Assembly (NCBI GenBank): GCA_015075175.1
Contig: JABTUV010000006.1
Location: 159,271-223,270, forward strand
Direction of reading: 5' to 3'
From: a bacterium
GTDB taxonomy: Bacteria > Hinthialibacterota > Hinthialibacteria > H5-UNCL2
Length of the DNA stretch: 64,000 nucleotides
Made by a program: the position numbers and the translations under genes. The notes beneath the pieces were generated by a model. The model was not told where the DNA came from and ran no database searches. It saw only the letters and a program-made list of their open reading frames with translations. Shown here piece after piece: positions 1 to 64,000 of this stretch. Position 1 is the first letter of the stretch. Every line of letters starts with the position of its first letter.

Positions 1-282
1 GCCGAGGATGACGGCAAACAGCGCCAGCGTGAGTCCCCGCGAGAACGGCGCCCATCCCAGGCTGGGTATGATCCACGCGCCATAACCCAAGAGGAGCATC
101 GCCAGCGGCCGCGAAAGTCCCCAGCCGGCGTCGGGCAGATGTCGCGCGAACATGAACACGATGGGAAACCCGACCAGCGCCAGGAGCTGAAAGAAGAAGA
201 ACCACCGCCGGCCGGGATGGCGCGCGGTGCGGTCGAAGATGCTCCGCCCTTCCTGGTGTTTCAGCACGTCCGTGAGCGTGAT
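1..282 (-). CDS. DUF2298 (YYY membrane protein)-like region, partial; probably the frameshifted continuation of the GT39 gene
   Basis: Open minus frame reads ITLTDVLKHQEGRSIFDR...FQLLALVGFPIVFMFARHLPDAGWGLSRPLAMLLLGYGAW, resembling a DUF2298 N-terminus; a 1-nt shift near 283 would join it to 261..2699. Confidence 0.55.
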   Translation of the reverse strand, partial: MTLTDVLKHQEGRSIFDRTARHPGRRWFFFFQLLALVGFPIVFMFARHLPDAGWGLSRPLAMLLLGYGAWIIPSLGWAPFSRGLTLALFAVILG

Positions 283-2699
283 CGGGCTGCTTCCGGCGGC
301 GGCGACAGGAGGTATTGGCGCAGTTGCTCCGGCGGGACCTCCCGCACTTTCTTAAAGATCGTCACCTTGGGATGGTCGTAGCAATGCGCCGACTCTTCCA
401 CGAGATCGTCGTTGAAGACGATCCCCCACAGGCGCGGATACTTCGTCTCGACGTGAACCAACTCGAAACCCAGCACGCCGGTAAAGAGCAATCGATAGAA
501 ATTGCCCGACGTGGGATAACGGTTGGGCAGGCGCAGGATGGAACCGTAAAGGCGCTTGCTGCTCCAGACGATATAATCCGCGTTGGAGAGCCGCGTGACG
601 AGGTGCGAGAGTTTCCGGTTGCGGTCCTGGCCGTGCTCGATGTCCTCGTTGTACATCTGCAGGTCGGAGTCGCCGCTGGAAAGGCGGAAATAGCTGAAAG
701 GGGACTTGTCGGCGTGCTTGGCGGTGGGAAGGGGGACTTGATCGTCCCAGTGCTCCTTGACCACGCGCGCGTTGCGGGGCGCGTTTTCGTACAGCCAGTT
801 GGAGGCGGCCATGCGCGTGTTGAGGTGGCTGAACATGTTCTGCAGGGCGAAGGCGTAGAAGACCGAGAAGGCCATCGTGCCCGCGCCCACCAGCCCCGTG
901 ACGACCCGCCAGCGCCGGCGCGGGAAACGATCCCAGACGTAAACCAACAGCCACGCCGCGCCCATGATGAAAAAGGGATAGAGCGGCATCATGTAGCGCA
1001 GAAATTTGGCGTGCCAGCCGCCCACGATGTAGAAGTACGGCAGCGCCCACGAAAGAAGCAGCCAATGCGCGTAGGTTATGTCGCCTCGCCTTCCCCAGCG
1101 GTAAGCGGCGAAGGCGATGAAGGCGAGAAGGCCGGCGATTCCCAGAAGCCCGAGCGGTTCGCCCAGGCTGTAATCCACCAGGTTCTTGAGCTGGAAGAAA
1201 TAGGGCACGGTCCCCGCGAACTGGCGCGTGTAGGGCACGTCCCCCTCCGCTTGCGGGCCGCCGACCACGCGGCCTTCGTAGCGGATGGACTCCTTCCACT
1301 TGTCTTGGCGGATGAACTGCATGGGGGCAAGCGTGAAGGCGACAGTGAGGGCGAGGAAGAGGATGATGAGGGGGCCAGCAAGGGCACGCTCGACCAGGCC
1401 GGGGACAGGCGCCGATTTTCCTGCGGGGCTGGGTACGTCTGGCGGAAGTTTTTCCTGGAAAATCGGCGACTGTCCCGCGCGCTCCTGTCCCTCAGAGCCG
1501 CGTCCCATACGGAAGGGATAGAGCGCCAGAGACGCCAACAGCCACGCGGCGGCGACGGGAAAGAGCAGATTGGCGGCGGCGAAGACGAGGGCGTATCGAA
1601 GGGCGACGGCGAAGACGCGGGAGAATGCCGCCAGAGCATCGGCGGGAGTGGCGCCGCCCTGCCAGAGCGGGGTGCGATACACGACCACTGGGGCGCGTTT
1701 GCTCTCACCGGGACGTACGAGGCCGTAGCTGATCTGCTCGTCATACGTCAACTGACCGGCCCGGTAGGCCTTCCAGCGCGCGGCGGGAATCGCCGCCAGC
1801 CGGGGGGTCGTCAGCGCCGGCCCCAGCCACTGGTCCAGCCTGCGCCCCAGTTCGATTCGCTTTTCTCGCGCGATGGGGTCGCGGATGGCGCTCACATCGT
1901 CGAAGTAATGAAATCCCACGAGTACCGGATAAACGGTAAGGGCGACGGAGTAGGCCAGCGTGAGGACGAGCACGACCTGCGCCACGAGCGCGCGCCGGCG
2001 CACGGCGGGCGATTTCTCCTCGCGCTCCCACTGCACGCGCATCCGGCTCAACCAGGCGACGCCGACGGGGGCCAGAAAGGTCAGCGCGGAAAACTTGGTC
2101 GCCAGCGCCGCACCCAAAACGACCCCGATGGCCACGGCGTCCAGCCAGGCCTTAGCGCCCGTGTCGAAAATCCATCGCCAGCACAGGTAGAGCACGAACA
2201 GAAGCCGACGACCAGCAGCGTCTCGACCGTCGAAGTAGTGCGAGCTCTGGATGTGGTGGAAGGCGAAGGACATGAAGAACGCCGACAGCATCCCCACGCG
2301 CCGTCCGAAGAGGCGGCCGGCCAGAAGATAGATGAAGAGAATCGCCAGCGTGCCGTAAATCCCGGACAGGAGGCGCCCGTAGTAGTTGAGCGTGCCGCCG
2401 GAATAGTACGAGACGGGGCGTCCGGAAAGTCCCGCCAGCGCCTGCGCGACCATCTTCGAGACGTAGAAGGGAAAGGTGCCGTAGGCGAAAAAGTCGGGAT
2501 AGAGCGACGAATCGGCGTCCAGGGTGACGTTGCTCCAATTCACCCGCTCGGTCGCGTGGACGATGTTGCGCTCGTCGGAGTGCTGATAGGTCGAGTCGTT
2601 GCGCTCGGTGTCGGTATAGTCCCACTTGAGGTTGGTGCAACGCAGGTAGCCGCCCACGAAGACGAGCAGGGCCAGCGCGGGCAGGATGAGGCGTCTCAT
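261..2699 (-). CDS. GT-C glycosyltransferase family 39 (ArnT/PMT-like) membrane protein
   Basis: HSDE motif after TM1, PDFFAYGTFPFY, GAALATKFSA, KFLRYMMPLYP, EHWDD, YDHPKV; many TM segments. Confidence 0.8.
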   Translation of the reverse strand: MRRLILPALALLVFVGGYLRCTNLKWDYTDTERNDSTYQHSDERNIVHATERVNWSNVTLDADSSLYPDFFAYGTFPFYVSKMVAQALAGLSGRPVSYYSGGTLNYYGRLLSGIYGTLAILFIYLLAGRLFGRRVGMLSAFFMSFAFHHIQSSHYFDGRDAAGRRLLFVLYLCWRWIFDTGAKAWLDAVAIGVVLGAALATKFSALTFLAPVGVAWLSRMRVQWEREEKSPAVRRRALVAQVVLVLTLAYSVALTVYPVLVGFHYFDDVSAIRDPIAREKRIELGRRLDQWLGPALTTPRLAAIPAARWKAYRAGQLTYDEQISYGLVRPGESKRAPVVVYRTPLWQGGATPADALAAFSRVFAVALRYALVFAAANLLFPVAAAWLLASLALYPFRMGRGSEGQERAGQSPIFQEKLPPDVPSPAGKSAPVPGLVERALAGPLIILFLALTVAFTLAPMQFIRQDKWKESIRYEGRVVGGPQAEGDVPYTRQFAGTVPYFFQLKNLVDYSLGEPLGLLGIAGLLAFIAFAAYRWGRRGDITYAHWLLLSWALPYFYIVGGWHAKFLRYMMPLYPFFIMGAAWLLVYVWDRFPRRRWRVVTGLVGAGTMAFSVFYAFALQNMFSHLNTRMAASNWLYENAPRNARVVKEHWDDQVPLPTAKHADKSPFSYFRLSSGDSDLQMYNEDIEHGQDRNRKLSHLVTRLSNADYIVWSSKRLYGSILRLPNRYPTSGNFYRLLFTGVLGFELVHVETKYPRLWGIVFNDDLVEESAHCYDHPKVTIFKKVREVPPEQLRQYLLSPPPEAARSRSRTC
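1402..1476. repeat. Inverted pair of GGGACAG(G/T)CRCCGATTTTCC element inside the GT39 CDS
   Basis: Arms 1402-1421 and 1457-1476 match 19/20; same family at 33390-33463 and 39458-39533. Confidence 0.8.
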
Positions 2700-4996
2700 G
2701 GGGTGGTTCCTCCGACAAGCACCTGGTAGATGCGGCCCGAGCCGGCGCCGCCGGGCCGGCCGGTGGGACCGAGAAACTCATAGGCGACCTTGAGGCGCGC
2801 GCCGGAAGACCTGGCGGCCTCGCGCTCGAACTTCTCCAACCCCGCGCGGGGATAGGGGCGGTCGGGCGCGCCGGTGCGACTGTCGCGCTCGGTTTCGATC
2901 TCCAGCGTGCCTACCACGATGTACTGGATGCGGTTCTCGACGATCTGCGGCCAGACGGCGTCCAGGCTGGGATGGGAGTAAATCTGCTGGGCGACGGCGG
3001 CGCGCGGCTGGGCGATGCTGTAACCGAATGGCCCGCGCCAGACCTGTTCGTGGCCGACCCAGCCGATGAAGGCGGGCCGCCCCGCGTAAGTACTGATACG
3101 GGACTCGCGGCTGTAGGCGAGATGGCCGGGCCGCTCCAGGATGACGGCGCCGGGGGGCGTCTCATCGCGCAGCCAGCGGGCGATGCCCGCGTCCGCGGGC
3201 ATCGACTGCTCCAGCCAGCGCCCGCCGTCCAGCGTGGCGGGACGCGCCCGCCACTTGTAGCGGTTGGCCGTGACGCTGAGCGGATAAAGCAGCGAACCGG
3301 CCAAGAGTATCGCCAGCGGCGCGCATACCAGGACGACCCCGGCCTGCGAACGCCGACGCAGCCGCCGCAGCGCCGCCGCCAGAAGGACCGGTAGAAGCGT
3401 TCCCAGTATGATCCAGACCGGATAGAAGAACTTGAAGGTGGTGTTGTAGCGGGGACTGTAGCCGTCCACGATGTAGAGCGTCTCGCAGCCCAGAAGCACG
3501 CACAGGCAGAAGAAGAGTCCGCCCCAGGCCAGCGTCTCCATGCGTCCGAAGGCCTGGGTGTAGAGAAGAAACAAGATGGTGAGGGCGCCGGCGAAAAGCG
3601 CGGCGTAAACCAGGCAGCCGGTCGCCATCCAGACGATGACGAGCACGAGCAGCAGCATCCCGCCGAGGACGCCGCCGATCTGCGCCCGTCCGTAGCGCAC
3701 GCGCGCCAGCATCGCCGCAACCGCCACGCCGAAGGAGACCATCGAGATCGCCAGCGGCAGTCCCCACATGGCAAGATACTCGCCCAAATCGCTCCTTTTC
3801 GGGACCCAGTTCACGAGCGGCCCGGACTGCGGGGACGTAAAGGTCAAAAGAAACGGCGAGAGAAAGAGTCCCGACAAAACTCCCACTCCGGCGATGATCA
3901 GGCCGGATAAGAGGAGGCCGGAAAGGCGCGCGCGCCGTAGGTCGGCCAGCCGTGCCAGAAAGACCACCGCGAAGAGCAGCCCGCCGAAGCTGGGCAGATC
4001 AAAGATGTTGGTCCAGCCCATGACGGCCAGCCAGAGGCCGGAGATGACGGCCAAGGCGGCGGTGCGCGTGCGACGGCATTGCAGCATCCACTCGCGGCGT
4101 CCCAGCGCCAGCCAGACGCCGCAGAGAAAGATCGCCACAAAGGTCAAGGGCACGTCCATCACGTGCGGATGCATGTCGGCCACTTCGCCGTAAGAGAAGA
4201 AAGGGAACTCGGTGATGTTGCCGTCGGGATTGCCCGGCGGCGGATCGACGATCACGCGGCTGGCCTTCCAGACGTCGATGCCGAGAAGCGGCTTGCCCAG
4301 GATCATGATTTCGTAGAAGGCATAGAGGTTGCCGGAGAGCATGACCAGCACGGCGGCGAAGACGGCCCAGCGGAGGCGGCGGGTAAAACAGGCGGCGACG
4401 GCAAACGCGCCCAGGCACGCCAGGGCGAAGAGCAGCGCCAGGTTGACGTTATAGGCGAGGGTGGACCGCGCGCCCATCGCTTTGGCCCAGGTCGCCGCCG
4501 CCATGTAGCCGCCATAGTAGTAGTTGACGCGATAGCCGGAGAGCCAGGGGTCCAGCGGCGGAATCACGCTGTGGTGGTAGAGCGAGTTGAACATGGCCAA
4601 GTCCATGAACTTTTCCTGGCCGAGGATGTCGGGCCGGGCGCTGCGCATGAGGGCGAGATAAAGGTGGGCGACGAGAAAGAGCGCGATACCCGCAAGAATG
4701 AAACGTCGTCCGGCGCGCCAGAGCCGCCCCAGCCGCGCCCGCCGCAACCAGAGAAACGCCAGCGAGCCGCCCGACAGGAGAGACAGGAGAATCCAGATGG
4801 TGGTCGCCGCGTAGGGAAGGCGGAGAAATCCGAGCATCCAGAGAAGATAGTTGAGGAGTCCCCAGCCGAGCACGGGCGCCAGGAGCACGGCGGGCGCGCG
4901 GCGCGCGGACAGAAACGGCCACAAGGCCAGAAGGCCGATAGGACTGACCAGCAAAAGAAAAATCCAGGCTGGTAGACTGGCCCAGAGCACGTGCAT
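2696..4996 (-). CDS. DUF2298 / YYY-domain membrane protein
   Basis: GQEKFMD, PPLDPWLSGYRVNYYYGG, ITEFPFFSY..DMHPH, RYNTTFKFF, GWVGHEQVWR; ATGA overlap with the downstream gene. Confidence 0.85.
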   Translation of the reverse strand: MHVLWASLPAWIFLLLVSPIGLLALWPFLSARRAPAVLLAPVLGWGLLNYLLWMLGFLRLPYAATTIWILLSLLSGGSLAFLWLRRARLGRLWRAGRRFILAGIALFLVAHLYLALMRSARPDILGQEKFMDLAMFNSLYHHSVIPPLDPWLSGYRVNYYYGGYMAAATWAKAMGARSTLAYNVNLALLFALACLGAFAVAACFTRRLRWAVFAAVLVMLSGNLYAFYEIMILGKPLLGIDVWKASRVIVDPPPGNPDGNITEFPFFSYGEVADMHPHVMDVPLTFVAIFLCGVWLALGRREWMLQCRRTRTAALAVISGLWLAVMGWTNIFDLPSFGGLLFAVVFLARLADLRRARLSGLLLSGLIIAGVGVLSGLFLSPFLLTFTSPQSGPLVNWVPKRSDLGEYLAMWGLPLAISMVSFGVAVAAMLARVRYGRAQIGGVLGGMLLLVLVIVWMATGCLVYAALFAGALTILFLLYTQAFGRMETLAWGGLFFCLCVLLGCETLYIVDGYSPRYNTTFKFFYPVWIILGTLLPVLLAAALRRLRRRSQAGVVLVCAPLAILLAGSLLYPLSVTANRYKWRARPATLDGGRWLEQSMPADAGIARWLRDETPPGAVILERPGHLAYSRESRISTYAGRPAFIGWVGHEQVWRGPFGYSIAQPRAAVAQQIYSHPSLDAVWPQIVENRIQYIVVGTLEIETERDSRTGAPDRPYPRAGLEKFEREAARSSGARLKVAYEFLGPTGRPGGAGSGRIYQVLVGGTTP

Positions 4997-5042
4997 GGTT
5001 TATTCCAACCGTTGGACGTCGGGTGTGGTTGCATCAACGCCC

Positions 5043-5168
5043 GGGTACCACCCTTTGTACTCAAAAGGGTGGTCCAACGAACTCCAGGGTATCCGTCACT
5101 CGCTCGCGTCTAGAGGGAACCTCGACTCTCCTGTGCACAGTATTGAGCACAAAGGGTGTGGCACCCGC
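5043..5168. repeat. REP-like element GGGT(A/G)CCACCCTTTGTACTCAAAAGGG, inverted pair
   Basis: Palindrome 5047-5073, inverted relative at 5141-5168, second copy at 62481-62512. Confidence 0.7.
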
Positions 5169-5176
5169 GCAGCGTG

Positions 5177-6061
5177 CTAGTTGGACGGATTGTCGGCGTG
5201 GCGATGGTCGCCCTCGGGGCGGCGGCGGCCACGGCCGCCGCGGCGGCCGCGGCGACGACGACCCGGGTGGCCCTCGCCGGTCGCTTCGCTGCCACCGGTT
5301 GCGGCGTTGGCCGACACCGGCCGCGGCGGCCGATCGGGCCGGCCTTCGCTGGCGCCCTCCGGGCGCCGGCGGCGATGCCGCGGACGCCCCTCGCGTCCCT
5401 CGCGCCCTCCCCGCTCCTCCGCCGGCGCCTCCGGCGGGGTCATCCCCTTGGGATACACCTGGATGCGCCGGTTGTTGTCGTCTCCCAAGCTCCGAGTCTC
5501 CACGCGCCCATACTCTTTCAAGTAGGTATGCACCACGCGCCGTTCGGAGGGCGACAGGCGCGTGATCTCGACGACCGAGCCGGTCCGCACCGCCTCGTCG
5601 GCCTTGCGCCGCGCCATGGCCCGCAATTCCTCCTCCCGCTCCAGGCGATAATCGTCCACGTCCAGGTAGACGCGGATGCGATCCTCGCGCCCGCCCTTGT
5701 TGAGGATGCGCTCCAGCATGTATTCAAGCGCGTCCAGCACCTCGCCGCGCGCGCCGATCAGGCTCTTGCCCGCGCCCGACACGGTCACGCGGCACTCGTC
5801 GCCTTCCGACTTGGCGGAAACCAGGGCGGAAACGCCCATACGCCGGATGATTTCGGAGGCGACATGCTGGGCGGCGATGCCCTCCTCCTGGCAGAGCGAA
5901 ACCTTGACGGTAGCGCGCCCCAGCCCAAACCAGCTGAGGATGCCGCCGCCCGTCTGCAAGATTTTCACTTCCACCTGGTCGCGTTCCACGCCCAGCTCGG
6001 CGAGTCCGGCCTGGATGGCTTCCTGAACCGTCTTGGCTTTCTTGATGACTTCCGTTTTCAT
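5177..6061 (-). CDS. jag: Jag/KhpB (EloR) RNA-binding protein, Jag_N-KH-R3H
   Basis: AKTVQEAI..GLAEL, LIGARGEVLDALEY, LDVDDYR, ERRVVH, ETRSLG; follows yidC; GGAG upstream of ATG 6061. Confidence 0.9.
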   Translation of the reverse strand: MKTEVIKKAKTVQEAIQAGLAELGVERDQVEVKILQTGGGILSWFGLGRATVKVSLCQEEGIAAQHVASEIIRRMGVSALVSAKSEGDECRVTVSGAGKSLIGARGEVLDALEYMLERILNKGGREDRIRVYLDVDDYRLEREEELRAMARRKADEAVRTGSVVEITRLSPSERRVVHTYLKEYGRVETRSLGDDNNRRIQVYPKGMTPPEAPAEERGGREGREGRPRHRRRRPEGASEGRPDRPPRPVSANAATGGSEATGEGHPGRRRRGRRGGRGRRRPEGDHRHADNPSN

Positions 6062-6077
6062 GGCTCCAATCATGTCC

Positions 6078-8087
6078 TTATTTGCGTGATTTGGTGCGGC
6101 CCGACCGGATTTTTTCGCGCGCGGGCCGTTCGCGCGTTTCCATTTTGGGCGCCTCGCCGGCGGCGGTCGCCGGCGCCGGCGCCCCCGCCGGCTCATCTTT
6201 CTCGATCCGGTTGATGAGCCACTGCTGCCCCATCTGGAAGAGCGAACTCATCATGAAATACAGGTTGGTTCCCGAGGGCAGCCGCCACGTGATGAGCAGC
6301 ATCATCACCGGCATCATCGCCATCATCGGCTTCTGCTTGGGATCGATGTTGGTCTGCGCCATCTGCCAACCCATCAGAATCGCGCCCGCCAGCGGCAGCG
6401 GGTTGATGTCGAACAACCCCCCGAAAAAGGGAACCTGGAAGGGCAGGAACCAGAGCGTGTCCGGTTCCGACAGGTCCCGCATCCACAAGAAGAACGGCTC
6501 GCCCCGCAGCCCGATGGTGTTCTGCGTGGTGTAATACAACGCAATGAAGATGGGCAAAGTGGCGATCAGGGGCAGGCATCCCGACATGGGATTGACCTTG
6601 TGCTTCCTGAACAGCTCGAACTGCTCCTTCTGCGCCTGCTGGGGATTGTCCTTGTGGCGCGCCTGGATGTCCTTGATGAGGGGCGACAGCTTCTGCATGC
6701 GCCGCATCGCCTGCGTCTGCTTGTGCACCAGGGGGAACATCGCCAGTCGCACCACGATGGTCAGGAGCAGAATGGCCATGCCGTAATTGGGCCAAAGATA
6801 GTGGAAACCATTGAGAATCCACAGCATGAGGATGCAGATGGGGCCGGTGATGCCGCCGTAGAGGCTGTCCTCCAGGCCGATCCCGGTCGCCTTGAGGTGG
6901 TCGTAGTCGCGGGGACCGAGGTACAGGCGGAGGTCGTGGCGGCGGCCGCCTTCCGGCGCGGCCTCGTTGAAAGGCAGGGCGAGGTTGGCGCTCGCGCGCA
7001 CCGTCTCGGGCCATCCGCGCGGATGGGCGGCGTCGAAGCTGGCGCCGTTGGACTCGCTGGTGGAGAGAAAGGCGGCCATGAAGTAGCGGCTGTCCACACC
7101 GGCCCACTTGACGCTGCCGGAGAGGGCGTAGCGGCCGCCGTTTTTGTTGGCCTTGCCCTCCACGCTGGGCGCGGGCAGCTCCTCATGGTCGCCTTCCAGG
7201 CTGTAGATGGCGCGATGGTAGGTCTTGGTCTCCTCGGGAAAGACGCGCCCGACGCCGCCCTCCCAGCGCAAGGCGAGAGGTTCGTCGGGCAAATCGAGGC
7301 CGGGCGCGGTCTCGACACGCAGGAACACGCCGATTTCGTAGCCGTCGGTGGGAAAGGTGAGGCGCTTCTCCAGCGTCGCCGCCCCCAGCTGGGCGAGCAT
7401 CGAGAGAACGGGCCGTCCGTCGGCGTCAGTGGAAGAATGGAAGGTGTAGGGGAGATCGCCGTCGTCCGGCCCGTCGGGGAGGAGGAGACCCAGGGGCCGC
7501 TGCCCTTCGGCGACCAATTCCACGCCGGTGTCGGCGAGGAGGGCATAGTCGGCGGGATCGGCGGGGTCCAGACGGTCGCGTTTGCGCCCGCCGGCCAACC
7601 GCGCCGCGTGTTCGGCCTGGTCGGCGAGCAAGCGATCGAGGTACGCGCGGACCGCGCCGGTCCGCTGCTGGCGGTGGATTTCCAGAAAGCGCCGGTTGGG
7701 GTAGATTTCCGGATAGTCCAGGAGCCGCGCCGACACCAACCGCCCGCCGCGTGAAGAGAAGGTCAGTCTCATGCGCCGCGTGGCGATGACGTGCGTGGAC
7801 TCTGTCGCCTCGAGCACGGCGCGCGCGAACGCCTCCGACAGGCTGGCGGCGCCGGCGGGAAGGGCGGCCACCGTCTCCGGCGTCGCCGCAGACGCCGGCA
7901 GCGCCTCCCGTTCCGGCGAAGGCGTGGGTCGCGGCCGGTAGCGCGGATCCAATTTCTCCGCCGCTTCCGGATGTTCCCGCGCCCACTCGGCCAGTCGCTT
8001 CTGGTAGTCTCGTTCCTGCCACCAGAAATAGAGCATGAGCAGGCCCACGAGGGCGATGAACAAAAACTTGCGCGAATCCTGTTCCAT
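6078..8087 (-). CDS. yidC: Membrane protein insertase YidC
   Basis: NYGMAILLLTIVVR..FPL, VNPMSGCLP, PFFLWMRDLSEPD, LPSGTNLY; conserved synteny. Confidence 0.95.
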   Translation of the reverse strand: MEQDSRKFLFIALVGLLMLYFWWQERDYQKRLAEWAREHPEAAEKLDPRYRPRPTPSPEREALPASAATPETVAALPAGAASLSEAFARAVLEATESTHVIATRRMRLTFSSRGGRLVSARLLDYPEIYPNRRFLEIHRQQRTGAVRAYLDRLLADQAEHAARLAGGRKRDRLDPADPADYALLADTGVELVAEGQRPLGLLLPDGPDDGDLPYTFHSSTDADGRPVLSMLAQLGAATLEKRLTFPTDGYEIGVFLRVETAPGLDLPDEPLALRWEGGVGRVFPEETKTYHRAIYSLEGDHEELPAPSVEGKANKNGGRYALSGSVKWAGVDSRYFMAAFLSTSESNGASFDAAHPRGWPETVRASANLALPFNEAAPEGGRRHDLRLYLGPRDYDHLKATGIGLEDSLYGGITGPICILMLWILNGFHYLWPNYGMAILLLTIVVRLAMFPLVHKQTQAMRRMQKLSPLIKDIQARHKDNPQQAQKEQFELFRKHKVNPMSGCLPLIATLPIFIALYYTTQNTIGLRGEPFFLWMRDLSEPDTLWFLPFQVPFFGGLFDINPLPLAGAILMGWQMAQTNIDPKQKPMMAMMPVMMLLITWRLPSGTNLYFMMSSLFQMGQQWLINRIEKDEPAGAPAPATAAGEAPKMETRERPAREKIRSGRTKSRK

Positions 8088-8120
8088 CAGCGACGGAAAT
8101 CCGGTTCGCGCGCGCCGGGT

Positions 8121-8354
8121 TCAGCGGGAGCGCGGCGGGGCGGGCCGGACGGGATCATAACCGCCCGGATGCCAGGGATGGCAGCGCAAGAGCCGCGCAC
8201 CGGCGAGCGCGAGTCCACGCCAGAAACCGTGGACTCGGAACGCCTCCTCCGCGTAATGGGAGCAACTGGGATAAAAGCGGCAGGCGCCGCGCGTCCAAGG
8301 TCCCAAGACGAGTCGGTATACGCGAATCAAAACGATACTGAGCCGTGCCAGCAT
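8121..8354 (-). CDS. yidD: Membrane protein insertion efficiency factor YidD
   Basis: CRFYPSCSHYA..A...HG, RLLRCHPWHPGGYDPV. Confidence 0.95.
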   Translation of the reverse strand: MLARLSIVLIRVYRLVLGPWTRGACRFYPSCSHYAEEAFRVHGFWRGLALAGARLLRCHPWHPGGYDPVRPAPPRSR

Positions 8355-8361
8355 CGGATGC

Positions 8362-8781
8362 CTAAACCTCTGGTTCCGGAAGGGCGCCCGTCGGTTCGGG
8401 TGTTCGGGTCGGCGGGGTTGGGTCCACCCCGCCGGACAGGCGCAAGACCGCGTCACAGACGCTCGCTTCCAACTCCCGGAAGCCGAGACGCGCCAGGGTT
8501 GGGGCAGCGTTGAGGACCAGGTCCCGGCTTCCTTGCCATTCTCCGCGATGCACGCGAAAGATTTCTCGGAGTCTCCTTTTCAATTGGTTTCGTACGTGGG
8601 CAGGTCCCACCTTGCGGTTGACGACCAGGCCGAGTCGCCAACCGCCGCCTCCATTATCCCTCCAGTAGACGCGCATGGCCGGCAGCGAGAGGCTGCGGCG
8701 ACACGCGAACACCGCCTCGAACTCCGCCGACCGGGTGAGGCGCACCCGGCGCGGATAGCGGTGGGGATGGCGAGGGGTCAT
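8362..8781 (-). CDS. rnpA: Ribonuclease P protein component
   Basis: [36 protein letters not shown]; ATGA overlap with rpmH. Confidence 0.92.
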
Positions 8782-8912
8782 GCCGACAGGCGCTTGCGTC
8801 CCACGCGCCGCCGGTTCTTGAGTACCGCGCGACCCCATCGCGTCGCCATGCGGTGTCGGAAGCCGTGCTTCCGCTTGTGCCGCAACTTGCTGGGTCGATA
8901 CGTTGGCTGCAC
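8778..8912 (-). CDS. rpmH: 50S ribosomal protein L34
   Basis: (M)[43 protein letters not shown]; GTG start with AAGGAG upstream. Confidence 0.95.
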
Positions 8913-9080
8913 TGTGTGGTTTTTCTCCTTTCCTTTTGTAGTTGCGCAGCGCCTTGCCCCGAGTAGGCCGCAGGCCGTATCGAGGGGTGCTGCGCCTGCC
9001 GACAAGGATGCCGGCGGTACGGCGTCGTTGCGAAAGCGGGCTACGCTTCCGCGAACGTACACACCAACCCCTTCGGTATG

Positions 9081-9105
9081 AAAAAAGCCTCAATAGGGAG
9101 GCTTT
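9081..9105 (-). terminator. Intrinsic terminator-like hairpin in the rpmH leader
   Basis: Minus strand AAAGCCTC-CCTATT-GAGGC-TTTTTT. Confidence 0.55.
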
Positions 9106-9137
9106 CCATCCGTCTCCGGGTGATGCAAGTTGAAAAA

Positions 9138-9166
9138 ACTCTAGGCAATATCAAATATAAAGTCAA
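9138..9166 (-). promoter_or_regulatory. Putative sigma70 promoter facing rpmH
   Basis: TTGACT-17 nt-TAGAGT within an AT-rich patch. Confidence 0.6.
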
Positions 9167-9200
9167 GCTCGGAGTTGGGGCCGGCCCGCTGCCGGGTCGC

Positions 9201-9355
9201 TGTCATTTCGACCGCAGGGAGAAATCTTCCCCGCCGCTAAAGCGGGTCGGACAACACAGAAGATTTCTCCCTGCGGTCGAAATGACAGAGAGGTCCCGCG
9301 GTGGAGTGGGTGTGCTGCATTGTGGGGAAGATTTCTCCCTGCGGTCGAAATGACA
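9201..9355. repeat. REP-like family TGTCATTTCGACCG(C/A)AGGGAGAAATCT, three copies (one forward, two reverse)
   Basis: Copies at 9201-9227, 9261-9287, 9329-9355. Confidence 0.9.
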
Positions 9356-9629
9356 AAGAACGCGCCATCCGCGCCGCGGCAGGCGAGGGTTTTCGAGGCA
9401 AGCGGGTTCACGCAGGAGTTGACGGGAGAAGTGGTCTGGGATTGGCCGCGCTAGACGGCGTCCGTCGATACAGGCGCCGCGGCGGACGCAACCACGACTC
9501 GACGCGCGCGCGAGTGGAATCACGGCGTGGTTGAGCGCGCGATTGGCGGTTTTTCCCGCGAAGGAATGTTAGGCTCTCGTCAGGCGGGTGGGACAGGCGT
9601 TCCCGCCCGTGAGCGGTGGGCGAGGGTCG

Positions 9630-9730
9630 TCGATTAAGATTAAGAGCAAGAGCAAGAGCATGAGCAAGAGCAAGAGCAAGAGCAAGATTAAGATTAAGAT
9701 TAAGATTAAGATTAAGATTGAAGATCAAGA
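9630..9730. repeat. Hexamer microsatellite (GATTAA/GAGCAA)n
   Basis: About 16 tandem units of GA(T/G)(T/C)AN starting at TCGA. Confidence 0.9.
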
Positions 9731-9743
9731 AGGCGGGATTGGG

Positions 9744-10673
9744 ATGGCTACCACCTCGGCGGGGACACGCGAAGATATCCGCGCGCGGCTCTTGGGCGGG
9801 CAGCTCGTGGTCGGCGACGGGGCCATGGGAACCCAGGCGCAAATCCTGGATCCCAAGGCGCTGTGCCCCGAGCAGCTTCTGTTCACCATGCCCGAGCGCA
9901 TCGAGGACATCCACCGGCGCTACGTCGAGGCGGGAGCGGAGATCATCCTGACCAACACGTTCGGCGGCAGCCCGCACAAGCTGGCGCTGGCGCACATGGA
10001 AGGCGTGGGCGCGCATGAGGTCAACCGGCGGGCGGCCGAGATCGCACGTCGCGCCGCCGGCGAATACGCGCTCGTGGCCGGCGATATCGGTCCCCTGGGC
10101 GAACTGGTCGAGCCGCTGGGAGACATCAGCGAGGGCGAGGCGCTGGACAATTTCCGCCAACAGATCGGCGGACTTGTGGACGGCGGCGTCGATGCCATCA
10201 TCATCGAGACCGTCATCGACCTGGCCGAGCTGCGCCTGGCGGTCGCCGCCATGCGCGAGCTCTGCCGACTCCCCCTCATCGTCAGCATGACCTTTGACAA
10301 AGTCGTGGACGGCTACCGCACCATGATGGGAACCACGCCCGAGGAGACGGCCGAGGCGGCCTTGGGGCTGGGCGCCGACGTGGTCGGCTGCAACTGCGGC
10401 CTGGGTATCGCCGACCACATCGAGATCGTCAAACGCCTGCGCGCCGTCGTCTCCGGTCCCATCATGTGCCAGCCCAACGCCGGTCTGCCGCGGTTGGCGG
10501 GAGGCAAAGTGGTCTATCTGGAGACGCCGGAGTCCATGTCGGCCCAGGTTCCGGCACTGGTCGACGCGGGAGCTACCGTCATCGGCGGCTGCTGTGGCAC
10601 GACCGCCGATTACGTGCGCCTGGCGCGGGCCGCCATGGGCCTGCCGCCCCGTTCCATGACGTCCTCATCGTGA
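9744..10673 (+). CDS. Homocysteine S-methyltransferase family protein (stand-alone MetH N-terminal domain)
   Basis: DGAMGT, IHRRYVEAGAEIILTNTFGG, GCNCG, QPNAGLP, IGGCCGTT. Confidence 0.9.
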   Translation: MATTSAGTREDIRARLLGGQLVVGDGAMGTQAQILDPKALCPEQLLFTMPERIEDIHRRYVEAGAEIILTNTFGGSPHKLALAHMEGVGAHEVNRRAAEIARRAAGEYALVAGDIGPLGELVEPLGDISEGEALDNFRQQIGGLVDGGVDAIIIETVIDLAELRLAVAAMRELCRLPLIVSMTFDKVVDGYRTMMGTTPEETAEAALGLGADVVGCNCGLGIADHIEIVKRLRAVVSGPIMCQPNAGLPRLAGGKVVYLETPESMSAQVPALVDAGATVIGGCCGTTADYVRLARAAMGLPPRSMTSSS

Positions 10674-10746
10674 TCGATTACGATGGAATCGGCATCGTGC
10701 CCGTAATCGATTACGAGCACGAGCAAGATCAAGAGCAAGATTAAGA
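10668..10746. repeat. Hexamer microsatellite in inverted arrangement
   Basis: GTGCCC GTAATC | GATTAC GAGCAC GAGCAA GATCAA GAGCAA GATTAA. Confidence 0.8.
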
Positions 10747-10752
10747 CCGAAA

Positions 10753-11735
10753 ATGATGCTGCGAGATTCCGATCCTCCCCCTCCCAAAGGCGGCCGGCTC
10801 AAGGGCCGGACGGGCCGCGGCTTGGAGGGCTTCTCGCCGGAAGACCGCCGGCAGGTGGTGCGCAGCGTCTATCTCCTGCCCAACCTGTTCACGACCTTCA
10901 ACCTCTTTTTCGGCATCCTGGCGATCCAGTTCGCGGTCAAGGCGTTGATGCGGGTACCCGATCCGAGCGCCTCCATCACGCTGCATCCCAACTTCACCAA
11001 CGCGGCGACCTGCCTGCTCGTAGCCGCCTTCTTCGACGGGCTGGACGGGCTGGCCGCGGTCCTCACGCGCACGACCAGCAAGTTCGGCATGCAATACGAC
11101 TCGCTGGCGGACATGGTGTCGTTCGGCGTGGCGCCGTCCGTCATGCTTTACGCTTTGTTCTTTTCCGGCATCACCAAGCTGGAGGTGGCCATCCTGGGCA
11201 TCTTCGCCATCTGCGCGGCGCTGCGGCTGGCGCGCTACAACGTGCAGGCGGTGAGCGTGGAGAAGGGCGAGTTTCTGGGCCTGCCTTCGCCCGCGCCCGC
11301 GGGCACGCTGGCCTCGCTCATCCTCTTTCTGCACTACTACGGCATCCCCGTGGCCGTCGGCTCGCCCGCGGTGCGCGTGATCTTCATGACCGGCACGCTG
11401 CTTCTGGCCGGACTGATGGTCTCAACGTGCTACACATCAACCCCAAGCGGCCTGCCTTTGCGCGCGTGCGGCGCAACTTTTACTTCCTCGTCGGGTTGCT
11501 CTTCGTCGCCGCCATCGCGATCCAGATGCGGGAGGCGATGCTCCTGGTCGTCTTTTCGGGCTACATCGTGCATGGACTCCTGAGGCACTACCTCTGGGGC
11601 CGCCGACCGCGGAGGGAAACTCCGACGATCCCGTCGAAGCTCCCGCCGGCTCCGATTACGATTCTTAATCTTAATCTTGCTCGTGTTCGTAATCGAGCAA
11701 GATTACGAGCACGATTACGATCACGAACCCGATGA
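10753..11735 (+). CDS. pssA: CDP-diacylglycerol--serine O-phosphatidyltransferase (frameshift near 11425)
   Basis: LLPNLFTTFNLFFG, DGLDG..A.......FG..YDSLADMVSFGVAP, ALRLARYN, FLGLPSP; hydrophobic C-terminus continues in the 11427..11735 frame. Confidence 0.85.
11654..11728. repeat. Hexamer microsatellite with inverted arms around TCGA
   Basis: TTAATC TTAATC TTGCTC GTGTTC GTAATC | GAGCAA GATTAC GAGCAC GATTAC GATCAC. Confidence 0.85.
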
Positions 11736-11766
11736 AGCGAGACCGCCCGCGCGGAAGGTCAGTTCC

Positions 11767-13310
11767 TCAGCTGGAATACCGCGCACTCGAAGGGCGGGGG
11801 ACGGCGCAGGAGAAGCTTGAGTCCGGGCGGCTGGGTGCCGGAGAGAAGCAAGCAAGGCCGGGCGCCAGCGCCGGCACGTTCATGCTCTCGAGTACCAGAA
11901 AGCGCGCGCCCTGCCGCTCCAACCAGGCCGCGGCCTCGTCGGGGGAAGCCGGCGGCGCCTCGCCGGACGGATGCAACGGCCGATACGCGGCCAATCGGCC
12001 CCCTTCTACAAAGTAGAACCCCGGATCAGACGACACGACCACCCGCGCGGTTTCCACACCGTGTTCAGCCAGGGTCGCAGCGACGGCGGGAATGGCCTTT
12101 TCCGCGCGCGCTGCGCGGCGCGGTATCGGGCGTCCAAAGCCAGAAGCCCCAGCGACAGCGCCAGCGGCGCGGGATAGTGCCACGTCCCGCGCGCGCCCGC
12201 CTTGTCTTGGCAGGAACGCCGCCATCGCCACGGGCGCAAGCAGACAGATGATGAGCGGCAGGAGAAAGCGCGGCTCGCGCGCACACCAGGGCGATCCCGC
12301 CAGATAACAGGCGGCGGGCCACAAGAGCAGGGCCGTCGCGCGTCCGTTCCGCCAGGTCAGCCTGACCGCACCCACCAGGATCAAGAGCGACAGGGGAAAC
12401 GCAGTACCCAGGGGTCGCGGGCGAAGCGCCCCAGGTTACGGGCGAAGTTGGCGGCGACCGGACCGGCGCCATGCGGATCGCATCCCAGGTGGACAGTCCC
12501 GGCGGTATTTTGGGCCAGTTCTCCAGCCACGTGGCGGCGGTCGCATCGGTGTGAAATACAGCGAGTAGAAGAGCACGTTCATGCGCCCTGGCGTGGTGAA
12601 CGGCCCGCCCAGCGCGCTGCGAGAGACGCATTTGCGGACCGGCGGCGACTGCAAACGCGCCCAGCCAGCGCCAGCGCCAGCCACGGCGCGGGATGCCGGA
12701 CGCGATACCGCCACGCCTCACGATCACGACCACGGGCAGGAGGAACTGGGTCGTATAGCGAAACTGCCAGGCCAGTCCGCCAGGGCGCCGGAGCCGACCA
12801 GCAGCCGCCGCGCGCCGGCTCTCTCAAAAGAAAAGCAGCGCGCCCAGCGTCAACGCCAGCCACGGCCAGTCCAGGGCCGGTTCCGCCGCCCAGAACCACA
12901 TCGAGGGATGCAAAGGAGAAAGAACGCGGAAACCCGCGCCAGCATTCAGTCCCGAACAGACCCATTACAAGCAGGTAGAGAAGCGTGGTCGAGGCGGCGG
13001 CGCAGACGATGGACAGGGCCTTGCCGGCAGAAGATTTCGCTGGGAAAATGGAGAAGAGCAGCGACAAGAGTCGGAAATAACCAGCGGATAGAGGCCGAGC
13101 GTGTGCGCGTCCAACCGGGGAGAGAAACGCGCGGCCCGCGCCGTCTCGGGCGAAGAAGAGATAGTCCGCATTGAGCATGACGGGGCGCAGAGCGGACGCG
13201 ATGAAGAAGACAAGGGGCGCGGCGGCGAAGACGAGGAGGCTCTCGCGGGGGATGGGAGAGGTCTTCGGGAAGGGACGCCTCAGTCCCGCGCTCAAGAGGC
13301 GGTTTAACAT
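11767..13310 (-). CDS. Polytopic membrane protein, GT-C-like, broken by several frameshifts
   Basis: Hydrophobic fragments in alternating frames (LYPL, REPRFLLPL, VVVSSDPGFYF, WLERQGARFLVL). Confidence 0.5.
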
Positions 13311-13622
13311 GCTCCAGTCTCCTCCCCGACAGCCCGGCGCAGAGTCACGTCACCGCCTTGACAAACGTGAGCATGGCACTTATTGCCACCCCGACCGCCT
13401 TGAGAGAAGCCTGATAACTAATCCGACAGCCCTGAGCAGGATGGCCTGAGGCGCGCGGAACTTGCGCGAGCGCTCACGACCCTCCTTCGCTTCAGGCCGT
13501 CCGTGTCGAAGGGCGGCCTCTGAAGCTGCATGGTGCCTATACGCATCGTCCCCCGCGCCCCGCCGTGTTAAGGGAGCCAAGGCCGCATCAAGTCGGTTCT
13601 CAGCATTCAAGCCGCGCTTCGA

Positions 13623-13834
13623 CTTCGCGCTGCGCGCTTCGCTCAGCCCTGTCGGTCTCGACGGCGGTGCGCGGTGCGCACGCTACGACACTTCGCGCTG
13701 CGCGCTTCGCTCAACCCTGTCGGTCTCGACGGCGGTGCGCGGTGCGCACCCTACGACACTTCGCGCTGCGCGCTTCGCTCAACCCTGTCGGTCTCGACGG
13801 CGGTGCGCGGTGCGCACCCTACGACACTTCGCGC
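13623..13834. repeat. Three tandem 68-bp composite REP units
   Basis: Units 13623-13690, 13691-13758, 13759-13826; on the minus strand each is GTAGGGTGCGCACCGCGCACC + linker + ACCGACAGGGTTGAGCGAAGCGCGCAGCGCGAAG. Confidence 0.9.
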
Positions 13835-14214
13835 ACCCCGTCGCCCACGCGGATGGGGCCGGAGCTCTTGCGCCCCACCATCTCTTCGCGCATCACGTTC
13901 ATGCGGTGCGCCTTGGAGACGAGGCCGAAGTAGATGTTCTCCTTGACCATCTTCTCCGACAGGACGGTCCCGCCCGGCTGCGGCGTCTCCTGCGCGCCGG
14001 TGGCCTGGGACATCGCCTCCTGCACGTGCACCACCTCGATCATGCCCTTGACCAATCTGACGCGCCCCAGCGACTTCTGGGTCTCCGGGTCGCGCACCTC
14101 CTCGCCCTCCTCAAACACGACCATGCGCATGCCGACCTTCACGCCGTCGCGGGCGCCCACGTTGAGGACGATCAGGCTGTCATCCAGGATTTGTGCGACT
14201 TTGCCGACGATCAT
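13819..14214 (-). CDS. Hypothetical protein with a FlgT C-terminal-like beta domain
   Basis: GKVAQI....[36 protein letters not shown]; ATGA overlap with dnaJ. Confidence 0.65.
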
Positions 14215-15338
14215 GAGAACATCTCCGCCAGTCGATCCAGGAACGACTTTTTTTCGGGATAAGCGCGTTCGCCGGAGATTTCGGCGAACTCGCGCAGGAG
14301 TTCCTTCTGGCGGGCGGTGAGCTGGGTGGGGACTTCCACGTGCACACGCACGAGGATGTCGCCGCGGCCGTAGCCGCGCGGGTTGGGCATGCCCTGGCCG
14401 CGCAGTTTGAAGACCTTGCCGCTCTGCGTGCCGGCGGGAATTTTCATGCGCACCTTCTCGGTCAGCGTGGGGACCTCGATTTCGCCGCCCAGACAGGCGT
14501 CTACGAAGGTGATGGGCACGCTACAGACGAGGTCGTCGCCCTGCCGCTCGAAGAGCGGATGGGACTGGACGGAAAGATAGATGTAAAGGTCGCCGGGAGG
14601 CGCGTCGCCCAGGCCGGCCTCGCCTTCGCCGCTCATGCGCAGGCGGACGCCGTTGTCCACGCCCTCGGGGATGCGCACGGTGAGTTTACGCTTCTTGAGC
14701 GCGAGTCCGCGTCCCTGGCAGGCGCCGCAGGGGGTGTCGATGGTGCGGCCGGCGCCGCCGCAGCGATCGCAGGTGCGCGAGACGGAGAAGAAGCCCTGCG
14801 AGAATCGCACCTGCCCCGCGCCGTGGCAACGGGGGCACAGCTTGGGCCGGCTGCCGGGCGCCGCGCCCGTGCCCGAGCAGCTCTCGCACGGCTCGTAGCG
14901 CGGAACCTCCAGCGTCTTCTCGCAGCCCAGCGCCGCTTCTTTGAGCGTGATGGTGAGGTCGTAGCGCAAGTCGTCGCCGCGCCGCGACCCGCGACGGCCT
15001 CCCCCCATGTCCATCCCGAACAGGTCGCCCAGGATGTCGGAGAAGCTGCCGAAAATCTCCGAGATGTCGGTGAAGCCGCCGAAGTCGCCGGCGCCCGGCC
15101 CGCCCCGCAGACCGTCGTAACCGAACTGGTCGTAAACCTGCCGCTTCTTGGGGTCGGAGAGCACGGCGTAGGCCTCGCTGGCCTCCTTGAAGCGCTCCTC
15201 GGCCCCCTTGTCGCCCGGATTGCGGTCGGGATGGTACTTGAGCGCCGCCTTGCGATACGCCTTCTTGATCTCCTCCGGCGTGGCATTGCGCGGCACGTCC
15301 AGTATCTGGTAGAAGTCCTTCTTGTCGGAAATAGGCAT
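14211..15338 (-). CDS. dnaJ: Chaperone DnaJ
   Basis: J domain with HPD, G/F-rich region, four CxxCxGxG repeats, C-terminal domain. Confidence 0.97.
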
Positions 15339-15379
15339 ACCGTCCGCCAAACCTCAATGGTTCGAGTCGAATGCGAGTC

Positions 15380-15400
15380 GGTGCGCGATGCGCACCCTAC
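15380..15400 (-). repeat. GTAG-family REP
   Basis: Minus strand GTAGGGTGCGCATCGCGCACC. Confidence 0.75.
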
Positions 15401-15474
15401 GCCAGTCGAGTGGTTACGCTAACACAACCATGCAACAGCGTCAATTTCGCCGCGTCCCATGGGTCCCATACGTG

Positions 15475-17525
15475 CTATCGCACTTGCACCAGTTCCACCT
15501 TGCCGGCGCGGTCGGCGGGGAAGGTGAGCGTGGCGCGGCGGCCCGGCAGCGACAAGACGACGTCCCCGTTCTCGCGCGCGCGAGTACTCCACTCCAGCCT
15601 CTGCGGTCCCCAGTCCAGGACGTGAAAGAAGGTCAGCGTGCGCCCCACGCGACGCACGAAGAGGACGGGCACGCTCTCGGCGGGACTGTAGCCGGGTCCT
15701 AGGGCGGCGCACAGGACGGTACCGGGCTCGGGCGCGCCGGAGAGGCGGAGCAGGCCCGTCTCGTCGGCGATCTCGGCCATCCAGGCGCCGTCCACGCGGC
15801 CGGCGCGCAGGTCGGTCAAGTAGCCGTAGGCGCGCGAGGCCTCCGAGGGAAGGGGGATGGTGGCGTCCGGAAGGCCGGCCGAGCAGCGCAGCCGCCCGGT
15901 TATGTGGTAGGCCAGATCATAAGTATGCGAGTTGGCCGCGTCGATACGGTAGATGTCCACGAGAAACTCGGGTCCAAGAAAGACGGTGCGATCCATGCGC
16001 ACGCCCGCGTAGGCCATGTCGGCGGCGGCACGCGCCCAGTCGCCCAGCTCGGTTCGGTCCATGCGCAGAAGTTGACCTTCCGTCGCCCGCTGCGACTCCC
16101 CGTCCACCACGACCGTATTGTGCGCCAGCGTCTGCCGGTACCAGCCGCCGTGCACGGGCAGGCTGTAGCGAACCGTGCCCGGATCGATCAGCCGCTCGCG
16201 CCCGCCGATATAGGCCAAGAGTTGCAGCTTGTCGAAGTGGCCGTGGCCGCCGCCGTGGGGTCCGTAATCGAGCATGACGGCGCTGCCGGGATCGCGCCCG
16301 CCGCGCAGTTGCACCACGCCCTGGGCGGGGAAGTTGACGCTGGCCAGCGGCGGGCGCACCGTCTGCGGCGGTTGGTTTTCCGGCGTGTAGAACACCGCCG
16401 CCTCGCCCGGTTGCTGCCGGCTGTAAGGCAGGCGGATTTCAATCCGGCCGGTGCGCCGGGCCGCGACGCGGCACAAGTCGGCGAAGGCCGACCGGAAGAC
16501 CGTGTCGGGCCGGCCGTCCGAGCGGGCCGCGTCGTTGAGCGCCGGAAGCCGCCCGTTGGGCCACGCCAGCTCGATGGGGGCGAGGAACATGCGCACCAAC
16601 TTGGGATGCTCCCACAGATTGACGCCGTGGAAGTGGGCCGCCTCCGCGCTGTGGACCAGCGCGCGCAGAGCGTACACGTGATAGGTGAGGCTGCCCTCGT
16701 ACCAGAAGCCGTCGGCGTCGATGCTCTCCTCCAGTTGCCGGCGCACGCCCCAGTCGCCGTCCAGCGCCCGCTCGACCAGGCGGGCGTCGTCCAGGGCGTA
16801 GCCGATCCAGAGCAGGGCGGCATTGTGCCAGGTCTGCCAGTTGCTCCGGCCCGAGTTGCGGCCGCGGATGACACGCGCCGCCTCGCGGAACCACTGGTTC
16901 TCGATCAGGCGGCGATCCTCGTCGCTGTAAACGCCGCTCTGGTACGTGGTGTCGTAGGCCGCGACGAAGGGCAGGATGCCCGCCGCCTCCGACAGCGTCT
17001 GGGCGTACATCTTGCCGCCGATGGAGAGATCGCGTCCGGGCCGCACGGTGTGCTGGGGCCAGCTGGGGTATTTCCGCGCATAGGCCACGAGCAGGTCGCG
17101 GGCCGCCTCGGCGTACTTGCGTTGCCGGGAGAGCGCCCAGGCGACCGCCAAGTCCTGGGCGCGGCGGCCGTTTTCGGCGTGAACGTGGCAGAGATAGGCC
17201 AGATCGTAGTAGCCGCCCGAGTAGACGGCGCCGCACTCGGGACACTCATGCGCCGTGGGCGACTTGCCCACCAGGGGGCGGCCGTCGCGCGCGCACACGT
17301 AGTCGTGCGACCAGCCGGCGCCCTGGTCGGGCAGGAAGAGCGTCGCCGAGAGCGCCGCGTCCGCGCTCTCCAGCAGCTCCGCCCGCCACTGCCGCGCCCA
17401 GTCCACGCGCTCGGTTTTCGCCCGGATTTCCGCAGCATCGGCTCGTCGAAAAGCAGACCCGGATGCGCGGGGAAGCATTGCGCCGTCAAAAGAAAGAATG
17501 AAACCAGGAACAAAAGGAAACGCAT
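15475..17525 (-). CDS. Secreted alginate lyase / heparinase II-III family protein (PL17-like); frameshift after the signal peptide
   Basis: Signal MRFLLFLVSFFLLTAQC, AQTLSEA, SNWQTWHN, DGFWYEGSLTYH, PALND, DYGPHGGGHGHFDKL, WYRQTLAHNTVVVDG. Confidence 0.8.
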
Positions 17526-17566
17526 CGTCAGCACTCCTGCTCCTTCAAGATAAGTTGCGGCGCTCC

Positions 17567-19608
17567 TCACTGGCGCGTCGCCTCGAGGGCGCGCCCGGGG
17601 TCGCGCGGAAACGTGAACACGTAGCGCACGCGCTCGCCCGCCGGCTGCAGTCGCACCGTCACGTCGCCCTCGATCACAGTATAGTCCCACGGCAGGCCCG
17701 TGACACTCCAATCCAGGAGATGCACGAACACGGTCGAGGCCGCCTGTCGCCGCACCAGGATGATGGGCACGCGATCCGTGGGCAGAACGCCGGGGGGCGT
17801 CGGCGCAGTAGAGCGTCTGCGCCTCGCCCGCGCCCCACAGACGCAAAACCGAGGTGCCGTCGAGAACTTCCGCCTTCCACGGCGCAGCTCCGGCGGCCAT
17901 GCGGAGGTTGGCAAGATGTTGATAGGCCGGAGCCGCGTCGGTCGGCAGGGGGATCTCCGCCGACGCCGTCTCCACGTTCAAAGTCAGGTTCCCCGGGATG
18001 TGGTAGGCCAGATCGTAAGTATGCGGCTCGTCGCCGTCCACGCGAAACACGTCGATGAGAAAATCAGGCCCGAGAAAGACCGTGCGGTCCAGGTTGAGGG
18101 TGGAATAGGCGGTGTCGCAGGCGGCGCGGGCCCAGTCGCCGGCGGGCGTCTCGCCGAAACCCAGGCCGCGGCCGGTGGTCGCCAGCTGGGTCTGGCCGTC
18201 CACGACGAGGGTGTTGTGCGCCAGGGTTGTCTTGTACCAGGTGGTATAACTGGGCACTCCGTAGCGCACCGTGCCCGGGTCCAGCAGCCGCTCCCGCCCG
18301 CCGCAGAAGAGCAGCAGCGAGAGCTTGTCAAAATGGCCGTGGCTGCCGCCGTGCGGACCGTACTTGAGGATGGCGGCGTCCTGCGGGATGCGCGGATTGC
18401 GCAGGAGCGAGAGTCCCGCGGCGCGCAGGTTCTGACTCTTGAACTGGAGCAGCACCTCGCGCGGACGCGGGCCGGTTGCAGGATAGACGGCGGCGTAAAA
18501 GCCGTCCTCCGGCGCGTGGAAGAAGGGATAGCGAAACTCCTCGCGGTGCGTGCGGGCGTAGGCCACGCGATAGAGGTCGGCATAGTCGGAGATCGATTCG
18601 GCTTGCGAGTCGTTGAGGGCGGGAAAGCGCCCGTCCGGCCACGCCAGCGCCAGCGGCGCGGAAAACATGCCGACCAACCTCGGGTCCTCCCAGAGGTTCT
18701 CGCCGTGACGCCAAGCGGCTTCGGCGCTTTCGACCAGCGCGGTCAGGGCGAAGAAATGATAGGCTGATGGCGCCCTCGTACCAGAAGCCGTCGCCGTCGA
18801 CGGAGCGCTGCAACTGCTCGCGCACACCCCAGGGGCCGTCCAGAATGCGCCGGACCAGCGTGGCGTCGTCCAGCGCGTATCCCGCGGAGAGAAGATAGGC
18901 GTTGTGCCAGGTGTGCCAGTTGGACGGCCCCGGCGCAGGGCGATTGATGGTGCGCATCATCTCGTGGAAGAGGCGCGTCTCGACCCTTTCGCGATCGCGG
19001 CTGGAATAGACGGAACTGTCACGGGTCAGATCATATCCCTGCAGCAGTGCCAGCCCCTGGATGGCTTCGTCCAGCGTCTGGGCGAACATGCGGGCGCCGT
19101 CCAGAGGGGCGCGGCCGGGCCGCCGGCCGCGCAGCGGCCAGTCGGGATAACGCTCCGCCAGGGCCAGCAGGTACTGGCGGGCGCCCGAAGCGTAATCGAT
19201 CCTGCCGGAGAGCGCGTAGGCCAGTCCCAGCTGGCGCACGCGGCGGGCGTTGTCGGCGTGCACGAAATAACGGCGCGCCGCGTCGTAGAGTGGACCGGAG
19301 AGGATCTCGCCGTCAACCGGGCAGCGATGCCGGCCCGGACCGACGTACACCAGTTGCCGCGCGTGCGTGGGGCAGAAATAGTCGTGATACCAGCCGCCGC
19401 CCTCGGCGGGAATCTCCGGCGTGGCGGCCAGCATGCGGTCGGCTTCGGCGAGAAGCGACGACTTCCAGCGGGCGACCACGGGATCGCCTTGCGCGCGCGC
19501 CGACAGGCCGGCAAGCTCGGTCGCGCTCAGGACCAGCGGGGCGCGGACCGCGGACGAACCCGACAGGAGAATTACGAGCAGAGAGGTAAGGAGGACCGCG
19601 CGCAGCAT
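17567..19608 (-). CDS. Second alginate lyase / heparinase II-III paralogue; frameshifts near 18765 and 17800
   Basis: Signal peptide, AQTLDEA, SNWHTWHN, DGFWYEG, KYGPHGGSHGHFDKL, WYKTTLAHNTLVVDG; colinear with the neighbouring gene. Confidence 0.8.
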
Positions 19609-19668
19609 TTGAGGCTCTTAACCCGTTTGTTGACTTACTGCCGTTCCCAGGAGAGCGGTAGCGTTAAG

Positions 19669-19745
19669 CCGTCCTCTCGATACGCGGCGCGAAGGCGCAA
19701 CGCGCATGCCAGTACCTTTCGGCGCGCCGCTACTCGAGCACTCGG
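19669..19745. repeat. REP-like hairpin CCGTCCTCTCGATACGCGGC...GCCGCTACTCGAG
   Basis: Same family at 41698-41776, 41841-41919 and 8957-8987. Confidence 0.75.
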
Positions 19746-19829
19746 TTCATTTTTCTCGCGAAAGTACTTCCTGCTAAACGGCACTTACCGCAGCATAACA
19801 GAGATACCGGGCGGCTTTCCATCAATTCA

Positions 19830-19858
19830 TTGCCAAATCCGTCCAAACGGGGTATAAA
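19830..19858 (+). promoter_or_regulatory. Putative sigma70 promoter of the MoxR gene
   Basis: TTGCCA-17 nt-TATAAA. Confidence 0.45.
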
Positions 19859-19893
19859 GACGGACGCAACCGGAGGACTTTGAGGAGACGACG

Positions 19894-20957
19894 TTGACCG
19901 ATTTACTTGGAAGCAATCCGAATGAACTGTCGCGGACGCCGGTGACGGAGCTGTCCGACCGCGCCAAGGTGGCCGAGATGGGCGAGGTGCGACGGCGCCT
20001 GGAGGCCGAGCTGGCCAAGGTGATCGTGGGCCAGGCGGAGATTCTGGCGCAGATGCTGGTAGCGCTTTTCTCGGGCGGGCACGCGCTCCTGATCGGAGTG
20101 CCCGGGCTGGCCAAGACCAGCATCGTGCGGACCTTCTCGCGCATCCTCAATCTCTCCTTCAAACGGATTCAGTTCACGCCCGATCTCATGCCCAGCGACA
20201 TCACGGGGACGGAGATCATGCACGAGGATCGCGCCAGCGGCGAGCGCATCTTCCGCTTCGTGCCCGGGCCGCTGTTCGCCAACATCGTGCTGGCGGACGA
20301 GATCAACCGCACCCCGCCCAAGACGCAGGCGGCGCTCCTGGAGGCCATGCAGGAGCACAGCGTCACCTCGGCGGGCACGCTGCATCGCCTGCCGGAGCCT
20401 TTCTTCGTATTGGCGACGCAGAATCCCATCGAGCAGGAGGGGACCTATCCCTGCCCGAGGCGCAGTTGGACCGCTTCATGTTCAGCCTCTATCTGGACTA
20501 TCCGCCGCGCGAGGACGAGGTGCGCATCGTCAAGGAGACGACCTCGGCGTATCTGCCGGACTTGGGGGCCGTCTTGTCGGCGCAGGAGATTCTGGACATC
20601 CAGGGGTTGGTGCGACGGATGCCGATCTCGGGCGAGCTGGTGGAGTTGGCGGTGCGTATCAGCGAGGCGACGCGGCCGGTGCGCAAGGAGCGTGCGGGCG
20701 GGGACAACCTGTCGGCCTTGCAGCATTTCATCCAGCGTTACGTGGCGTGGGGGGCAGGGCCGCGCGCCAGCCAGTACATGGTGATCGGCGCCAAGGCCCG
20801 CGCCATCCTGGAGGGCCGCGAGTGCGTGGCCCGCGAGGACATCCTGGCCATGACCTACCCCGTCCTGCGGCATCGCATCATCACCAACTTCCACGCCGAG
20901 GCGGAGGGCATCGACAGCCGCCGCGTGATCGACGAGATCGTGCGCGAGGTGCGGTAA
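19894..20957 (+). CDS. MoxR family AAA+ ATPase (frameshift near 20452)
   Basis: GVPGLAKT, RIQFTPDLMPSD, LADEINRTPPKTQAALLEAM, ATQNPIEQEGTYP, then LDRFM and WGAGPRAS in the next frame. Confidence 0.9.
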
Positions 20958-20966
20958 AGCGTGATC

Positions 20967-21069
20967 GTGGCGGCGACATCTTGTCGCCGGTCTCGGCGGC
21001 CTCCAGGCCGCCGCGCACGCATGTGTCGGTAGGATGCCGACACGACCGGCGACAGGATGTCGCCGTTAC
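20967..21069. repeat. Inverted pair of a GTAG-like REP, GT(G/A)RCGGCGACATCYTGTCGCCGGTC
   Basis: Arms 20967-20992 and 21044-21069. Confidence 0.75.
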
Positions 21070-21083
21070 GGGGAGTCAGGCTC

Positions 21084-22157
21084 ATGAAGAAGTACCTTGT
21101 CGTCGCCCGGAAGGTCCTTGCGGCCCTCTTGGGACTGGTCGCGTTGATCCTGATCATCATGTGGATGTCCGGCGTGTTCAGCACGCGCGTGCCGCCCGAG
21201 CGCGTGACCCGGGCCGGCGAACGCGTCGCTCCCGCCTCCGCGACCGCCGAAGTGCACCAGGTTACCGAGCACGTAATCGAGGAGGCCGTGGGCACGCTGC
21301 GCGCCGAGCGTCGCACCCAGGTCTCCTCCAAGATTCTGGCGACCATCCAGGAGATTCGCGTGCGCGCGGGCGACAAGGTCGCCGCCGGCGACGTGCTGGT
21401 CGTTTTGGACAGCCGCGACCTGGCCAGCCGCCTCGCCCAGGCCCGCCAGAACGTCACCAGCCTGGAGGCCAACTTGAAGAACCTTAAGCTGGCCTACGAG
21501 CGCGAGAAGGCGCTGTTTGAGAACCAGGCCACCAGCAAGAGCTCGCTGGACCAGAAGGAGGCGGCTTACCACGTGGCCGAGGCCGAGCTGGAGCGGGGCC
21601 GGCAGGCGGTGCGCGAAGCCGAGGTAGCGACCACGCACGCCGTCATCCGGGCGCCGGTCGCGGGAGTGGTCGTCGACCGACTGGCGGAACCGGGGGACAT
21701 GGCCGCGCCCGGCCGTCCCCTCCTGTCCCTTTACGACGCGACCGCCCTGCGCCTGGAGGCTCCCGTGCGCGAACTTCTGGCGACGACGTTGAAAGTGGGC
21801 GACAGCCTCTCCGTGCGCATCGACGCGCTCGATCTCACCCTGCCGGGGACGGTGGATGAAATCGTGCCCGAGGCGGAGGCCGCCAGCCGTTCCTTTCTGG
21901 TCAAGGTCGGCATCCCGCGGCACGAGGGTCTCTACTCGGGCATGTTCGGGCGCCTGCTCATCCCCGCCGGCGAGCGCGAGCGTGTCTGCATGCCCCTCTC
22001 CGCGCTGGAAGAGGTCGGCCAACTGCAATTCGTCAACGTCATCGACCGCGGCCGGCTGGACCGCCGCCTGGTCAAGATCGGCGAGCACAGCGAACACGGC
22101 TTCGTCGAAGTGCTCTCCGGCGTGTCACCCGGCGAAGTCGTGCTTTTGACCCAGTAA
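21084..22157 (+). CDS. RND efflux periplasmic adaptor (MFP) subunit
   Basis: N-terminal TM, VRAGDKVAAGDVLVVLD, coiled coil, IRAPVAGVV, LYSGMFGR, VEVLSGVSPGE. Confidence 0.9.
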   Translation: MKKYLVVARKVLAALLGLVALILIIMWMSGVFSTRVPPERVTRAGERVAPASATAEVHQVTEHVIEEAVGTLRAERRTQVSSKILATIQEIRVRAGDKVAAGDVLVVLDSRDLASRLAQARQNVTSLEANLKNLKLAYEREKALFENQATSKSSLDQKEAAYHVAEAELERGRQAVREAEVATTHAVIRAPVAGVVVDRLAEPGDMAAPGRPLLSLYDATALRLEAPVRELLATTLKVGDSLSVRIDALDLTLPGTVDEIVPEAEAASRSFLVKVGIPRHEGLYSGMFGRLLIPAGERERVCMPLSALEEVGQLQFVNVIDRGRLDRRLVKIGEHSEHGFVEVLSGVSPGEVVLLTQ

Positions 22158-22233
22158 CCGCCATGAGCCAAGAGGCGCCGTTCACGCAGGTGGGCAAGCA
22201 CAGCACGCTGCGCAACTACGAGATGTAGCCGCT

Positions 22234-25200
22234 ATGAGCGAAAAGACTCCCTTCACGCAGCGCATCGTCGAGGTGTTCCTGGCGGGGAACCTCTCGATCA
22301 TCCTGATTTTGCTTTCGCTCCTGTGCGGCGCGGTCGCACTCTGGGTGACGCCGCGCGAGGAGGAGCCGCAGATCGTCGTCCCCCTCGCCGACGTGTTCAT
22401 CTCCGCTCCCGGCCTGTCGGTCGAGGAAGTGGAGAAGAACATCGCCACGCGCCTGGAGAAACTGCTCTACCAGATCGACGGCGTCGAGTACGTGTACTCC
22501 ATGTCGCGGCCCGGCCAGGCCATCGTCACGGTGCGCTTCTACGTCGGCGAGGACCGCGAGGACAGCCTGGTCAAGATCCATAACAAGCTCCAGTCCAACC
22601 TGGACCGGGTTCACGCGTCGATCACCGGCTGGGTCGTCAAGCCGCTGGAGATCGACGACGTGCCCATCGTGAACTTGACGCTGTGGAGCGAGCGGCCGGA
22701 GGAGTACAGCGACTATCATCTGCGGCGCATCGCCGAGGAGCTGGAGATCCGCCTGCAGTCGGTTCCCAACACCAACCGCGTGGAGGTACTGGGCGGCCGG
22801 CCGCGGGTGGTACGGGTGGAGCTGTCGTCCGAGCGGTTGGCGGCGCATACGGTGTCGGCGCTGGAGATCGCGCGCGCGCTCGCAGTCTCCAACGCGCAAC
22901 GGCCCGCCGGCGGCTTCTCGCAGACCAACCGCGCGTTTCTCGTGGATGCCGGCGTGTTCCTGGATCGCGTCTCCGACGTGGGCAATCTCGTGGTCGGGGT
23001 GCACGACGGCCGGCCCGTCTATCTGCGCGACGTGGCGGAGGTCATCGACGGACCCGATGAACTGGAGCACACCAGTTGGATCGGTTTCGGTCCCGCTGAC
23101 GAGACGCGGAGCGGGGACGGCGCCTATTATCCCGCGGTGCACCTGGCGGTCGCCAAGAAACGCGGCAGCAACGCCGTGACGGTGGCCCGCGCCGTGGAAA
23201 AGAAGGTCGCCGAGCTGGAAAAAACGCTCCTGCCCGACGGCGTCCACGCGCGCACCACCCGCAACTACGGCGAGACCGCCAACCACAAGGTCAACGAACT
23301 GGTCGAGAACCTGGCGGTCGCCATCGTGATCGTGATCGGCCTGATCGCGTTCACGCTCGGCTGGCGCGAGGCCCTGATCGTGGCGGTCGCCGTGCCCATC
23401 ACCTTCTCCCTCACGCTGCTGGTGAATTATCTCTTCGGCTACACCATCAATCGCGTCACGCTGTTTGCGCTTACGCTGGCGCTGGGTCTCGTGGTGGACG
23501 ATCCCATCGTGGACGTGGAGAACATCTATCGCCACCTGCGCATGGGCCGGGAGTCGCCCTTGCGGGCGGTGCTCTCGGCGGTCAATGAAGTCCGCCCGCC
23601 CATCATCCTGGCTACCCTGGCGGTGATCGTCTCGTTCGTGCCCATGTTTTTCATTACCGGCATGATGGGGCCTTACATGCGGCCGATGGCGCTGAACGTG
23701 CCGCTGTCGATGCTGATGTCGCTGGTCGTCGCGTTCACCATCACGCCCTGGATGAGCTACCACATGCTCAAGCGCGAAGCGCGCCCTTCTCCCCCCTTAA
23801 CAAGGGGGGCTGGGGGGGATGGCGCGCGCGAGGAAACCCCGCTGGTCCTGGAACGCACCCTGACCTACCGCGTCTACTCCAGCGTCCTGCGCCCGTTTCT
23901 CGCCTCGCGGCTGCTGGCCTGGGGGCTGTTGGCCGTAACGGCGGGCCTTTTCAGTTACGCCGTGTGGCTGGCGGCGGCGCGGCAGGTTCCGCTCAAGATG
24001 CTGCCCTTCGACAACAAGAACGAGTTCCAGCTGGTGCTGGACATGCCGGAGGGCACGACGCTGGAGACGACGGACGCGGCGGCGCGGGCGCTGGGCGAGG
24101 CGCTGCGCAGCGCGCCGGAAGTCGTCGATTTCCAGATCTACTGCGGCATGGCCTCGGCCATGGATTTCAACGGCCTCGTGCGCCACTACTATTTGCGCAC
24201 GGGTCCCAACGTCGCCGACCTGCGCGTCAACCTGCTGCCCAAGCGCAGGCGGATGCAGCAGTCGCACGAGATTCTCCTGCGCCTGCGGCCGGAACTGGAG
24301 GAAGTCGCGGCGGCCTGGGGCGGGAATCTCAAGCTGGTCGAGGTTCCACCCGGCCCCCCCGTCATATCGACTCTCACCGTAGAAGTGTACGGCGCGTTGG
24401 ACCGTCCTTACAGCGATCTGGCGGTCGCCGCGCGTCGGGTCGAGGAACGCCTGCGCCGCGAGCCGTTCGTCGTCGATGTCGATAGCACCGTTGAGGACAG
24501 GCAGACCAAGTGGGTGTTTACGACCGACAAGGAGAAGGCGGCGCTCTCCGGCGTCTCGACCGCGGACGTGGCGGAGACCGTCGCCCTGGCGCTCGCCGGC
24601 AAGCGGGCGACTTCGCTGCACGTGAAAAGCGAGGTCAATCCGCTCGACATCGTGCTGCGCCTGCCGCTATCGGAGCGAAGCAGTCTGGAAGACCTTCGCT
24701 CGCTCTATCTGAAAGGTCAGAACGGGCCGATGGTCCAACTGGGCGCGCTGGGAGAGTTCAGAGAGAGCGTCCAGGATCAGACCATTTACCACAAGAATCT
24801 GGAGCGGGTGGTGTACGTTTTCGCCGAGATGGCGGGGCGCGCGCCGGCGGAGGCGGTCGTGGACGCGATGGCGGACCTGGTCGCGCACGGAGCATCCCTC
24901 CCAGCCCCCCTCGTTAAGGGGGGATTGAGGGCGCTCTCGGAGCGCACTTATTATCGCAACGGCGGCGGGGATGGCTGGAGCATGCCGCCCGGCACGCGCG
25001 CCGTTTGGAACGGCGAAGGCGAATGGAAAATCACGCTCGACGTGTTTCGAGACCTGGGCGTCGCCTTCGGCGCCGCCTGCATCGGCATTTATATTCTGCT
25101 CATATTTCAAACCGGCAGCTACTTCATGCCGCTGATTCTGATGATCAGCATCCCGCTGACCATGATCGGCATCATGCCCGGCTTCTACCTGCTCAACCTG

Positions 25201-25596
25201 TTCACGCATCCCGTGGCCGGCTATCCCAACCCGGTGTTTTTCACGGCGACGGCCATGATCGGGATGATTGCGCTCTCCGGCATCGCGGTCCGCAACGCGA
25301 TTCTATTGATCGAGTTCGTGCACGAGGCGCTGCGGCGCGGCGAGAGCCTGTCGGCGGCGCTCCTCTCCTCGGGCGCGGTGCGATTCCGCCCCATCTTTCT
25401 CACCGCGGGAACCTCGCTCCTGGCCGCCTGGCCGATCACGCTCGATCCCATCTTCTCCGGCCTGGCCTGGGCGCTGATCTTCGGCCTCTTCGTGTCGACC
25501 GCCTTCACGCTCCTGGTGATTCCCATCGTGTATGATCTGGTGTATCGTAACCGGCAAGGGCACGGGCTGCCCCCCGCGCCGCTGGCGGAGAGATAG
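22234..25596 (+). CDS. RND efflux permease (AcrB/CzcA superfamily)
   Basis: PREEEPQI, LGLVVDDPIVDVENIYRH, GIAVRNAILLIEF, RFRPIFLT; 1120 aa. Confidence 0.93.
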   Translation: MSEKTPFTQRIVEVFLAGNLSIILILLSLLCGAVALWVTPREEEPQIVVPLADVFISAPGLSVEEVEKNIATRLEKLLYQIDGVEYVYSMSRPGQAIVTVRFYVGEDREDSLVKIHNKLQSNLDRVHASITGWVVKPLEIDDVPIVNLTLWSERPEEYSDYHLRRIAEELEIRLQSVPNTNRVEVLGGRPRVVRVELSSERLAAHTVSALEIARALAVSNAQRPAGGFSQTNRAFLVDAGVFLDRVSDVGNLVVGVHDGRPVYLRDVAEVIDGPDELEHTSWIGFGPADETRSGDGAYYPAVHLAVAKKRGSNAVTVARAVEKKVAELEKTLLPDGVHARTTRNYGETANHKVNELVENLAVAIVIVIGLIAFTLGWREALIVAVAVPITFSLTLLVNYLFGYTINRVTLFALTLALGLVVDDPIVDVENIYRHLRMGRESPLRAVLSAVNEVRPPIILATLAVIVSFVPMFFITGMMGPYMRPMALNVPLSMLMSLVVAFTITPWMSYHMLKREARPSPPLTRGAGGDGAREETPLVLERTLTYRVYSSVLRPFLASRLLAWGLLAVTAGLFSYAVWLAAARQVPLKMLPFDNKNEFQLVLDMPEGTTLETTDAAARALGEALRSAPEVVDFQIYCGMASAMDFNGLVRHYYLRTGPNVADLRVNLLPKRRRMQQSHEILLRLRPELEEVAAAWGGNLKLVEVPPGPPVISTLTVEVYGALDRPYSDLAVAARRVEERLRREPFVVDVDSTVEDRQTKWVFTTDKEKAALSGVSTADVAETVALALAGKRATSLHVKSEVNPLDIVLRLPLSERSSLEDLRSLYLKGQNGPMVQLGALGEFRESVQDQTIYHKNLERVVYVFAEMAGRAPAEAVVDAMADLVAHGASLPAPLVKGGLRALSERTYYRNGGGDGWSMPPGTRAVWNGEGEWKITLDVFRDLGVAFGAACIGIYILLIFQTGSYFMPLILMISIPLTMIGIMPGFYLLNLFTHPVAGYPNPVFFTATAMIGMIALSGIAVRNAILLIEFVHEALRRGESLSAALLSSGAVRFRPIFLTAGTSLLAAWPITLDPIFSGLAWALIFGLFVSTAFTLLVIPIVYDLVYRNRQGHGLPPAPLAER
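23789..23820. repeat. CCCCCCTTAACAAGGGGGG-type REP inside the RND gene
   Basis: Near-identical to intergenic 33345-33377. Confidence 0.85.
24894..24924. repeat. Second, inverted copy of the same REP inside the RND gene
   Basis: ATCCCTCCCAGCCCCCCTCGTTAAGGGGGGA, about 2 mismatches to the reverse complement of 23789-23820. Confidence 0.8.
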
Positions 25597-25639
25597 ATCG
25601 TCTCATAGGTCTCATAGGTCCCATGAAAGGAGTACCCTG

Positions 25640-25828
25640 ATGACTCTCGAGCGCTACATTCGAGCCATCGCCGGCAGTTTCATTCTCATCAGCCTGGCGC
25701 TGGCGCACTGGGTTTCCCCGTACTGGCTGTGGTTCACGGCCTTCGTGGGAGCCAACCTGCTGCAGTCGTCCATCACGCGCTGGTGCTTGATGGAGGACAT
25801 TCTCAGGAAGGCGGGCATCGCCAAGTAG
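25640..25828 (+). CDS. DUF2892 (YgaP-like) small membrane protein
   Basis: ERYIRAIAG..IL.SL.L, WFTAFVGANLLQSSITRWCLM; AGGAG RBS. Confidence 0.88.
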   Translation: MTLERYIRAIAGSFILISLALAHWVSPYWLWFTAFVGANLLQSSITRWCLMEDILRKAGIAK

Positions 25829-25829
25829 T

Positions 25830-25850
25830 GGTGGGTGAAACCCACCCTAC
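25830..25850 (-). repeat. GTAG-family REP between two convergent stop codons
   Basis: Minus strand GTAGGGTGGGTTTCACCCACC. Confidence 0.8.
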
Positions 25851-26071
25851 GCGCCGAGGGCCCAATACTTCTCGAACTCTTCGGAGCTGCTCTCGGTCGC
25901 CAGCTGGGGGCGGAAGAGCTTCATGCGCGGCGGCTTTTCGTTGCGCGTAGCCTCACCCGTCTCGGGCAGATGCTGCACGTAGCGGCGGATGGTGTAGTCG
26001 TCTTCCAACTCGTAGTAGAGCCAGGCGTAACCCTTGCCGGGGACGATCTGCGTGGTCTTTAAATACTTCAT
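25847..26071 (-). CDS. Hypothetical 74-aa protein (weak resemblance to DUF6881-like proteins)
   Basis: MKYLKTTQIVPGKGYAWLYYELEDD...SSEEFEKYW; genome-like codon usage; GAGGAAGG upstream. Confidence 0.6.
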   Translation of the reverse strand: MKYLKTTQIVPGKGYAWLYYELEDDYTIRRYVQHLPETGEATRNEKPPRMKLFRPQLATESSSEEFEKYWALGA

Positions 26072-26083
26072 GGCCTTCCTCAA

Positions 26084-26118
26084 ATGGGACCTATGGGACG
26101 AATAGGACCTATAGGACT
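26084..26118. repeat. 9-mer microsatellite (ATRGGACNN)x4
   Basis: Related tracts at 15454-15470, 25601-25624, 45254-45288, 53124-53150, 60001-60015. Confidence 0.8.
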
Positions 26119-26162
26119 CGCGACGCGCAGCCCAGCGCAGGTCAGCGCAGCACACTGCGCGA

Positions 26163-29100
26163 CTACGGGGCGGGGACGCCGGTGTTGCGGTTGTCGGCGC
26201 GGAAGCGCGGCCAGGGCGCGCGGCCGGGCAGGTCCAGGCCCGGCGCGTCCAGAATATGCAGCCCGCCCGGCGTTCCCACGATGATATCAAGGTCGCCGTC
26301 GCCGTCCACGTCCGCCAGGGTCGCGCCCGCTTCGATGGGTCCGTCCATCGGCCGCGGGAAGCCCGCCGTCATCGCGCCGCTTTCGCCCTCCAGCGCATAC
26401 AGGCGGCCGTCCAGCCCGCCGATCACGACCTCCAGTTTTCCGTCGCCGTCAATGTCGCCGACCACGGGCGAAGCGCGGAAGGCCACGTCCGCCCCGAAGT
26501 CGGCTTCCCACAACAGCGAACCGTCGGCGCGCCAGGCCGCCACGATGCCTTTCAGGTTGCCCAGAACCACGTCAACCGCGCCGTCGCCGGAAAGATCGGC
26601 GACCGCCGGTGAGCCGTCGAAGCCGCTGCCCGGCACGTGCCGCGAGGTCTTGACCGGCCAGCCGGAGAGGAAACGCCCCGTCCATGCCAGTCCGTACAGA
26701 TAAGCGTCGCGGCCGCCGATGACAATCTCGGGGAAGGCGTCGCCGTTGAGATTGACCAGCACGGGGGACGAGACGATCAAGTTCTGCGTCTGCAGCGGGA
26801 ATCCGAACAGCGTCACGCCGGTGGAATTGTGCGCGTGCACGAACGAATCCTCGCCGCCGAAGATCACGTCCATCCCGCCGCCCAGGTCGAGATCGGCCAG
26901 CGCCGCGCTGCTGCGAATCGGCTCGGTAGCCGTAATGGGCCATCCCGCCAACACTCCCGACACGGGATTAACCGCCCAGAGGTAGCCGGCGGTGTCGCCG
27001 ATGACCAGGTCCAGCGAACCGTCCCCGTCCAGGTCGGCGACGGCAGGCGAAGCGACCAGCTCGCCGCTGGCGGGCAGCGTCGAGACGGCGGCCTCAGCGA
27101 CGTTGCGCCAATGCGCCTCCTCGGAAGGCCGGAACGCCGCCTGGCGCAAATCAAATGCGCGCGCCTTCTCCTCCATCGGATTCCAGATGTACAGCCTGCG
27201 GTCGGAGGAGCCGATCACGATCTCCATCCCGCCCCCGCCGTCCAGATCGACCAGCGCGGGTGAGCTGTGCACGGGACCGCCGGTCGTCAACGAGGCTTTC
27301 ACGCCGCCGTCGGGGCGATAGACGAGGACCCGCCCGTCGACCGCGCCGATGACGAGCTCGCGCGCGCCGTCGCCGTCCAAATCCGCCACCGCCGCGGACG
27401 AAGTGAAACCGCCCGAGGCCGACTGCGGCCAGCCCGCCAGCGGCGGATACAGGTCCAGCGTGGGCGTGGAGTTCGGCGTGAAGCTGGGCGTGGGCGTGGC
27501 CGTCAAGGTCGCCGTGGGCGTCGGAGTCGCCGTCGGCGTGGGCGTGGATCGTTCGTACCAATGCAGCGCCCACATGAGCACGTCCAGATAGTTCTCCTTC
27601 CCATCCCCGTTGAAGTCCAGGTTGGCGTTCTCGCCCAGGTTGTCCCCCGAAGAACGTCAAGAGCGCCAGGAGGTCCAACTCGTCCACGCGATCAGTCGGC
27701 ACGAGATTGGGCGAGTTGTTGACGAACAGCGGCGTGTTGGTGGGCGGCGGCGTGGCTGTCTCGGTCGGCGTCGCGGTCGCCGGGCGTGTCCGTCGGGGGT
27801 CGCCGTAGCCGTGTCGGTGGGCGTGCCGGTCGCCGTGTCGGTCGGCGTGGCCGTGGCGGTATTGGTCGGCGTGGGCGTGGCCGTCGCGGTCGCCGTGGGC
27901 GTTGGTGTGAAACTGGCGGTGAAGCTCGGCGTAAAGCTGGCCGTATACGTGGCCGTCGCGGTCGCCGTGGGCGTACCCGTGTCCGTCGCGGTCGGCGTAC
28001 CCGTGGGCGTCGCCGTGAAAGTCGGAGTTGACGTGTAGGTGGGTCGGAGTGCCGGTAAACGTGGGCGTGTTTGTCGCCGTATCCGTCGGCGTCGGCGTAG
28101 GCGTTCGGTGAACGTCGCCGTGGGCGCCGGTAAAGGTGGGTCGCCGTCGCCGTGGGGTGGGAAGGCGTGTAGGTCGGCGCGTGTGGGCGTATCCGTCGCC
28201 GTATCCGTCGGCGTCGGCGTCGGGGTAGCGGTCGCCGTGTCCGTGGGGGGTTGGGTCGCCGTCGCGGTCGGCGTCCCCGTCCGGGTGAAGGTGGGCGTCG
28301 CCGTATGTGTCGGCGTGCCCGTGTTGGTCGGCGTGAACGTGGCCGTGGGCGTATCCGTCGGCGTCGGCGTGGCCGTGTCGGTAGGCGTGGGTGTGGGCGT
28401 CTTGGTAAACGGAATCGGCGTGGGCGTCGGCGTGAGCGTAAACGTGAACGTGCTCGTATTCGTCGGCGTTCCCGTGGGCGTCGCCGTGGGAGTCACCCCC
28501 AATACGCGCACCTCCAGCATCTCCGTCACGGACTCGATTCCGTCGCCGGCCGCCACCACGGGAAAGAAGGTCGCATCGGGTAGAAAGGCCGGCGGCAGGT
28601 AGCGAAACTCGCCCGTGGGATCAACGCTCATGCTCCCGGGCGCCCCATCGTCGAAGACCAGCGAAAAGACGATGGGGTCGCCGTCCTCGTCGCGGGCGGA
28701 AAGCGGATAGACCAGCTCCGTCACGCCGTCGGAGGGAACCGACAGGGGCGGAACCGGATCAAGTACCGGCGGGCGGTTCTCGAACAGGGGATGGACGCGC
28801 CCGTAGGCGATGGCGCCGGTGCGGCGCATGACTCCGCTGGGCCACAGGACCGTCGCATCTTTGATCAAGCGGTCGAAGAAACCGAAGTCCAGAAGTCCGT
28901 GATGCTGGCTGTGGTGGCCCATGATGGGGGCGTATTCCCGGACTTGCACCATGCCGGCGCCGTCGTCCGCCACCACGCGCGCGCCGTAACCGTCGCGGTT
29001 GGAGATGGAACCGATCAGTTTGAACTGGGCGAAGAGGTTCTTGTTGGGCGAGTTTTCAAAATAGAGGGCGCCCTGCGAGAGGTTGTCCACGACCGCCAGG

Positions 29101-32100
29101 TCGGGCCGGCCGTCGCCGTTGCCGTCGCCCCAGGCGGCGGCGCTGGGCGTCGCCGCCCCCACGCGATTGGCGGGATAGAGCAGCCCCGCCGCTTCGGAAA
29201 GCTCGGTAAACATGAGCGGCGCGCCCACCGGCGCCTGCACGTACAGCCTTCCCCCGGGCCGCCCCGCCACACCCGTGACGTACAGGTCCAACCGTCCGTC
29301 GTGGTTGAAGTCCATCCACGACGCCGTCATCCCCGGCTCGACCGGAAAGAGCAGACTGGTCACGTTTTCAAAGACGAGCGCTCCCGTTTCGTTCAGCTTG
29401 TTCTTGAGCAGAAGTCCCGGCTGCGTGGTCTCGACGCCGGTCAGATACAGGTCCACGTCGCCGTCGTTGTCGGCGTCGCCCCAGGCGCCGCCGGTGAAGT
29501 CAAACGGATAGGAACCGAGTCCGCTGGTACTCGTAGCATTGACAAAGCGCGCCTGGGAGATGTCCCAGACAAAGAGCAGCGGCCCGCCTGCCTGGCAAAT
29601 GAGCAGGTCCACGGCGTCGTCGTTGTTGACATCCACCGAGGCGGCCGAGAAGCCGGCGGCGAAAAGAGCCAGGTCGGGCGACGAGAAGGCGGTCGTGGTC
29701 GCGTCGTCAAAGCCGCCCGCGCCGTTATTGCGGAACATTCTGTGATTGCCCGACTGTCCCAGTACAAGAACATCCAACCATCCGTCGCGGTCGAAATCGA
29801 GCCAGAGAGCGGCGGCGGAATCGCCGGCGAAAGCCAGGCTGGTGGGAAGGAACTGCTTGCCGGTGTTGTTCCAGATGAAACCGCCCTGGCGCGTGCAGAG
29901 GTACAGATCGGGATCGCCGTCGTTGTCATAGTCGCCGAAGTAACCGCCGAGGCTGTCGCTGGCGCCGGTGATGCCCCAGGCGGAGGCGGCCTCGACAAAG
30001 GCGGCGTTGGCGGCGCCCGGCTCGCCGATGGAGATGCTTGCCTGGGGCAGGGACAAGACGATGCGCGACCCGTCAACCGCCGCGCCCAACTGCCGCAGGA
30101 AGAGCAGATTCTCGCCGTCGCGGGCGACGAAGCGGTCGTCGGCGCCGTCGCCGTTCACGTCTACCCAGGCCGCGCCGTGGGCGGGCGCGGCCGGCCCGCC
30201 CGTCTCCAGGCCACGCGAGGCCGAAAGCACGCGGAACGTGGGCAGGTAGGTGAACGCGGCCGGCATACCGCCGCGCAGGCCGGTGGCATCCTCGACTTTC
30301 ACGTCGACCACACCGGCCGCATGGGGCGGAGTGAGCGCCCGCAGGCTGGAGGGCCCGAGGAACTGGACCAGGGGCGAGGGCGCGTCGCCGAACGCAACCT
30401 GCATCGGATCGGAAAACAGCTTGCCGGAAATCTCGACCCACTCGCCGCCGGTCGTCTGGCCGAAGTTGGGCGTGACGGCCAGGACGACGGGTGAGCCTTC
30501 GACGCCGAACCATCCCGCCGGCCCCCCGTCGTCGGCGGCGGTGGCGGCGACCGACTGGCCCAGCTTGCGGAAGTCCAGCCCCGCCGGATTGACGTACAGC
30601 GGATCCGTGGGCGAGATCACCAGGTCCCCGACGCCCAGCGAGAGGCCCGATCCCGAGAGCGCCGGACCGTTCACGCCGAACACGTTGTGGTGAGAGGCGT
30701 AGTCGAGGATGCCGCCGCCCGGCTGATTCTGGACTCCGACGGTCGTGGAAAACTCGTCGCCGGCCAGGATGCTGTTGGTGAGCGTGACGCGCAGGATCGC
30801 CGGGCTGTTGACGCGAAGCGAGAGTTGCGCGCCGGAATTGGCGTAAAGGTCCACGTGATCAAGGGAGAGTCCGGCGCTGCCGGAGGACTCCATGGCGACG
30901 CCCGGGACGGCGTTGCCGAAGAAGAGACAGCGGGAGACGTCCAGGACGCCGCCGAGAAGCGAGAGGCCCGCGCCGCCGGCCGTGCCCGAGCCGTTGGAAA
31001 GAAAATAGTTGCGTTGCACCACGCCGTCGCATTGCGCCAGTTCGACGCCCGAGCGGCGCAGGCGCACAAAGGTCGTGTCCTCCACGAACACATGGGCCTG
31101 GTCCGCCCACACGCCCCACTCGGTCGTATCCAGGCCCTCAAAGAGACTGCGCACCACCGTCAGCGAGAAGCCGTCCAGGTAGCGGATGCCGTAGCTCTTC
31201 TGCCGGATGAACCGACAGTTGCGCACCTCCAGGGTGCAGGGCGAACTGTCGAAGATGATGCCGACATCCTGGTCGGCGAGATTACTGGTAAAGGTGCAGG
31301 AAGTGACGAGCGAGCCGCGAATCGTGCCGGAGCGGATGCCGGCGATCTGGTTGTCGGCGAAGAGCGAATCCACGACCTGCAGGCGGCCGTTGCCCTGCGT
31401 CACGTAGATGCCGAACTCGTTGCCGGACAGGTCGAGTCGTTCGGCGTTGAGAATGCTCTGGAGGGTGGAGAAACCGCGGGCGCGGCCGCTGCAGCGCACG
31501 GCGTTGGCCAGGATGACGCCGCCGCCTTCCTCCACCAGTCCGTGGCTGCCGGCGCTGGGGGGAAAGACCACGCGAAAGAGGTCCAGCGTGACGCCCGGTG
31601 AGGCCACCATCTTGATCGCCTGCCCCTGCCCGCCCTGGCTGAGCGTACTGTCGCGGATGGCGATGGGTCCGCTCGCGCCCGAAATGAGCACGCCGGTGTT
31701 GTCACTCCCCAAAGCCGAGAATCCCTCAGTAATCAGATTGTCGGCGGCGACCTGACCGCAATTTACGAGCAGTCCCGTCTGCGGAACCAGCGCGCCCGAG
31801 ACCGAGAGCGTGAGGGCGGAGAGGCGGGCGCCGGTCGCGCTGGGCAGGAGCGCCAGGGCAGGCCATGCGCTGCCGTTGCTCAACGTCAGGTTGGCCAGCG
31901 ACGTGCGCGTCGCCGACGCAACCACCGTAGCGGGCGTGAGCGCCGAATCCAGCCGGTCCAGCCGACCCGGCCGCTGCCCCCACAGGTGCAGATAGGGGAC
32001 GGACAGGTCGATCGGCGACAGAAGGTTGGCCGCTGTGCCGGTAAAGAAGATGATGTCGCCCAGTTGCGCGGCCGCCAACGCCTCCGACAGCGAGTACTCG

Positions 32101-33005
32101 CGCAGAGCGCCGGTATCCAGCAAGTCGCCGATCACGTCGTGGCCGAGCGCGGCGGGCGGCTCGCCGGTCGGGTCGCCGTCGCTATTGGGGTCCACATCCA
32201 GCGCGATCACGCCCTCCAGCTTGAAAGCCGGCGCTCCCACCGCCACGACCGCCCCCGGCGGCAGCGGCGGCAGTACCTGGTTCGTGGGCGAGCCGTCGCG
32301 CAAGAGTACCACCGCCAGGCCCAGCCGCACCCGCGCCGGGGTGGTGGCATCGCCCACCCCGTAAAGGCTGGCCCAGGGAACGGTGAACTCGACGCCCCAG
32401 GGGCCGGGGGTGCGCGAGACGGAGTCGCTGGCGCGCGCGTTCGGGTCGAACTCCACCGTGGACGGCCGCACCACCGGAAGATTGGGATCGGCGATGCGGA
32501 TCAACTCCGCGTTCTCTTTCAAACCGTGAGTCAGGTCCGCGCCCTGGTGGGAGCCGATGACGAAGTCAGGCTCGAAGTCGGGAATGAAGGCGACTTTCTC
32601 GTCAGGAGCGATCTCGGTGGACGAGATGACGAGGCCGGCGCGCGAGATGGCGCCGCGCAGGCCGGTAGAAAAATCGCCGAACTCCAGGCGCGTACGCGCC
32701 GGCACGCGCGCCGTCTCGGGGCGATAGCGCGAGTCGATGTAGATGAGCAGGGTGTCGTGCGCCACGTTGAAAAGCCCCTGCACGAAGATGCGCAGGTCCG
32801 CTCCGTCCCATTCAGCGTAGACCGCGTCCACGCGGCTGGTGGTCGGGAGGTTGCTGGGGGTAAACTGGGAGACCAGGAGGTCCTCGGGACCGTAGCTGGC
32901 CAGGTTGGGCGCGGCGGAGACCTGTGCGAGAACGAGACCGGCGAGGCAGACCGTCCCCAGGATACTGCCCGACCGCGACCAACGTCGTACGCGTGCGCCG
33001 TTCAT
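26163..33005 (-). CDS. Giant secreted modular protein: right-handed beta-helix, IPT/TIG, FG-GAP/ASPIC-UnbV (CRTAC1-like), cadherin-like, Thr-Pro linkers, dockerin-like, C-terminal FG-GAP propeller; frameshifts in 27600-28180
   Basis: Signal peptide after ATG 33005; many DxDxDGxxD repeats; [10 protein letters not shown]; long TPT tracts; ORFs 27657..33359 and 26163..27581 are colinear parts. Confidence 0.75.
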
Positions 33006-33109
33006 GGGAGGCCCCCAGTAAGCGTATTTCAAACGGCCGATGGCCTCGGGATCGCGGGCGCAATATAGCACAGCCCGCGCGCCGGGATGTACCCCTTTTT
33101 CCCGGACGG

Positions 33110-33463
33110 TACAAGGGGATATACTGACGGGATTACCGGATGGACAGGATAGGAAAGATGAAACCGACAAGGCTGCGCCGCAGCAATCAACAACCTGAAC
33201 CGACGCGCCTGAGCAGCTGCATGGACTGAACCGACAGGCCTGAGCAGCTGCGAAAACCACAAACCGAAGGCCCTGAGCGAAGCGCGAAGCGCGAAGTCGA
33301 AGGGCCGGCTTACAGGCTGAGGCCCAGCTTTCTGCGGCCATCCGCTCCCCCCTTAACAAGGGGGGCTGGGGGGGGATAGAGGCGGAAGAGGGACAGGCAC
33401 CGATTTTCCGTGGAGATCCTCACCTCACCCGGAACCATGGTACGGACAATCGGCAGCTGTCCC
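33110..33463. repeat. Mosaic of at least four REP/microsatellite families
   Basis: ACAGGAT-like 9-mers; ACCGACAGG-CCTGAGC x3 ending in CTGAGCGAAGCGCGAAGCGCGAAGTCGAAGGG; CCCCCCTTAACAAGGGGGG; GGGACAGGCACCGATTTT inverted pair. Confidence 0.75.
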
Positions 33464-33551
33464 ACATCCAGGATGGGGGAAAGCTGTTGCTTTTGCCCGC
33501 AGGCGCAAATATATTCGACGACGATCCTTGCGAGGAGCTGCCAGCAGCCTG

Positions 33552-34877
33552 ATGGCCGACATGTACCCGGATGGACCCCCGCCGTCTGCGGACGAAGTCG
33601 CCCGCCTCTCGCGTCGGCTCGCCCGCCTCACCTGCGTGCTCAACGTGGGAACCGTCATCAACTCAACCTTGGACCTGGACCATCTCCTGGAAGTGGCCAT
33701 GTTCACCGCCCGCGACGTGATGAACGCGGAGGCCTCCAGCCTCATGCTCACCGAGGAGGGCACGGGCGACCTGGTGTTTGAAACCGCCGTGGGCGCGGTG
33801 GGACGGCAGGTGAAGGAGAAGTACCGCGTGCGCAAGGGCGTGGGCATTGCCGGCTGGGTGGCCGAGAACGAGCAGCCGCTCCTGATCGAGGACGCCTACC
33901 AGGACCCGCGCTTCAATCCCGACTTCGATCGCGAGACCGGTTTTCGCACCCGTTCGGTGCTGTGTATCCCGCTGCGCTTCAAGGAGAAGCTGATCGGCGT
34001 GGCGGCGGTTTTCAACAAGCTGGACGGCGACGCGGCGGGCGTCTTCGACGAAGAGGACCTGGAGATCTTCGAGCATCTCTGCGACCAGCTGGCGGTCGCC
34101 ATCGAGAACGCCCGGCTGCACGCCACCCTCTTGAACAAGCAGCGGCTGGAACACGACCTGGACCTGGCCATGACCATCCAGAAGTCGTTTCTGCCGCAGG
34201 AGTGCCCGCTCGTTCCCGGCTTGCGCGTGGCCGCCCGCAATGAACCCGCCCTCAACATCGGCGGCGACATCTACGACTTTCATTACAGCCCCGACCACCT
34301 GGCGGTGGTGATCGGCGACGTTTCCGGCAAGGGCATCTCCGCCGCGCTCTACATGGCGCGCCTGATCTCCGACCTGCGCCACATCGCCTCCACCTGCGAC
34401 GAACCGGGCGAGATTCTCGCCCGCACCAACAACCTGCTGGTGCAGCGTTCCACCGCGGGCATGTTCGTCACCCTGCTTTACGTTTTGTTCGACCTGGGGG
34501 ATCGGAGTTTCAGATTCGCCAACGCGGGCCATCATCCGCTCTTGTGCCGGCGCGCCGACGGGCGGCTGGAGTCCCTCAATACCTCCGGTGGGACGCCCCT
34601 GGGCATCCTGTCCAACATGGCCTTCCCCGAGTCGGCGGGGCGGCTGGAGGACGGGGACATGATGCTGCTCTTCACCGATGGCGTGGTCGAGGCCCCGGAT
34701 GCCGACGATGTGCAATTCGGCTACGAGAAACTGCATCGCATCCTGACCCGGGCGAGCGGCTCGCCCGAGATCCTCTTGGAGCGGGTGGTGGACGCGGTCC
34801 ATGCGCACGCGGGGTCGGAAAAGATGCTGGACGACATCACCGCGGTCGCCGTGGCGGCCACCCCCGTCGAGTCATGA
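33552..34877 (+). CDS. GAF domain + PP2C/SpoIIE phosphatase (RsbU-like)
   Basis: GIAGWVA, DPRFN..FD..TGFRTRSVLCIPL, IGGDIYDF, IGDVSGKG, ANAGH, FTDGVVEA, DDIT. Confidence 0.92.
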   Translation: MADMYPDGPPPSADEVARLSRRLARLTCVLNVGTVINSTLDLDHLLEVAMFTARDVMNAEASSLMLTEEGTGDLVFETAVGAVGRQVKEKYRVRKGVGIAGWVAENEQPLLIEDAYQDPRFNPDFDRETGFRTRSVLCIPLRFKEKLIGVAAVFNKLDGDAAGVFDEEDLEIFEHLCDQLAVAIENARLHATLLNKQRLEHDLDLAMTIQKSFLPQECPLVPGLRVAARNEPALNIGGDIYDFHYSPDHLAVVIGDVSGKGISAALYMARLISDLRHIASTCDEPGEILARTNNLLVQRSTAGMFVTLLYVLFDLGDRSFRFANAGHHPLLCRRADGRLESLNTSGGTPLGILSNMAFPESAGRLEDGDMMLLFTDGVVEAPDADDVQFGYEKLHRILTRASGSPEILLERVVDAVHAHAGSEKMLDDITAVAVAATPVES

Positions 34878-35341
34878 CTCTCCCCGAGCCGGTCTGCCGC
34901 GAACTGACCCTGGAAATCCCCAGCGATCCAGCCTACCTGAAAGTCGTGCGCGGGGTCTGCCTGTGCCTGGCGGAGGCGGCGGGCTTTCCCGAGGACAAGG
35001 GCCGGTTGGTAGCCCTGGGGCTGGAGGAGGCGTGTACCAACGTCATGCGCCACGCCTATGAGAACCGCCCCGACCACCCCATTCGCCTCCAGTTCCGGCA
35101 GGATGCCGGGCAGTTCGTCATCGAGCTGACCGACTGGGGCCGGAAGGCCCGGCCTGAAGAGCTTAAATCTAGAGATTTAAACGAGATACGTCCTGGCGGG
35201 TTGGGCCTCCATTTCATCAGCGAAGTTTTCGACCGTTTCGAGTATGATGCCAGCGATGAAACCTGCAACCGCCTCCGGTTGGTCAAGGCTCGGCCTGGTT
35301 GCGACAGGTCGGGGACCGGCAGCGGTCCTTCCCGCGCTTGA
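34874..35341 (+). CDS. RsbW-like anti-sigma factor / Ser-Thr kinase (HATPase_c_2)
   Basis: LEEACTNVMRHAY, LTDWG, RPGGLGLHFI. Confidence 0.88.
   Translation: MTLPEPVCRELTLEIPSDPAYLKVVRGVCLCLAEAAGFPEDKGRLVALGLEEACTNVMRHAYENRPDHPIRLQFRQDAGQFVIELTDWGRKARPEELKSRDLNEIRPGGLGLHFISEVFDRFEYDASDETCNRLRLVKARPGCDRSGTGSGPSRA
35163..35180. promoter_or_regulatory. Perfect AT-rich palindrome, candidate operator inside the RsbW-like gene
   Basis: TTAAATCT-AG-AGATTTAA; encoded by codons atypical for this genome. Confidence 0.4.
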
Positions 35342-35487
35342 AAACGCCGCGCGCCTCGCCTTCCCGTTACCTTGCTCCGCCGCCGCTCCGTTGCTATTAG
35401 TGCAGACGGAGGGCCCCATGGAAGAGCGGCGGCATACGAGATGCCGTTGGCGGACAGAGAGCGTCTATCCCGCGTCGGAGGCCGCCG

Positions 35488-36084
35488 GTGTCCGGACGAC
35501 ACGGTAACCTCACCGATGAGGAGTTGATGACGCTCTGCCGGGAGGGCGACGGCCGGGCCTTGGAAGTGCTTTTTGGCCGTTTCCAGCAGCCCATCTACAA
35601 CTTTTGCCTGCGCTTTCTGCGCGATCCCGGCCGCGCCGAGGACGTGCTGCAGGAGACCTTCCTGCGGCTTTACTCGAACCGCGGCAATTGGGAGCCGGAG
35701 GCCCGCTTCGCCTCCTGGGCCTTCCGTATCGCGCGCAACCTGTGCGTGGACGAGGTGCGGCGCTATTGGAACCGCCAGGTCTTCCCCGAGTCGCAACTGG
35801 CGCTCGAGGGCGAGGTCGCAGACTTCCTGGACAACCAGGTAGGCCCCGCGGTCGATCCGCGCGACAGCCTGGACCAGGAGAAGATCGGCCGGATTATCGA
35901 GGAGGCGGTGGGACGACTCTCCGAGGAGCAGCGCGAGGTTGTGATCCTCTCCAAGTATCACGGCCTCTCGTATCCCGAGATCGCGGAGATTCTCTCGGTT
36001 TCGCCCGAGTCGGTGAAGCAGCGGGCCTACCGGGCGCATCTGCGGCTGCGGGAGATTCTGGAGCCGGTCCTGCTGCGAAAGTAA
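35488..36084 (+). CDS. ECF RNA polymerase sigma factor
   Basis: AEDVLQETFLR, FASWAFRIARNLCVD, GLSYPEIAEIL..S..SVKQR.YRA. Confidence 0.93.
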   Translation: MSGRHGNLTDEELMTLCREGDGRALEVLFGRFQQPIYNFCLRFLRDPGRAEDVLQETFLRLYSNRGNWEPEARFASWAFRIARNLCVDEVRRYWNRQVFPESQLALEGEVADFLDNQVGPAVDPRDSLDQEKIGRIIEEAVGRLSEEQREVVILSKYHGLSYPEIAEILSVSPESVKQRAYRAHLRLREILEPVLLRK

Positions 36085-36140
36085 TATGGAGTGCGGGTGC
36101 TTGCTCCCGCGCTACAATAGAACAAAAGGCGTGGTGGAAG

Positions 36141-36977
36141 ATGGGCAACGATTTCAGGATTATTTTTGACGCGGACGACGGGGAGCGGATTCCCACGCCG
36201 GAGACGCTGTCGGAGTATGCGCGCGGGCAGTTGGACGCCGAGCGCGCGCGCCAGGTGAAGCGCCACCTGGAAAAGGACTGGCGCGCCCGGCAACTGGCCG
36301 AACAGTTGGAGGAGACGTGGTTCCTTTTGGACGCCTGGAGCGACCGGCCGGCGCCCGCCGACGCGGCCGCGCGCTTCTCCGAGTCGCTGGCCAAACTGGT
36401 CGAGCGGGACCGGTTCCTGTCTTCGCCGCTGGTCTCGGCGCCGCGCCGCCGGTTCGGTCTGGGTTCGTTCTTCATGCCGCTGTCGTGGGCGGCGGCACTG
36501 GTACTGGTGTGCCTGTCCACGTATTACGCCTTCCTGTCGCTGAGCGAGCCGGGGGCGGTGCGGCGAAGCGTGCCGGCGGCCACGGCCCGCGCCGCCCGGC
36601 CCACCCCGACCTTGCAGGTCGCCCAGGCCGGCCACTCCGCGCCCACACCCGTCACCGTGAAGGCGCCCGTCCCCAGGCCGGTGCTGCCGCCGGGACTGGA
36701 GCGCAATTATCCCCATACCGCCGCCCGCCTGGCCGCCCTGCCCAGGGACGCCTCGGGGCTTCTGGGCGCCAACAGCCCCCGCCTGCCTTCCCTCTTGGTC
36801 GCGGAGGAGGCTGGTGTTATGTTCGAGCCGATCAATGCCGTTCTGGATATGGATTCCCATGACATCAGGCAGGCGATGGCGACTATGGCCGCACAGATGG
36901 ACCCGTTCGTGGCGCGGGTGGCGCCGGACTCGGTCCGGCCCGCGGACGGCGCCGAACCACGCAGCGTTTCCCAGTAA
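36141..36977 (+). CDS. Putative transmembrane anti-sigma factor
   Basis: ETLSEYARGQLD..RA..VKRHL (ZAS-like but without Cys), single TM (WAAALVLVCL), directly after the ECF gene. Confidence 0.65.
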   Translation: MGNDFRIIFDADDGERIPTPETLSEYARGQLDAERARQVKRHLEKDWRARQLAEQLEETWFLLDAWSDRPAPADAAARFSESLAKLVERDRFLSSPLVSAPRRRFGLGSFFMPLSWAAALVLVCLSTYYAFLSLSEPGAVRRSVPAATARAARPTPTLQVAQAGHSAPTPVTVKAPVPRPVLPPGLERNYPHTAARLAALPRDASGLLGANSPRLPSLLVAEEAGVMFEPINAVLDMDSHDIRQAMATMAAQMDPFVARVAPDSVRPADGAEPRSVSQ

Positions 36978-38208
36978 GCGCCTGGCCGGTTGCGCCCTGG
37001 GATGGGCGCTTGCGCTCGTGGCGGCTCCGGCCTCCGCCCAGGTCGCCGACGCCCTGCGCCAACTGGAGTCCCGCGCCGCCGCCATCCTGGAAACGCACCG
37101 CGACGCCGTGGTCGCCATCCAGGTGCGACCGGCTACTTTCGAGGTCCTCGCCGCAAGCCCTTCTCTTTCCGCGGCCACGCCCGTCCTGGGCGGCGGCACC
37201 GAAGACCAGGCGTTGATCACCATGCTGGCACGGGACGCGGACGGCTCGCTGCGCGTGCATTCCGACGGCTCGCGTTTTCCCGAGCCGGCCTCGGGCGAGA
37301 CTTTCGCCTCGTACCTGGCCCGCGTCACCGAGCAGAGCGAGCGCATCTGGCGTCGCAGCGTGCGGCGAGGTTCCGGCTTTGTCCTCGACGCCTCCGGCCA
37401 CGTGGCCACCTCCGCGCATCTTCTGCGCGCCAAGCGGCCGGAGGATACCATCATGATGCGCATGGGAGACCGCTGGGCACGCGCGCGCGTGGTGGGTCAG
37501 GATGCCTTTACGGGGATTGCGGTCCTCCTGGCGGCGACCGCAACCTCCCATGTGCCCGCGACCACGCCCGCCGAACCGCAGCCGGGCCAGTTCGTGATCA
37601 GTCTGCAAACCTCGCTGGACGGCGGGCCGCGCGTGCAATGGGGCGCGGTGACCGCGGTGGAGCGCCGTCTGCCGGACCTGGAGCGCGTCGGCTATGTGCC
37701 CTTCCTTGAGACCTCGCTGCCCCTCCTGCCCGGCGGCATCGGCTCGCCCGCCTTCGACATTGACGGGCGCCTCGTCGGCATGATCCTGGACGGACGGCGC
37801 ATGGAGGGCGGGACGCTGAGCTACATCCTCCCGGCGTGGGTCTTGCGGCAGGTCGCCGCCGACCTGGTGGAACGCGGCGCGCCGGTCCACGGCTCGCAGG
37901 GCGTGGACGTGCTGGCGCCGGGCCGGCGCGAGGATCGCGAACGCCGCAAGGCCCTGGCCGTCCCCGACAGCCTGAAGGGCGTGCTCATTCGTCAGGTCTG
38001 GCCCGCCGGTCCTGCCGAGGCCGCCGGCCTGGCGCCCGACGACCTGATCCTCGCCTGGAACGGCGTTCCTCTGGTCGACTGGCGGCAACTGGTGTGGTTG
38101 ATTCGCATCCATCGCCCCGGCGAGAAGGTTGAGATTTCCTTCTGGCGCGCAGGCGAGTCCCGCACGGCCAGCGTGACCATGGGCCAGCCTCCTCCCCGCA
38201 ATCCCTGA
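36814..38208 (+). CDS. HtrA/DegP-like trypsin domain + PDZ protein, probably catalytically inactive; true start uncertain (near 36960)
   Basis: GSGFVLD..GHVATSAHL, ARVVGQD..TGIAV, LPGGIGSPAFDIDGRLVG, PDZ GPAEAAGL..DDLILAWNG. Confidence 0.75.
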   Translation: MLCSSRSMPFWIWIPMTSGRRWRLWPHRWTRSWRGWRRTRSGPRTAPNHAAFPSKRLAGCALGWALALVAAPASAQVADALRQLESRAAAILETHRDAVVAIQVRPATFEVLAASPSLSAATPVLGGGTEDQALITMLARDADGSLRVHSDGSRFPEPASGETFASYLARVTEQSERIWRRSVRRGSGFVLDASGHVATSAHLLRAKRPEDTIMMRMGDRWARARVVGQDAFTGIAVLLAATATSHVPATTPAEPQPGQFVISLQTSLDGGPRVQWGAVTAVERRLPDLERVGYVPFLETSLPLLPGGIGSPAFDIDGRLVGMILDGRRMEGGTLSYILPAWVLRQVAADLVERGAPVHGSQGVDVLAPGRREDRERRKALAVPDSLKGVLIRQVWPAGPAEAAGLAPDDLILAWNGVPLVDWRQLVWLIRIHRPGEKVEISFWRAGESRTASVTMGQPPPRNP

Positions 38209-38241
38209 CGAGTACGATTACCAATCGTTATCGTAATCTTA
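38208..38241. repeat. Hexamer tract between convergent genes
   Basis: GAGTAC GATTAC CAATC GTTATC GTAATC TTA. Confidence 0.6.
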
Positions 38242-39469
38242 GAGGGTGAGCGCGGTCTTCAGCGTTTCCACGACCTCTTCCACATCCGCCTGAGACAGGA
38301 GCGTATGAAAGGGCAGCGCCACGGTGCGGGCCGCGACGCGCTCGCATACCGGAAACATGCCGGGCTGGTAGCCGTAGCGCTCGCGGTAAAAGGGTTGCAG
38401 GTGGATAGGGGGAAAGTAGTTGCTGCAGCCGATGCCGTGGGCGCGGAGATGCTCGAGCACGCGCGAGCGGCGTCCGGGTTGGGCATCGATCGGTTGCACC
38501 ACGTAGACGAACCAGCCTGGGCGCCGGCCCGCCGCGGGTTCGGGAGGAAGCAGGACGCCATCCTCGTCGGCGAGAGCCTCGGCGTACCAGCGGGCGACCC
38601 GCCGGCGCTTCTCCAGTAACTCGGGCAGGCGCGAGAGTTGCACGAGGCCCAGCGCGGCGGAGAAGTCGGGCAGACGGTAGTTGAAGCCGAAGCGCTCGTG
38701 GGCCAGCCAGGGGTCCCCTCACCCTGCCCTCTCCCCGAGGGAGAGGCCTCACACCGCCCTCTCCCCGGGAGAGGGTGACGATCCCTCTCCCTTGGGGAGA
38801 GGGGGGGGTGAGGGGGGCGGTTCGGCGGCCCTGATTGCGCAACGAGCGGCACAGCTCCGCCACGCGCGCATCGCTCGTTACCACCATGCCTCCCTCGCCC
38901 GTGGTCATCTGCTTGTTGGGATAGAAGGCGAAGACGGCCGCCTCGCCCCAGGCGCCGACTTGCTTCCCCCCGATCTCCGCCCCCAGCGCCTCGCAGGCGT
39001 CGTCGATCAGGATCAATCCATGCTTCTTCGCCAGGCGCTCGAAACCCGGCAAGTCGGAGGGAACGCCGAAAACATCTACGGGCAAAAGGCCGCGAACGGA
39101 GTCATCCAGCATTTCTTCCGCGCCTTCCGGGGTGATATTGAGCGTCGCCTCGTCGATGTCCACGAAGACGGGTTCGCCGCCGGCCATAATGACGGCATTG
39201 GCGGTCGCGATAAAACTGAAGGGCGAGGTGATGACGCCCTCGCCTTCCTCCAGGCCGGCGGCCAGCAGCGCCACGTGCAAGCCGGCGGTTCCGTTGCTCA
39301 CGGCGACGGCGTGGGGAACGCCGACATAGCGGGCGAAGGCGGCCTCAAACCGCGGGCCGGTCGGACCCAACGACAGGTCGGGCGTGGCGAGCACGTCCCA
39401 GACCGCTTGGCGCTCGGCGTCGGTCAGGTCGGGGCGCGAGAGATGAATGCGAATGTCGGGGACAGTCAC
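38239..39469 (-). CDS. DegT/DnrJ/EryC1/StrS sugar aminotransferase (REP insertion and frameshift near 38710-38820)
   Basis: AVAVSNGTAGLH, SFIATANA, IDDACEALG, FAFYPNKQMTTGEGG, GFNYRL, YFPPIHLQPFY. Confidence 0.85.
38714..38818. repeat. CCCTCACCCTGCCCTCTCCC...GGGAGAGG-type REP cluster inside the DegT gene
   Basis: Three CCCTCTCC-N-GGGAGAGG hairpins flanked by CCCCTCACCC / GGGTGAGGGG. Confidence 0.85.
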
Positions 39470-39610
39470 CGATTTTGACTCCCCAGCCTGCGATAGGTTT
39501 GCACTGTCGGCTTCAAAATTCGTGCCTGTCCCCGCCTTCCGTGTGCCCCACCGACCTCGAAGCGTGAGGGACAGATGCCCTAACGCAAGCCGGCGAGACG
39601 CCGGCGCTAC
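39458..39610. repeat. GGGACAG-family inverted pair plus a GTAG REP
   Basis: 39458-39476 and 39515-39533; minus-strand GTAGCGCCGGCGTCTCGCCGGC at about 39589-39610. Confidence 0.65.
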
Positions 39611-39624
39611 CGCCCGGCGGTACG

Positions 39625-40714
39625 TTAATCCGCCAGACGCGCCAGCACGTCCAAGCCGCGCCGCAGCGTGTCGAAGCCGGCCGCAAACGAGATGCGAAAG
39701 TGCGTCTTCCGTTCTGAAAACACGCTGCCGGGCACGATCAACAGCTTGTTCTCGATGGCGCGGGCGACCAGTCGGTCGCCGTCGCCGTCGGGCGCCTGGG
39801 GGAAGATGTAGAACGCCCCGCCCGGCCGCTGCACCGAATAATGCCGCGACAGCCCCTCGTAAACCAGGTCGCGACGCTTGCGATAGTCCGCCCGCTCGCT
39901 CGCAATGTCGGTGTCGAGCGCGACCATCGCCGCTTCCTGCGCGACGCTGGGCGCGCACACGAACGAGTACTGCTGAATCTGCTCCATGGCCGCGATCACG
40001 TCGGCCGGCCCCGCGCACCACCCCAGCCGCCAGCCCGTCATGGCCGACGACTTGGACAGCCCCGACAGGATCAGCGCGTCCGGGCAGTAATCCAACATGC
40101 ACGCGGGCGGCCCGTCGTAGACGAACGCCTCGTATATTTCATCCGAAATCACGACCAGATCGTGCCTGGCCGCGACTTCGGCGACCATCTGCATCTCCGC
40201 CCGGCTGTACACCACGCCGGTGGGATTGTTGGGACTGTTGACGATGATGGCGCGGGTTTGGGGCGTGACCTTCGCCTCGACGGCCTCGCGCCGGAGATGG
40301 AAGTCGGGATAGGTGTCGATGAACACCGGCACGGCCCGGATATAATTGGCGAGGTGCTTGTACATGACGAAATAGGGATCGGGGATGAGGACTTCATCGC
40401 CCTCGTCCAGGAGCGTTAGGAAAGCGAGAAGCAGGCCGCCGGAGACGCCGGAGGTGATGATCACGTCCTCAACGCGCCCGCCGTCCGAGGGCCCTTGATT
40501 TTTGTCGCGCAGGGCGGATTGCCCGACGTGAGCGTGTAGCGGTTGCGCCCGGCCGGATGGCGGCGATGGCGGCTTCTTTCACCGGCTCGGGCACGTCGAA
40601 GTCCGGCTGCCCGATGGACAGGTTGATGGGGTCCTGCATCTTGGCGCCCAGGGAGAAGACCTTGCGGATGCCGGACGAGTCGATGAGTCGGGTACGCGCG
40701 GCCAGTCGGGTCAT
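39625..40714 (-). CDS. PLP-dependent aminotransferase class I/II (frameshifts 40470-40555)
   Basis: INLSIGQPDFD, NSPNNPTG, ISDEIYE, SGLSKSSAMTGWRLG, GAFYIF, FRISFA. Confidence 0.88.
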
Positions 40715-40740
40715 GTTTCCGTCTCCCCGATTGTATGTCA

Positions 40741-40876
40741 TCATTTCGACCGCAGGAGAAATCTTTACCGCCGCGGAAGGCCGGGCGCAAGTGAGAAGAT
40801 TTCTCCCTGCGGTCAAAAATGACAGCCACGGTCGAAATGACAGCCGCGGTCGAAATGACAGCTGCGGTCGAAATGA
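40741..40876. repeat. GTCATTTCGACC REP inverted pair with three extra 18-bp half-units
   Basis: Forward arm 40741-40764; reverse arm from 40797 followed by (CGGTCGAAATGACAGCNR)x3. Confidence 0.88.
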
Positions 40877-40925
40877 GAGGGCGTTGTGCTGAGTAGCGGA
40901 AAACGACGGATGAGAAGGGGGCGAC

Positions 40926-41603
40926 ATGTGCGGGCGGTTCGGACAGGCGGGATCACGGGACGCGGTGATGGCAAGGTTCATCGTGGAGGAGATGCCCGAC
41001 CTGCTGCCGCCGCGATACAACATCGCGCCCAGCCAGGAGGCGGCGGTGGTATTGGAGCGGAACGGCCGGCGGGCGCTGTCATTTTTTCGGTGGGGGTTGG
41101 TTCCGTCGTGGGCCAAGGATGCGAAAATCGGTTACAAGTTGATCAACGCGCGGGCGGAGTCGGTCGCCGACACGCCCGCTTTTCGCAATGCCTTCGCCCG
41201 GCGCCGTTGTCTCGTGGTGGCGGACGGCTTTTACGAGTGGAAACCTTCGCCCTCGGGCCGGGGCAAGCAGCCCTATCGCTTCATTGTGCGGGACGGGGAG
41301 CTCTTCGCCATGGCCGGACTGTGGGAGGCCTGGAAACCGCCGGAAGGCGACCTCCTGCATAGCTTTACCATCATCACCACGCGCGCCAACGAGTGCGTGG
41401 CACCCTGTCACGAGCGCATGCCGGTGATTCTTGATCCCGAGGAGGAAGCCCGGTGGGTGGACGCGGAATATCACGATCGAGAGGCGCTGTCGCGGCTCCT
41501 GGCGCCCTACCCCGCCGACGCCATGCGCGGATACCCGGTGAGTACGCTGGTCAACTCGCCCGCCAACGACGTGCCGGAGTGCATCGTGGAAGTAGAGGTG
41601 TAG
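40926..41603 (+). CDS. SOS response-associated peptidase (SRAP/YedK/HMCES)
   Basis: MCGRF, RYNIAP, WGLVPSWA, INARAES, ADGFYEW, HERMPVIL. Confidence 0.95.
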   Translation: MCGRFGQAGSRDAVMARFIVEEMPDLLPPRYNIAPSQEAAVVLERNGRRALSFFRWGLVPSWAKDAKIGYKLINARAESVADTPAFRNAFARRRCLVVADGFYEWKPSPSGRGKQPYRFIVRDGELFAMAGLWEAWKPPEGDLLHSFTIITTRANECVAPCHERMPVILDPEEEARWVDAEYHDREALSRLLAPYPADAMRGYPVSTLVNSPANDVPECIVEVEV

Positions 41604-41697
41604 GGAGCAGGAAGGGACAATCGCCCACGAGGCTTCACTTCACCCGTAGAGGATAAGACACCGAGGCCACTCCGATGGCGGGCCGGTCGCGTCCATA

Positions 41698-41919
41698 CCG
41701 TCCTCTCGATACGCGGCCCGAAGGGACCTCTCGCATCAAAGCGAAGAGCTCCTCGGGCCGCTACTCGAGGACTCGGTTCTTTTCTTTTTCCGGAATTACC
41801 CTCCAATACCTCCTTCCAGAAAAGAACGCGAGAATGTAAGCCGTGTCCTCGAGTAGGCCCCGCCGAGGCACTTTCATGAGAGGGAAGAAATAACTTCGGG
41901 ACCGTATCGAGAGGCGCGG
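41698..41919. repeat. Large inverted pair of the CTCGATAC...CTACTCGAG element between convergent genes
   Basis: 41698-41776 mirrored by 41841-41919 around an AT-richer spacer. Confidence 0.75.
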
Positions 41920-41970
41920 CGGCCTAATACCGGTTGATCCGCGTTCACGCCACCGCTTGTTTCCTCCTCA

Positions 41971-42759
41971 TTAGCTGATTGCGAAGGCGGGGAGCGGGGC
42001 GAAGAGGCAGAGGGCGTTGTGGCGCGTGGTCGCGGCCAGGGAGGCGGGGGCGACGCGGCGCAGGCGCGCGACGGCCTCCAGCGTGCGCGCAAGATAGGCC
42101 GGCTGGTTGCGCGCGCCCCGGTGCGGGACGGGCGCCAGATAAGGCGCGTCGGTTTCAATCAATAGGCGCTCCGCCGGGCAATCCCGCGCCGCTGCGTGCA
42201 CGGCCCCCGCCTTGGGAAAAGAAGCGATGCCCGAAATCGACACGTACAAGCCGCGCGCCGTCGCCCGGCGCAGAAGCTCCGCTCCGCCCGTGAAGCAATG
42301 CAGGACTCCCCGCGACAGGCCCTCGCGCGCAATCAACTCCCACAGGTCCTCGTCGGCGTCGCGGCTGTGGATGACCAGCGGCAGGCACAACTCCTCCGCC
42401 AGGCGGATGTGCGCGGCAAAGAGCGCCTTTTGGCGTTGGTGGTCCGGTCCGTGATGATACTCCAGCCCCGCTTCTCCCAGCGCGACCACCCGGGGATGCT
42501 GCGCCAGCGCGGCGATCTCGCCCAGCGCCTCCGGGCCGTACTCCTGCGCCGAGTGGGGCGCGATGCCCACGGCGGCGTAAAGGCTCGGGTAAGCGGCCGC
42601 CAATTCCACCGCCCGGCGCGAGGAGAGGGGATCGTAGCCGACTACCAGCATCTCGGTTACGCCCGCTTCCCGCGCCCGGGCGAGGACTGCGTCCAGGTCA
42701 TGGGCGAAGGCCGGATCATTGAGATGGCAGTGGGAATCGAAGAGCGGCTCAGTCGGCAT
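41971..42759 (-). CDS. tatD: TatD family hydrolase
   Basis: [46 protein letters not shown]. Confidence 0.93.
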
Positions 42760-43819
42760 GGGCGATGACGGCGCCTCCGCACAGTTCCTCGCCCACGTAC
42801 CAGACGGCGTACTGGCCGGGCGCGACGGCGGCGACGGGGGCGTCGAAGTGCACGCGCACGCGGTCCGCGTCGAAGTGGATGCGCGCGGGCACGAGGGGCG
42901 CGCGGGAGCGAATCTTGACCTCGACCCGCGCGCCCGAGGGTAGCGGGGACAAGACGTTGACGCGGTCGGCCACGAGGGCGCGCGCCAGGATGCCGGCGCG
43001 GTCGGCGACGGCGACCGTGTTGGTCTCGGCGTCGATGGCGGCCACGTAGAGCGGCCGGCCCGCGGCCACGCCCAACCCGCGCCGCTGGCCCACGGTGAAG
43101 TGCCAGTAGCCCGGATGTCCGCCCAGGACGCGCCCTTCCGTGTCCACGATGGCGCCGGATCGCTCGGGCAAGTGTTCGGAAAGAAACTTGCGGTAGTCGT
43201 CGGGCACGAAGCAGATTTCCTGGCTGTCGGGCTTGTCCGCCACGGGCAGGCCCAGTCGGCGCGCCTCGGCCCGCGTCTCCTCCTTGACCATGTCGCCGAG
43301 TGGGAACAGAATGCGCGCAAGGGCCTCGCGTCGCACGCCGGCAAGAAAATAGGACTGATCCTTGTCCCGATCCCTGCCCCGCAGCAGGTGCGGTCGGCCG
43401 GTCTCGTCCGTGTGGATGCGGGCGTAATGGCCGGTTGCGACCGCGTCGCAGCCTATCGCCCGCGCGCGCGCGAGCATGTAATCGAACTTGAGCGCGTGGT
43501 TGCAAGCCATGCAGGGGCTGGGCGTGCGGCCGTTGCGATACTCCGACACAAAATAGTCCACGACCGCGCGCGTGAACTCCTCCTCGCAATTCAGCACGTA
43601 GTGGGGGATGCCCAGGCGGGCGGCGGCGCGGCGGGCGTCGTGCGTCTCGTCCAGCCCGCAGCAGGTCTTGGCCCCCGCCGACTCTGCAGGCGGGCGCAGG
43701 CGCATGGTGATCCCAACCACCTCGTAGCCCGCGGCCACGAGCCGCCCCGCGGCGACCGCGCTGTCTACCCCTCCACTCATCAAGGCTGCCACCCGCACCG
43801 GCGGACTCTCTCCCTTCAA
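42749..43819 (-). CDS. mnmA: tRNA 2-thiouridylase MnmA
   Basis: [58 protein letters not shown]. Confidence 0.96.
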
Positions 43820-43958
43820 AAGGCTTGCGTCAGGTTAACGCAAATTCCGTTCAAGTCAAATCCACGCGCTGGGGGGCCGAGACGCAGAAGTTCACGGCTA
43901 CACATGCGGCTGCAAGCTGGTCTTCCGCTTGGGGGTTCAAGACCGGCCAAACGTCGCA

Positions 43959-44136
43959 GTCATTCCGACCGAAGCCGACTGTCATTTCGACCGAGGGAGA
44001 AATCTTCATTCCGACCGAAGCCGACTGTCATTCCGACCGAGGCCGACTGTCATTTCGACCGAAGGGAGAAATCTTCTTCCTTATACTCGACCCACTGCGA
44101 CCGGCGGAAAGATTTCTCCCTTCGGTCGAAATGACA
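43959..44136. repeat. GTCATTTCGACC REP cluster with 21-bp half-units and an inverted arm
   Basis: GTCATTCCGACCGA(A/G)GCCGACT units, two full forward arms, reverse arm 44110-44136. Confidence 0.88.
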
Positions 44137-44485
44137 GCTCTGTACACAAAGCGCAAAAATTGAATCTGCACTCCGCTGAGTGCCAAGAGCGGCTGAATCT
44201 TGATCGCAGCACGCAAAAACGTACACGCCCGAGAACATTTGCCGAGCGGGCTGCGTCTTTACCAGTAGAGACTGTGTTTCCTGTTCTTTGATATTCGGGG
44301 TGGGCGACGCACAAGGTTTGGCGGAAGCATGGCGGGTCAATCGCCTCTGGGTCGCACGGGCACGGTAGTTTTTGGCGGCCTTCTGCTTATGTCGTCCACC
44401 CCGAACCTATTTTTCCACGCCAATAAGATCAAATATCATCAATACGTCATTATTCTCAATGCGCTTGCTGCGGTTGTAGCTAGCG

Positions 44486-44499
44486 TTGACTTGTGTCAG
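44486..44499. promoter_or_regulatory. Possible FNR/CRP-family site upstream of the cytochrome gene
   Basis: TTGAC-TTGT-GTCAG; a TTGACA also lies at 44583. Confidence 0.3.
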
Positions 44500-44656
44500 G
44501 TAAAGCGTGCCTGCCGTGATGGAGATTGGCGCATTTTCGGATGAATAATCACCAGAATCCCGCGTCTAATTGATTAAGCAGGTTGACAAAAAAGGCGTCC
44601 TGTGCCACAAACGGTCAACTTGCGGATTTGCCAACACAAAAGGAGTTCATCGGATC

Positions 44657-45178
44657 ATGCTCAAGTACTCGTACCTCGCCCTGGCTCTCGTTCTCGCCGC
44701 CGCCGTGTGCGTCAATCTGGCGTTCTCGGAGGCGTCGGGCAAGTACATCGGCAACAAGCAGTGCCTGATGTGCCGTAAGACGGTCGTCAAGCAGCAGTAC
44801 CTCTTCGACCACTGGGCGACGACCAAGCACGCCAAGGCGACGGAGAATCTGCCGGCGGACAAGAAGGCGGACCCGGAGTGCTTGCAGTGCCACAGCACGG
44901 GCTTCGGCAAGCCGGGCGGGATGACGGTGGAGATGGCTAAGACGGCGACGCCGTTGATGGCCAACGTGCAGTGCGAAGGCTGCCACGGCCCGGGCGAAGC
45001 GCACAAGACCGCGCCCAAGGAGAAGAAGGCCGAGACCATGAACAAGCCGACCAAGGAGACCTGCATCGTCTGCCATACGGAGACGCATCCGGGTGGTGAC
45101 GTGCCCGGCTGGAAGAAGTTCAACTACGAGGAAGACTCCAAGACGGTAGCGCATCCCAAGGCGCCGGACGCCAAGTAG
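44657..45178 (+). CDS. Periplasmic multiheme cytochrome c (c554-like)
   Basis: Signal peptide, YIGNKQCLMCR, W..TKHAKA, CLQCHSTGF, VQCEGCHGPG, CIVCH; AGGAG RBS. Confidence 0.88.
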   Translation: MLKYSYLALALVLAAAVCVNLAFSEASGKYIGNKQCLMCRKTVVKQQYLFDHWATTKHAKATENLPADKKADPECLQCHSTGFGKPGGMTVEMAKTATPLMANVQCEGCHGPGEAHKTAPKEKKAETMNKPTKETCIVCHTETHPGGDVPGWKKFNYEEDSKTVAHPKAPDAK

Positions 45179-45210
45179 AGATCGACAACTGGGACGGAAG
45201 TCCGTTATAA

Positions 45211-45245
45211 GGGCAGGCGTGGTCGAGGCTACGCCTGCCTTTTTT
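45211..45245 (+). terminator. Rho-independent terminator
   Basis: GGCAGGCGTGG-loop-CTACGCCTGCC-TTTTTT. Confidence 0.85.
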
Positions 45246-45323
45246 GTGCAGAGATGGGACCTGTAGGACACATGGGACCTGTGGGTCCGGCAAGACGCGC
45301 CGGCAGGATGCCGACGATATGCG

Positions 45324-46515
45324 ATGAACATTCTCTTTATCTCGCCGGTAGTGCCGACGGAGTGGCGGGGCCGGCGGCCGTTCAACTTTCTCCAGCATCT
45401 GGGCGCGCGGGCCATCGCGTGCGCCTGTTGTATCAACCCTATGGCAAGGGGAGGCGGAGGCGCCGCTGCGGACGCTGGGCGTGTCGGCGGAGCTGGCGCC
45501 CTTCTCGCGTGCGGCGGCGCTGGCGCGCGTCGCCCTGGCCCTGCCAACCCCAACGGCATTGCGCATCGCCTACTGTCAAAGCCCGGCCATGGCTGCGGCC
45601 ATCGCCCGCGAACTGGCGAGCGGGCGCTACGACCTGATCCACTGCGACCGCTTTCGTCTCTGCGGCGTCTTGCCCGCCGGGCCGCGACCGCCGGTCGTCT
45701 GGGACCTGCCGGACGCGCTCGATCTGTACTATCAGCGGGCGCTGCGATTCGCGCAGAGTCCGCTGGGGCGGCTCGTTCCCCGGCTGGAGGGGCCGCGGAT
45801 CGCGCGCCGGCAGGCGGCGCTCATGCCCCGCATGGCGGCCACGCTGGTCTGCTCGCCGGTGGACGCCGCCCACCTGGCCCGCCAAGCCCCTGGCGCGCAC
45901 CTGGAAGTCGTCGAGAACACCGTCGATACCGACGAGTTTCACCCTCCTGGGCAGGAACGGCGCGGCGACCATCTCGTGTTTGCGGGGACGCTCTCGTATC
46001 TGCCCAACGTGGACGGACTCGGCTACTTCATGCGCGACATCTGGCCGCGGCTCCGGGCGGGCCGCCCCCATTTGCGGCTGCGGCTGGTGGGAACGCGGCC
46101 GGGCAAAGTAGCGCGGGCCTTCGCGCGCCAACCCGGCGTGGAACTGGTCGGCCACGTCCCCAACATGGCCGCGGAGATGGCGGAGGGGATTCTCGTCTGC
46201 CCCATCCGCGTCGCCAGCGGGACGCGCATCAAGCTCTTGGAGGCGATGGCGGCGGAGATGCCCATCGTCAGTACCAGCCTGGGCATCGAGGGCCTGTCGG
46301 TTCAGAACGAGCGGGAACTGTTGGTCGCGGACGATGCGGCCCGGTTCGTTGCGGCGGTCGAGCGGCTCCTGTCTGACCCTGCCTTGCGCGCGCGCCTGGC
46401 CGAGGCCGGGCGCCGGTATGTCGAGCGACACCACAGCCTGGCGGCGGTGGGAAGAAAGCTGGAGGCGGTCTATGAGCGGGCGTGCGCGTCGATCACGTTG
46501 AGCAGCGCGAAGTAG
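45324..46515 (+). CDS. Glycosyltransferase family 4 (frameshifts near the 5' end)
   Basis: MNILFISP, VVENTVDTDEF, LVFAGTLSYLPNVDG, SGTRIKLLEAMA..PIVSTSLGIEGL. Confidence 0.88.
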
Positions 46516-47441
46516 CCGCGGCCGAACTCCTCCGAGAGGATGTCGATGCTGCCCCTCTTGGTCTCTCCCCGGCGGCGCAACTCGGCGTAGCGGGCCAGCA
46601 GGCGGGCGCGCTCCTCCGGCGTCCAGCGCCGGCCCCGGTTGGCATGGCCGTTCTCGGCGACCGGCGGCAGGAGCCGGAGCAGCGAACCTGGCGCGACCTC
46701 CTTCATGCTTTGCACCCCGTGGCGGAAGGCGCTCTTGGACAACTCGAAACCCACGATGCGCCGCCCCAGTCCGACCGCCACACGCGCCGTGGAAAACCCG
46801 CCCAGAAAGAGATCGCATACCAGATCGCCGGGATTGCTGCTGTATAGAATGACTTTCTTGAGAAGCTCCGTCGGCAGCTCGTTTTTATTTTTTCTCCTGC
46901 CGGGCTTGTACTCGCGGTTGATGATCCAGACATCCTCACGGTCCAGGTAGTTGGCCGCCCCGCCGTCGGCGTTTTTGTCGCTCGGTCCGAAGCGGCAGTA
47001 CGTATTGAAGGTGGGCCGCCGGCCCGGCTTGACGCAGTAGAGCAGATGGTAGTGCGACGAGACGTACTTGTTGGTCGTGTAGACGCCGAAGTTGTACTTC
47101 CAGATGAGGTGATTGACGAGCGCCAGTTCGGTCTCGGCCAGCGCGTTGAGGATGTCCCGCAGGTTGGAATAGCCCGACATGACGTAGAGCGAGCCGCCGG
47201 GCCGCAGGATGCGTTCCGCCTGCCGGACCCAGGCGCGGCTGAAGTGGGCGTACTGCGCCTGGGGAACCTCGACGTAGCCGTCCACCACGAACTCCTCCTT
47301 GCGGTGGTAGTGGCGGTGGAGGGTGTCGCCGGCGATGCCGTAGGGGGGGTCGGTGAGGATGAGATCGACGGCGCCGTCGGAGATATGCCGGCGGGCGCCC
47401 GTGACGGCGTCCTCGTTGAACAAAAGGGTCATGGGTTTCAT
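46470..47441 (-). CDS. DNA N4/N6-methyltransferase (beta class) with a C-terminal Myb/HTH-like extension
   Basis: VDLILTDPPYG followed by SSNPGDLVCDLFLGGFST and GFELS. Confidence 0.88.
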   Translation of the reverse strand: MKPMTLLFNEDAVTGARRHISDGAVDLILTDPPYGIAGDTLHRHYHRKEEFVVDGYVEVPQAQYAHFSRAWVRQAERILRPGGSLYVMSGYSNLRDILNALAETELALVNHLIWKYNFGVYTTNKYVSSHYHLLYCVKPGRRPTFNTYCRFGPSDKNADGGAANYLDREDVWIINREYKPGRRKNKNELPTELLKKVILYSSNPGDLVCDLFLGGFSTARVAVGLGRRIVGFELSKSAFRHGVQSMKEVAPGSLLRLLPPVAENGHANRGRRWTPEERARLLARYAELRRRGETKRGSIDILSEEFGRGYFALLNVIDAHARS

Positions 47442-47481
47442 GGCCGGCAATGTAGCTCGGGGATGGGCGGGATGCAAGCTT

Positions 47482-47577
47482 GTAGGGTGCGCACCGCGCA
47501 CCGCCCGATCACGGTCCGGTAGGGTGCGCACCGCGCACCGCCCAATCACGGTCCGGTAGGGTGCGCACCGCGCACCG
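47482..47577 (+). repeat. Tandem GTAG REP, 37-bp period, 2.6 copies
   Basis: GTAGGGTGCGCACCGCGCACCG at 47482, 47519, 47556 with near-identical linkers. Confidence 0.9.
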
Positions 47578-47662
47578 GGCGCATTTTGCGATACACTTGC
47601 GCTCCGGTTTGGAGTACTAAAGAGGGCATCCAAGCCACGCCGGGCAGGCAGGAGTCTCTTTC

Positions 47663-48670
47663 ATGCGCGCAGGCCGGACGGACTCCGAGTTCCGCTACCG
47701 CATCCAGCGCAGCGAACGGCCCTTCAACTGGTCGCTGTTCCGCGGGCTGTTTCTGATCGCGTGCTGCCTGTTGCTGATCAGTCTCAACGTGCGGAGCGAG
47801 TTCGGCGACTCGCTTTCGTCCTACGTGGTGCTGCCGTTGAACTACATCTATGGGCAGGCGCGGGAGGGCGTCCTGTCGGCAGGGGACGCGGTGGCGCGGC
47901 ACTGGGAGGCGGCGCGGCGGCTTGGCGCGGTCGAGGCGGAGAACGCCGATCTGCGCGACCAGTTGACGGCGCTGTCGCTGGAAGTGACCCAGTATCGCGC
48001 CATGGCGGCGACCTGGGGGTTGCACCAGTATTTCGGGGAGGCGCGCACGTTGCCCGCCGCCGTGATTGCGGTCTCCGACGATCCCCTGCGCCGCACCGCG
48101 CTCCTGGACCGGGGCGAAGTGCACGGCCTGTCCAAGTACATGCCGGTGGTCGTAGCCGGCGCGTCGGGGGAACCCGTACTGGTGGGACGCATCGTGGAGG
48201 TGCGCCCGTATGCCGCCCTCCTCCTGCTCGTGGTGGATCCGCAGAGCGCCGTCGCCGCCGTCGTTGCCAACGAGGTTCTTTCGTCTACCGAGGTTCTTTC
48301 GCCTACTTCTCTCATTGCGACTACCTCTGTCATTTCGACCACCTCTCTCATTTCGACCCCTTCTGTCATTTCGACCGAAGGGAGAAATCTTGTCCACGGC
48401 ATGGTGCGGGGGACGGGGGAGGGGTGCGTGGTGTCCGTACCCCGCGATGCCGAGTTGTCCGCCGGTGATCTCGTCTACACCTCGGGGCGCGGCGTCTATT
48501 TTCCTCCCGATCTTTACCTGGGTCGTATCGCCGGCCAGCATCCGGACGCGGCGGGCCTGGACCTGGTCTACCGGTTGGAGCCAGCCTTTCGCCTCTCCGA
48601 CCTGCGGGAGGTCTTGATTCTGCCCAATCTGTATCGTGATGACGCGCAGAAGTTGGGGGTGGGGCCGTGA
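47663..48670 (+). CDS. mreC: Rod shape-determining protein MreC with a repeat-derived insertion
   Basis: TM, AENADLR coiled coil, LDRG..HGL...MPVV, LVGRIVEV, GDLVYTSG.G..FPPDL.LG; synteny with mreD-mrdA-rodA. Confidence 0.88.
   Translation: MRAGRTDSEFRYRIQRSERPFNWSLFRGLFLIACCLLLISLNVRSEFGDSLSSYVVLPLNYIYGQAREGVLSAGDAVARHWEAARRLGAVEAENADLRDQLTALSLEVTQYRAMAATWGLHQYFGEARTLPAAVIAVSDDPLRRTALLDRGEVHGLSKYMPVVVAGASGEPVLVGRIVEVRPYAALLLLVVDPQSAVAAVVANEVLSSTEVLSPTSLIATTSVISTTSLISTPSVISTEGRNLVHGMVRGTGEGCVVSVPRDAELSAGDLVYTSGRGVYFPPDLYLGRIAGQHPDAAGLDLVYRLEPAFRLSDLREVLILPNLYRDDAQKLGVGP
48272..48391 (+). repeat. Six 18-bp units ending in a full GTCATTTCGACCGAAGGGAGAAATCT, in frame in mreC
   Basis: Encodes EVLSST EVLSPT SLIATT SVISTT SLISTP SVISTE GRNL. 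Confidence 0.88.
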
Positions 48671-49169
48671 AGACAACCTGGCGGCTCGCATCGCCGCGAC
48701 TGCTGTCACCGCGGCGGCTCCTGTCCCTGCGACAACTTTTGTCATTTCGACCGCTCTTGTCATTTCGAACGTTCCTGTCATTTCGACCGCTCCTGTCATT
48801 TCGACCGAAGGGAGAAATCCCCCTGCACCCTCTTGCTCCTCCCAGCACGACACGCAAGATTTCTCCCTCGGTCGAAATGACAACGGCGAGGACGCGCAGA
48901 AGTTGGGGGTGGGGCCGTGAAGACAACCTGGCGGCTCGCATCGCCGCGACTGCTGTCACCGCGGCGGCTCCTGTCCCTGCGACAACTTTTGTCATTTCGA
49001 CCGTTCCTGTCATTTCGACCGTTCCTGTCATTTCGACCGAAGGGAGAAATCCCCCTGCACCCTCTTGCTCCTCCCAGCACCATGCGCAAGATTTCTCCCT
49101 TCGGTCGAAATGACAACGGCGAGGACGCACAGAAGTTGGGGGTGGGGCCGTGAAGACAACCTGGCGGCT
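48641..49169 (+). repeat. Tandem duplication (250 + 233 bp) with three copies of the 46-bp mreC/mreD junction
   Basis: GACGC(G/A)CAGAAGTTGGGGGTGGGGCCGTGAAGACAACCTGGCGGCT at 48641, 48891, 49124; each unit holds a REP inverted pair. Confidence 0.92.
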
Positions 49170-49676
49170 GGTGGTTCTGGGCGTGGTTCTGTGCGGGGCG
49201 CGCTATCTCTTCGCGCCCGACCTCTGCGCGCGCCTGCCGGCCGAGTGGGCGCCGGCCTTGCGGCTGGAACTGCCGCTTTTCTGGTTCTCTATCTGACCTT
49301 GCGGGCCGATACCGGCGTGGCCTTGACCACCGCCTTCTGGACGGGACTTCTGGCCGACATCCTGCTGTTGAACGCTGGCCTGCGGGCGCTGATCTTTCTT
49401 CTCGTCGCCATCGTACCCGATCTGTTGCGCAAGTATCTGCTGGTCGAAGGCTCCTCCCAGGCTGGTTCTTTCTCATGGGAGGTTGGCGCTGCTGGCGTTC
49501 CTGGTCCCCATCGTGGAACCGACGGAGCGGGCCTGCTGCCGCTCATGCGCCGGCCGGACTATTGGCGCGGGTTGGGCGTTTACGTTCTGTCCAACACGCT
49601 GTTCATGGTTCCGCTGCTCGGCTTACTGGATTTTGTGCGGCGGCGGTTCAAACTGCTGGAGGAGGGAGAGCCGTGA
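49150..49676 (+). CDS. mreD: Rod shape-determining protein MreD (frameshifted)
   Basis: GTG at 49150; hydrophobic; AFWTGLLADILL...GLRAL; lies between mreC and PBP2. Confidence 0.65.
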
Positions 49677-51498
49677 AGAAGGCCGCGCGCGGCAAGCCCC
49701 AGGCGCCTCCTGCCGCGCCCAGGCGCACGTTGTGCGCCTGGGTGTGCTCGTGCTTGTGGTGGTCGCGCTGCTGGGCTTCCGCGTCTGGGTGCTGCAACTG
49801 GTGGAAGGCGAGAAGTATCGGTACCAGGCCACGCTCAACTATCAGAAGGAAGTGGTCGTGCCGGCGCTGCGCGGCGACATCCTGGACGCCCAGGGCCGGC
49901 TATTGGCTGCCAATCGTTCCCGCTACGACCTGGTAGTGGACACGGGTCATTACAACACCAAGGTCCTGCACGGCAGCCTGTGGCGGTTGGCGCCGGTGCT
50001 GGAGCAGTCGCCGCGCGAACTCATCTCCGCTTTGGAACGCGCCCCCAAGGTGCTGGGCGAGGCAGTGCTGATCGCCAACGTCTCCGACGATCTGCGCATC
50101 AAGCTCCTGGAACTACAATCGGAATTGCCGGGCCTGTCGGTAGCCGAGAAGGCCCTGCGCTATTATCCCAACGGCGTGATCGGCGGACACGCGGTGGGTT
50201 ACATCCAGGAAGTCAGCGCGCGCGAACTGGAACGCGGCCTGAGCAGCGAATACGCCGCGGGCGACATGATCGGTCGCACCGGCCTGGAGGCGGCGGGCGA
50301 GCCTTGGCTGCGTGGCAAAAAGGGCCGAAAAACCGTGCGCGTGTTCGCCAGCGGGGTCGAGGACACCCGCTTCTACAGCGACGAAATCCGCCCCGACGAC
50401 GAGAAGGAGGTCCCCGGACTCACCCTTCAGAGCCATCTCGACCTGGACCTGCAGGCCCACTGCGAGGCGATTCTGGGCGCCTCGATCGGCAGCATCGTGG
50501 TGCTGGGCGCGTCCGGCGAAGTCCTGGCGCTGGCCAGCTACCCCCGCTTTGATCCCAACAACCTCACCGACTCGCGCCGGCGGACCATCCGCGAAAACCG
50601 TAACGAGTTCTTCGGCGCCATCGCGGGGACCTGGGAACCGGGATCGGTCTACAAGATGGTGGTGGCCTACGGCGGCCTCCTTGAGGGCAAGATCAATCCG
50701 CGCGAGACCGTCTTCTGCTCCGGCAGCATCATGCGGGGTAAATTCAAGTACACCTGCATGTCCAAGTGGGGTCACGGCAGCGTGGACATGCTCACCGCCA
50801 TCCAGAAGTCGTGCAACGTCTACTTTTACACGGTCGGCGAGCGTCTGGGCGTGGACAACCTGGAGAAGTACTCGCGCATGTTCAGCTTCGGCGCGCCGAC
50901 CGGTCTGGACATTCCAGGCGAGACGGGTGGTTTCATCCCCTCGCGGGCCATGAAGAAGGCCCGATTCGGCGGTTCCCGCTACCACGCCTACGGCGAGTGG
51001 CTGCCGGGGGAGACGCTGCACTCGTCCATCGGGCAGGCGCTCACGCAGGTGACGCCCCTGCAGGTCGCCGTCTACGGCCACGTGCTGGCCAGTCGCGGAC
51101 AGGGCTACCACCCCTCGCTCTTGTGGCGCGTATGGGACCGCGACCGGCTCGTCCACGAGTTTTCGCCCCGACCGCTGGACCCCATGCCCGTCGACGAGAG
51201 GGCCTTCGCCGTACTGGACGAGGGCATGTGGCGCGTGGTCAACCTGCCCAACGGAACCGCCTACAAGGCGCATCGGCCCGGCCTCTCCGTCTGCGGCAAA
51301 ACCGGCTCCTCCGAGCATCCCGGCAGCAAGACCCGCGGCGAGCCGACCCACGCCTGGTTCGTCGGCTACGGCCCGCGCGAGCATCCCCGCTATACCGTCG
51401 CGGTCTTTCTGGCCAAGGCCGGGCACGGCGGCGAATTCGCCGCGCCCCTGGCAATGGAGGTATTCGAGCGGCTCCTGGCTGATGCCCTTGCATCGTGA
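49673..51498 (+). CDS. mrdA: Penicillin-binding protein 2 (frameshift near 49725)
   Basis: RGDILDAQG, RYYP, IGRTGLE, EPGSVYK (SxxK), SCN, KTG, HAWF. Confidence 0.9.
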
Positions 51499-51745
51499 TC
51501 TTAATCGCAGTCGTGTTCGTGCTTGCAGTCGTGTTCACGCCAGCGGCCCGCTGTCATTTCGACCGAAGGGAGCAATCCTGCTATCCTCGCGGCATGGAGG
51601 GCAAGGCGAGGGGAGATTTCTCCCGTCGGTCGAAGATTTCTCCCTTCGGTCGAAATGACAGGGGCGTGTTCGTAATCGTGCTCGTGCTCGATTAAGAGTA
51701 AGATTATGAACAAGATTAAGATTAGGAGTAGGACTAGGATCAAGA
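51493..51745. repeat. Hexamer array interrupted by a GTCATTTCGACC REP cassette
   Basis: Hexamers 51493-51537 and 51666-51745; REP arms at 51552-51577, 51614-51633, 51634-51660. Confidence 0.85.
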
Positions 51746-51746
51746 A

Positions 51747-53209
51747 ATGGGGACGCATTCGCGCAGTGGGGTTCTCGATTTCGCGCGTGGGCGGATGATC
51801 CTTGACGTGGATTATCTGCTCATCGCGGCGGCGCTGTTTCTTCTGGCCGTCGGCATCTTCACGATCGCCGGGGCGACGCTGGATGACCCCCGGCCGGCCG
51901 TCGCCTCGCTCTGGAAAAAGCAACTGATCTTCGCCCTCGTGGCCCTGGGCGTGGGCGCGGCGGCGGTGGTCGTGGACTATCGCTGGCTGATCAAGTATGC
52001 CTATGTGTTTTACGCGCTCAGCCTGCTCCTCTTATTGGCGCTGTACCTGCCCGCCATCGGACACAGCGCCAAGGGCGCGCGCAGCTGGCTGGAGCTGCCT
52101 TTCGTCAACTACCGCTTTCAACCTTCCGAAGCCGTCAAGTTTGCGCTGATCCTGGCGCTGGCCAAACATCTCTCCGGCCTCGGGTCAGGAGACCCGAGCC
52201 ACCCCCAGCGGTTCGCCTCCCTGCTCTCCACTCTGCCGGCGCTCGCCTTGACCGCCGTGCCGGCCTTCTTGATTCTGATTCAACCCGATCTCGGCTCAGC
52301 CGTCATCCTGCCGCTGGTCGTCCTGGGGATGCTCTACGCCGCGGGCTGCCCGGCGGGACGCCTGTTCCTCCTGTGCGCGCCCGCCTTGGCCGCCCTGCCC
52401 CCCATGCTCTGGCGACTGGAAGAGACCCTCTCCGGCCCCGCCTGCTTCTTCATCTTCTGTCGGTTTCCTGATCCTCGTCATTCTCTGAACCTCCGCCTGC
52501 GCACCCGGCCGGCGGAGATCGCCGTCCTGGCGGGGCTGGCCGTCGCCGGCTTCTGGATCGTCAGCGAGCATTTCGAGGACGCCTGGAACCACCTGCATCC
52601 CTATCAGCAGGATCGCATCCTCGCCTACCTCTATCCTGAGGGGCAACCAGAACGACCAGGGCTGGCAGGTGCACCAGAGCAAGATCGCCATCGGCTCTGG
52701 GGCCTGTCGGCAAGGGCTGGCGGCAGGGCACGCAGAATCAACAGCGCTTCATGGCCGAGAAGCACACCGACTTCATCTTCTCGGTGCTCGCCGAAGAGCA
52801 GGGTTTCATCGGCTGTCTGGCCTTGCTTCTGGGATTCGCGGTAATCTTTCTGCGCGGTACGATGATCGCGGTTGGCAGCAGACACTTCGGCGGGATGCTG
52901 GCGGCCAGCGGAATCGTGGTGATTCTGGCCAGCTACGTCTGCTTCAATCTGGCCATCTGCATGGGGCTTCTGCCGGTGACGGGGTTGCCCCTGCTGTTCA
53001 TCTCCTATGGTGGGTCGTCGCTTTTGACGGCGATGGCGGCGGTAGGGCTGCTGGTGAACATCCGCCTGCGCAGGAACGCAACGACGCCCCCTAACAAGGA
53101 TTCTGCCGGGAGTCCCAAGACCTATGGGACGCATGGGCCCTGTAGGACGCCGATCGCGGCGCATGCCAACCCGCTTTTTGGTTTGTCGGAGAATCTCCCC
53201 CGCGATTAG
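51747..53209 (+). CDS. rodA: Rod shape-determining protein RodA (frameshifts 52440-52740)
   Basis: GARSW, FQPSEAVK, QPDLGSA, YQQDRI, QSKIAIGSG, EKHTDFIFSVLAEE.GF, PVTGLPLLFISYGGSS. Confidence 0.9.
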
Positions 53210-53320
53210 ACTGTGTCCCAATCGTGGTGGATGAAGCCTGCTCGAGATGAGAGACACCTGCCCGCGCGCCGCCCGTCCCGGCGGCACGGGGCGGCGAACG
53301 TGTGCGGTGGGAGCCGCGGG

Positions 53321-56300
53321 ATGAACCACTTTTCGTACTATGTGCCGCACGTGATCGCGCTGGGTTTCGGCGCAGCGGGTTTGTACGCCCTGACGGCGGG
53401 ACTCCGGGCGCGCCGACGCGACCGTGCGCTCAGCCGGTTCGCCCTCTCGACCGCCGCGTTGGTTCTGGCCGCGCTCGTGTCCGCGGGGGGCCTTTGCTGG
53501 CGCGAGATGCGCTTCTGGCAGACGCAGACGCTGGACTACCTGGCGCCGCTGGAGGGTTGGGAGCTGGCCCGCGCCTGGGCCGCCTTCATCGTGCTTCTGG
53601 CCCTCGCCGTCCTCGGCTTCGCCCTGCTGGTGCGCCGACGCGGTTTCTGGCGCGTCTCCACGGCCCTTCTGCGCGTCTCCTTTCTATCCCTCATTCCCAC
53701 CACGTTCCTGTTCTTCGACAGCTTCATCGCCACCAGCCAGCTGGTCTACAAGGAGACGGTCAGCGTCGTCCTCATCGGCATGATGGCGTTCTTCTGGGCG
53801 CTGCGCGCGCTGGGGTCGGGGCGTTTTCGGCTGCTTCTCACGCCGTACAACTATCCCGTGCTGCTTCTCTGGGCCGCCGCCGGACTCACGCTGGCCTGGA
53901 CGCCGAGCCGCTACCTGACGCTACTCAACTTCGTCTATCTCTCCGCCTACCTGGCGATGTTTTTCATGATCGCGCCGGAACTGAAAGACCGCCGATACTT
54001 GCGCGTAGGCATGGGGGTATTCCTCTGCACGCTGGTGGTGGTGGCGGCGGGGTCGGTGAGTCAGATGCTGCAATTCTACTGGGGGGGACTTCTTTTTGCG
54101 CCCGAGCCGGCCAACGTGCGGGCGGCGCTGGGCTCGACCATCGGCCACAACAACGCCGTCTCGGAAGTGATGATGATCGGCGTGATCTTCGTATTGGGCC
54201 TGGCGCTGCTGACGCGCGCGCCGCGGCGCCCGCTGTGGGTGATTTTGGCGACGCTGTTTCTGCTCGTGATCGTGGCGGCGACCACGCGCGGCGTCTGGCT
54301 GTCGCTGCCCTTGGCGGTCGCTTATTTCGTGCGTTACGCGCAGACGGGCTTCGGCACGCCGGCGGCGCCCGTTCCCTGGCGGCGCCGGGCGGGACGCTGG
54401 GTTTTCGCCGGCGTCCTGGCCGCCTTCATTTTGAGCGGCGTCGTCGTGGTCGTCAACCACGTGGCCCGCCGCCCGGGCGCGACCCACGCCATGGTCCCCC
54501 TCATGACCCGACTGTCGGAATTTTCCTACGAGATGAACGTCCGGGGGACCCGCCCCCGCCTCTGGACCATCGCCGTGGTGATGATCGCCGACCAGGTATC
54601 CCTCTCGCGCGACGAATTCGGCCAGCCGCCTTTCCTGGGTCAAGGACTGTCGGCCTTCAAGTGGCGCTATCCCATCTACCAGGCGCGCTTTTTCAAGGAG
54701 CATCCCAAAACACTGGTCTGGCCCACTCACCTGCACGCGGACCGAATGCACAACGAGTATCTGCAACCGATCGTGGAGCTGGGCGTGCCGGGAGCGGTGT
54801 TTGTCATCTGGTTTCTCTTGGCGCACGCCCGCTTCTGCCGCATGGTGCGGGCGCTGCGGCCGGAGCGGGGGCGGAGGGTCTTGCAGATCACGTTTGCCGC
54901 GGCGCTGGTGGCGGGACTGTTGCACATGATCGTGAACTTCAGTTTTCACGTGGCCCCGCTGGCGGTGCTGCTCATATTCAACTTCGCCGCCTTCGCTGCG
55001 CTCGGACCCACGCGGGTCCGCGAGTGGCGCTTCGCCGGCGCGCGCGACAATCCCACGCTTTTCGCGGCGGGAATGGTGCTGTCGGCGTTTGTCTGCGGAT
55101 GGCTGCTCCTTTTCACCGTGCGGGTGGTTTACGCGGAGTTCTACCTGCACCTGGGCCGGGTCTACCGCGACGCGGCGATCAACGCCGCGCAGAGCGGATC
55201 GGCGCGGGACCGCGAGCAGGCGCCGCTCCTGGCGCGGGGATGGAAGGAGGCGCTGGGGCGCGGCCTCGCGCACGTGCCCGGCGAGTACCACATCAACCTG
55301 GAGATGGCCCAGTGCTACATGTTTCTTTTTGACCTGGACAAGACCAACGTGCAGGTGGACCTGCTCCTGTCCGCGCTGACGCACGTCAACCGGGGGATGC
55401 AGGAATACCAGCACAAGAGCGTCTACTTTACGCGGGGGCTGCTGTTGCGGGACCTGGCGCAGCTGGCGGCGACCCGGCGGTTGACGCCCACGCCCAGGAT
55501 TTCCAAGTCCGACGTGGATTACCTGCGCGAGCGGGCGCTGGCCGACGCGGAGCGCGACCTGCGCCTGGCCTCGGACATGTTTCCGGTCGAGTACGCCGAG
55601 CCGGTGACGGACGAGGACCTGCGGCCGCTGCATGAGCTGGGCAAGCTGTATTACGTGCAGGGGCGGCACAAGGAGGCGTTCGCAGCCTGGCGGCGCATCC
55701 AGGCGCGGCGGCCCACCTACGCCGAGGATTTCCACCTGGCGGCGGCCCGCGAGGCGCAGCAGGCCGGCGCCATCCACGAGGCCGGCGTCAGCTACCACAT
55801 CGCCCGCGAACTGGCGCCCCGGAACCCCGACATCTGGAGCGCCTACCTCAATTGCTACCTGAGCATTCCCGGTCAGGGCGAGCGAGCGCTGGAGCTGGCG
55901 ACCGAGTTCATGCAGGCCTTTCCCACCAGCGTGGCCGCCTTCGCCCAACTCTCTTACACCGCGCACGTCACCGGCAAGCCGGAGCGTGTCTTCAACCTGG
56001 CCACGCAGTACCTGGCGACCGTGGGCGCGCAGCCCGCCAACATCGACGAGATCATCATTTTCGGAGGCGTCCTGTACAATTACGCGCGCTGGGACCTGTT
56101 GGCGCGCTGGCTGGACGCGGTGGAAGTTCGCAGCCGCGAGCCGCGGCTGGTCCTGTTTGTGGAGAACTTCCGCATGGCCGCGGCGGTGCAGGAGGGAAGC
56201 TGGGCGCGCGCCGCCGCCTTGGCGGAGGGCGTGCTGGCGAGGCGGCCCGGCGATCCCACCGCCATTTCCGTCCTGCGCGGCTCGCTCTTCTTCCTGGCGC

Positions 56301-56359
56301 TGCCGGTTGTGATGGGGGCGGACATCCGGCCGCTCTCGGAAGTCGTCGCGGAGCCGTGA
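53321..56359 (+). CDS. O-antigen ligase (Wzy_C)-family membrane protein with C-terminal TPR-like repeats
   Basis: STIGHNN, TRGVWL, RLWT.A..MI, PFLGQG, HNEYLQ..VELG..G; helical C-terminus. Confidence 0.8.
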   Translation: MNHFSYYVPHVIALGFGAAGLYALTAGLRARRRDRALSRFALSTAALVLAALVSAGGLCWREMRFWQTQTLDYLAPLEGWELARAWAAFIVLLALAVLGFALLVRRRGFWRVSTALLRVSFLSLIPTTFLFFDSFIATSQLVYKETVSVVLIGMMAFFWALRALGSGRFRLLLTPYNYPVLLLWAAAGLTLAWTPSRYLTLLNFVYLSAYLAMFFMIAPELKDRRYLRVGMGVFLCTLVVVAAGSVSQMLQFYWGGLLFAPEPANVRAALGSTIGHNNAVSEVMMIGVIFVLGLALLTRAPRRPLWVILATLFLLVIVAATTRGVWLSLPLAVAYFVRYAQTGFGTPAAPVPWRRRAGRWVFAGVLAAFILSGVVVVVNHVARRPGATHAMVPLMTRLSEFSYEMNVRGTRPRLWTIAVVMIADQVSLSRDEFGQPPFLGQGLSAFKWRYPIYQARFFKEHPKTLVWPTHLHADRMHNEYLQPIVELGVPGAVFVIWFLLAHARFCRMVRALRPERGRRVLQITFAAALVAGLLHMIVNFSFHVAPLAVLLIFNFAAFAALGPTRVREWRFAGARDNPTLFAAGMVLSAFVCGWLLLFTVRVVYAEFYLHLGRVYRDAAINAAQSGSARDREQAPLLARGWKEALGRGLAHVPGEYHINLEMAQCYMFLFDLDKTNVQVDLLLSALTHVNRGMQEYQHKSVYFTRGLLLRDLAQLAATRRLTPTPRISKSDVDYLRERALADAERDLRLASDMFPVEYAEPVTDEDLRPLHELGKLYYVQGRHKEAFAAWRRIQARRPTYAEDFHLAAAREAQQAGAIHEAGVSYHIARELAPRNPDIWSAYLNCYLSIPGQGERALELATEFMQAFPTSVAAFAQLSYTAHVTGKPERVFNLATQYLATVGAQPANIDEIIIFGGVLYNYARWDLLARWLDAVEVRSREPRLVLFVENFRMAAAVQEGSWARAAALAEGVLARRPGDPTAISVLRGSLFFLALPVVMGADIRPLSEVVAEP

Positions 56360-56441
56360 AATCGCCGACGCACACTGGAATCCCGCCGGGGTTCCGGTTA
56401 TGCTGCGTTCCGCGACAGGTTCGCGGGCAAGGGAGATTTCC

Positions 56442-57731
56442 ATGCACGTTCTCGTCATCGGCGGCGGTGGTCGCGAGCACGCCGTCGTCGCCAAGCTGGC
56501 GGCGAGCCGCCACAAGCTGCGCCTCAGCTGCGCGCCCGGCAACGCCGGTATCGCGCAGGTCTGCCCGACCGTCCCCATCTCTGCCGGCGATATTCCCGCC
56601 ATCCTCGACTGGACCACCGAGCACGGCGTCGATTTCGTCGTGGTCACGCCCGAAGATCCCCTGGCCCTGGGCCTCGTGGATCGCCTGGCGGAGCGAGGCG
56701 TGCCCGCCTTCGGTCCCAGCGCCGCGGCAACCCGCATCGAATCCAGCAAGGCGTTCGCCAAGGAGATCATGCGCCGCAAGGGCGTGCCCACGGCGCGCTA
56801 CGGCATCTTTACCGACTTTCCGGCGGCCCGAGACTACGTGATGGAAACCTGCGGGCCGTCGGGCATCGTGGTCAAGGCCAGCGGATTGGCGCTGGGCAAG
56901 GGCGCGCTGGTCTGTGATCACGCCGACGAGGCGGTTCGCGCCCTGGAAGAGCTCATGCTGGAAAAGAAGTTCGGGGCGGCCGGCGAAACCGTCGTGATCG
57001 AGGAGCGACTCGCCGGCGAGGAGGCCTCGGTCTTCGCGCTCTCGGACGGCGAGCGTTTCATCACGCTTCCCCCCGGCCAGGACCACAAGCGGCTCCTGGA
57101 CGGCGACGCCGGCCCCAACACCGGCGGCATGGGCGCCTACTGTCCCGCGCCGGTCGTCGATGCGCGCCTTATGGCGCGCATCGAGCGGGAAATCCTGGCG
57201 CCCACGCTTGCGGGACTGGCGGAAGTAGGCTGCCCCTTCAAGGGTGTTCTCTACTGCGGCCTCATGGTGTGCGATGGGGATCCCTACGTGATCGAGTTCA
57301 ACGCGCGCTTCGGCGACCCCGAAACGCAGGCGATTCTGCCGCTGCTGGAAAGCGACCTCTTCGACCTCATGTACGCATGTCACGCGGGCGGCGTCGACCG
57401 GGTGGAAACGCGCTGGCGGTCCGGCGCTTGCACCTGCGTGGTGTTGGCCTCGGGAGGCTATCCGGGCGGATATGAGAAGGGGAAGGTGATAATGGGATTG
57501 AACGAGGACTTCGGACCCGACGTGTACGTCTTTCATGCGGGGACGCGCGTGGAAGAGGGCAAGGTCGTGACTGCGGGCGGGCGCGTTCTCGGCGTGTCGG
57601 CGTGGGGAGCGGACCTGGCGGAGAGCGCGCGGCGCGCCTACGCGGCCGCGGACCGGATCAATTTCGAGGGCAGGCATCTGCGGCGCGACATCGCTTGGCG
57701 CGGCCTGGCCCGACTGGAGGCGAAACGATGA
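56442..57731 (+). CDS. purD: Phosphoribosylamine--glycine ligase
   Basis: VLVIGGGGREHA, GLALGKG, QDHKR..DGD.GPNTGGMGAY, EFNARFGDPE, VFHAGT, GGRVL. Confidence 0.97.
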   Translation: MHVLVIGGGGREHAVVAKLAASRHKLRLSCAPGNAGIAQVCPTVPISAGDIPAILDWTTEHGVDFVVVTPEDPLALGLVDRLAERGVPAFGPSAAATRIESSKAFAKEIMRRKGVPTARYGIFTDFPAARDYVMETCGPSGIVVKASGLALGKGALVCDHADEAVRALEELMLEKKFGAAGETVVIEERLAGEEASVFALSDGERFITLPPGQDHKRLLDGDAGPNTGGMGAYCPAPVVDARLMARIEREILAPTLAGLAEVGCPFKGVLYCGLMVCDGDPYVIEFNARFGDPETQAILPLLESDLFDLMYACHAGGVDRVETRWRSGACTCVVLASGGYPGGYEKGKVIMGLNEDFGPDVYVFHAGTRVEEGKVVTAGGRVLGVSAWGADLAESARRAYAAADRINFEGRHLRRDIAWRGLARLEAKR

Positions 57732-58222
57732 CACAGCCGCGAGTACTCATTCTCATGGGGAGCGACAGCGACGCGGAGGTGATGCGAGGCGCGGGCAGTG
57801 TGCTGGAGGAGTTCGGCGTGACATACGAGGTGCACGTGGCCAGCGCGCATCGCAGTCCGGAGCGGGCGATGGCGCTGGCGCGCGAGGCGGAAGGGCGGGG
57901 CGTGGCGGTCGTGATCGCAGGCGCGGGCGGCGCGGCGCATCTGGCCGGCGTGCTCGCCGCCCACACCATCCTGCCCGTGATCGGCGTGCCCGTCGAAAGC
58001 AAGCACCTGCGCGGTTTGGACTCGCTGCTTTCGACCGTGCAGATGCCGCCCGGCGTGCCCGTAGCGACCGTCGGCATCGACGCCGCGACCAACGCCGGCC
58101 TTCTAGCGGTGCAAATCCTGGCGCTCTCCGACAAGACGCTGGCGGACAAGTTGCGCGAGTATCGCGCGGGATTGGCCAGAAAGGTGGAATCGGCCTCGGA
58201 TCGGCTCAGGGAGAAGTGGTGA
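57728..58222 (+). CDS. purE: N5-CAIR mutase
   Basis: MGSDSD, SAHRSP, IAGAGGAAHLAG, PVIGVP, QMPPGVPVATV. Confidence 0.97.
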   Translation: MTQPRVLILMGSDSDAEVMRGAGSVLEEFGVTYEVHVASAHRSPERAMALAREAEGRGVAVVIAGAGGAAHLAGVLAAHTILPVIGVPVESKHLRGLDSLLSTVQMPPGVPVATVGIDAATNAGLLAVQILALSDKTLADKLREYRAGLARKVESASDRLREKW

Positions 58223-58264
58223 AGGTTCGCGGTTTGAACGCTCACGCATTTCCGGAGCGCGCCG

Positions 58265-58316
58265 GCGGAGTACGAATTTCAGTTTGCTTCAGGACAAACT
58301 AAAGTCTGTACTCCGC
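58265..58316. repeat. Inverted pair GCGGAGTAC..(A/G)(A/C)TT(C/T)AGTTTG between convergent genes
   Basis: Arms 58265-58286 and 58295-58316. Confidence 0.7.
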
Positions 58317-58334
58317 GCGCGTGATACCTTCCCT

Positions 58335-59282
58335 TCACGGCGTCCCCATCCCCCAAACCTGCGCAAAGGAGAGGAGGCTGCGGGGACGGGTGCGTCGCTC
58401 GCGTACGGAGGACAGAAGCAAGACGAGGTCCGTGCCGTCCACGGCGCCGCTCTTGTCCAGGTCGGCCGTCTCTACGGTGAAACGTTCCGGCTCGCGCCTC
58501 AGTCCCGCCAGGGCGTCGTAAACCAGAAGATAAATCTGCTCGTGGCCGGCGGTGTTGGGATGAATGTCAAGATTGCTGACGGGAAGCCGCACGTAAGGCG
58601 GCTCCAGGGGCGTCGGATCGCCGAACTGCCGCCCGTAGCAGTGGTGCAAGAAGGCGGGATACACATCGACCACCCCGCAGCCGCGCTCGGAGGCCAACTG
58701 CCGGATGAAGGCGTTGCCCTCAAGCGTCATCGGCGACAGCGGGCGATATCTGCCGTAGATCAGCGGAAGCGATTGGCTGTAACCATCCATAAGATCATAG
58801 TACGTGAGCAGGATGATATACGGCGGCGGATCGAGTGTCTCCAAGCGCGCGACGATGGTGGAAAGACTGGAAAAAAGTTGATTCTTCTCCGCCGTGGTGA
58901 TGGTTCCGTCGGCCATGAAGTTGATCACGTCCCAGCCGCCGAGGAGGACGATGGCGAGATCGGGCTGAAACGCGAGCACGCTGTTCATGTAAGGGCTGTT
59001 ACCGGCGGCCCACTGGACGGCGGTGGAACCGGAGACGGAGGCGTTGAGGGCCGCCATGCCGGGCCAGAGGGAATGGAGCGTGGCTTCGCGCGTGGGCGGA
59101 AAAGGATCGCCGCCGACGCCCAGGAGCATGTGCGTCCAGCCATGCACGACCGGATCATAATCGGGATTGACGCCGTAATTGACGCTGTCGCCGAGGACGG
59201 CGAGACGGGTGAACTCGCGGGCCGCGCACGGAGCCGACGCGACCAACACGATGCCAGAGAGCGCCAGTATGCCTCTCAGCAC
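58335..59282 (-). CDS. Secreted SGNH/GDSL hydrolase with a C-terminal dockerin/EF-hand-like motif
   Basis: Signal peptide, VLGDS, NASVSG, LGGWD, DIHPN..GH, ADLDKSGAVDGTDL. Confidence 0.8.
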   Translation of the reverse strand: MLRGILALSGIVLVASAPCAAREFTRLAVLGDSVNYGVNPDYDPVVHGWTHMLLGVGGDPFPPTREATLHSLWPGMAALNASVSGSTAVQWAAGNSPYMNSVLAFQPDLAIVLLGGWDVINFMADGTITTAEKNQLFSSLSTIVARLETLDPPPYIILLTYYDLMDGYSQSLPLIYGRYRPLSPMTLEGNAFIRQLASERGCGVVDVYPAFLHHCYGRQFGDPTPLEPPYVRLPVSNLDIHPNTAGHEQIYLLVYDALAGLRREPERFTVETADLDKSGAVDGTDLVLLLSSVRERRTRPRSLLSFAQVWGMGTP

Positions 59283-59362
59283 TTGAACTTCTCCATGTGT
59301 TGCGGTGTCACGGGAGCATGGTAGTTGACGGGGAACCCACGGCAAAGGGAAAACTGCGGTCG

Positions 59363-59959
59363 TTACTTAAGATTGGCAAGGAACTCCCAAAGCCCCCGCC
59401 GCACCATCATCACCGCGTAGGCGGCGAGAAACAGGCAGGAGACTTTGGAGAGGGCCTTGCTGCCGGCCTCACCCACGGCGCGGGTGATGACTCCCGCCGA
59501 GGAGAGCACGGCTCCCGCCAGGACCACGTTGGCGACGACCGCGGCCAAAGTAATGAGCAGTCCGAACTGGCGCGACAAGATCAGGGCGGCGGTGAGGACG
59601 GCGGGGCCTACGAGCAGCGGCGTACCCAGGGGGACCACGCCCAGGCTGCCCTCGACCTGGCGCGCCGCCGCCCCGCCGCTCACCAGCTCGGTCGTGGCGA
59701 TGATGAAAAGCAGCGCGCCTCCCGCGACCATGAAGTCCGCCTCGGTAATGCCCAAAATGTCGAATACCTCGCGCCCGAGAAGAATGAAGCCCACCGCGAC
59801 CAGGAGCGCCGTCAGGATGGACTGGCGCACCGTGCGACGCCGCGCCGTCTCTTCCATGCCGTAGGTCAGTCCCATGTACAAGGGCAGCGTGCCGAACACG
59901 TCGACCGCCACAAAGATAGGCACGAACGCCAGAATGAACTGATGAAAAAAGGGAGCCAC
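59363..59959 (-). CDS. MarC family membrane protein
   Basis: FVAVDVFG.LP.Y, F.VAGGALLF, VVPLGTPLLVGPA. Confidence 0.9.
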   Translation of the reverse strand: MAPFFHQFILAFVPIFVAVDVFGTLPLYMGLTYGMEETARRRTVRQSILTALLVAVGFILLGREVFDILGITEADFMVAGGALLFIIATTELVSGGAAARQVEGSLGVVPLGTPLLVGPAVLTAALILSRQFGLLITLAAVVANVVLAGAVLSSAGVITRAVGEAGSKALSKVSCLFLAAYAVMMVRRGLWEFLANLK

Positions 59960-60098
59960 GCCCGGATTCTACCGGGGCGAGGCGACAAACACAAGCGCCG
60001 CCATAGGTCCCATACTCTTGTGAAATCGCCTTGGCTTGCCATGACGCCTGGCTTACAATCCCAGCGAGCGTGCACATCCGAGCAAGCGGAACCCGACC

Positions 60099-61525
60099 AT
60101 GTTGAAGCGCAGTTATCCCTACTATCTGGCCAACCGAGCGGTCGCGGCCAACCGCGAGTTGGAGGTCGTCAACAAGTACACGCGGAAGGTCGCCACGCGG
60201 GTGGCGTTGGCGGACGGAGCGGCGCTCGCGGAGGCCATCGGGCGCGCGGGGGATGCGGCGGCGCCGCTGCGGCGGCTGCCGGCGCATCGCCGCGCGGCCG
60301 TCCTGCATCATCTGGCGAACGGAATGAGCGCGCGCGCCGAAGAGCTGGCCGAGGCGCTGGCCATCGAGGCGGGCAAACCCATCCGCGACAGCCGCGTCGA
60401 GATCACCCGCGCCATCGACACCGTGCGCATCGCCGCCGAGGAGGCGCTGCGCCTCTACGGCCAGTATCTGCCGCTGGACATCTCGCCCCGCGCCGAGCAT
60501 TTCCAGGCCATCACCAAACGCGCCCGTGGGCGTATGCGTTTCATTACGCCCTTCAATTTTCCCATCAACCCAGTCGCGCACTAAGATCGCGCCCGCCATC
60601 GCCGTGGGTTGTCCCTGGATTCTCAAGCCCGCCTCGGCGACGCCCGTGGGCGCGCTCCTCTTGGGCGAAATGCTGGCCGAGACCGATCTCCCGCCCGGCG
60701 CGTTTTCCATTCTGCCCTGCCACGGCAAGGACGCCGCGCCGCTCGTGGAGGATGAACGCATCGGGAAGATCTCCTTCACCGGTTCCGCCGAGGTGGGTTG
60801 GCAGATCAAGGCGCGTTCGGGCAAGAAGCGCGTCACGCTGGAACTGGGCGGCAACGCCGCCGCCATCGTGGACGAGGACGCCGATCTGGATTACGCGACC
60901 GAGCGCCTCACCTTCGGCGCGTTCTACCAGTCGGCCAGAGCTGCATCAGCGTGCAGCGCATCTTGGCGCATGAGAAGATTTACGACGCGCTGGTGCAACG
61001 GCTGGTCTCAGCGGCGGAAAGCTGGTCATGGGGGACCCGCTGGACGAGATTACGTTTCTGGGGCCGCTGATCACCGAGGGCGACGCAAAGCGGATCGAGC
61101 AGTGGGTGAAAGCGGCGCGGCAGGGCGGCGCAAGACTCCTCTGCGGCGGCAAGCGCAAGGGCGCGTTCTATTCCGCCACGCTTCTGGACAACGTCTCGCC
61201 CGACATGCAGGTCACTGCAACGAAATCTTCGGCCCGGTGGCCGTGCTGTACAGGTTCGGATTTCAAGGACGCCTGCGCGATGGTCAACGACAGCCGCTAC
61301 GGTCTGCAAGCGGGCGTCTTCACGCGCGACCTGCACAAGGCCTTCTACGCCTGGAACGAACTGGAAGTCGGGGGCGTCGTGGTCAACGACGCGCCCAGCG
61401 TGCGCGTGGACAGCATGCCCTACGGGGGCGTGAAGGACAGCGGGCTGGGACGCGAGGGGGTGCGCTGGGCGATGGAGAGCATGACCGAGGAGCGCTGCTG
61501 CTCTGTCGCGCGTCGGGAAAATTAG
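60099..61525 (+). CDS. Aldehyde dehydrogenase, disrupted by about five frameshifts (errors or pseudogene)
   Basis: EAGKP, ITPFNFP, LKPA, SFTGS, LELGGNAA, GQSCIS, EIFGPV, YGLQAG, PYGGVKDSGLGREG in shifting frames. Confidence 0.8.
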
Positions 61526-61636
61526 GGTCAGCGCCTAATTTTGCGGGCGGAAATTGGGGTCAGCGCCTGATTTTGAACGCGAGATGATCGCCCGCCGAAG
61601 GAGCTGCGCCAAAATCAGGCGCTGACCCCAATTTCC
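61517..61636. repeat. REP-like AAATT(A/G)GGGTCAGCGCCT(A/G)ATTTT, two direct copies and one inverted
   Basis: 61517-61542, 61550-61574, 61611-61636. Confidence 0.85.
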
Positions 61637-62399
61637 TCACGCCATGATGTGGAAGCCCGCGTCCACGAACAGCACTTCCCCGGTGATGTTCCTGGACATG
61701 TCCGACGCCAGAAAGAGCGCCGCCTGGCCGACGTCGCTGTCGCTGATGTTGCGGCGCAGCGGCGCGCGTTCTTCTACGTGCGCGAGAATCGAGCCGAACC
61801 CGGAAATCCCTCGCGCCGCCAGCGTTTTGACCGGCCCGGCGGAAATCCCGTTCACGCGAATCCCCAAGGGGCCTAGATCGGCGGCGAGATAGCGCACGCT
61901 CGCCTCCAGGGCCGCCTTGGCCACGCCCATCACGTTGTAGTTGGGCACGACCCGCTGCGCGCCCAGGTAAGTCAACGCGATAATGCTGCCGCCGCCGCGC
62001 TTCTCGAACAGCGGCAGCGCCGGTCGCGTGACGGCGACCAACGAATAGGCCGAAACTTCGTTGGCGATGCGGAATCCGTCGCGCGAGGTATCGACATATC
62101 GCCCCGCCAGTTCCTCCTTGCGCGCAAAGGCCACGCTGTGCACGAGCACGTCCAGCCCGCCGCACTCCCTGTCGGTGTTCGCGCACCGCGGCGATCTCGT
62201 CATCATTGGTCACGTCGCAGTCGTAACAGAGCGTTCCCTGGACGGTCTCCGCCAGCGCGCGCACGTTGCGTTCCATGCGCTCGCCCTGATAGGTCAATAC
62301 CAGGCGCGCGCCCGCCTGGGAAAACGCCTGCGCAATCGCCCACGCCAGGCTGCGGTCGTTGGCCACGCCATAAACGAGGGCGGTCTTGTCCTTCAACAT
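61637..62399 (-). CDS. fabI: Enoyl-ACP reductase (frameshift near 62190)
   Basis: [59 protein letters not shown]. Confidence 0.92.
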
Positions 62400-62480
62400 G
62401 TGTCGTCCTTGTTGGTGTTGGTCGGGGCAGTGTAGAGATAGCGACGCGATTGTCAAGATGAGGGCCCGGTTGGAAATCCA

Positions 62481-62512
62481 CGGGTGCCACCCCTTTGTAC
62501 TCAAAAGGGCGG
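62481..62512. repeat. Copy of the 5043 element
   Basis: CGGGTGCCACCCCTTTGTACTCAAAAGGG. Confidence 0.75.
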
Positions 62513-62624
62513 GTGCGGTGCGGGTGCGGCTGCTTGCTGCCGCGGGCGCGGTGGTCCGCGTACGCAAACGGCGGCGGCGAGCAGCCGCACCCAAAGCGAA
62601 ACCCTCTCCCGCAGGCGGCGGGAG

Positions 62625-63660
62625 TTACGCCACTTCCAGGTGTCGTTGCCTCTCAGGAGCTGGGCCAAATCGCCCGGACCCTTCTTGGCGCGCACGGCGG
62701 CGATCTGCTCCTCCAAGAGGCTCTCGTAAGTCGGCAACTCGACGGCGCGAAAGACGCCGATCGGCTCGGGGAAATCGGGATAGCCATCTGGGACAGCATG
62801 AACGCGATGCCGGGGTTGTCCGCCCTCTCGTCATGCACCACCACATCGGCGACGGTGACGCCGTTCTCGCCCAGCGTGACGATCTCCGGCTGCATGTTGG
62901 CGGTCATGCGGATGCCTTCTTCTTGTCGACGCCGAAAAGCATCGGCTTGCCCTGTTCGAGGACCAACGTGTGCTCGTCGCGCTCGGCCTTGTCGGAGGCG
63001 TACTTGAAGGCGCCGTCGTTGAAGATGTTGCAGTTCTGGTAAATCTCGACGAACGCGGTGCCCTTGTGCCGGGCGGCCCGCTCCAACACTCTCGCCCAGG
63101 TGCTTGACGTTCATGTCCACGGTGCGAGCGACGAAGGTCGCGCCGCAGCCCAGCGCCGCGGAGACGGGGTGGATGGGCGGTTCCACCGAACCGTAGGGCG
63201 TACTGACGGTGCGCTTGCCCTTCTCGCTGGTGGGCGAAATCTGGCCCTTGGTCAGACCGTAAATGCGGTTGTTGAAGAGCACGATCTTGATGTCGGCGTT
63301 GCGGCGCATGGCGTGCATGAAGTGATTGCCGCCGATGGACAGCCCGTCCCCGTCGCCGGTAGCGACCCAGACGGTGATGTCGGGCCGGGCGATCTTCAGC
63401 CCCGTGGCGATGGCCGGCGCGCGCCCGTGGATGCCGTGAATCCCATAGGTCGAAACATAATACGGGAAGCGGCTGCTGCAGCCGATGCCCGAGACCCAGG
63501 TGATCCGGTCCGGCTCCACCCCCGCCGCCGCCAGCGCTTTCTTGGCCTGCGCCAGGATCGCGTAATCCCCGCATCCGGGGCACCAGCGCACGTCCTGGTC
63601 GCTGGCATAGTCGGCCGGCTTCCATTCCCGCGCGGCCATGTTTTCAACCGTCGTAGCCAT
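62625..63660 (-). CDS. korB: 2-oxoacid:ferredoxin oxidoreductase beta subunit (frameshifted)
   Basis: WCPGCGD, SGIGCSSRFPYY, IHGRA, GDGDGLSIGGNH, NNRIYGLTKGQ.SPTS, QNCNIFND. Confidence 0.9.
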
Positions 63661-63706
63661 GCTTTTCTCCTTCCGGAGTCCAATCTTCAGTTTGTTTTAG
63701 AGCAGG

Positions 63707-64000
63707 CTAAAGCCTGGACTCCGCAATCATCTTCTCGATGGCGGCGAAGACTTCCGCGACGGTGAAGGGCCGTCCCTGAATCTTGCCGTAGCCGTGCGCG
63801 TCCACGAGATAGTGGGCGCGCAGGACCATCTTCAACTGCCCGAGGTTGAGCTCGGGCACAAGAATCTTCTTGTAGCTTCGCAGCAGAGTTCCCAGGTTGC
63901 GCGGGAACGGATTGAGATAGCGCAAATGGGCGTGGGCGACGGAGAGGCCGCGCCGCTGGGCGCGCTCGACCGCGGTGCGAACCGCGCCGTAAGTTCCGCC
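63707..64000 (-). CDS. korA: 2-oxoacid:ferredoxin oxidoreductase alpha subunit, 3' end
   Basis: HLRYLNPFP.NL, VPELNLGQL, KIQGRPF; upstream of the beta subunit. Confidence 0.88.
   Translation of the reverse strand, partial: GGTYGAVRTAVERAQRRGLSVAHAHLRYLNPFPRNLGTLLRSYKKILVPELNLGQLKMVLRAHYLVDAHGYGKIQGRPFTVAEVFAAIEKMIAESRL

Follow-up and report, generated by a model that had tools for sequence, protein, structure and literature searches.

Co-existing families of hairpin-forming repeats in a bacterial genome and small genes nested between their inverted copies

Repeat families in the window

The window, a stretch of 64,000 nt analysed over its whole length, has an ordinary housekeeping gene content, including yidC, dnaJ, acrB, mreC, PBP2, rodA and purD. 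Small hairpin-forming repeats of more than a dozen families are found across it (Table 1). A sequence-only reading of this DNA had claimed many co-existing families that occupy many of the intergenic regions. Pattern searches recovered every family listed there, and 20 of the 22 non-coding gaps of at least 150 bp on a crude gene map contain one or more family members. For family A, the search for GTCATTTCGACC with at most one mismatch gave 26 matches, where 0.37 were expected and none of 100 shuffles had more than 2.

Relaxed patterns were counted in the window and in 20 mononucleotide shuffles (shuffle means in brackets). Family A TGTCATTTCGACC was found 24 times (0.05), B GTAGGGTGCGCACCGCGCACC 7 times (0), D CTCGAGTAG and CTCTCGATAC 3 and 4 times (0.8 and 0.7) and O GGGACAG..GATTT 4 times (0). 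Families F GGAGTAC..AGTTTG (0), G GGGTCAGCGCC (0.5) and H CCCCCCTTAACAAGGGGGG (0) gave 3 matches each, and C GTAGTTGCGCAGCG, E, P and S 2 each (0 for all four). The pattern of family I, CCCTCTCCC..GGGAGAGG, found 2 hairpins, each matched on both strands (0.1). Loose patterns of families J (9 against 5.65), Q (2 against 1.9), R (1 against 0.45) and the 9-mers (8 against 3.5) did not rise above the shuffles in the window; these were accepted as real only because of their genome-wide exact counts of 89, 53 and 29 and of 42 nonamer arrays, respectively. Hexamer arrays built from AAGATT, AAGAGC and similar units occur six times, at four sites. In single-stranded form, all 12 representative elements fold more stably than their own shuffles, with z from -3.9 to -13.6 for ten of them and about -2 for two short GTAG-type elements.

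The absence of a mobiliser from the window, also claimed from the letters, was borne out: none of the 35 main ORFs, nor any of the 102 gap ORFs tested out of 174 listed, matched a transposase, GIY-YIG, DUF559, PDDEXK_3 or 23S_rRNA_IVP.

Table 1. Positions of repeat elements in the window, by family
Family	Position	Strand	Feature
A (SRM / TGTC-tagged REP)	9197..9356		inverted doublet 9197-9291 and extra right arm 9324-9356; -42.5 kcal/mol, z -13.6
A	40740..40877		doublet, then three 18-nt head units in tandem
A	43959..44140		cluster: tandem heads, half element, full doublet 44045-44140; z -11.0
A	48275..48392	+	18-nt head-unit array and one arm, in frame within MreC ORF; MreC profile interrupted
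A	48739..48885		doublet with four tandem heads, gap between mreC and next gene
A	48989..49118		doublet, second copy of 232-250 bp tandem duplication
A	51547..51664		doublet
R+B	13617..13834	-	68-bp unit repeated three times in tandem: R stretch (GCTTCGCTCAG) joined to B GTAG REP
B (GTAG REP)	15380..15402	-	single
B	47480..47578	+	three GTAGGGTGCGCACCGCGCACC units; folding tested
C (GTAG REP, GTAGTTGCGCAGC..)	8937..8999	+	D-like hairpin nested in loop; folding tested
C (GTAG REP)	22201..22222	-	pattern match
D	19666..19738		long hairpin (CTCTCGATAC ... CTACTCGAG)
D	41698..41925		two long hairpins, inverted orientation; z -4.5
E (GGAGTGCGGCWGCTTGCTGCCGC)	36088..36110	+	pattern match
E	62521..62551	+	pattern match
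F (GGAGTAC..AGTTTG)	58262..58320		doublet; z -5.9
F	63675..63694	+	single unit
G (GGGTCAGCGCC)	61515..61642		single unit and doublet 61543-61642; z -10.3
H (CCCCCCTTAACAAGGGGGG and G-run)	23789..23820	+	hairpin, in frame within AcrB-type ORF
H	24884..24924	-	inverted copy, in frame; same AcrB-type ORF as 23789..23820
H+O	33341..33407	+	H hairpin, then family O unit
I (BoxC-like)	38715..38803		three CCCTCTCCC..GGGAGAGG hairpins; z -4.7
J (GTAG REP, GTAGCGCCGGC..)	39583..39612	-	pattern match
K (hexamer array, AAGATT / AAGAGC units)	9630..9719	+	array
K (hexamer array)	10701..10752	+	array
K	11661..11728		two hexamer arrays head to head, junction TCGA; folding tested
K	51668..51741		two hexamer arrays head to head
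L (nonamer array, GGGACCTAT type)	26083..26117	+	array
L	15453-15470, 25607-25625, 45249-45287, 53118-53148, 60001-60014		short arrays
O (GGGACAG..GATTTT / AAAATC..CTGTCCC)	1402..1476		doublet within glycosyltransferase-like ORF, frame stays open; z -6.3
O	39459..39475	+	single unit
P (CCCTTTTGAGTACAAAAGGG)	5050..5071	-	pattern match
P	62490..62509	-	pattern match
Q (GTAG REP, GTAGGGTGGGT..)	25838..25851	-	pattern match
R	33261..33309	+	CCCTGAGCGAAG, then GCGCGAA-type heptads
S (CGGCGACATCTTGTCGCCG)	20966..21070		doublet; z -9.5

Genome-wide distribution

A census of the host genome, that of a wastewater-type bacterium, showed that the families extend beyond the window, being dispersed on 7-27 of the 49 contigs. 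Family A is the commonest, with 676 exact copies of the 12-mer head GTCATTTCGACC on 24 contigs of the whole assembly. Exact cores number 192 for family C, about 250 for D and 171 for E, and family size varies widely. Depending on the family, 55-92% of the copies lie in non-coding DNA, compared with the 23% of the genome that the crude gene caller leaves as non-coding. Tandem and mosaic repeat clusters occur. Another family, T, was not found in the window and is present elsewhere in the genome. The hexamer arrays just upstream of genes are in sense orientation in 49 cases and antisense in 21, and they additionally flank four ordinary genes; this orientation bias and the flanking of ordinary genes could indicate a host or regulatory role.

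Genes nested between the repeats

Only four RAYT-like genes were found in the assembly with the NF047646 profile. Three of them lie between copies of window families: at C3:4109-4681 between four forward and five reverse units of the GTAG family B (GTAGGGTGCGCACC), at C5:16318-16974 between arrays of F units, and at C46:237764-238430 between two G doublets, 14.5 kb past the window end. Their NCBIfam REP_Tyr_transpos scores are 171, 75 and 71 bits, respectively, against a cut-off of 80, so that the F and G partners fall below it. The fourth, on C1, sits inside an 861-codon open frame and is flanked by a 5-copy hairpin instead of a dispersed family. The association of REPs and REPINs with RAYT genes (REPtrons) was reportedly treated by Bertels and Rainey in 2011. 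Families B, F and G resemble such systems in being short hairpins, often inverted doublets, present at tens to hundreds of mostly intergenic copies, each with one single-copy RAYT-like gene between its own copies. According to PMC3733652, RAYT genes lie between their own REPs, and REPtrons are repeat-specific in species that harbour several GTAG families, so that multiple families and RAYTs share one genome as here; in-frame intragenic copies exist, again as here. However, the GTAG tag is found on B only among the three, F and G being without it, and no RAYT specific to C, D, J or Q, the remaining GTAG families, was found in the assembly. The assignment of GTAG REPs to RAYT transposases in the sequence-only reading fits the nesting at family B and finds no counterpart in the assembly for the other four.

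Family A is nested around a GIY-YIG gene at C14:8947-9253, whose reading frame ends, with its last codons and the stop, within the right arm. Its product is predicted from the sequence to be a single-domain, ssDNA-specific nuclease of the SsnA type. An intact homologue in a Luteimonas MAG, where the layout is the same, shares 64-66% identity with it. Independent contigs from four runs of four studies have one extra base at two places, which brings the three pieces of the C14 gene into one frame. According to Chenal et al. 2025 (PMC11893778), Ssn cuts single-stranded DNA beside the SRM motif, and Ssn homologues have at least one SRM hairpin flank in 71% and flanks on both sides in 42%. The role given there is ssDNA cleavage and restriction of transforming single-stranded DNA, not transposition; the Ssn/NTS pair of Neisseria modulates transformation, and spread of the repeat by Ssn is the authors' hypothesis only. 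The same NTS/SRM repeats appear in Di Nocera 2013 (PMC3733652) as CGTC-tagged REPs, dRS3 and RPE-4/6; no enzyme was known for CGTC/TGTC REPs in that year. Like the NTS/SRM repeats, family A has a TGTC tag followed by AT, a 9-bp stem beginning with AT, a 4-nt loop, doublets that are mostly head-to-head and a gene of about 100 residues for a single GIY-YIG domain between its arms; an exact 25-mer of the family is found in many phyla. The stem (TTTCGACC..GGAGAAA) differs from that of the Neisseria NTS. The 676 heads place the host among the repeat-rich ones, and heads frequently form tandem series of 18-nt units, in one case in frame within mreC.

One DUF559 gene lies between inverted hairpins of family I, which we take to be akin to the C-run/G-run hairpins of the BoxC / PIT type: CCCTCTCCC, a loop and GGGAGAGG, often with a G-rich tail next. 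Judged by shape, this Vsr-like partner probably serves family H as well. One GxxExxY gene, a predicted PD-(D/E)xK partner of family T, lies between inverted arrays of that family. Four-helix-bundle genes on C11 and C12 are enclosed by inverted hexamer and/or nonamer arrays (K, L), and a third, on C4, is flanked by a private inverted repeat and no dispersed family. We know of no nuclease motif in the four-helix-bundle protein, which to our knowledge is not a known nuclease. The statement of the sequence-only reading that similar repeats flank GIY-YIG, DUF559 and four-helix-bundle genes was correct for all three, each being nested between inverted copies of window families. The proposal that different small nucleases serve the non-GTAG families held in part, for the pairings of GIY-YIG with A, DUF559 with I and four-helix-bundle genes with K and L; yet F and G pair with RAYT-like genes and not with another enzyme class, the four-helix-bundle protein falls outside the known nucleases, and about ten families are without a partner. 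In the literature, we found no publication that pairs DUF559, GxxExxY or four-helix-bundle genes with flanking repeats, and no published partner enzyme for BoxC / PIT-type hairpins.

Flanking on both sides by one family within 200 bp was found for 8 of 10 partner-type genes and 25 of 3523 crude genes (Fisher p 1e-15), a contrast somewhat inflated by judging partner flanks with variant units and the background with exact cores. The association expected between gene families and repeats was thus found, and it recurred among 40 related genomes chosen independently of the repeats. There, inverted GTCAT-headed arms occur at 5 of 12 small GIY-YIG genes (0 of 18 UvrC-size matches), CCCTCTCC/GGGAGAGG-type motifs lie on both sides at 11 of 25 DUF559 loci (0 in two control sets of 18 and 28 loci), the gene being of the PRK09767 type as in the present genome, and inverted arms of at least 16 nt flank 16 of 28 GxxExxY genes (1 of 18); the control loci in these three comparisons are matches inside long genes, so that their flanks are coding DNA. 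Inverted arms of at least 16 nt, mostly of 7-8-nt tandem units, were also found at 10 of 22 four-helix-bundle genes. In the 84%-complete assembly, a flank scan, an interval scan with 119 six-frame ORFs at 20 loci and the NF047646 profile revealed no partner for some ten families (C, D, E, J, Q, O, H, P, R and S). Three of these, C, D and E, rank with the most abundant families, and four are GTAG types.

Proposed origin and spread of the repeats

For about half of the window families, one small partner gene was located in another part of the genome. We propose that the repeats in the window are probably gene-less copies of several independent systems, each made of a hairpin repeat and one small partner gene that lies elsewhere, in single copy, between inverted copies.

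Alternatively, the small genes themselves might be the mobile part, inserted in a homing-type manner into pre-existing hairpins that spread by another route, with nesting reflecting target choice. Each partner indeed lies within a head-to-head pair of repeats, in its spacer or at its centre, one four-helix-bundle gene with private inverted arms sits in apparent coding DNA, as the fourth RAYT-like gene does in its long open frame, and the loop of the hairpin at 8937-8999 holds a repeat of another family, which indicates that hairpin loops are insertion sites. However, the partners are single-copy and the repeats present in tens to hundreds of copies, the opposite of a spreading gene. Each partner gene family is tied to one repeat architecture across distant genomes, and RAYT and Ssn recognise that very hairpin, according to PMC11893778 and PMC3733652. 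We consider this explanation unlikely.

Quite unlikely, too, is that the repeats serve the host and are kept by selection, be it as terminators, stabilisers of mRNA, nucleoid sites or marks controlling foreign DNA uptake, with the partners as regulators or guards and not spreaders. The intergenic preference, the sense bias of the hexamer arrays and the effect of Ssn/NTS on transformation agree with such a role, but more than 15 unrelated sequence families would have to share one job in one genome. The tandem and mosaic clusters, the wide variation in family size and the copies of H, A and O in frame within the acrB, mreC and glycosyltransferase-like ORFs also argue against it; Di Nocera et al. 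use similar unevenness against one general function (PMC3733652). These in-frame copies, with open frames, recall the Rickettsia palindromic elements and intragenic REPs cited in the same paper, although the sequence families and host lineage differ. An origin as ordinary MITEs, derived by internal deletion from classical DDE insertion sequences of the genome, is very improbable. Several long repeats with 9-13 copies in the genome look like insertion sequences, but family arm pairs 220-1300 bp apart enclose no transposase except RAYT, and the families have the REP architecture (PMC3733652), being single hairpins or doublets, 20-100 nt long, whose 5' tags (GTAG, TGTC) are conserved.

The pairing of REPs with RAYT and of SRM with GIY-YIG (Chenal 2025) is already published. 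For repeats paired with partner genes, we suggest that the partner protein would recognise the hairpin of its own family when the DNA is single-stranded, as at replication forks or in incoming DNA, and would cut beside it. RAYT families might then spread by cut-and-rejoin, and the other families through repair of the cut and copying of a template. The DUF559, GxxExxY and four-helix-bundle proteins may likewise act on their own flanking repeats. At least 15 families of hairpin-forming repeats have colonised the genome and are dispersed in it, and the partners would be what spreads them.

Repeat families in the window and across the genome

The window carries ordinary genes (rpmH-rnpA-yidD-yidC-jag, dnaJ, an AcrAB-type pump, mreC, PBP2, rodA, purD and purE) at a G+C content of 64-69% throughout. 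All repeat families named in the sequence-only reading were found there by pattern and repeat searches, and its list is extended by two more families there, E and S, and by family T elsewhere in the genome. The family A word GTCATTTCGACC had 26 matches with at most one mismatch, against 0.37 expected and a maximum of 2 in 100 shuffles. The complete family A arm reads TGTCATTTCGACCG(A/C)AGGGAGAAATCTT; its first 18 nt are often tandemly multiplied, and an inverted partner copy usually lies 25-55 nt off. With relaxed patterns, families A, B, C, E, F, H, I, O, P and S exceeded all 20 shuffles, and D and G showed a modest excess. Loose-pattern counts of J, Q, R and the 9-mers in the window were no higher than chance over 20 shuffles, so the evidence for these four is their genome-wide exact counts. 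Upon folding as single-stranded DNA, all 12 representative elements scored better than their own shuffles, with z values of -3.9 to -13.6 in ten and about -2 in two short GTAG-type elements. At least one repeat element occupies 20 of the 22 gaps of at least 150 bp on a crude gene map.

The same reading had seen no mobiliser in the window, and this holds: a Pfam scan of 35 main ORFs and 102 gap ORFs (out of 174 listed six-frame ORFs overlapping the gaps) gave no transposase, GIY-YIG, DUF559, PDDEXK_3 or 23S_rRNA_IVP match. Rfam gave no family at gathering score in the window.

The census covered the whole assembly (4.98 Mb in 49 contigs, 65% G+C, rated 84% complete), of which the window is C46:159271-223270. 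It gave 801 16-mers with at least 15 copies, which merged into 190 strings and 26 groups. Stretches of at least 18 nt made of 15-mers with at least 8 copies total 131 kb, or 2.6% of the genome. Each family occupies 7 to 27 contigs, and 55-92% of the copies are non-coding, against 23% of the genome left non-coding by a crude GC3-based gene caller. GC-rich words of low complexity dominated a 13-mer census. As neighbouring families adjoin each other, clustering of islands by shared 12-mers fused almost all of them into a single component, and curated cores were used instead. Two further repeats, both outside the window, are each confined to a single contig: a 37-nt unit with 32 copies, which is probably a CRISPR array, and a tandem array of an 18-36-nt unit with 77 copies.

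Exact core counts of the repeat families in the whole genome
Family	Kind	Count
A	TGTC-tagged, SRM-type	676 (12-mer heads)
I	BoxC-like C-run/G-run hairpin, core CCCTCTCCC (9-mer)	353
D	GTAG-type	247 and 270
C	GTAG-type	192
E		171
B	GTAG-type	154
G		145
J	GTAG-type	89
F	GGAGTAC..AGTTTG	88 plus 46
O	GGGACAG..GATTT	71
Q	GTAG-type	53
H		33
R		29
T	Outside the window	21
P		17
S		13
K	Hexamer arrays	148 arrays
L	Nonamer arrays	42 arrays

Within the window, repeat copies also lie in frame inside ORFs that they leave open, inside one another and inside a tandem unit, and several genes read over two or three frames. The cluster rpmH-rnpA-yidD-yidC-jag is commonly found near the replication origin, and the cumulative GC skew climbs through most of the window.

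Features in the window and on contigs (C with a number) of assembly GCA_015075175.1, with two genes of a relative
Location	Feature	Detail
Window 1402-1476	Family O doublet in frame	Glycosyltransferase-like ORF
Window 5180-9089, minus strand	rpmH-rnpA-yidD-yidC-jag cluster
Window 8937-8999	Family C GTAG REP	D-like hairpin within its loop, one family nested in another
Window 9630-9719, 10701-10752, 51688-51741	Hexamer arrays	Reach the start codons of three genes
Window 11661-11728, 51668-51741	Head-to-head hexamer array pairs	Meet at TCGA
Window 23789-23820, 24884-24924	Two inverted family H hairpins in frame	AcrB-type pump ORF
Window 48275-48392	Six-residue periodic array in frame, made from family A heads	MreC ORF
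Window 48638-49170	Tandem unit of 232-250 bp, two full copies and the leading part a third time	Copies 97% alike; spans the mreC end, the beginning of the following ORF and one full family A doublet
Window 51747-53206, 60099-61584, 38231-40138, 61563-62624, 15475-18956	Genes over two or three frames	rodA, aldehyde dehydrogenase, DegT aminotransferase, short-chain dehydrogenase, heparinase-like
C1:968850-969244	RAYT-like gene (loci L325, L326; NF047646)	Two frames, within an 861-codon open frame
C3:4109-4681	RAYT	Family B on both sides
C4:100074-100388	Four-helix-bundle gene (locus L152)	Only private 17-19-nt inverted arms; open coding-like sequence on both sides, apparently set into coding sequence
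C5:16318-16974	RAYT, 219 residues	Family F arrays on both sides
C14:8871-8945 (+), 9228-9355 (-)	Family A arms	Enclose the putative ssnA
C46:237764-238430	RAYT, 221 residues	14.5 kb past the window end; one family G doublet on each side
Relative G018, C26:9454-9765	Four-helix-bundle gene (locus L248)	Same strand as the next, 1.5 kb apart
Relative G018, C26:11241-11576	GxxExxY gene (locus L294)

Family A and its small GIY-YIG gene

The consensus of family A is TGTC-ATTTCGACC-GAAG-GGAGAAAT-CTT, and doublets are present. Di Nocera et al. (2013, PMC3733652) describe CGTC-tagged REPs from five phyla, in which the tag may be TGTC, an 8-9 bp stem starts with AT, the loop has 4-5 nt and most elements form head-to-head dimers. 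Family A is a known kind of repeat and matches this SRM/CGTC-tagged definition in tag, AT-start stem, loop, tail and head-to-head dimers. Its exact 25-mer was located at more than 117 sites across public genomes from many phyla, often as the same inverted pair. The hosts among the matches listed include Flavobacterium, Pedobacter, Luteimonas, Ignavibacteria, Desulfobacterota, Nitrospirales, Riflebacteria, Binataceae, Anaerolineae and one Bathyarchaeota MAG. In the latter record (L059), the 25-mer and an inverted partner arm stand on an archaeal-labelled contig, which could be due to transfer or to a binning error. In the literature, the family A head and related 12-mers were met only in primers of unrelated papers.

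In the passages of the 2013 paper that concern them, these REPs seem to have no transposase of their own (PMC3733652). Chenal et al. (2025, PMC11893778) report that small GIY-YIG genes of a single domain, ssnA (cd10448), are flanked by the Neisseria repeat NTS and by SRM motifs related to it, with at least one motif nearby in 71% of the homologues and motifs on both sides in 42%. According to the same source, four purified Ssn homologues cleave single-stranded DNA beside their own motif, and the Ssn/NTS pair modulates transformation in N. meningitidis. Its authors liken NTS-ssnA-NTS to an insertion sequence and a possible spreader of repeats, as a hypothesis only.

A putative ssnA was found between two inverted family A arms on contig C14, with its final codons and stop inside the right arm. 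Its pieces match Pfam GIY-YIG weakly (22.1 and 20 bits), and the gene reads in three frames. Along 90 residues it shares 64-66% identity with the intact homologue (102 residues) of a Luteimonas MAG. Contigs from four public runs of four studies carry one extra base at each of positions 277 and 319 of the locus (L175), which restores a single frame, and show no other differences. Indel errors of the assembly are therefore the most likely cause of the frame breaks, and an earlier reading of ssnA as a decayed pseudogene was withdrawn. Likewise, the frame splits of the window genes, taken with these single-base gaps, point to assembly indel errors rather than pseudogenes. A contig joint in two runs, which skips 477 bases including ssnA, was rejected as an empty site, the shorter side having 30 letters and the arms being repeated.

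The same layout of ssnA between arms is present in Flavobacterium, Luteimonas and Pedobacter records. In five genomes, a sample biased by their choice through the family A motif, GTCAT-headed arms bracket 7 of 18 small GIY-YIG genes and adjoin three others on one side. Among 40 relatives chosen independently of the motif, the closest of them related at class level, inverted GTCAT-headed arms were found at 5 of 12 small GIY-YIG loci versus 0 of 18 UvrC-size matches.

RAYT, DUF559, GxxExxY and four-helix-bundle genes between repeats

RAYT genes are described as lying between their own REPs (PMC3733652). A Pfam Y1_Tnp search of the genome revealed two genes, on C46 (50.6 bits) and C5 (27.7 bits), enclosed by families G and F, respectively. 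A third, on C3 (Y1_Tnp 16.5 bits), has four GTAGGGTGCGCACCGCGCACC units of family B ahead and five inverted units behind, and this locus is a textbook REPtron. Against NCBIfam NF047646 (REP-associated tyrosine transposase, cut-off 80), the C3, C5 and C46 genes score 171.2, 75.2 and 71.1 bits, and all three translations contain HUH-like HLH/HVH/HYH and Y..NP motifs. The 5' unpaired GTAG is present in families B, C, D, J and Q and missing from F and G, both of which have RAYT-like partners. The fourth RAYT-like gene, on C1, is without dispersed-family flanks, and its adjoining hairpin has only five copies in the genome. Among the RAYT loci of the 40 relatives (the 29 best, mostly IS200-type), only four single core matches to these families were found, at chance level.

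The single DUF559 gene (PF04480, 143 bits) has family I hairpins on both sides, and family I is also dispersed without a gene. The single GxxExxY gene (PDDEXK_3, 137.9 bits; TIGR04256, 140.9 bits) is enclosed by inverted family T arrays; searches of the window gave no copy of T. The genome has three four-helix-bundle genes (PF05635, TIGR02436), two of them between arrays that are also dispersed without a gene: the C11 gene has inverted hexamer arrays on both sides with nonamers also adjoining, and the C12 gene has nonamer arrays on both sides. The C11 gene occupies the centre of a head-to-head hexamer arrangement like the two in the window.

The layout recurs in the 40 relatives. Motifs of the CCCTCTCC/GGGAGAGG type stand on both sides at 11 of 25 DUF559 loci versus 0 of 18 and 0 of 28 controls, and inverted arms of at least 16 nt at 16 of 28 GxxExxY loci versus 1 of 18 controls, a generous contrast since the control loci are matches inside long genes and have coding DNA as flanks. 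Inverted arms of that length also occur at 10 of 22 four-helix-bundle loci, most of them visibly made of 7-8-nt tandem units. We found no paper on the DUF559, GxxExxY or four-helix-bundle pairings in the open-access literature, and they are apparently unpublished.

Partner association, orphan families and their interpretation

The sequence-only reading had proposed that the families other than the GTAG REPs may be served in trans by different small nucleases encoded elsewhere. The association on which this proposal depends was largely borne out. Of the ten genes in the five partner families, eight have inverted copies of a single dispersed family on both sides at distances of up to about 200 bp, compared with 25 of 3523 crudely called genes (Fisher one-sided p 1e-15), the partners being judged on printed sequence with variant units allowed and the background, which includes one RAYT among its 25, on exact cores. 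The families are genome-wide and hairpin-capable, with one partner per family nested in it and a layout that is recurrent elsewhere.

For ten families (C, D, E, J, Q, O, H, P, R and S), the flank scan, the interval scan and NF047646 gave no partner in this 84%-complete assembly. The interval scan covered stretches of 220-1300 bp between two matches of one family; from 20 of the 22 shortlisted intervals, the 119 longest six-frame ORFs were searched against Pfam. Intervals between family D matches proved to be mosaic tandem clusters instead of genes. To judge from their sequences, the genes that A, B, C, D, E, Q and S flank on the crude map appear to be ordinary metabolic or envelope genes. Repeats were found at 10 of 98 contig ends versus 10.6% of random 300-bp windows; this lack of enrichment gives no sign of partners hidden at assembly breaks. 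For the GTAG families C, D, J and Q, candidate partners are the single GTAG-type RAYT and genes in the 16% that the assembly lacks. Family O resembles G in outline, and H resembles hairpins beside the DUF559 genes of relatives, which would link each to the corresponding partner type.

The pairings with RAYT and Ssn are already published and not new, and as a mechanism the proposal is unproven. We propose that a partner would recognise its own hairpin on single-stranded DNA and spread copies without the gene. DUF559 and GxxExxY, which both have PD-(D/E)xK folds, might act likewise, and the four-helix-bundle protein would bind its arrays and rely on another enzyme. One main rival explanation is that partner genes home into hairpins that were already in place. 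The other is that the repeats serve the host; hexamer arrays at most 150 bp upstream of genes are 49 sense versus 21 antisense in the whole genome. An origin as MITEs is disfavoured by the interval scan, in which no DDE transposase gene was found between family arms 220-1300 bp apart.

A wider reading can be put forward tentatively, and as a whole we regard it as rather unlikely. The genome would house at least five replicators that differ in mechanism, each a hairpin repeat with a single guardian gene. Three of these would be undescribed counterparts of REPIN-RAYT, pairing DUF559 with BoxC-like hairpins, GxxExxY with heptad-type arrays and the four-helix bundle with 6- to 9-mer arrays. The "microsatellites" would then be arms of mobile elements and not products of slippage, the array partner, a four-helix bundle, would bind DNA and borrow a nuclease of the host, and cross-service from the single GTAG-type RAYT would sustain the partnerless GTAG families C, D, J and Q.

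REPs are usually treated as one system, REPIN-RAYT, whereas here many systems are found on one chromosome, and the intergenic DNA of this genome is largely built from them. The partner enzyme has been published for two such systems, RAYT and Ssn, and both have in this genome a new and rich host, where Ssn-type heads number 676. Annotation pipelines should mask the repeats, which give rise to false ORFs and to in-frame inserts in housekeeping genes. DUF559, GxxExxY and four-helix-bundle genes are small, very common families annotated as hypothetical, and since their layout recurs in relatives and no paper on it was found, the pairings give these three families a testable role.

Follow-up and report, generated by a model that had tools for sequence, protein, structure and literature searches.

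A dispersed hairpin repeat has very probably become coding sequence in an essential morphogenetic gene. Within the window, the stretch of 64,000 nucleotides analyzed here, mreC (47663..48670, plus strand; 335 aa) carries an in-frame insertion of 120 bp, EVLSSTEVLSPTSLIATTSVISTTSLISTPSVISTEGRNL (48272..48391, plus strand), which encodes residues 204–243 and contributes 10 Ser and 8 Thr among 40 residues. Five 18-bp partial copies of the 5' half of a repeat arm make up most of it (48272..48361, plus strand), and a complete 26-nt hairpin-repeat arm, TGTCATTTCGACCGAAGGGAGAAATC, closes it (48364..48389, plus strand). We consider it likely that this block of one arm and five half-units entered the reading frame from the repeat family and is now a tolerated, Ser/Thr-rich and probably disordered 40-residue loop in the extracytoplasmic domain. 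The locus offers unusually clear intermediates of a non-coding repeat becoming 40 residues of an essential morphogenetic protein, with the intact source at one end and older copies beside it.

The repeat can be read directly in the insertion. An earlier note had placed a REP-like arm and five 18-bp half-units in frame here, and both its coordinates and its unit peptides proved exact. In the 18-nt register from 48272, the units read EVLSST, EVLSPT, SLIATT, SVISTT and SLISTP, followed by the arm as SVISTE-GRNL. A unit distance matrix and Tandem Repeats Finder both support this parsing (repeat family D1), the latter reporting period-18 arrays at 48271–48306 and 48297–48376 as well as a period of 36. 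The 25-nt arm pattern, GTCATTTCGACCGAAGGGAGAAATC, matches 48365–48389 without mismatch. Eleven matches with at most three mismatches occur in the window, and none occurred in 100 shuffles. The arm in mreC is solo, having no inverted partner within the gene, and folds (−5.0 kcal/mol) into a stem of nine positions, interrupted centrally by two G-A mismatches and capped by a GAA loop.

The composition of the insertion is repeat-like, not gene-like. GC content is 48% and GC3 47% in the insertion, compared with 68% and 86% elsewhere in mreC, so the insertion shows no sign of codon adaptation. The full 120 nt reach a folding energy of −32.6 kcal/mol, whereas shuffled versions average −21.9 (z −3.9), and 0 of 200 shuffles were as stable. 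When the 120 bp were searched by BLAST, the distal half had no second copy in the genome and other loci matched roughly the last 65 nt through the shared core; because no other locus matches the distal half, the array grew or diverged in place. As a protein query, residues 202–245 returned only the query itself, from 4 candidates.

The host gene is a bona fide mreC by sequence and by model. Pfam PF04085 (cut-off 28 bits) matches the open reading frame at 85 bits and an E value of 5.6e-24, with residues 134–320 aligning to profile positions 1–146/147. A whole-genome search found one full-length copy, the six other matches covering only the repeat-coded part. An AlphaFold2 model built on a 142-row alignment has a mean pLDDT of 83.8 and a beta core at 94–98. 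Its helices at 23–43 and 49–123, followed by strands, correspond to the N-terminal membrane helix, long coiled coil and beta-barrel core of MreC. TM scores to solved MreC structures reach 0.84 (6zlv) and 0.72 (5lp5_D), and Foldseek gives a probability of 1.00 for 7eft, 2j5u, 6zlv, 2qf4 and 5lp5_D. Modeling the structure, as the earlier note had advised, places the loop as a low-confidence coil (pLDDT 52–59) between two confident beta strands, 196–202 and 243–250. The same note had allowed that this copy might be non-functional; a 335-codon open frame, its standing as the sole full-length copy and the confident core all point the other way.

Close relatives of this MreC lack the loop. P0002, the closest relative, was found in a collection of 5.8 billion proteins (298 aa, 56% identity, 99% coverage), and its single BLASTP gap is exactly residues 204–243 (48272–48391), just where a gap in the orthologue alignment had been expected. 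P0003, P0004 and P0005 (58, 47 and 42% identity; 295–300 aa), found when 1.84 billion representatives were searched exhaustively with HMMER, also lack the insertion and align in two matching stretches that break at residue 202–203. Absence from orthologues, together with the GC and GC3 contrast, upholds the proposal that the loop is repeat-derived, lineage-specific and drawn from non-coding DNA. We found no confirmed DNA locus for P0002 in genome contigs or metagenome contigs.

The insertion occupies a turn that most MreC proteins keep short and that, among the aligned proteins, has been lengthened independently in a few. We aligned 142 sequences, comprising the query, P0002 and 140 of 150 listed hits, the ten dropped rows being mostly short or much longer. 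Three residues separate query positions 203 and 244 in 117 of the 141 other MreCs, at most six do so in 135, and 10–45 do so in six. These six carry 45 (P0006), 25 (P0038), 21 (P0078), 20 (P0023), 13 (P0033) and 10 (P0008) extra residues at the same alignment position as the insertion here, and their sequences, compared as proteins, are unrelated to it. The 45-residue stretch of P0006 is rich in Thr, Pro and Ser and visibly periodic. The turn before strand 243–250 is thus marked as a site in MreC that tolerates large insertions. In the HMMER alignment, residues 75 and 76 of the Pseudomonas aeruginosa MreC chain flank the site, and the strand that follows aligns with residues 76–86. A Region 2 arginine of P. 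aeruginosa MreC (Arg175) is used in head-to-tail packing, according to the part of PMC8137920 available to us. By an estimated numbering offset, this arginine may lie on the strand immediately after the insertion.

Independent sequencing recovers the same insertion. Fourteen studies of wastewater, sludge and bioreactors contribute 20 public runs in which parts of the window are present, and we aligned to the window the Logan contigs, which drop rare variants, of four runs from four studies (X1, X2, X3 and X5). In all four runs, a single contig spans upstream mreC, the five units and the arm, free of gaps and with 0–1 other letters (47663–48389 in X1 and X3, 48068–48389 in X2, 47958–48390 in X5), and another leads on from the arm to the downstream part of mreC (48364/6 to 48670–48686). 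The number of units, which the earlier note had suggested counting across strains, was constant: the same five plus the arm in every case. The contigs of these four runs list no junction skipping the 120 bp and no variant in unit number, which leaves room for length variants at low frequency. Contigs break at the arm, as a sequence with about 400 copies would lead one to expect; none bridges it with at least 31 letters on both sides, and linkage across the arm comes from the window assembly, which is indel-prone elsewhere. The insertion is real and probably fixed.

The rod-system neighborhood around mreC is present and densely seeded with the repeat. Downstream lie mreD (49151..49676, plus strand), PBP2 (mrdA; 49483..51498, plus strand), which is an intact open frame with Pfam PBP_dimer and Transpeptidase domains, and rodA (FTSW_RODA_SPOVE); mreB is located elsewhere, on contig C1. 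MreC and PBP2 are a textbook interacting pair. mreD begins with GTG at 49151 and is frameshifted in the assembly, and its identity is backed by the orthologue P0154 (181 aa), of which residues 1–47 match in the frame of that GTG and residues 48–179 in another. We considered mreD as a pseudogene and ruled this out for the one frameshift checked: in X1, X2 and X3 the contigs contain one more T after 49276, which restores the frame, so this shift is an assembly deletion rather than decay. All four runs show 6–10 gaps relative to the window in the mreD region. rodA and an aldehyde dehydrogenase gene are each split into two open reading frames in the window assembly, and the cause may be the same.

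Hairpin repeats are unusually dense in this operon, with arms in mreC, two clusters between mreC and mreD and one pair after PBP2. A 46-nt segment comprising the end of mreC and the start of mreD occurs three times on the plus strand, from 48645, 48887/8 and 49127 (region 48645..49165; repeat families D2–D4, inverted pairs I2, I3 and I8), and two clusters, each an array plus an inverted pair, lie between these copies. Contigs of X3 and X5 leave parts of this triplicated junction uncovered (48683–48750). A PMT_2 gene is found about 45 kb from the mreC insertion.

The arm belongs to a large and polar repeat family. In the host genome (4.98 Mb in 49 contigs, 84% complete) we counted 424 arms at up to three mismatches, 223 of them exact. 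Convergent pairs account for 314 of these arms (157 pairs, the commonest loop being 37 nt), and 110 arms are solo. Tandem partial copies of the 5' half, each with a few locus-specific bases after it, lie upstream of 141 of the 424 arms, or of 152 under a looser rule. Array periods are most often 22, then 18, then 17, and the locus-specific remainder of the unit is 4–6 nt in 94 of the 141 arrays irrespective of period. A 3'-half copy downstream accompanies only 3 of the 424 arms, against the 141 with a 5'-half copy upstream; among solo arms the corresponding counts are 1 and 37 of 110. Most of the 141 arrays lie outside genes.

Outside the host genome the repeat is patchy. Exact arm copies occur in other families of the same class (74 in G017, 16 in G034, 15 in G015, 14 in G023 and 13 in G013), and 32 of the 40 genomes searched hold no exact arm. 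Exact tandem units number 167 in the host genome, against one each in G017 and G013, both fragmented assemblies.

Divergence with distance from the arm is a trend of the family rather than a peculiarity of mreC. The earlier note had described a polar divergence gradient in the mreC array, and the Hamming distances to the arm unit do rise outward, from 4 and 3 to 6, 10 and 10 of 18 (units 5 to 1). Taken alone, this gradient is only marginal: Spearman's coefficient with distance is 0.87, a strength that 6 of 120 permutations also reach. Even the outermost unit agrees with a proximal unit at 11 of 18 positions (binomial P = 0.003). Across the genome, 26 arrays have at least four units when extended by neighbor similarity with the selected first unit left out, a procedure that leaves array ends fuzzy. 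Sixteen of them diverge with distance, 3 reverse and 7 are flat (binomial P = 0.004 for 16 against 3). A simpler test on 62 arrays gave 40 diverging, 4 reversed and 18 flat, and is biased by the choice of unit 1, which was selected for similarity. The gradient therefore stands as a property of the family, not as a special feature of mreC, and it fits a scheme in which units are added beside the arm and drift as they age.

The mreC array itself did not grow purely from the arm outward, nor strictly one unit at a time, as had been proposed. Units 1 and 2 differ from each other at only 2 of 18 positions and from the remaining units at 7–10, which indicates a later duplication at the distal end. 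The 36-nt blocks 2 and 3 differ at 7 of 36 positions, consistent with duplication of two units together.

We propose that local tandem duplication on the 5' side of the arm built up the array in place, as would also have happened at about a third of the arms in the genome. With a period of 18 nt and a stop-free V-I-S-T-E-G-R-N frame in the arm, the block would have been able to survive selection in the essential mreC gene. Older units, no longer full hairpins, would then drift and produce the polar gradient. If neutrality is assumed, the loop is most likely a tolerated passenger rather than an adaptation.

REP and REPIN elements of RAYT systems carry a GTAG or similar head, and the RAYT gene is flanked by the repeat. 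Such REPIN-RAYT systems were reportedly described by Bertels and Rainey in 2011 and by Nunvar in 2010. The family here shares with them a predominance of inverted doublets and a spacer of about 37 nt, and the host genome has a RAYT-like gene (NF047646, 70.1 bits, below the NCBIfam cut-off of 80). It differs in that its head is TGTC, with no GTAG, and in that the RAYT-like gene is not flanked by arms: the Y1_Tnp genes at C46:238062 and C5:16537 have no arm within 2 kb. The label REP given in the earlier note thus fits the inverted doublets and fails on the head, on the missing arm-flanked RAYT gene and on the association with the Ssn-like gene of GIY-YIG type described below. In its sequence layout, the arm more closely resembles TGTC-tagged hairpins of the NTS/SRM type than REPs of the RAYT type, and the label would need refining accordingly.

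The repeat family is most likely of the NTS/SRM type and served by a small GIY-YIG single-strand nuclease resembling Ssn, a candidate assignment drawn from sequence. Compared directly, the arm has the layout of the NTS consensus: a YGTCATT head leads into a hairpin of about nine positions, closed by a 3-nt loop, and AATC forms the tail. Against the degenerate search sequence published for SRMs, the arm gives no exact fit, and the best fit needs two substitutions. On contig C14, a small GIY-YIG gene (C14:8950–9253), frameshifted in the assembly, yields two PF01541 pieces of 22.1 and 18.6 bits at C14:8956–9172. It is flanked on both sides by the repeat: a degenerate arm with a 23-nt array lies just upstream, minus-strand arms at 9233 and 9283 overlap and follow the end of the gene, and another array leads to a plus-strand arm at 9463. 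Searches of NCBIfam and the PDB with the GIY-YIG pieces gave nothing useful.

The distribution of the gene follows that of the arm in part. Searching with the GIY-YIG piece turned up a homologue in 5 of 8 other arm-bearing genomes against 3 of 32 without the arm (Fisher P = 0.004, with relatives that are not independent). In G010, the GIY-YIG gene lies between two arms. In G017, which has 74 arms, the C14 query found no GIY-YIG homologue.

Neisseria meningitidis SsnA cuts single-stranded DNA a few nucleotides upstream of NTS, and NTS repeats are reported to cluster around particular Neisseria genes (Chenal et al. 2025, PMC11893778, in the portion available to us). The head, hairpin and tail layout, the hundreds of copies and the repeat-gene-repeat arrangement of ssnA set out there are all matched here. 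The fit is incomplete in that the published SRM pattern is missed by two positions and membership of the GIY-YIG product in cd10448 is putative. The words "tandem" and "intragenic" are absent from PMC11893778, which accordingly does not treat half-unit arrays or coding insertions.

The side on which SsnA cuts, 5' of the hairpin, is the side on which the arrays grow, and cutting might conceivably cause the growth. We therefore raise, as a tentative and rather doubtful possibility, that the half-hairpin arrays were left behind as scars by the Ssn-type nuclease of the repeat itself: a nick a few nucleotides 5' of the arm would be followed by faulty repair that duplicates a stretch beginning at the nick and extending into the hairpin, so that new units appear next to the arm and older ones are pushed outward and decay. 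If this were true, the system would act as a natural source of protein loops, and where the period is a multiple of three, polar accretion would build coding sequence stepwise in essential genes, in MreC and, by a related route, in RimO. How NTS/SRM repeats reshape genomes is a question left open by the paper describing the family (PMC11893778). The polarity (141 against 3 arms) and the 4–6-nt unit remainder give a testable handle on such reshaping by these repeats and Ssn nucleases.

Passive tolerance of the loop has to be weighed against a benefit to the protein and a role at the level of nucleic acid. The loop could be adaptive, a flexible Ser/Thr spacer, possibly O-glycosylated, that alters MreC self-association or contact with PBP2. 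Retention of an identical block in contigs of four runs from four studies would fit this idea, as would the long insertions that other MreCs bear at the same turn, including the Thr/Pro/Ser-rich one of P0006, and the position of the site between chain residues 75 and 76 of P. aeruginosa MreC, next to a strand that, by the estimated offset, may carry Arg175 (PMC8137920, as available in part). A gene with Wzy_C and TPR domains follows rodA and could bear on glycosylation, but its Wzy_C score of 33.1 bits barely clears the cut-off of 31.7. Against adaptation stand the repeat-like GC3 and composition, the exact identity of the arm to a genomic repeat, similar arrays at 141 arms that lie mostly outside genes, and the disorder predicted by the model; we regard an adaptive loop as unlikely. 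The block might instead act as nucleic acid, as an mRNA structure or as a site for a single-stranded DNA nuclease or recombination in the rod operon, with the loop a side effect. The stability of the 120-nt fold, the repeat-rich operon and the clustering of NTS around particular Neisseria genes (PMC11893778, in part) could be read this way. Yet a stable fold is expected of any hairpin repeat with partial copies, and 424 arms in 5 Mb mean that many operons carry several, which makes such a role very improbable.

That the block is an assembly artefact, or part of a non-functional mreC copy, is hardly credible. The suspicion arises from the single-base deletions in mreD and the split rodA and aldehyde dehydrogenase frames of the window assembly, and from the breaking of short-read contigs at the arm. 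However, in all four runs independent contigs of short reads match mreC to either side of the arm with 0 gaps, and the mreD frameshift that was checked vanishes in them. The frame stays open over 335 codons around a well-modeled core, the genome search found one full-length mreC, and mreB, PBP2 and rodA accompany it. A tolerated loop derived from the repeat remains the reading that we favor.

In-frame repeats have precedent in other bacteria. Palindromic insertions in frame are documented for the Rickettsia RPEs, and GTAG- and CGTC-type REPs lie in frame inside genes of several species, in clusters coding for 43–82 residues (PMC3733652 and the MITE review PMC10969869, in the sections available to us). 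Di Nocera, De Gregorio and Rocco (2013; PMC3733652, available in part) proposed that intragenic repeats are tolerated in flexible linkers or loops, and equated the CGTC-type intragenic repeats of R. conorii with RPE-4 and RPE-6. The comparison with Rickettsia RPEs drawn in the earlier note therefore holds, and because of that equation the likeness may go beyond analogy. As in the RPEs, the repeat in MreC lies in frame in a conserved gene, is absent from orthologues and falls at a surface loop. As with the intragenic REPs and RPEs of these sources, it is otherwise a short, normally intergenic palindrome that is found in frame in a gene for a known protein.

Several features set the MreC case apart. 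Unlike the intragenic REPs and RPEs in the accessible parts of those papers, the insertion consists mostly of 5'-half copies with polar divergence and not of whole palindromes, its host gene is mreC, and its organism is a free-living wastewater bacterium. What distinguishes it from published in-frame repeats is the combination of a whole hairpin with a polar, decaying array of half-hairpins, the polarity across the family and the link to an Ssn-like gene. The literature searched yielded no report of the repeat sequence (GTCATTTCGA), matches to which were judged by title, or of a repeat insertion in MreC.

MreC is accompanied by a second coding case in the same genome. A RimO gene on contig C6 (69606–71213, minus strand) includes about 70 repeat-coded residues near its C-terminus, a stretch that contains three arms and reads FLPAVEMT and ISPCGRND. 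Its identity is secured by TIGR01125 (414 bits against a cut-off of 357, residues 29–432). Thermotoga maritima RimO aligns only up to residue 443, and the RimO proteins of all 12 same-class genomes only to about 432–450. Beyond the repeat stretch, by eye, a short tail resembles the end of a TRAM domain. Resting on that short alignment by eye, the gene is consistent with a second in-frame repeat insertion.

A crude filter, whose counts are a lower bound, places these cases among the wider set of arm-containing reading frames. Thirty such open frames pass on GC3, and we inspected the 12 with coding-like GC1 and GC2. By eye, internal insertions were present in MreC and RimO only; a methyltransferase-like frame on C45 has a repeat-coded C-terminal tail, and the remainder appeared spurious. 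A further candidate, an array at C1:852181–852321 in a 506-codon open frame, was rejected as an in-frame case: it occupies the leader, ahead of the start of a gene resembling glutamate dehydrogenase.

Repeat-derived sequence is also present at the boundary between mreC and mreD. Three copies of a segment comprising the final 26 nt of mreC and the initial 20 nt of mreD lie in window 48645-49165, and each includes the mreD ribosome-binding site and GTG. Between the copies sits a repeat cluster of degenerate units, an 18-nt array and an inverted pair of arms, the arm being a 26-nt hairpin repeat. The triplication thereby creates two decoy mreD starts, reading into repeat-coded ORFs such as window 48667-49113.

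Arms and half-unit arrays, the latter tandem partial copies of the arm's 5' half, also occur in or beside other genes of the source genome. The RimO gene (C6:69606-71213, minus strand; locus L029 1007-2614) encodes about 70 in-frame repeat-coded residues near the end of the TRAM domain, three tandem arms among them, and matches to the RimO genes of relatives stop at about residue 440. An arm pair together with 18-nt units encodes the C-terminal tail, about 90 residues long, of a methyltransferase-domain protein on contig C45 (47234-49333, locus L030). An 18-nt half-unit array with an arm (C1:852181-852321) occupies the leader of a glutamate-dehydrogenase-like gene; the gene's frame is open through it, yet the array is 5' of the likely start. 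The MreC turn itself carries a different insertion in the 315-aa relative P0006, where 45 Thr/Pro/Ser-rich, visibly periodic residues may represent an independent tandem-repeat expansion.

Genomes from further families within the class contain the identical 26-nt arm as well, with 74 copies in genome G017, 16 in G034, 15 in G015, 14 in G023 and 13 in G013, and the arm is absent from 32 other genomes searched. This patchy distribution suggests transfer or long conservation. Within the source genome, the region C14:8850-9500 (loci L033 and L035) contains a small GIY-YIG (Ssn-like) gene that has arms together with half-unit arrays on either side and a stop codon situated within an arm; this assembly's version of the gene carries a frameshift. 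Of two Y1 transposase (RAYT-like) genes (C46:238062-238388, locus L027, and C5:16537-16746), neither lies within 2 kb of an arm from this repeat family.

In this assembly mreD (window 49151-49676) is also frameshifted. In contigs from three independent sludge or wastewater runs, position 49276 is followed by an additional T, and in all four runs compared mreD differs from the window by 6-10 single-base gaps; single bases are thus missing locally from the window sequence. Further assembly indels may account for the splitting of rodA (window 51747-53209), whose two ORFs cover profile positions 6-184 and 248-353, and of an aldehyde dehydrogenase gene (60099-61525), with ORFs covering 6-144 and 298-458. 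Immediately after rodA, a 1048-residue ORF (53213-56359) combines a weak match to Wzy_C (O-antigen ligase family) with TPR repeats, and PMT_2 and DUF2298 membrane proteins are encoded at window 264-4996.

Follow-up and report, generated by a model that had tools for sequence, protein, structure and literature searches.

The window analysed here, a stretch of 64,000 nucleotides, belongs to a MAG of 4.98 Mb with 65% G+C, which comprises 49 contigs, is 84% complete, and is the sole member of its order among the genomes compared. It contains an operon with the cell-shape genes mreC and mreD, followed by mrdA (Table 1). The encoded MreC has a relative, P0004, with 63% identity over the aligned columns and with its C-terminus at the same alignment position, while MreC proteins of 30 relatives from the same class are distant (24-40% identity). 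A 55%-identical MreD, P0002, is encoded on the same 6435-bp contig as P0004. In a tblastn search, amino acids 1-47 of P0002 matched one frame and amino acids 30-179 another, and the match begins at 49150. The N-terminus of P0002, MRTTWKLVVL, therefore identifies the GTG at 49150 as the true start of mreD. The transitions from mreC to mreD and from mreD to mrdA are alike, both having a GTGA stop/start overlap with a G-rich stretch upstream; at the latter, the mreD stop is overlapped by the GTG of mrdA at 49673 (repeat family D5). Because both junctions share this layout, translational coupling is probably the native design of the operon.

Table 1. Features of the mreC-mreD-mrdA region (positions refer to the window)
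Feature	Position	Strand	Remarks
mreC CDS (335 aa)	47663..48670	+	Pfam MreC PF04085, E 5.6e-24; stop TGA 48668-48670
In-frame insert in mreC, 120 nt (40 aa)	48281..48400	+	five 18-bp partial-arm repeats and one complete left arm of the hairpin family
Junction copy A1	48641..48686	+	last 9 mreC codons, G-rich Shine-Dalgarno-like run, GTG 48667 over TGA 48668
ORF from the A1 GTG as assembled, 148 aa	48667..49113	+	ends 36 nt before the mreD start
Cassette E1, 204 nt	48687..48890	+	decaying 18-bp array, hairpin 48794-48882, 8-nt linker; X1 contig 48724-48819 exact
Junction copy A2 (identical to A1)	48891..48936	+	GTG 48917, TGA 48918; X4 contig 48891-49019 exact
Mini-ORF 2, 78 aa	48917..49153	+	from the A2 GTG to the TGA overlapping the mreD GTG; begins MKTTWRL, ends DAQKLGVGP
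Cassette E2, 187 nt	48937..49123	+	array shorter than in E1 by one 18-bp repeat; hairpin 49026-49115 with 26 bp perfectly paired; 8-nt linker
Junction copy A3, with the working mreD GTG	49124..49169	+	GTG 49150, TGA 49151; X1 contig 49090-49159 exact; contigs of three runs begin at 49140 and run into mreD
mreD	49150..49676	+	split over frames, almost certainly by single-base deletions of the assembly; tblastn with relative P0002
mrdA (PBP2)	49673..51498	+	Pfam PBP_dimer and Transpeptidase; N-terminal frame also disturbed in the assembly

The 46-bp junction that contains the mreC stop and the mreD start is present three times (A1 to A3), with two hairpin cassettes (E1 and E2) in between, as the initial annotation had described; the starts of the copies are 250 and then 233 nt apart. 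GTGA overlaps are accordingly found at 48667-48670, 48917-48920 and 49150-49153, and again at 49673-49676 in front of mrdA, so that all four sites show the overlapping or abutting codons by which coupled gene pairs are defined. The only difference in the third copy, G to A at 49129, is synonymous when read in the mreC frame. This triplication is far beyond chance, and the junction, the 53 nt 3' of it and both cassette loops are unique to this locus in the 4.98-Mb genome. Each cassette consists of a run of 18-bp partial-arm repeats, which become less similar with increasing distance from the arm, a hairpin made of 26-nt arms around a 38-nt loop, and a linker of 8 nt. The predicted folding energies of the hairpins are -53.8 kcal/mol (E1) and -55.1 kcal/mol (E2), and none of 200 shuffled sequences was as stable. 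The two cassettes are 98% identical, and the two units, each comprising a junction copy and the following cassette, differ at six places, namely, an 18-bp repeat and a T, each present in one of them only, and four substitutions. Near-identical head-to-tail units of 250 and 233 nt are the hallmark of a tandem duplication. The stems are not followed by a T run, no terminator-like sites were found in the cassettes, and the region scanned contains no promoter-like sites.

The second unit is bridged exactly by a short reading frame, mini-ORF 2, which starts like MreD, ends like MreC and leads into mreD via GTGA; the ORF list contains it just as originally proposed. The first unit lacks one T at 48868/48869, which leaves its right arm (48858-48882) with 25 nt. 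The earlier arithmetic on this unit is correct: with the T it would have a length of 251 nt (2 mod 3) and would encode an 84-aa ORF ending at the second TGA, at 48920. As assembled, the frame opened by the first GTG runs on into the second cassette. Unit lengths other than 2 mod 3 would result either in an N-terminally extended MreD or in an ORF that overruns the mreD start out of frame. However, the cassettes are largely open in each of the three forward frames (ORFs 48636-48920, 48667-49113 and 48917-49153), and thus only the length class, with a chance of one in three, is informative; in addition, the two units derive from a single event. Among 511 candidate proteins, which covered the length range of 42-137 aa only, no homolog of the mini-ORFs scored. 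The mini-ORFs may still be translated.

The same repeat family also reaches into mreC, 300 bp upstream. The mreC gene contains an in-frame insert of 40 codons, exactly these 40 residues are missing from P0004, and the sequence is conserved on either side of the gap. The short-read contigs of four runs show no differences from the insert (X1, X2 and X3 up to 48389, X4 up to 48390). Judged by this alignment, the hairpin repeat is demonstrably part of the translated sequence of mreC. An in-frame repeat in a conserved gene that is absent from the orthologue resembles RPEs, which applies to the mreC insert only. It is the one case confirmed by a homolog among six candidate loci of the family inside ORFs.

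Parts of the stretch were found in 20 public runs from 14 studies of wastewater, sludge and bioreactors, and none of the public runs searched that contain it is an RNA run. Contigs of four of these runs (X1 to X4), one each from four independent sludge or wastewater studies, were compared with the window. Upstream of the cassettes, from 47600 to 48686, the contigs of all four are identical to the window with 0 gaps. Downstream of 49140 the contigs have extra letters: between 49140 and 50600 there are 11 gaps in X1, 6 and 3 in two contigs of X2, 7 and 4 in X3, and 7 in X4, and contigs over the mrdA stretch have 4-7 gaps. A T behind 49276 and a G behind 49376 are present in the contigs of X1, X2 and X3, and letters are inserted behind 49276, 49369, 49370 and 49376 in contigs of two to three runs. 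Compared with the contigs, the assembly thus contains at least 11 single-base deletions within 1.46 kb downstream of the junction. The frame breaks of mreD revealed by P0002 coincide with the extra letters, and therefore the window carries single-base deletions which break mreD and disturb the start of mrdA; these deletions are almost certainly assembly errors. Local errors of this kind break real genes, which is a warning to users of this assembly.

The contigs also bear on the cassettes themselves. In the four runs the contigs extend from mreC into A1 and end at 48670-48686, restart at 48891/48907, stop at 49003/49019 and restart at 49140. These are the graph branches expected for a junction that has two different neighbours on either side, and at least one cassette is thus present in all four runs. 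Run X1 contains a 96-nt contig specific for unit 1 (48724-48819, exact, depth 11.7) as well as a contig common to both units (48907-49003), which ends where the units diverge and has a depth of 20.4 compared with 11.2-12.8 in the flanks. In the short-read contigs of X1, therefore, both unit types are seen and two distinct units are supported. The depth of the common contig is also about doubled in X2 (11.1 versus 5.0-5.4 in the flanks), whereas in X3 the corresponding contig is of the unit 2 type only and has about single depth (8.6 versus 12.1 and 6.3). Contig depth is a weak measure of copy number, and rare variants are dropped from contigs, so that these values hint only weakly that X1 and X2 have two units and that X3 may have a single one. 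Among the contigs listed, no exact one covers 48820-48890 or 49020-49089, i.e., the two loops and the right arm of unit 1; the single-base frame arithmetic in these parts, and also the length of unit 2, are therefore those of the assembly.

The hairpins belong to a large repeat family, with 223 exact copies of the 26-nt arm in the genome, 424 copies within three substitutions, and 474 within three edits. The arms form 179 inverted pairs, 165 of which have a spacer of 31-38 nt, and each loop is unique among the pairs listed. A candidate origin of the cassette loop, an inverted copy of the mreC sequence behind the half-arm, was discarded, because 158 of 2000 shuffled sequences matched no worse and equal scores were obtained with other loops. 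Nearly half of the arms (227/474) are accompanied by one to eight outward partial copies of their first 12-14 nt. The period of these arrays is locus-specific, with 22, 18, 19 and 17 nt being the commonest, and 107 of 379 spacings in the eight commonest classes are divisible by three. One-base deletions in the arms (about 12 of 474) outnumber internal insertions (about 4-5), and the AA-to-A loss seen in unit 1 affects 2/474 arms. A crude gene call placed 210 of 230 loci between genes and 6 within ORFs, with 13 touching the end of a gene. The genome contains two genes for Y1-transposase-like proteins (PF01797), one of which is flanked by a different repeat; no arm lies within 3 kb of either gene in this 84% complete genome. 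Rfam returned a chance match only (E 0.6). Identical copies of the 26-mer are present in over 114 stretches from a very diverse set of named genomes, among them Flavobacterium isolates, Ignavibacteria, Desulfobacterales, Riflebacteria, Anaerolineae and one archaeal MAG. Its distribution within the class is uneven. With at most two mismatches, the present genome has 394 arms; of the 30 relatives, one has 73, five have 2-13 and 24 have none.

It had been proposed that the insertion of a cassette duplicated a long target. The family speaks against this, because the flanks of the 149 anchorable pairs (out of 179) share no more than shuffled pairings do, i.e., no target site duplication (TSD) of the MITE type was found. 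The three copies of the junction are thus not what an ordinary insertion would have left behind. Among the 179 pairs, just three loci have long direct repeats on either side. Apart from the present one, these are tandem arrays in plain intergenic sequence, with the layout X-hairpin-X-hairpin-X and with units of 211/217 nt and 118/118 nt, respectively. No other duplicated stop/start junction is present in the genome. In a survey with loose limits (+/-25 nt) and crude gene starts, bridging ORFs were found at 10 of 127 co-directional hairpin loci; the one case looked at more closely (G000:C34:357644) has the appearance of a single gene that the repeat or a frameshift has split. Searches beyond this genome did not recover the junction: metagenome contigs yielded 598 pattern matches to the MreC C-terminus, 0 of them confirmed, and 0 matches to a 30-nt junction word, and genome contigs yielded 424 pattern matches to the MreD relative, again with 0 confirmed. 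In the literature, searched largely outside the subscription journals, neither a report of a chain of repeat-encoded decoy ORFs between coupled genes nor a match to sequence words of the repeat was found.

The explanation that we favor, with a probability of about 60%, is a tolerated tandem duplication in which the last junction copy is the working start of mreD and the mini-ORFs are by-products. A segment comprising the mreC-stop/mreD-start junction, one hairpin repeat and its 18-bp array would have been duplicated locally in tandem, presumably by unequal recombination or slippage, resulting in the layout junction-cassette-junction-cassette-junction. Since the third junction precedes the intact body of mreD and has retained both the GTGA and the G-rich stretch for ribosome binding of the native arrangement, the mreD start would still be usable, and the arrangement may have been tolerated in an essential operon by virtue of this third copy. 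The first two junction copies would then be decoy starts that open repeat-encoded mini-ORFs. As mini-ORF 2 ends exactly on the mreD start, the last step might still be termination-reinitiation; this hand-over would be most simply a by-product, with the length class 2 mod 3 doing the least harm, and a device for relaying or dosing ribosomes would not be needed. Some aspects fit this explanation less well. The clean ending of unit 2 on the mreD start agrees with selection for hand-over as well as with chance, and the period of 18 bp, a multiple of three, keeps the frame despite the different numbers of array copies in the two units, which counts against mere by-products. Moreover, a simple tandem duplication of an ordinary insertion does not explain how the first junction-cassette-junction state arose.

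It could alternatively be envisaged that ribosomes are passed from mreC via mini-ORF 1 and mini-ORF 2 to mreD and melt the hairpins on their way, and that selection keeps this chain, with the number of units setting the MreC:MreD ratio. Unit 2 as an exact start-to-stop ORF between two GTGA overlaps is what such a chain requires, and GTGA is used at both native junctions, with the G-rich stretch and the GTG retained in each junction copy. The T that unit 1 lacks would belong to an AA/TT run, and its absence may be one more error of an assembly with at least 11 one-base deletions nearby. Losses of this type are rare in the family. The frame-preserving period, the harm expected from every length class other than 2 mod 3, the hint of copy-number variation between X3 and the other two runs, and the translated repeat in mreC all point in the same direction. 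However, the frame has a one-in-three chance, and unit 1, being a copy of unit 2, is not an independent case. As assembled, unit 1 even breaks the chain, and the earlier suggestion that the insertion preserved ribosome hand-over is only partly supported, in that unit 2 ends exactly at the true mreD start. The ribosome-binding stretch of the third junction itself lies 23 nt past the hairpin, so that mreD needs no relay, and the bridging ORFs of the loose survey, the 511 candidates without a mini-ORF homolog, the lack of RNA runs with this stretch and the singularity of the duplicated junction in the genome do not favor the idea either. Passing ribosomes along a chain is attractive; it rests on a one-in-three coincidence of frame and on one base for which the assembly cannot vouch, and we regard it as unlikely. 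A bolder version, which is clearly improbable, is that this hairpin repeat, which is shared across phyla, may survive in a tightly coupled junction of an essential operon only where it is flanked on both sides by a stop/start overlap, so that ribosomes would travel from mreC to mreD via hairpins and decoy ORFs, and the number of links (about two for X1 and X2, possibly a single one for X3) would vary between natural populations and set the dose of MreD.

Two further explanations do not involve the mini-ORFs. In enterobacteria, intercistronic palindromic repeats are known to affect the processing and stability of mRNAs, and the two 26-bp hairpins, which are perfect or nearly so, might similarly be targets of a double-strand-specific RNase or barriers for exonucleases, thereby uncoupling mreD and mrdA from mreC. 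The high stability of the hairpins, their intercistronic position and the mainly intergenic location of the family in the crude gene call would be in agreement with such a role. However, the stems lack a following T run, the duplication of the junction itself would not be accounted for, and ribosomes reading through from the decoy GTGs would melt the hairpins, which makes a role at the RNA level very unlikely. It is highly improbable that the second unit was miscounted or invented by the long-read assembler and that the true locus has one cassette or none. The poor local quality of the assembly, with 6-11 letters inserted in the contigs over 49140-50600, another tandem hairpin locus, whose third copy is full of one-base deletions, and the single-depth contig of X3 with unit 2 only would fit an artefact. 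However, both contexts on each side of the junction recur in all four runs, so that at least one cassette is real, the exact unit-1-specific contig of X1 and the roughly double depth of its common contig argue for the second one, and six differences between the units are not a product of collapse or expansion errors.

Whichever explanation applies, the insert in mreC and the junction locus exemplify that this hairpin repeat family reaches translated sequence. If a chain of coupled mini-ORFs works, selfish hairpin repeats would have a novel means of residing in a coupled essential operon without disrupting it, and the number of copies would be a simple dial for how much of one cell-shape protein is made relative to the other. 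Nature provides a clean test case here, with one junction signal three times in a row and only one informative base in doubt.

Several known systems share features with this locus. In-frame fusions of palindromic elements or MITEs with genes, including those of Rickettsia, are described in a review on MITEs (PMC10969869), and the 40-aa insert in MreC resembles these Rickettsia palindromic elements and intragenic MITEs in that a palindromic repeat is tolerated in frame within a coding gene. However, unlike the Rickettsia elements, mreC holds only one half-arm together with the 18-bp array, and the junction cassettes lie between genes. The family as a whole is reminiscent of the REP/BIME elements and REPIN doublets of proteobacteria, i.e., short palindromic repeats with hundreds of mainly extragenic copies, two inverted arms that form a hairpin, no target duplication, and occasional positions within operons. 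In contrast to REP and REPIN elements, which are mobilised by RAYT transposases, no RAYT (Y1 transposase) gene is flanked by the arm. REPINs are copied as whole units, whereas here the loop is unique in every pair listed and both loops of this locus are found nowhere else in the genome. The present arm does not begin with the GTAG motif of REPs, about half of the arms have an outward partial-arm array, and the identical 26-mer occurs in many phyla. The family therefore fails two defining tests of REPs and REPINs, namely, a flanked RAYT gene and copied loops. The junction itself is like other examples of translational coupling by stop/start overlap, since GTGA and the G-rich stretch have been retained in each duplicated copy; the difference from ordinary coupled pairs is the chain of repeat-encoded decoy ORFs between the two genes. 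The 98%-identical head-to-tail units, together with the two other loci of the type X-hairpin-X-hairpin-X, are like tandem duplications generated by unequal recombination or slippage. However, at those two loci the duplicated X is not a gene junction, as it is here, where its duplication made new start and stop signals. The locus thus combines a palindromic repeat and a tandem duplication at a coupled junction, and it is a real and unusual local structure.

The sequence downstream of the two hairpin-bearing cassettes at the mreC/mreD junction almost certainly contains assembly errors. Compared with short-read contigs from three to four independent runs, the region 49276-50600 carries at least 11 single-base deletions, which break mreD and disturb the start of mrdA. 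In the same comparison, the 1.09 kb on the 5' side of the cassettes contains zero such deletions, and the change in error density coincides with the tandem repeat. Further features around mreC-mreD-mrdA and elsewhere are compiled in the table.

Features in the window, in its own genome (G000, contig and position) and in one other genome
Feature	Location	Details
Tandem repeat	window 47482-47577	37 bp x 2.6 copies, 98% matches; immediately 5' of mreC
In-frame insert in mreC	window 48281-48400	40 aa; hairpin-family sequence comprising five 18-bp partial-arm repeats plus one left arm
Further hairpin-family copies	window 51482-51695	immediately 3' of mrdA
Tandem duplication of a hairpin-bearing segment	G000:C1:755056-755690	units of 211/217 nt; intergenic
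Tandem duplication of a hairpin-bearing segment	G000:C1:455870-456118	units of 118/118 nt; intergenic
Single open frame, hairpin locus L130	G000:C4:116763-119852	alcohol-dehydrogenase-like part, complete hairpin, FAD-oxidoreductase part
Outward partial-copy array (example)	G000:C1:1125970	
Outward partial-copy array (example)	G000:C2:98709	
Y1-transposase (RAYT-like) gene	G000:C46:238062-238388	30 kb from the mreC/mreD junction
Five head-to-tail hairpin units	locus L083, Anaerolineales MAG	84-bp period (28 codons); in an apparent coding region beside methylase-like sequence

The hairpin-family sequence inserted into mreC falls within the MreC barrel domain, and in an alignment with a 63%-identical MreC relative exactly these 40 residues are absent. 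On the 5' side, the 37-bp tandem repeat lies between mreC and a divergent DNA methylase gene. The ORF list of the window contains typical hairpin-family peptides in two frames of the copies that follow mrdA.

Throughout the genome, the family follows a common architecture. For 227 of the 474 arms, roughly half, the first 12-14 nt of the arm recur outward as tandem partial copies, with a period that is specific for the locus and ranges from 15 to 23 nt. Where such arrays were read in detail, in mreC and at the mreC/mreD junction, the similarity of these copies to the arm falls off outward. To our knowledge, no mechanism has been described for such outward arrays of partial arms. The arms are identical in 223 cases; the loops are unique in all listed hairpin pairs of the 179 in the genome, and the loop length is kept to about 31-38 nt. 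A target-site duplication was looked for at the 149 hairpin pairs that could be anchored, and none was seen. According to a crude genome-wide gene call, 68 hairpin loci lie between divergent genes versus 15 between convergent genes; from the total lengths of these regions (236 kb and 142 kb, respectively), the expected ratio is about 1.7 to 1. Both flanks of the RAYT-like gene, read in translation, bear a different short repeat, which does not belong to the hairpin family.

Duplications of hairpin-bearing segments also occur at intergenic sites, and the third copy of the array with 211/217-nt units carries many one-base deletions. The single open frame that runs through a complete hairpin may represent a repeat-mediated fusion, a lost stop codon or an assembly frameshift.

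The hairpin arm matched no Rfam family, and a literature search with the arm sequence found no paper on this 26-nt repeat. Within the class to which the window belongs the distribution of the arm is patchy, and it is absent in 24 of 30 relatives. The exact 26-nt arm is present in more than 114 stretches of named genomes from many phyla (loci L013-L126), and its carriers include cultured Flavobacterium species as well as one archaeal MAG.
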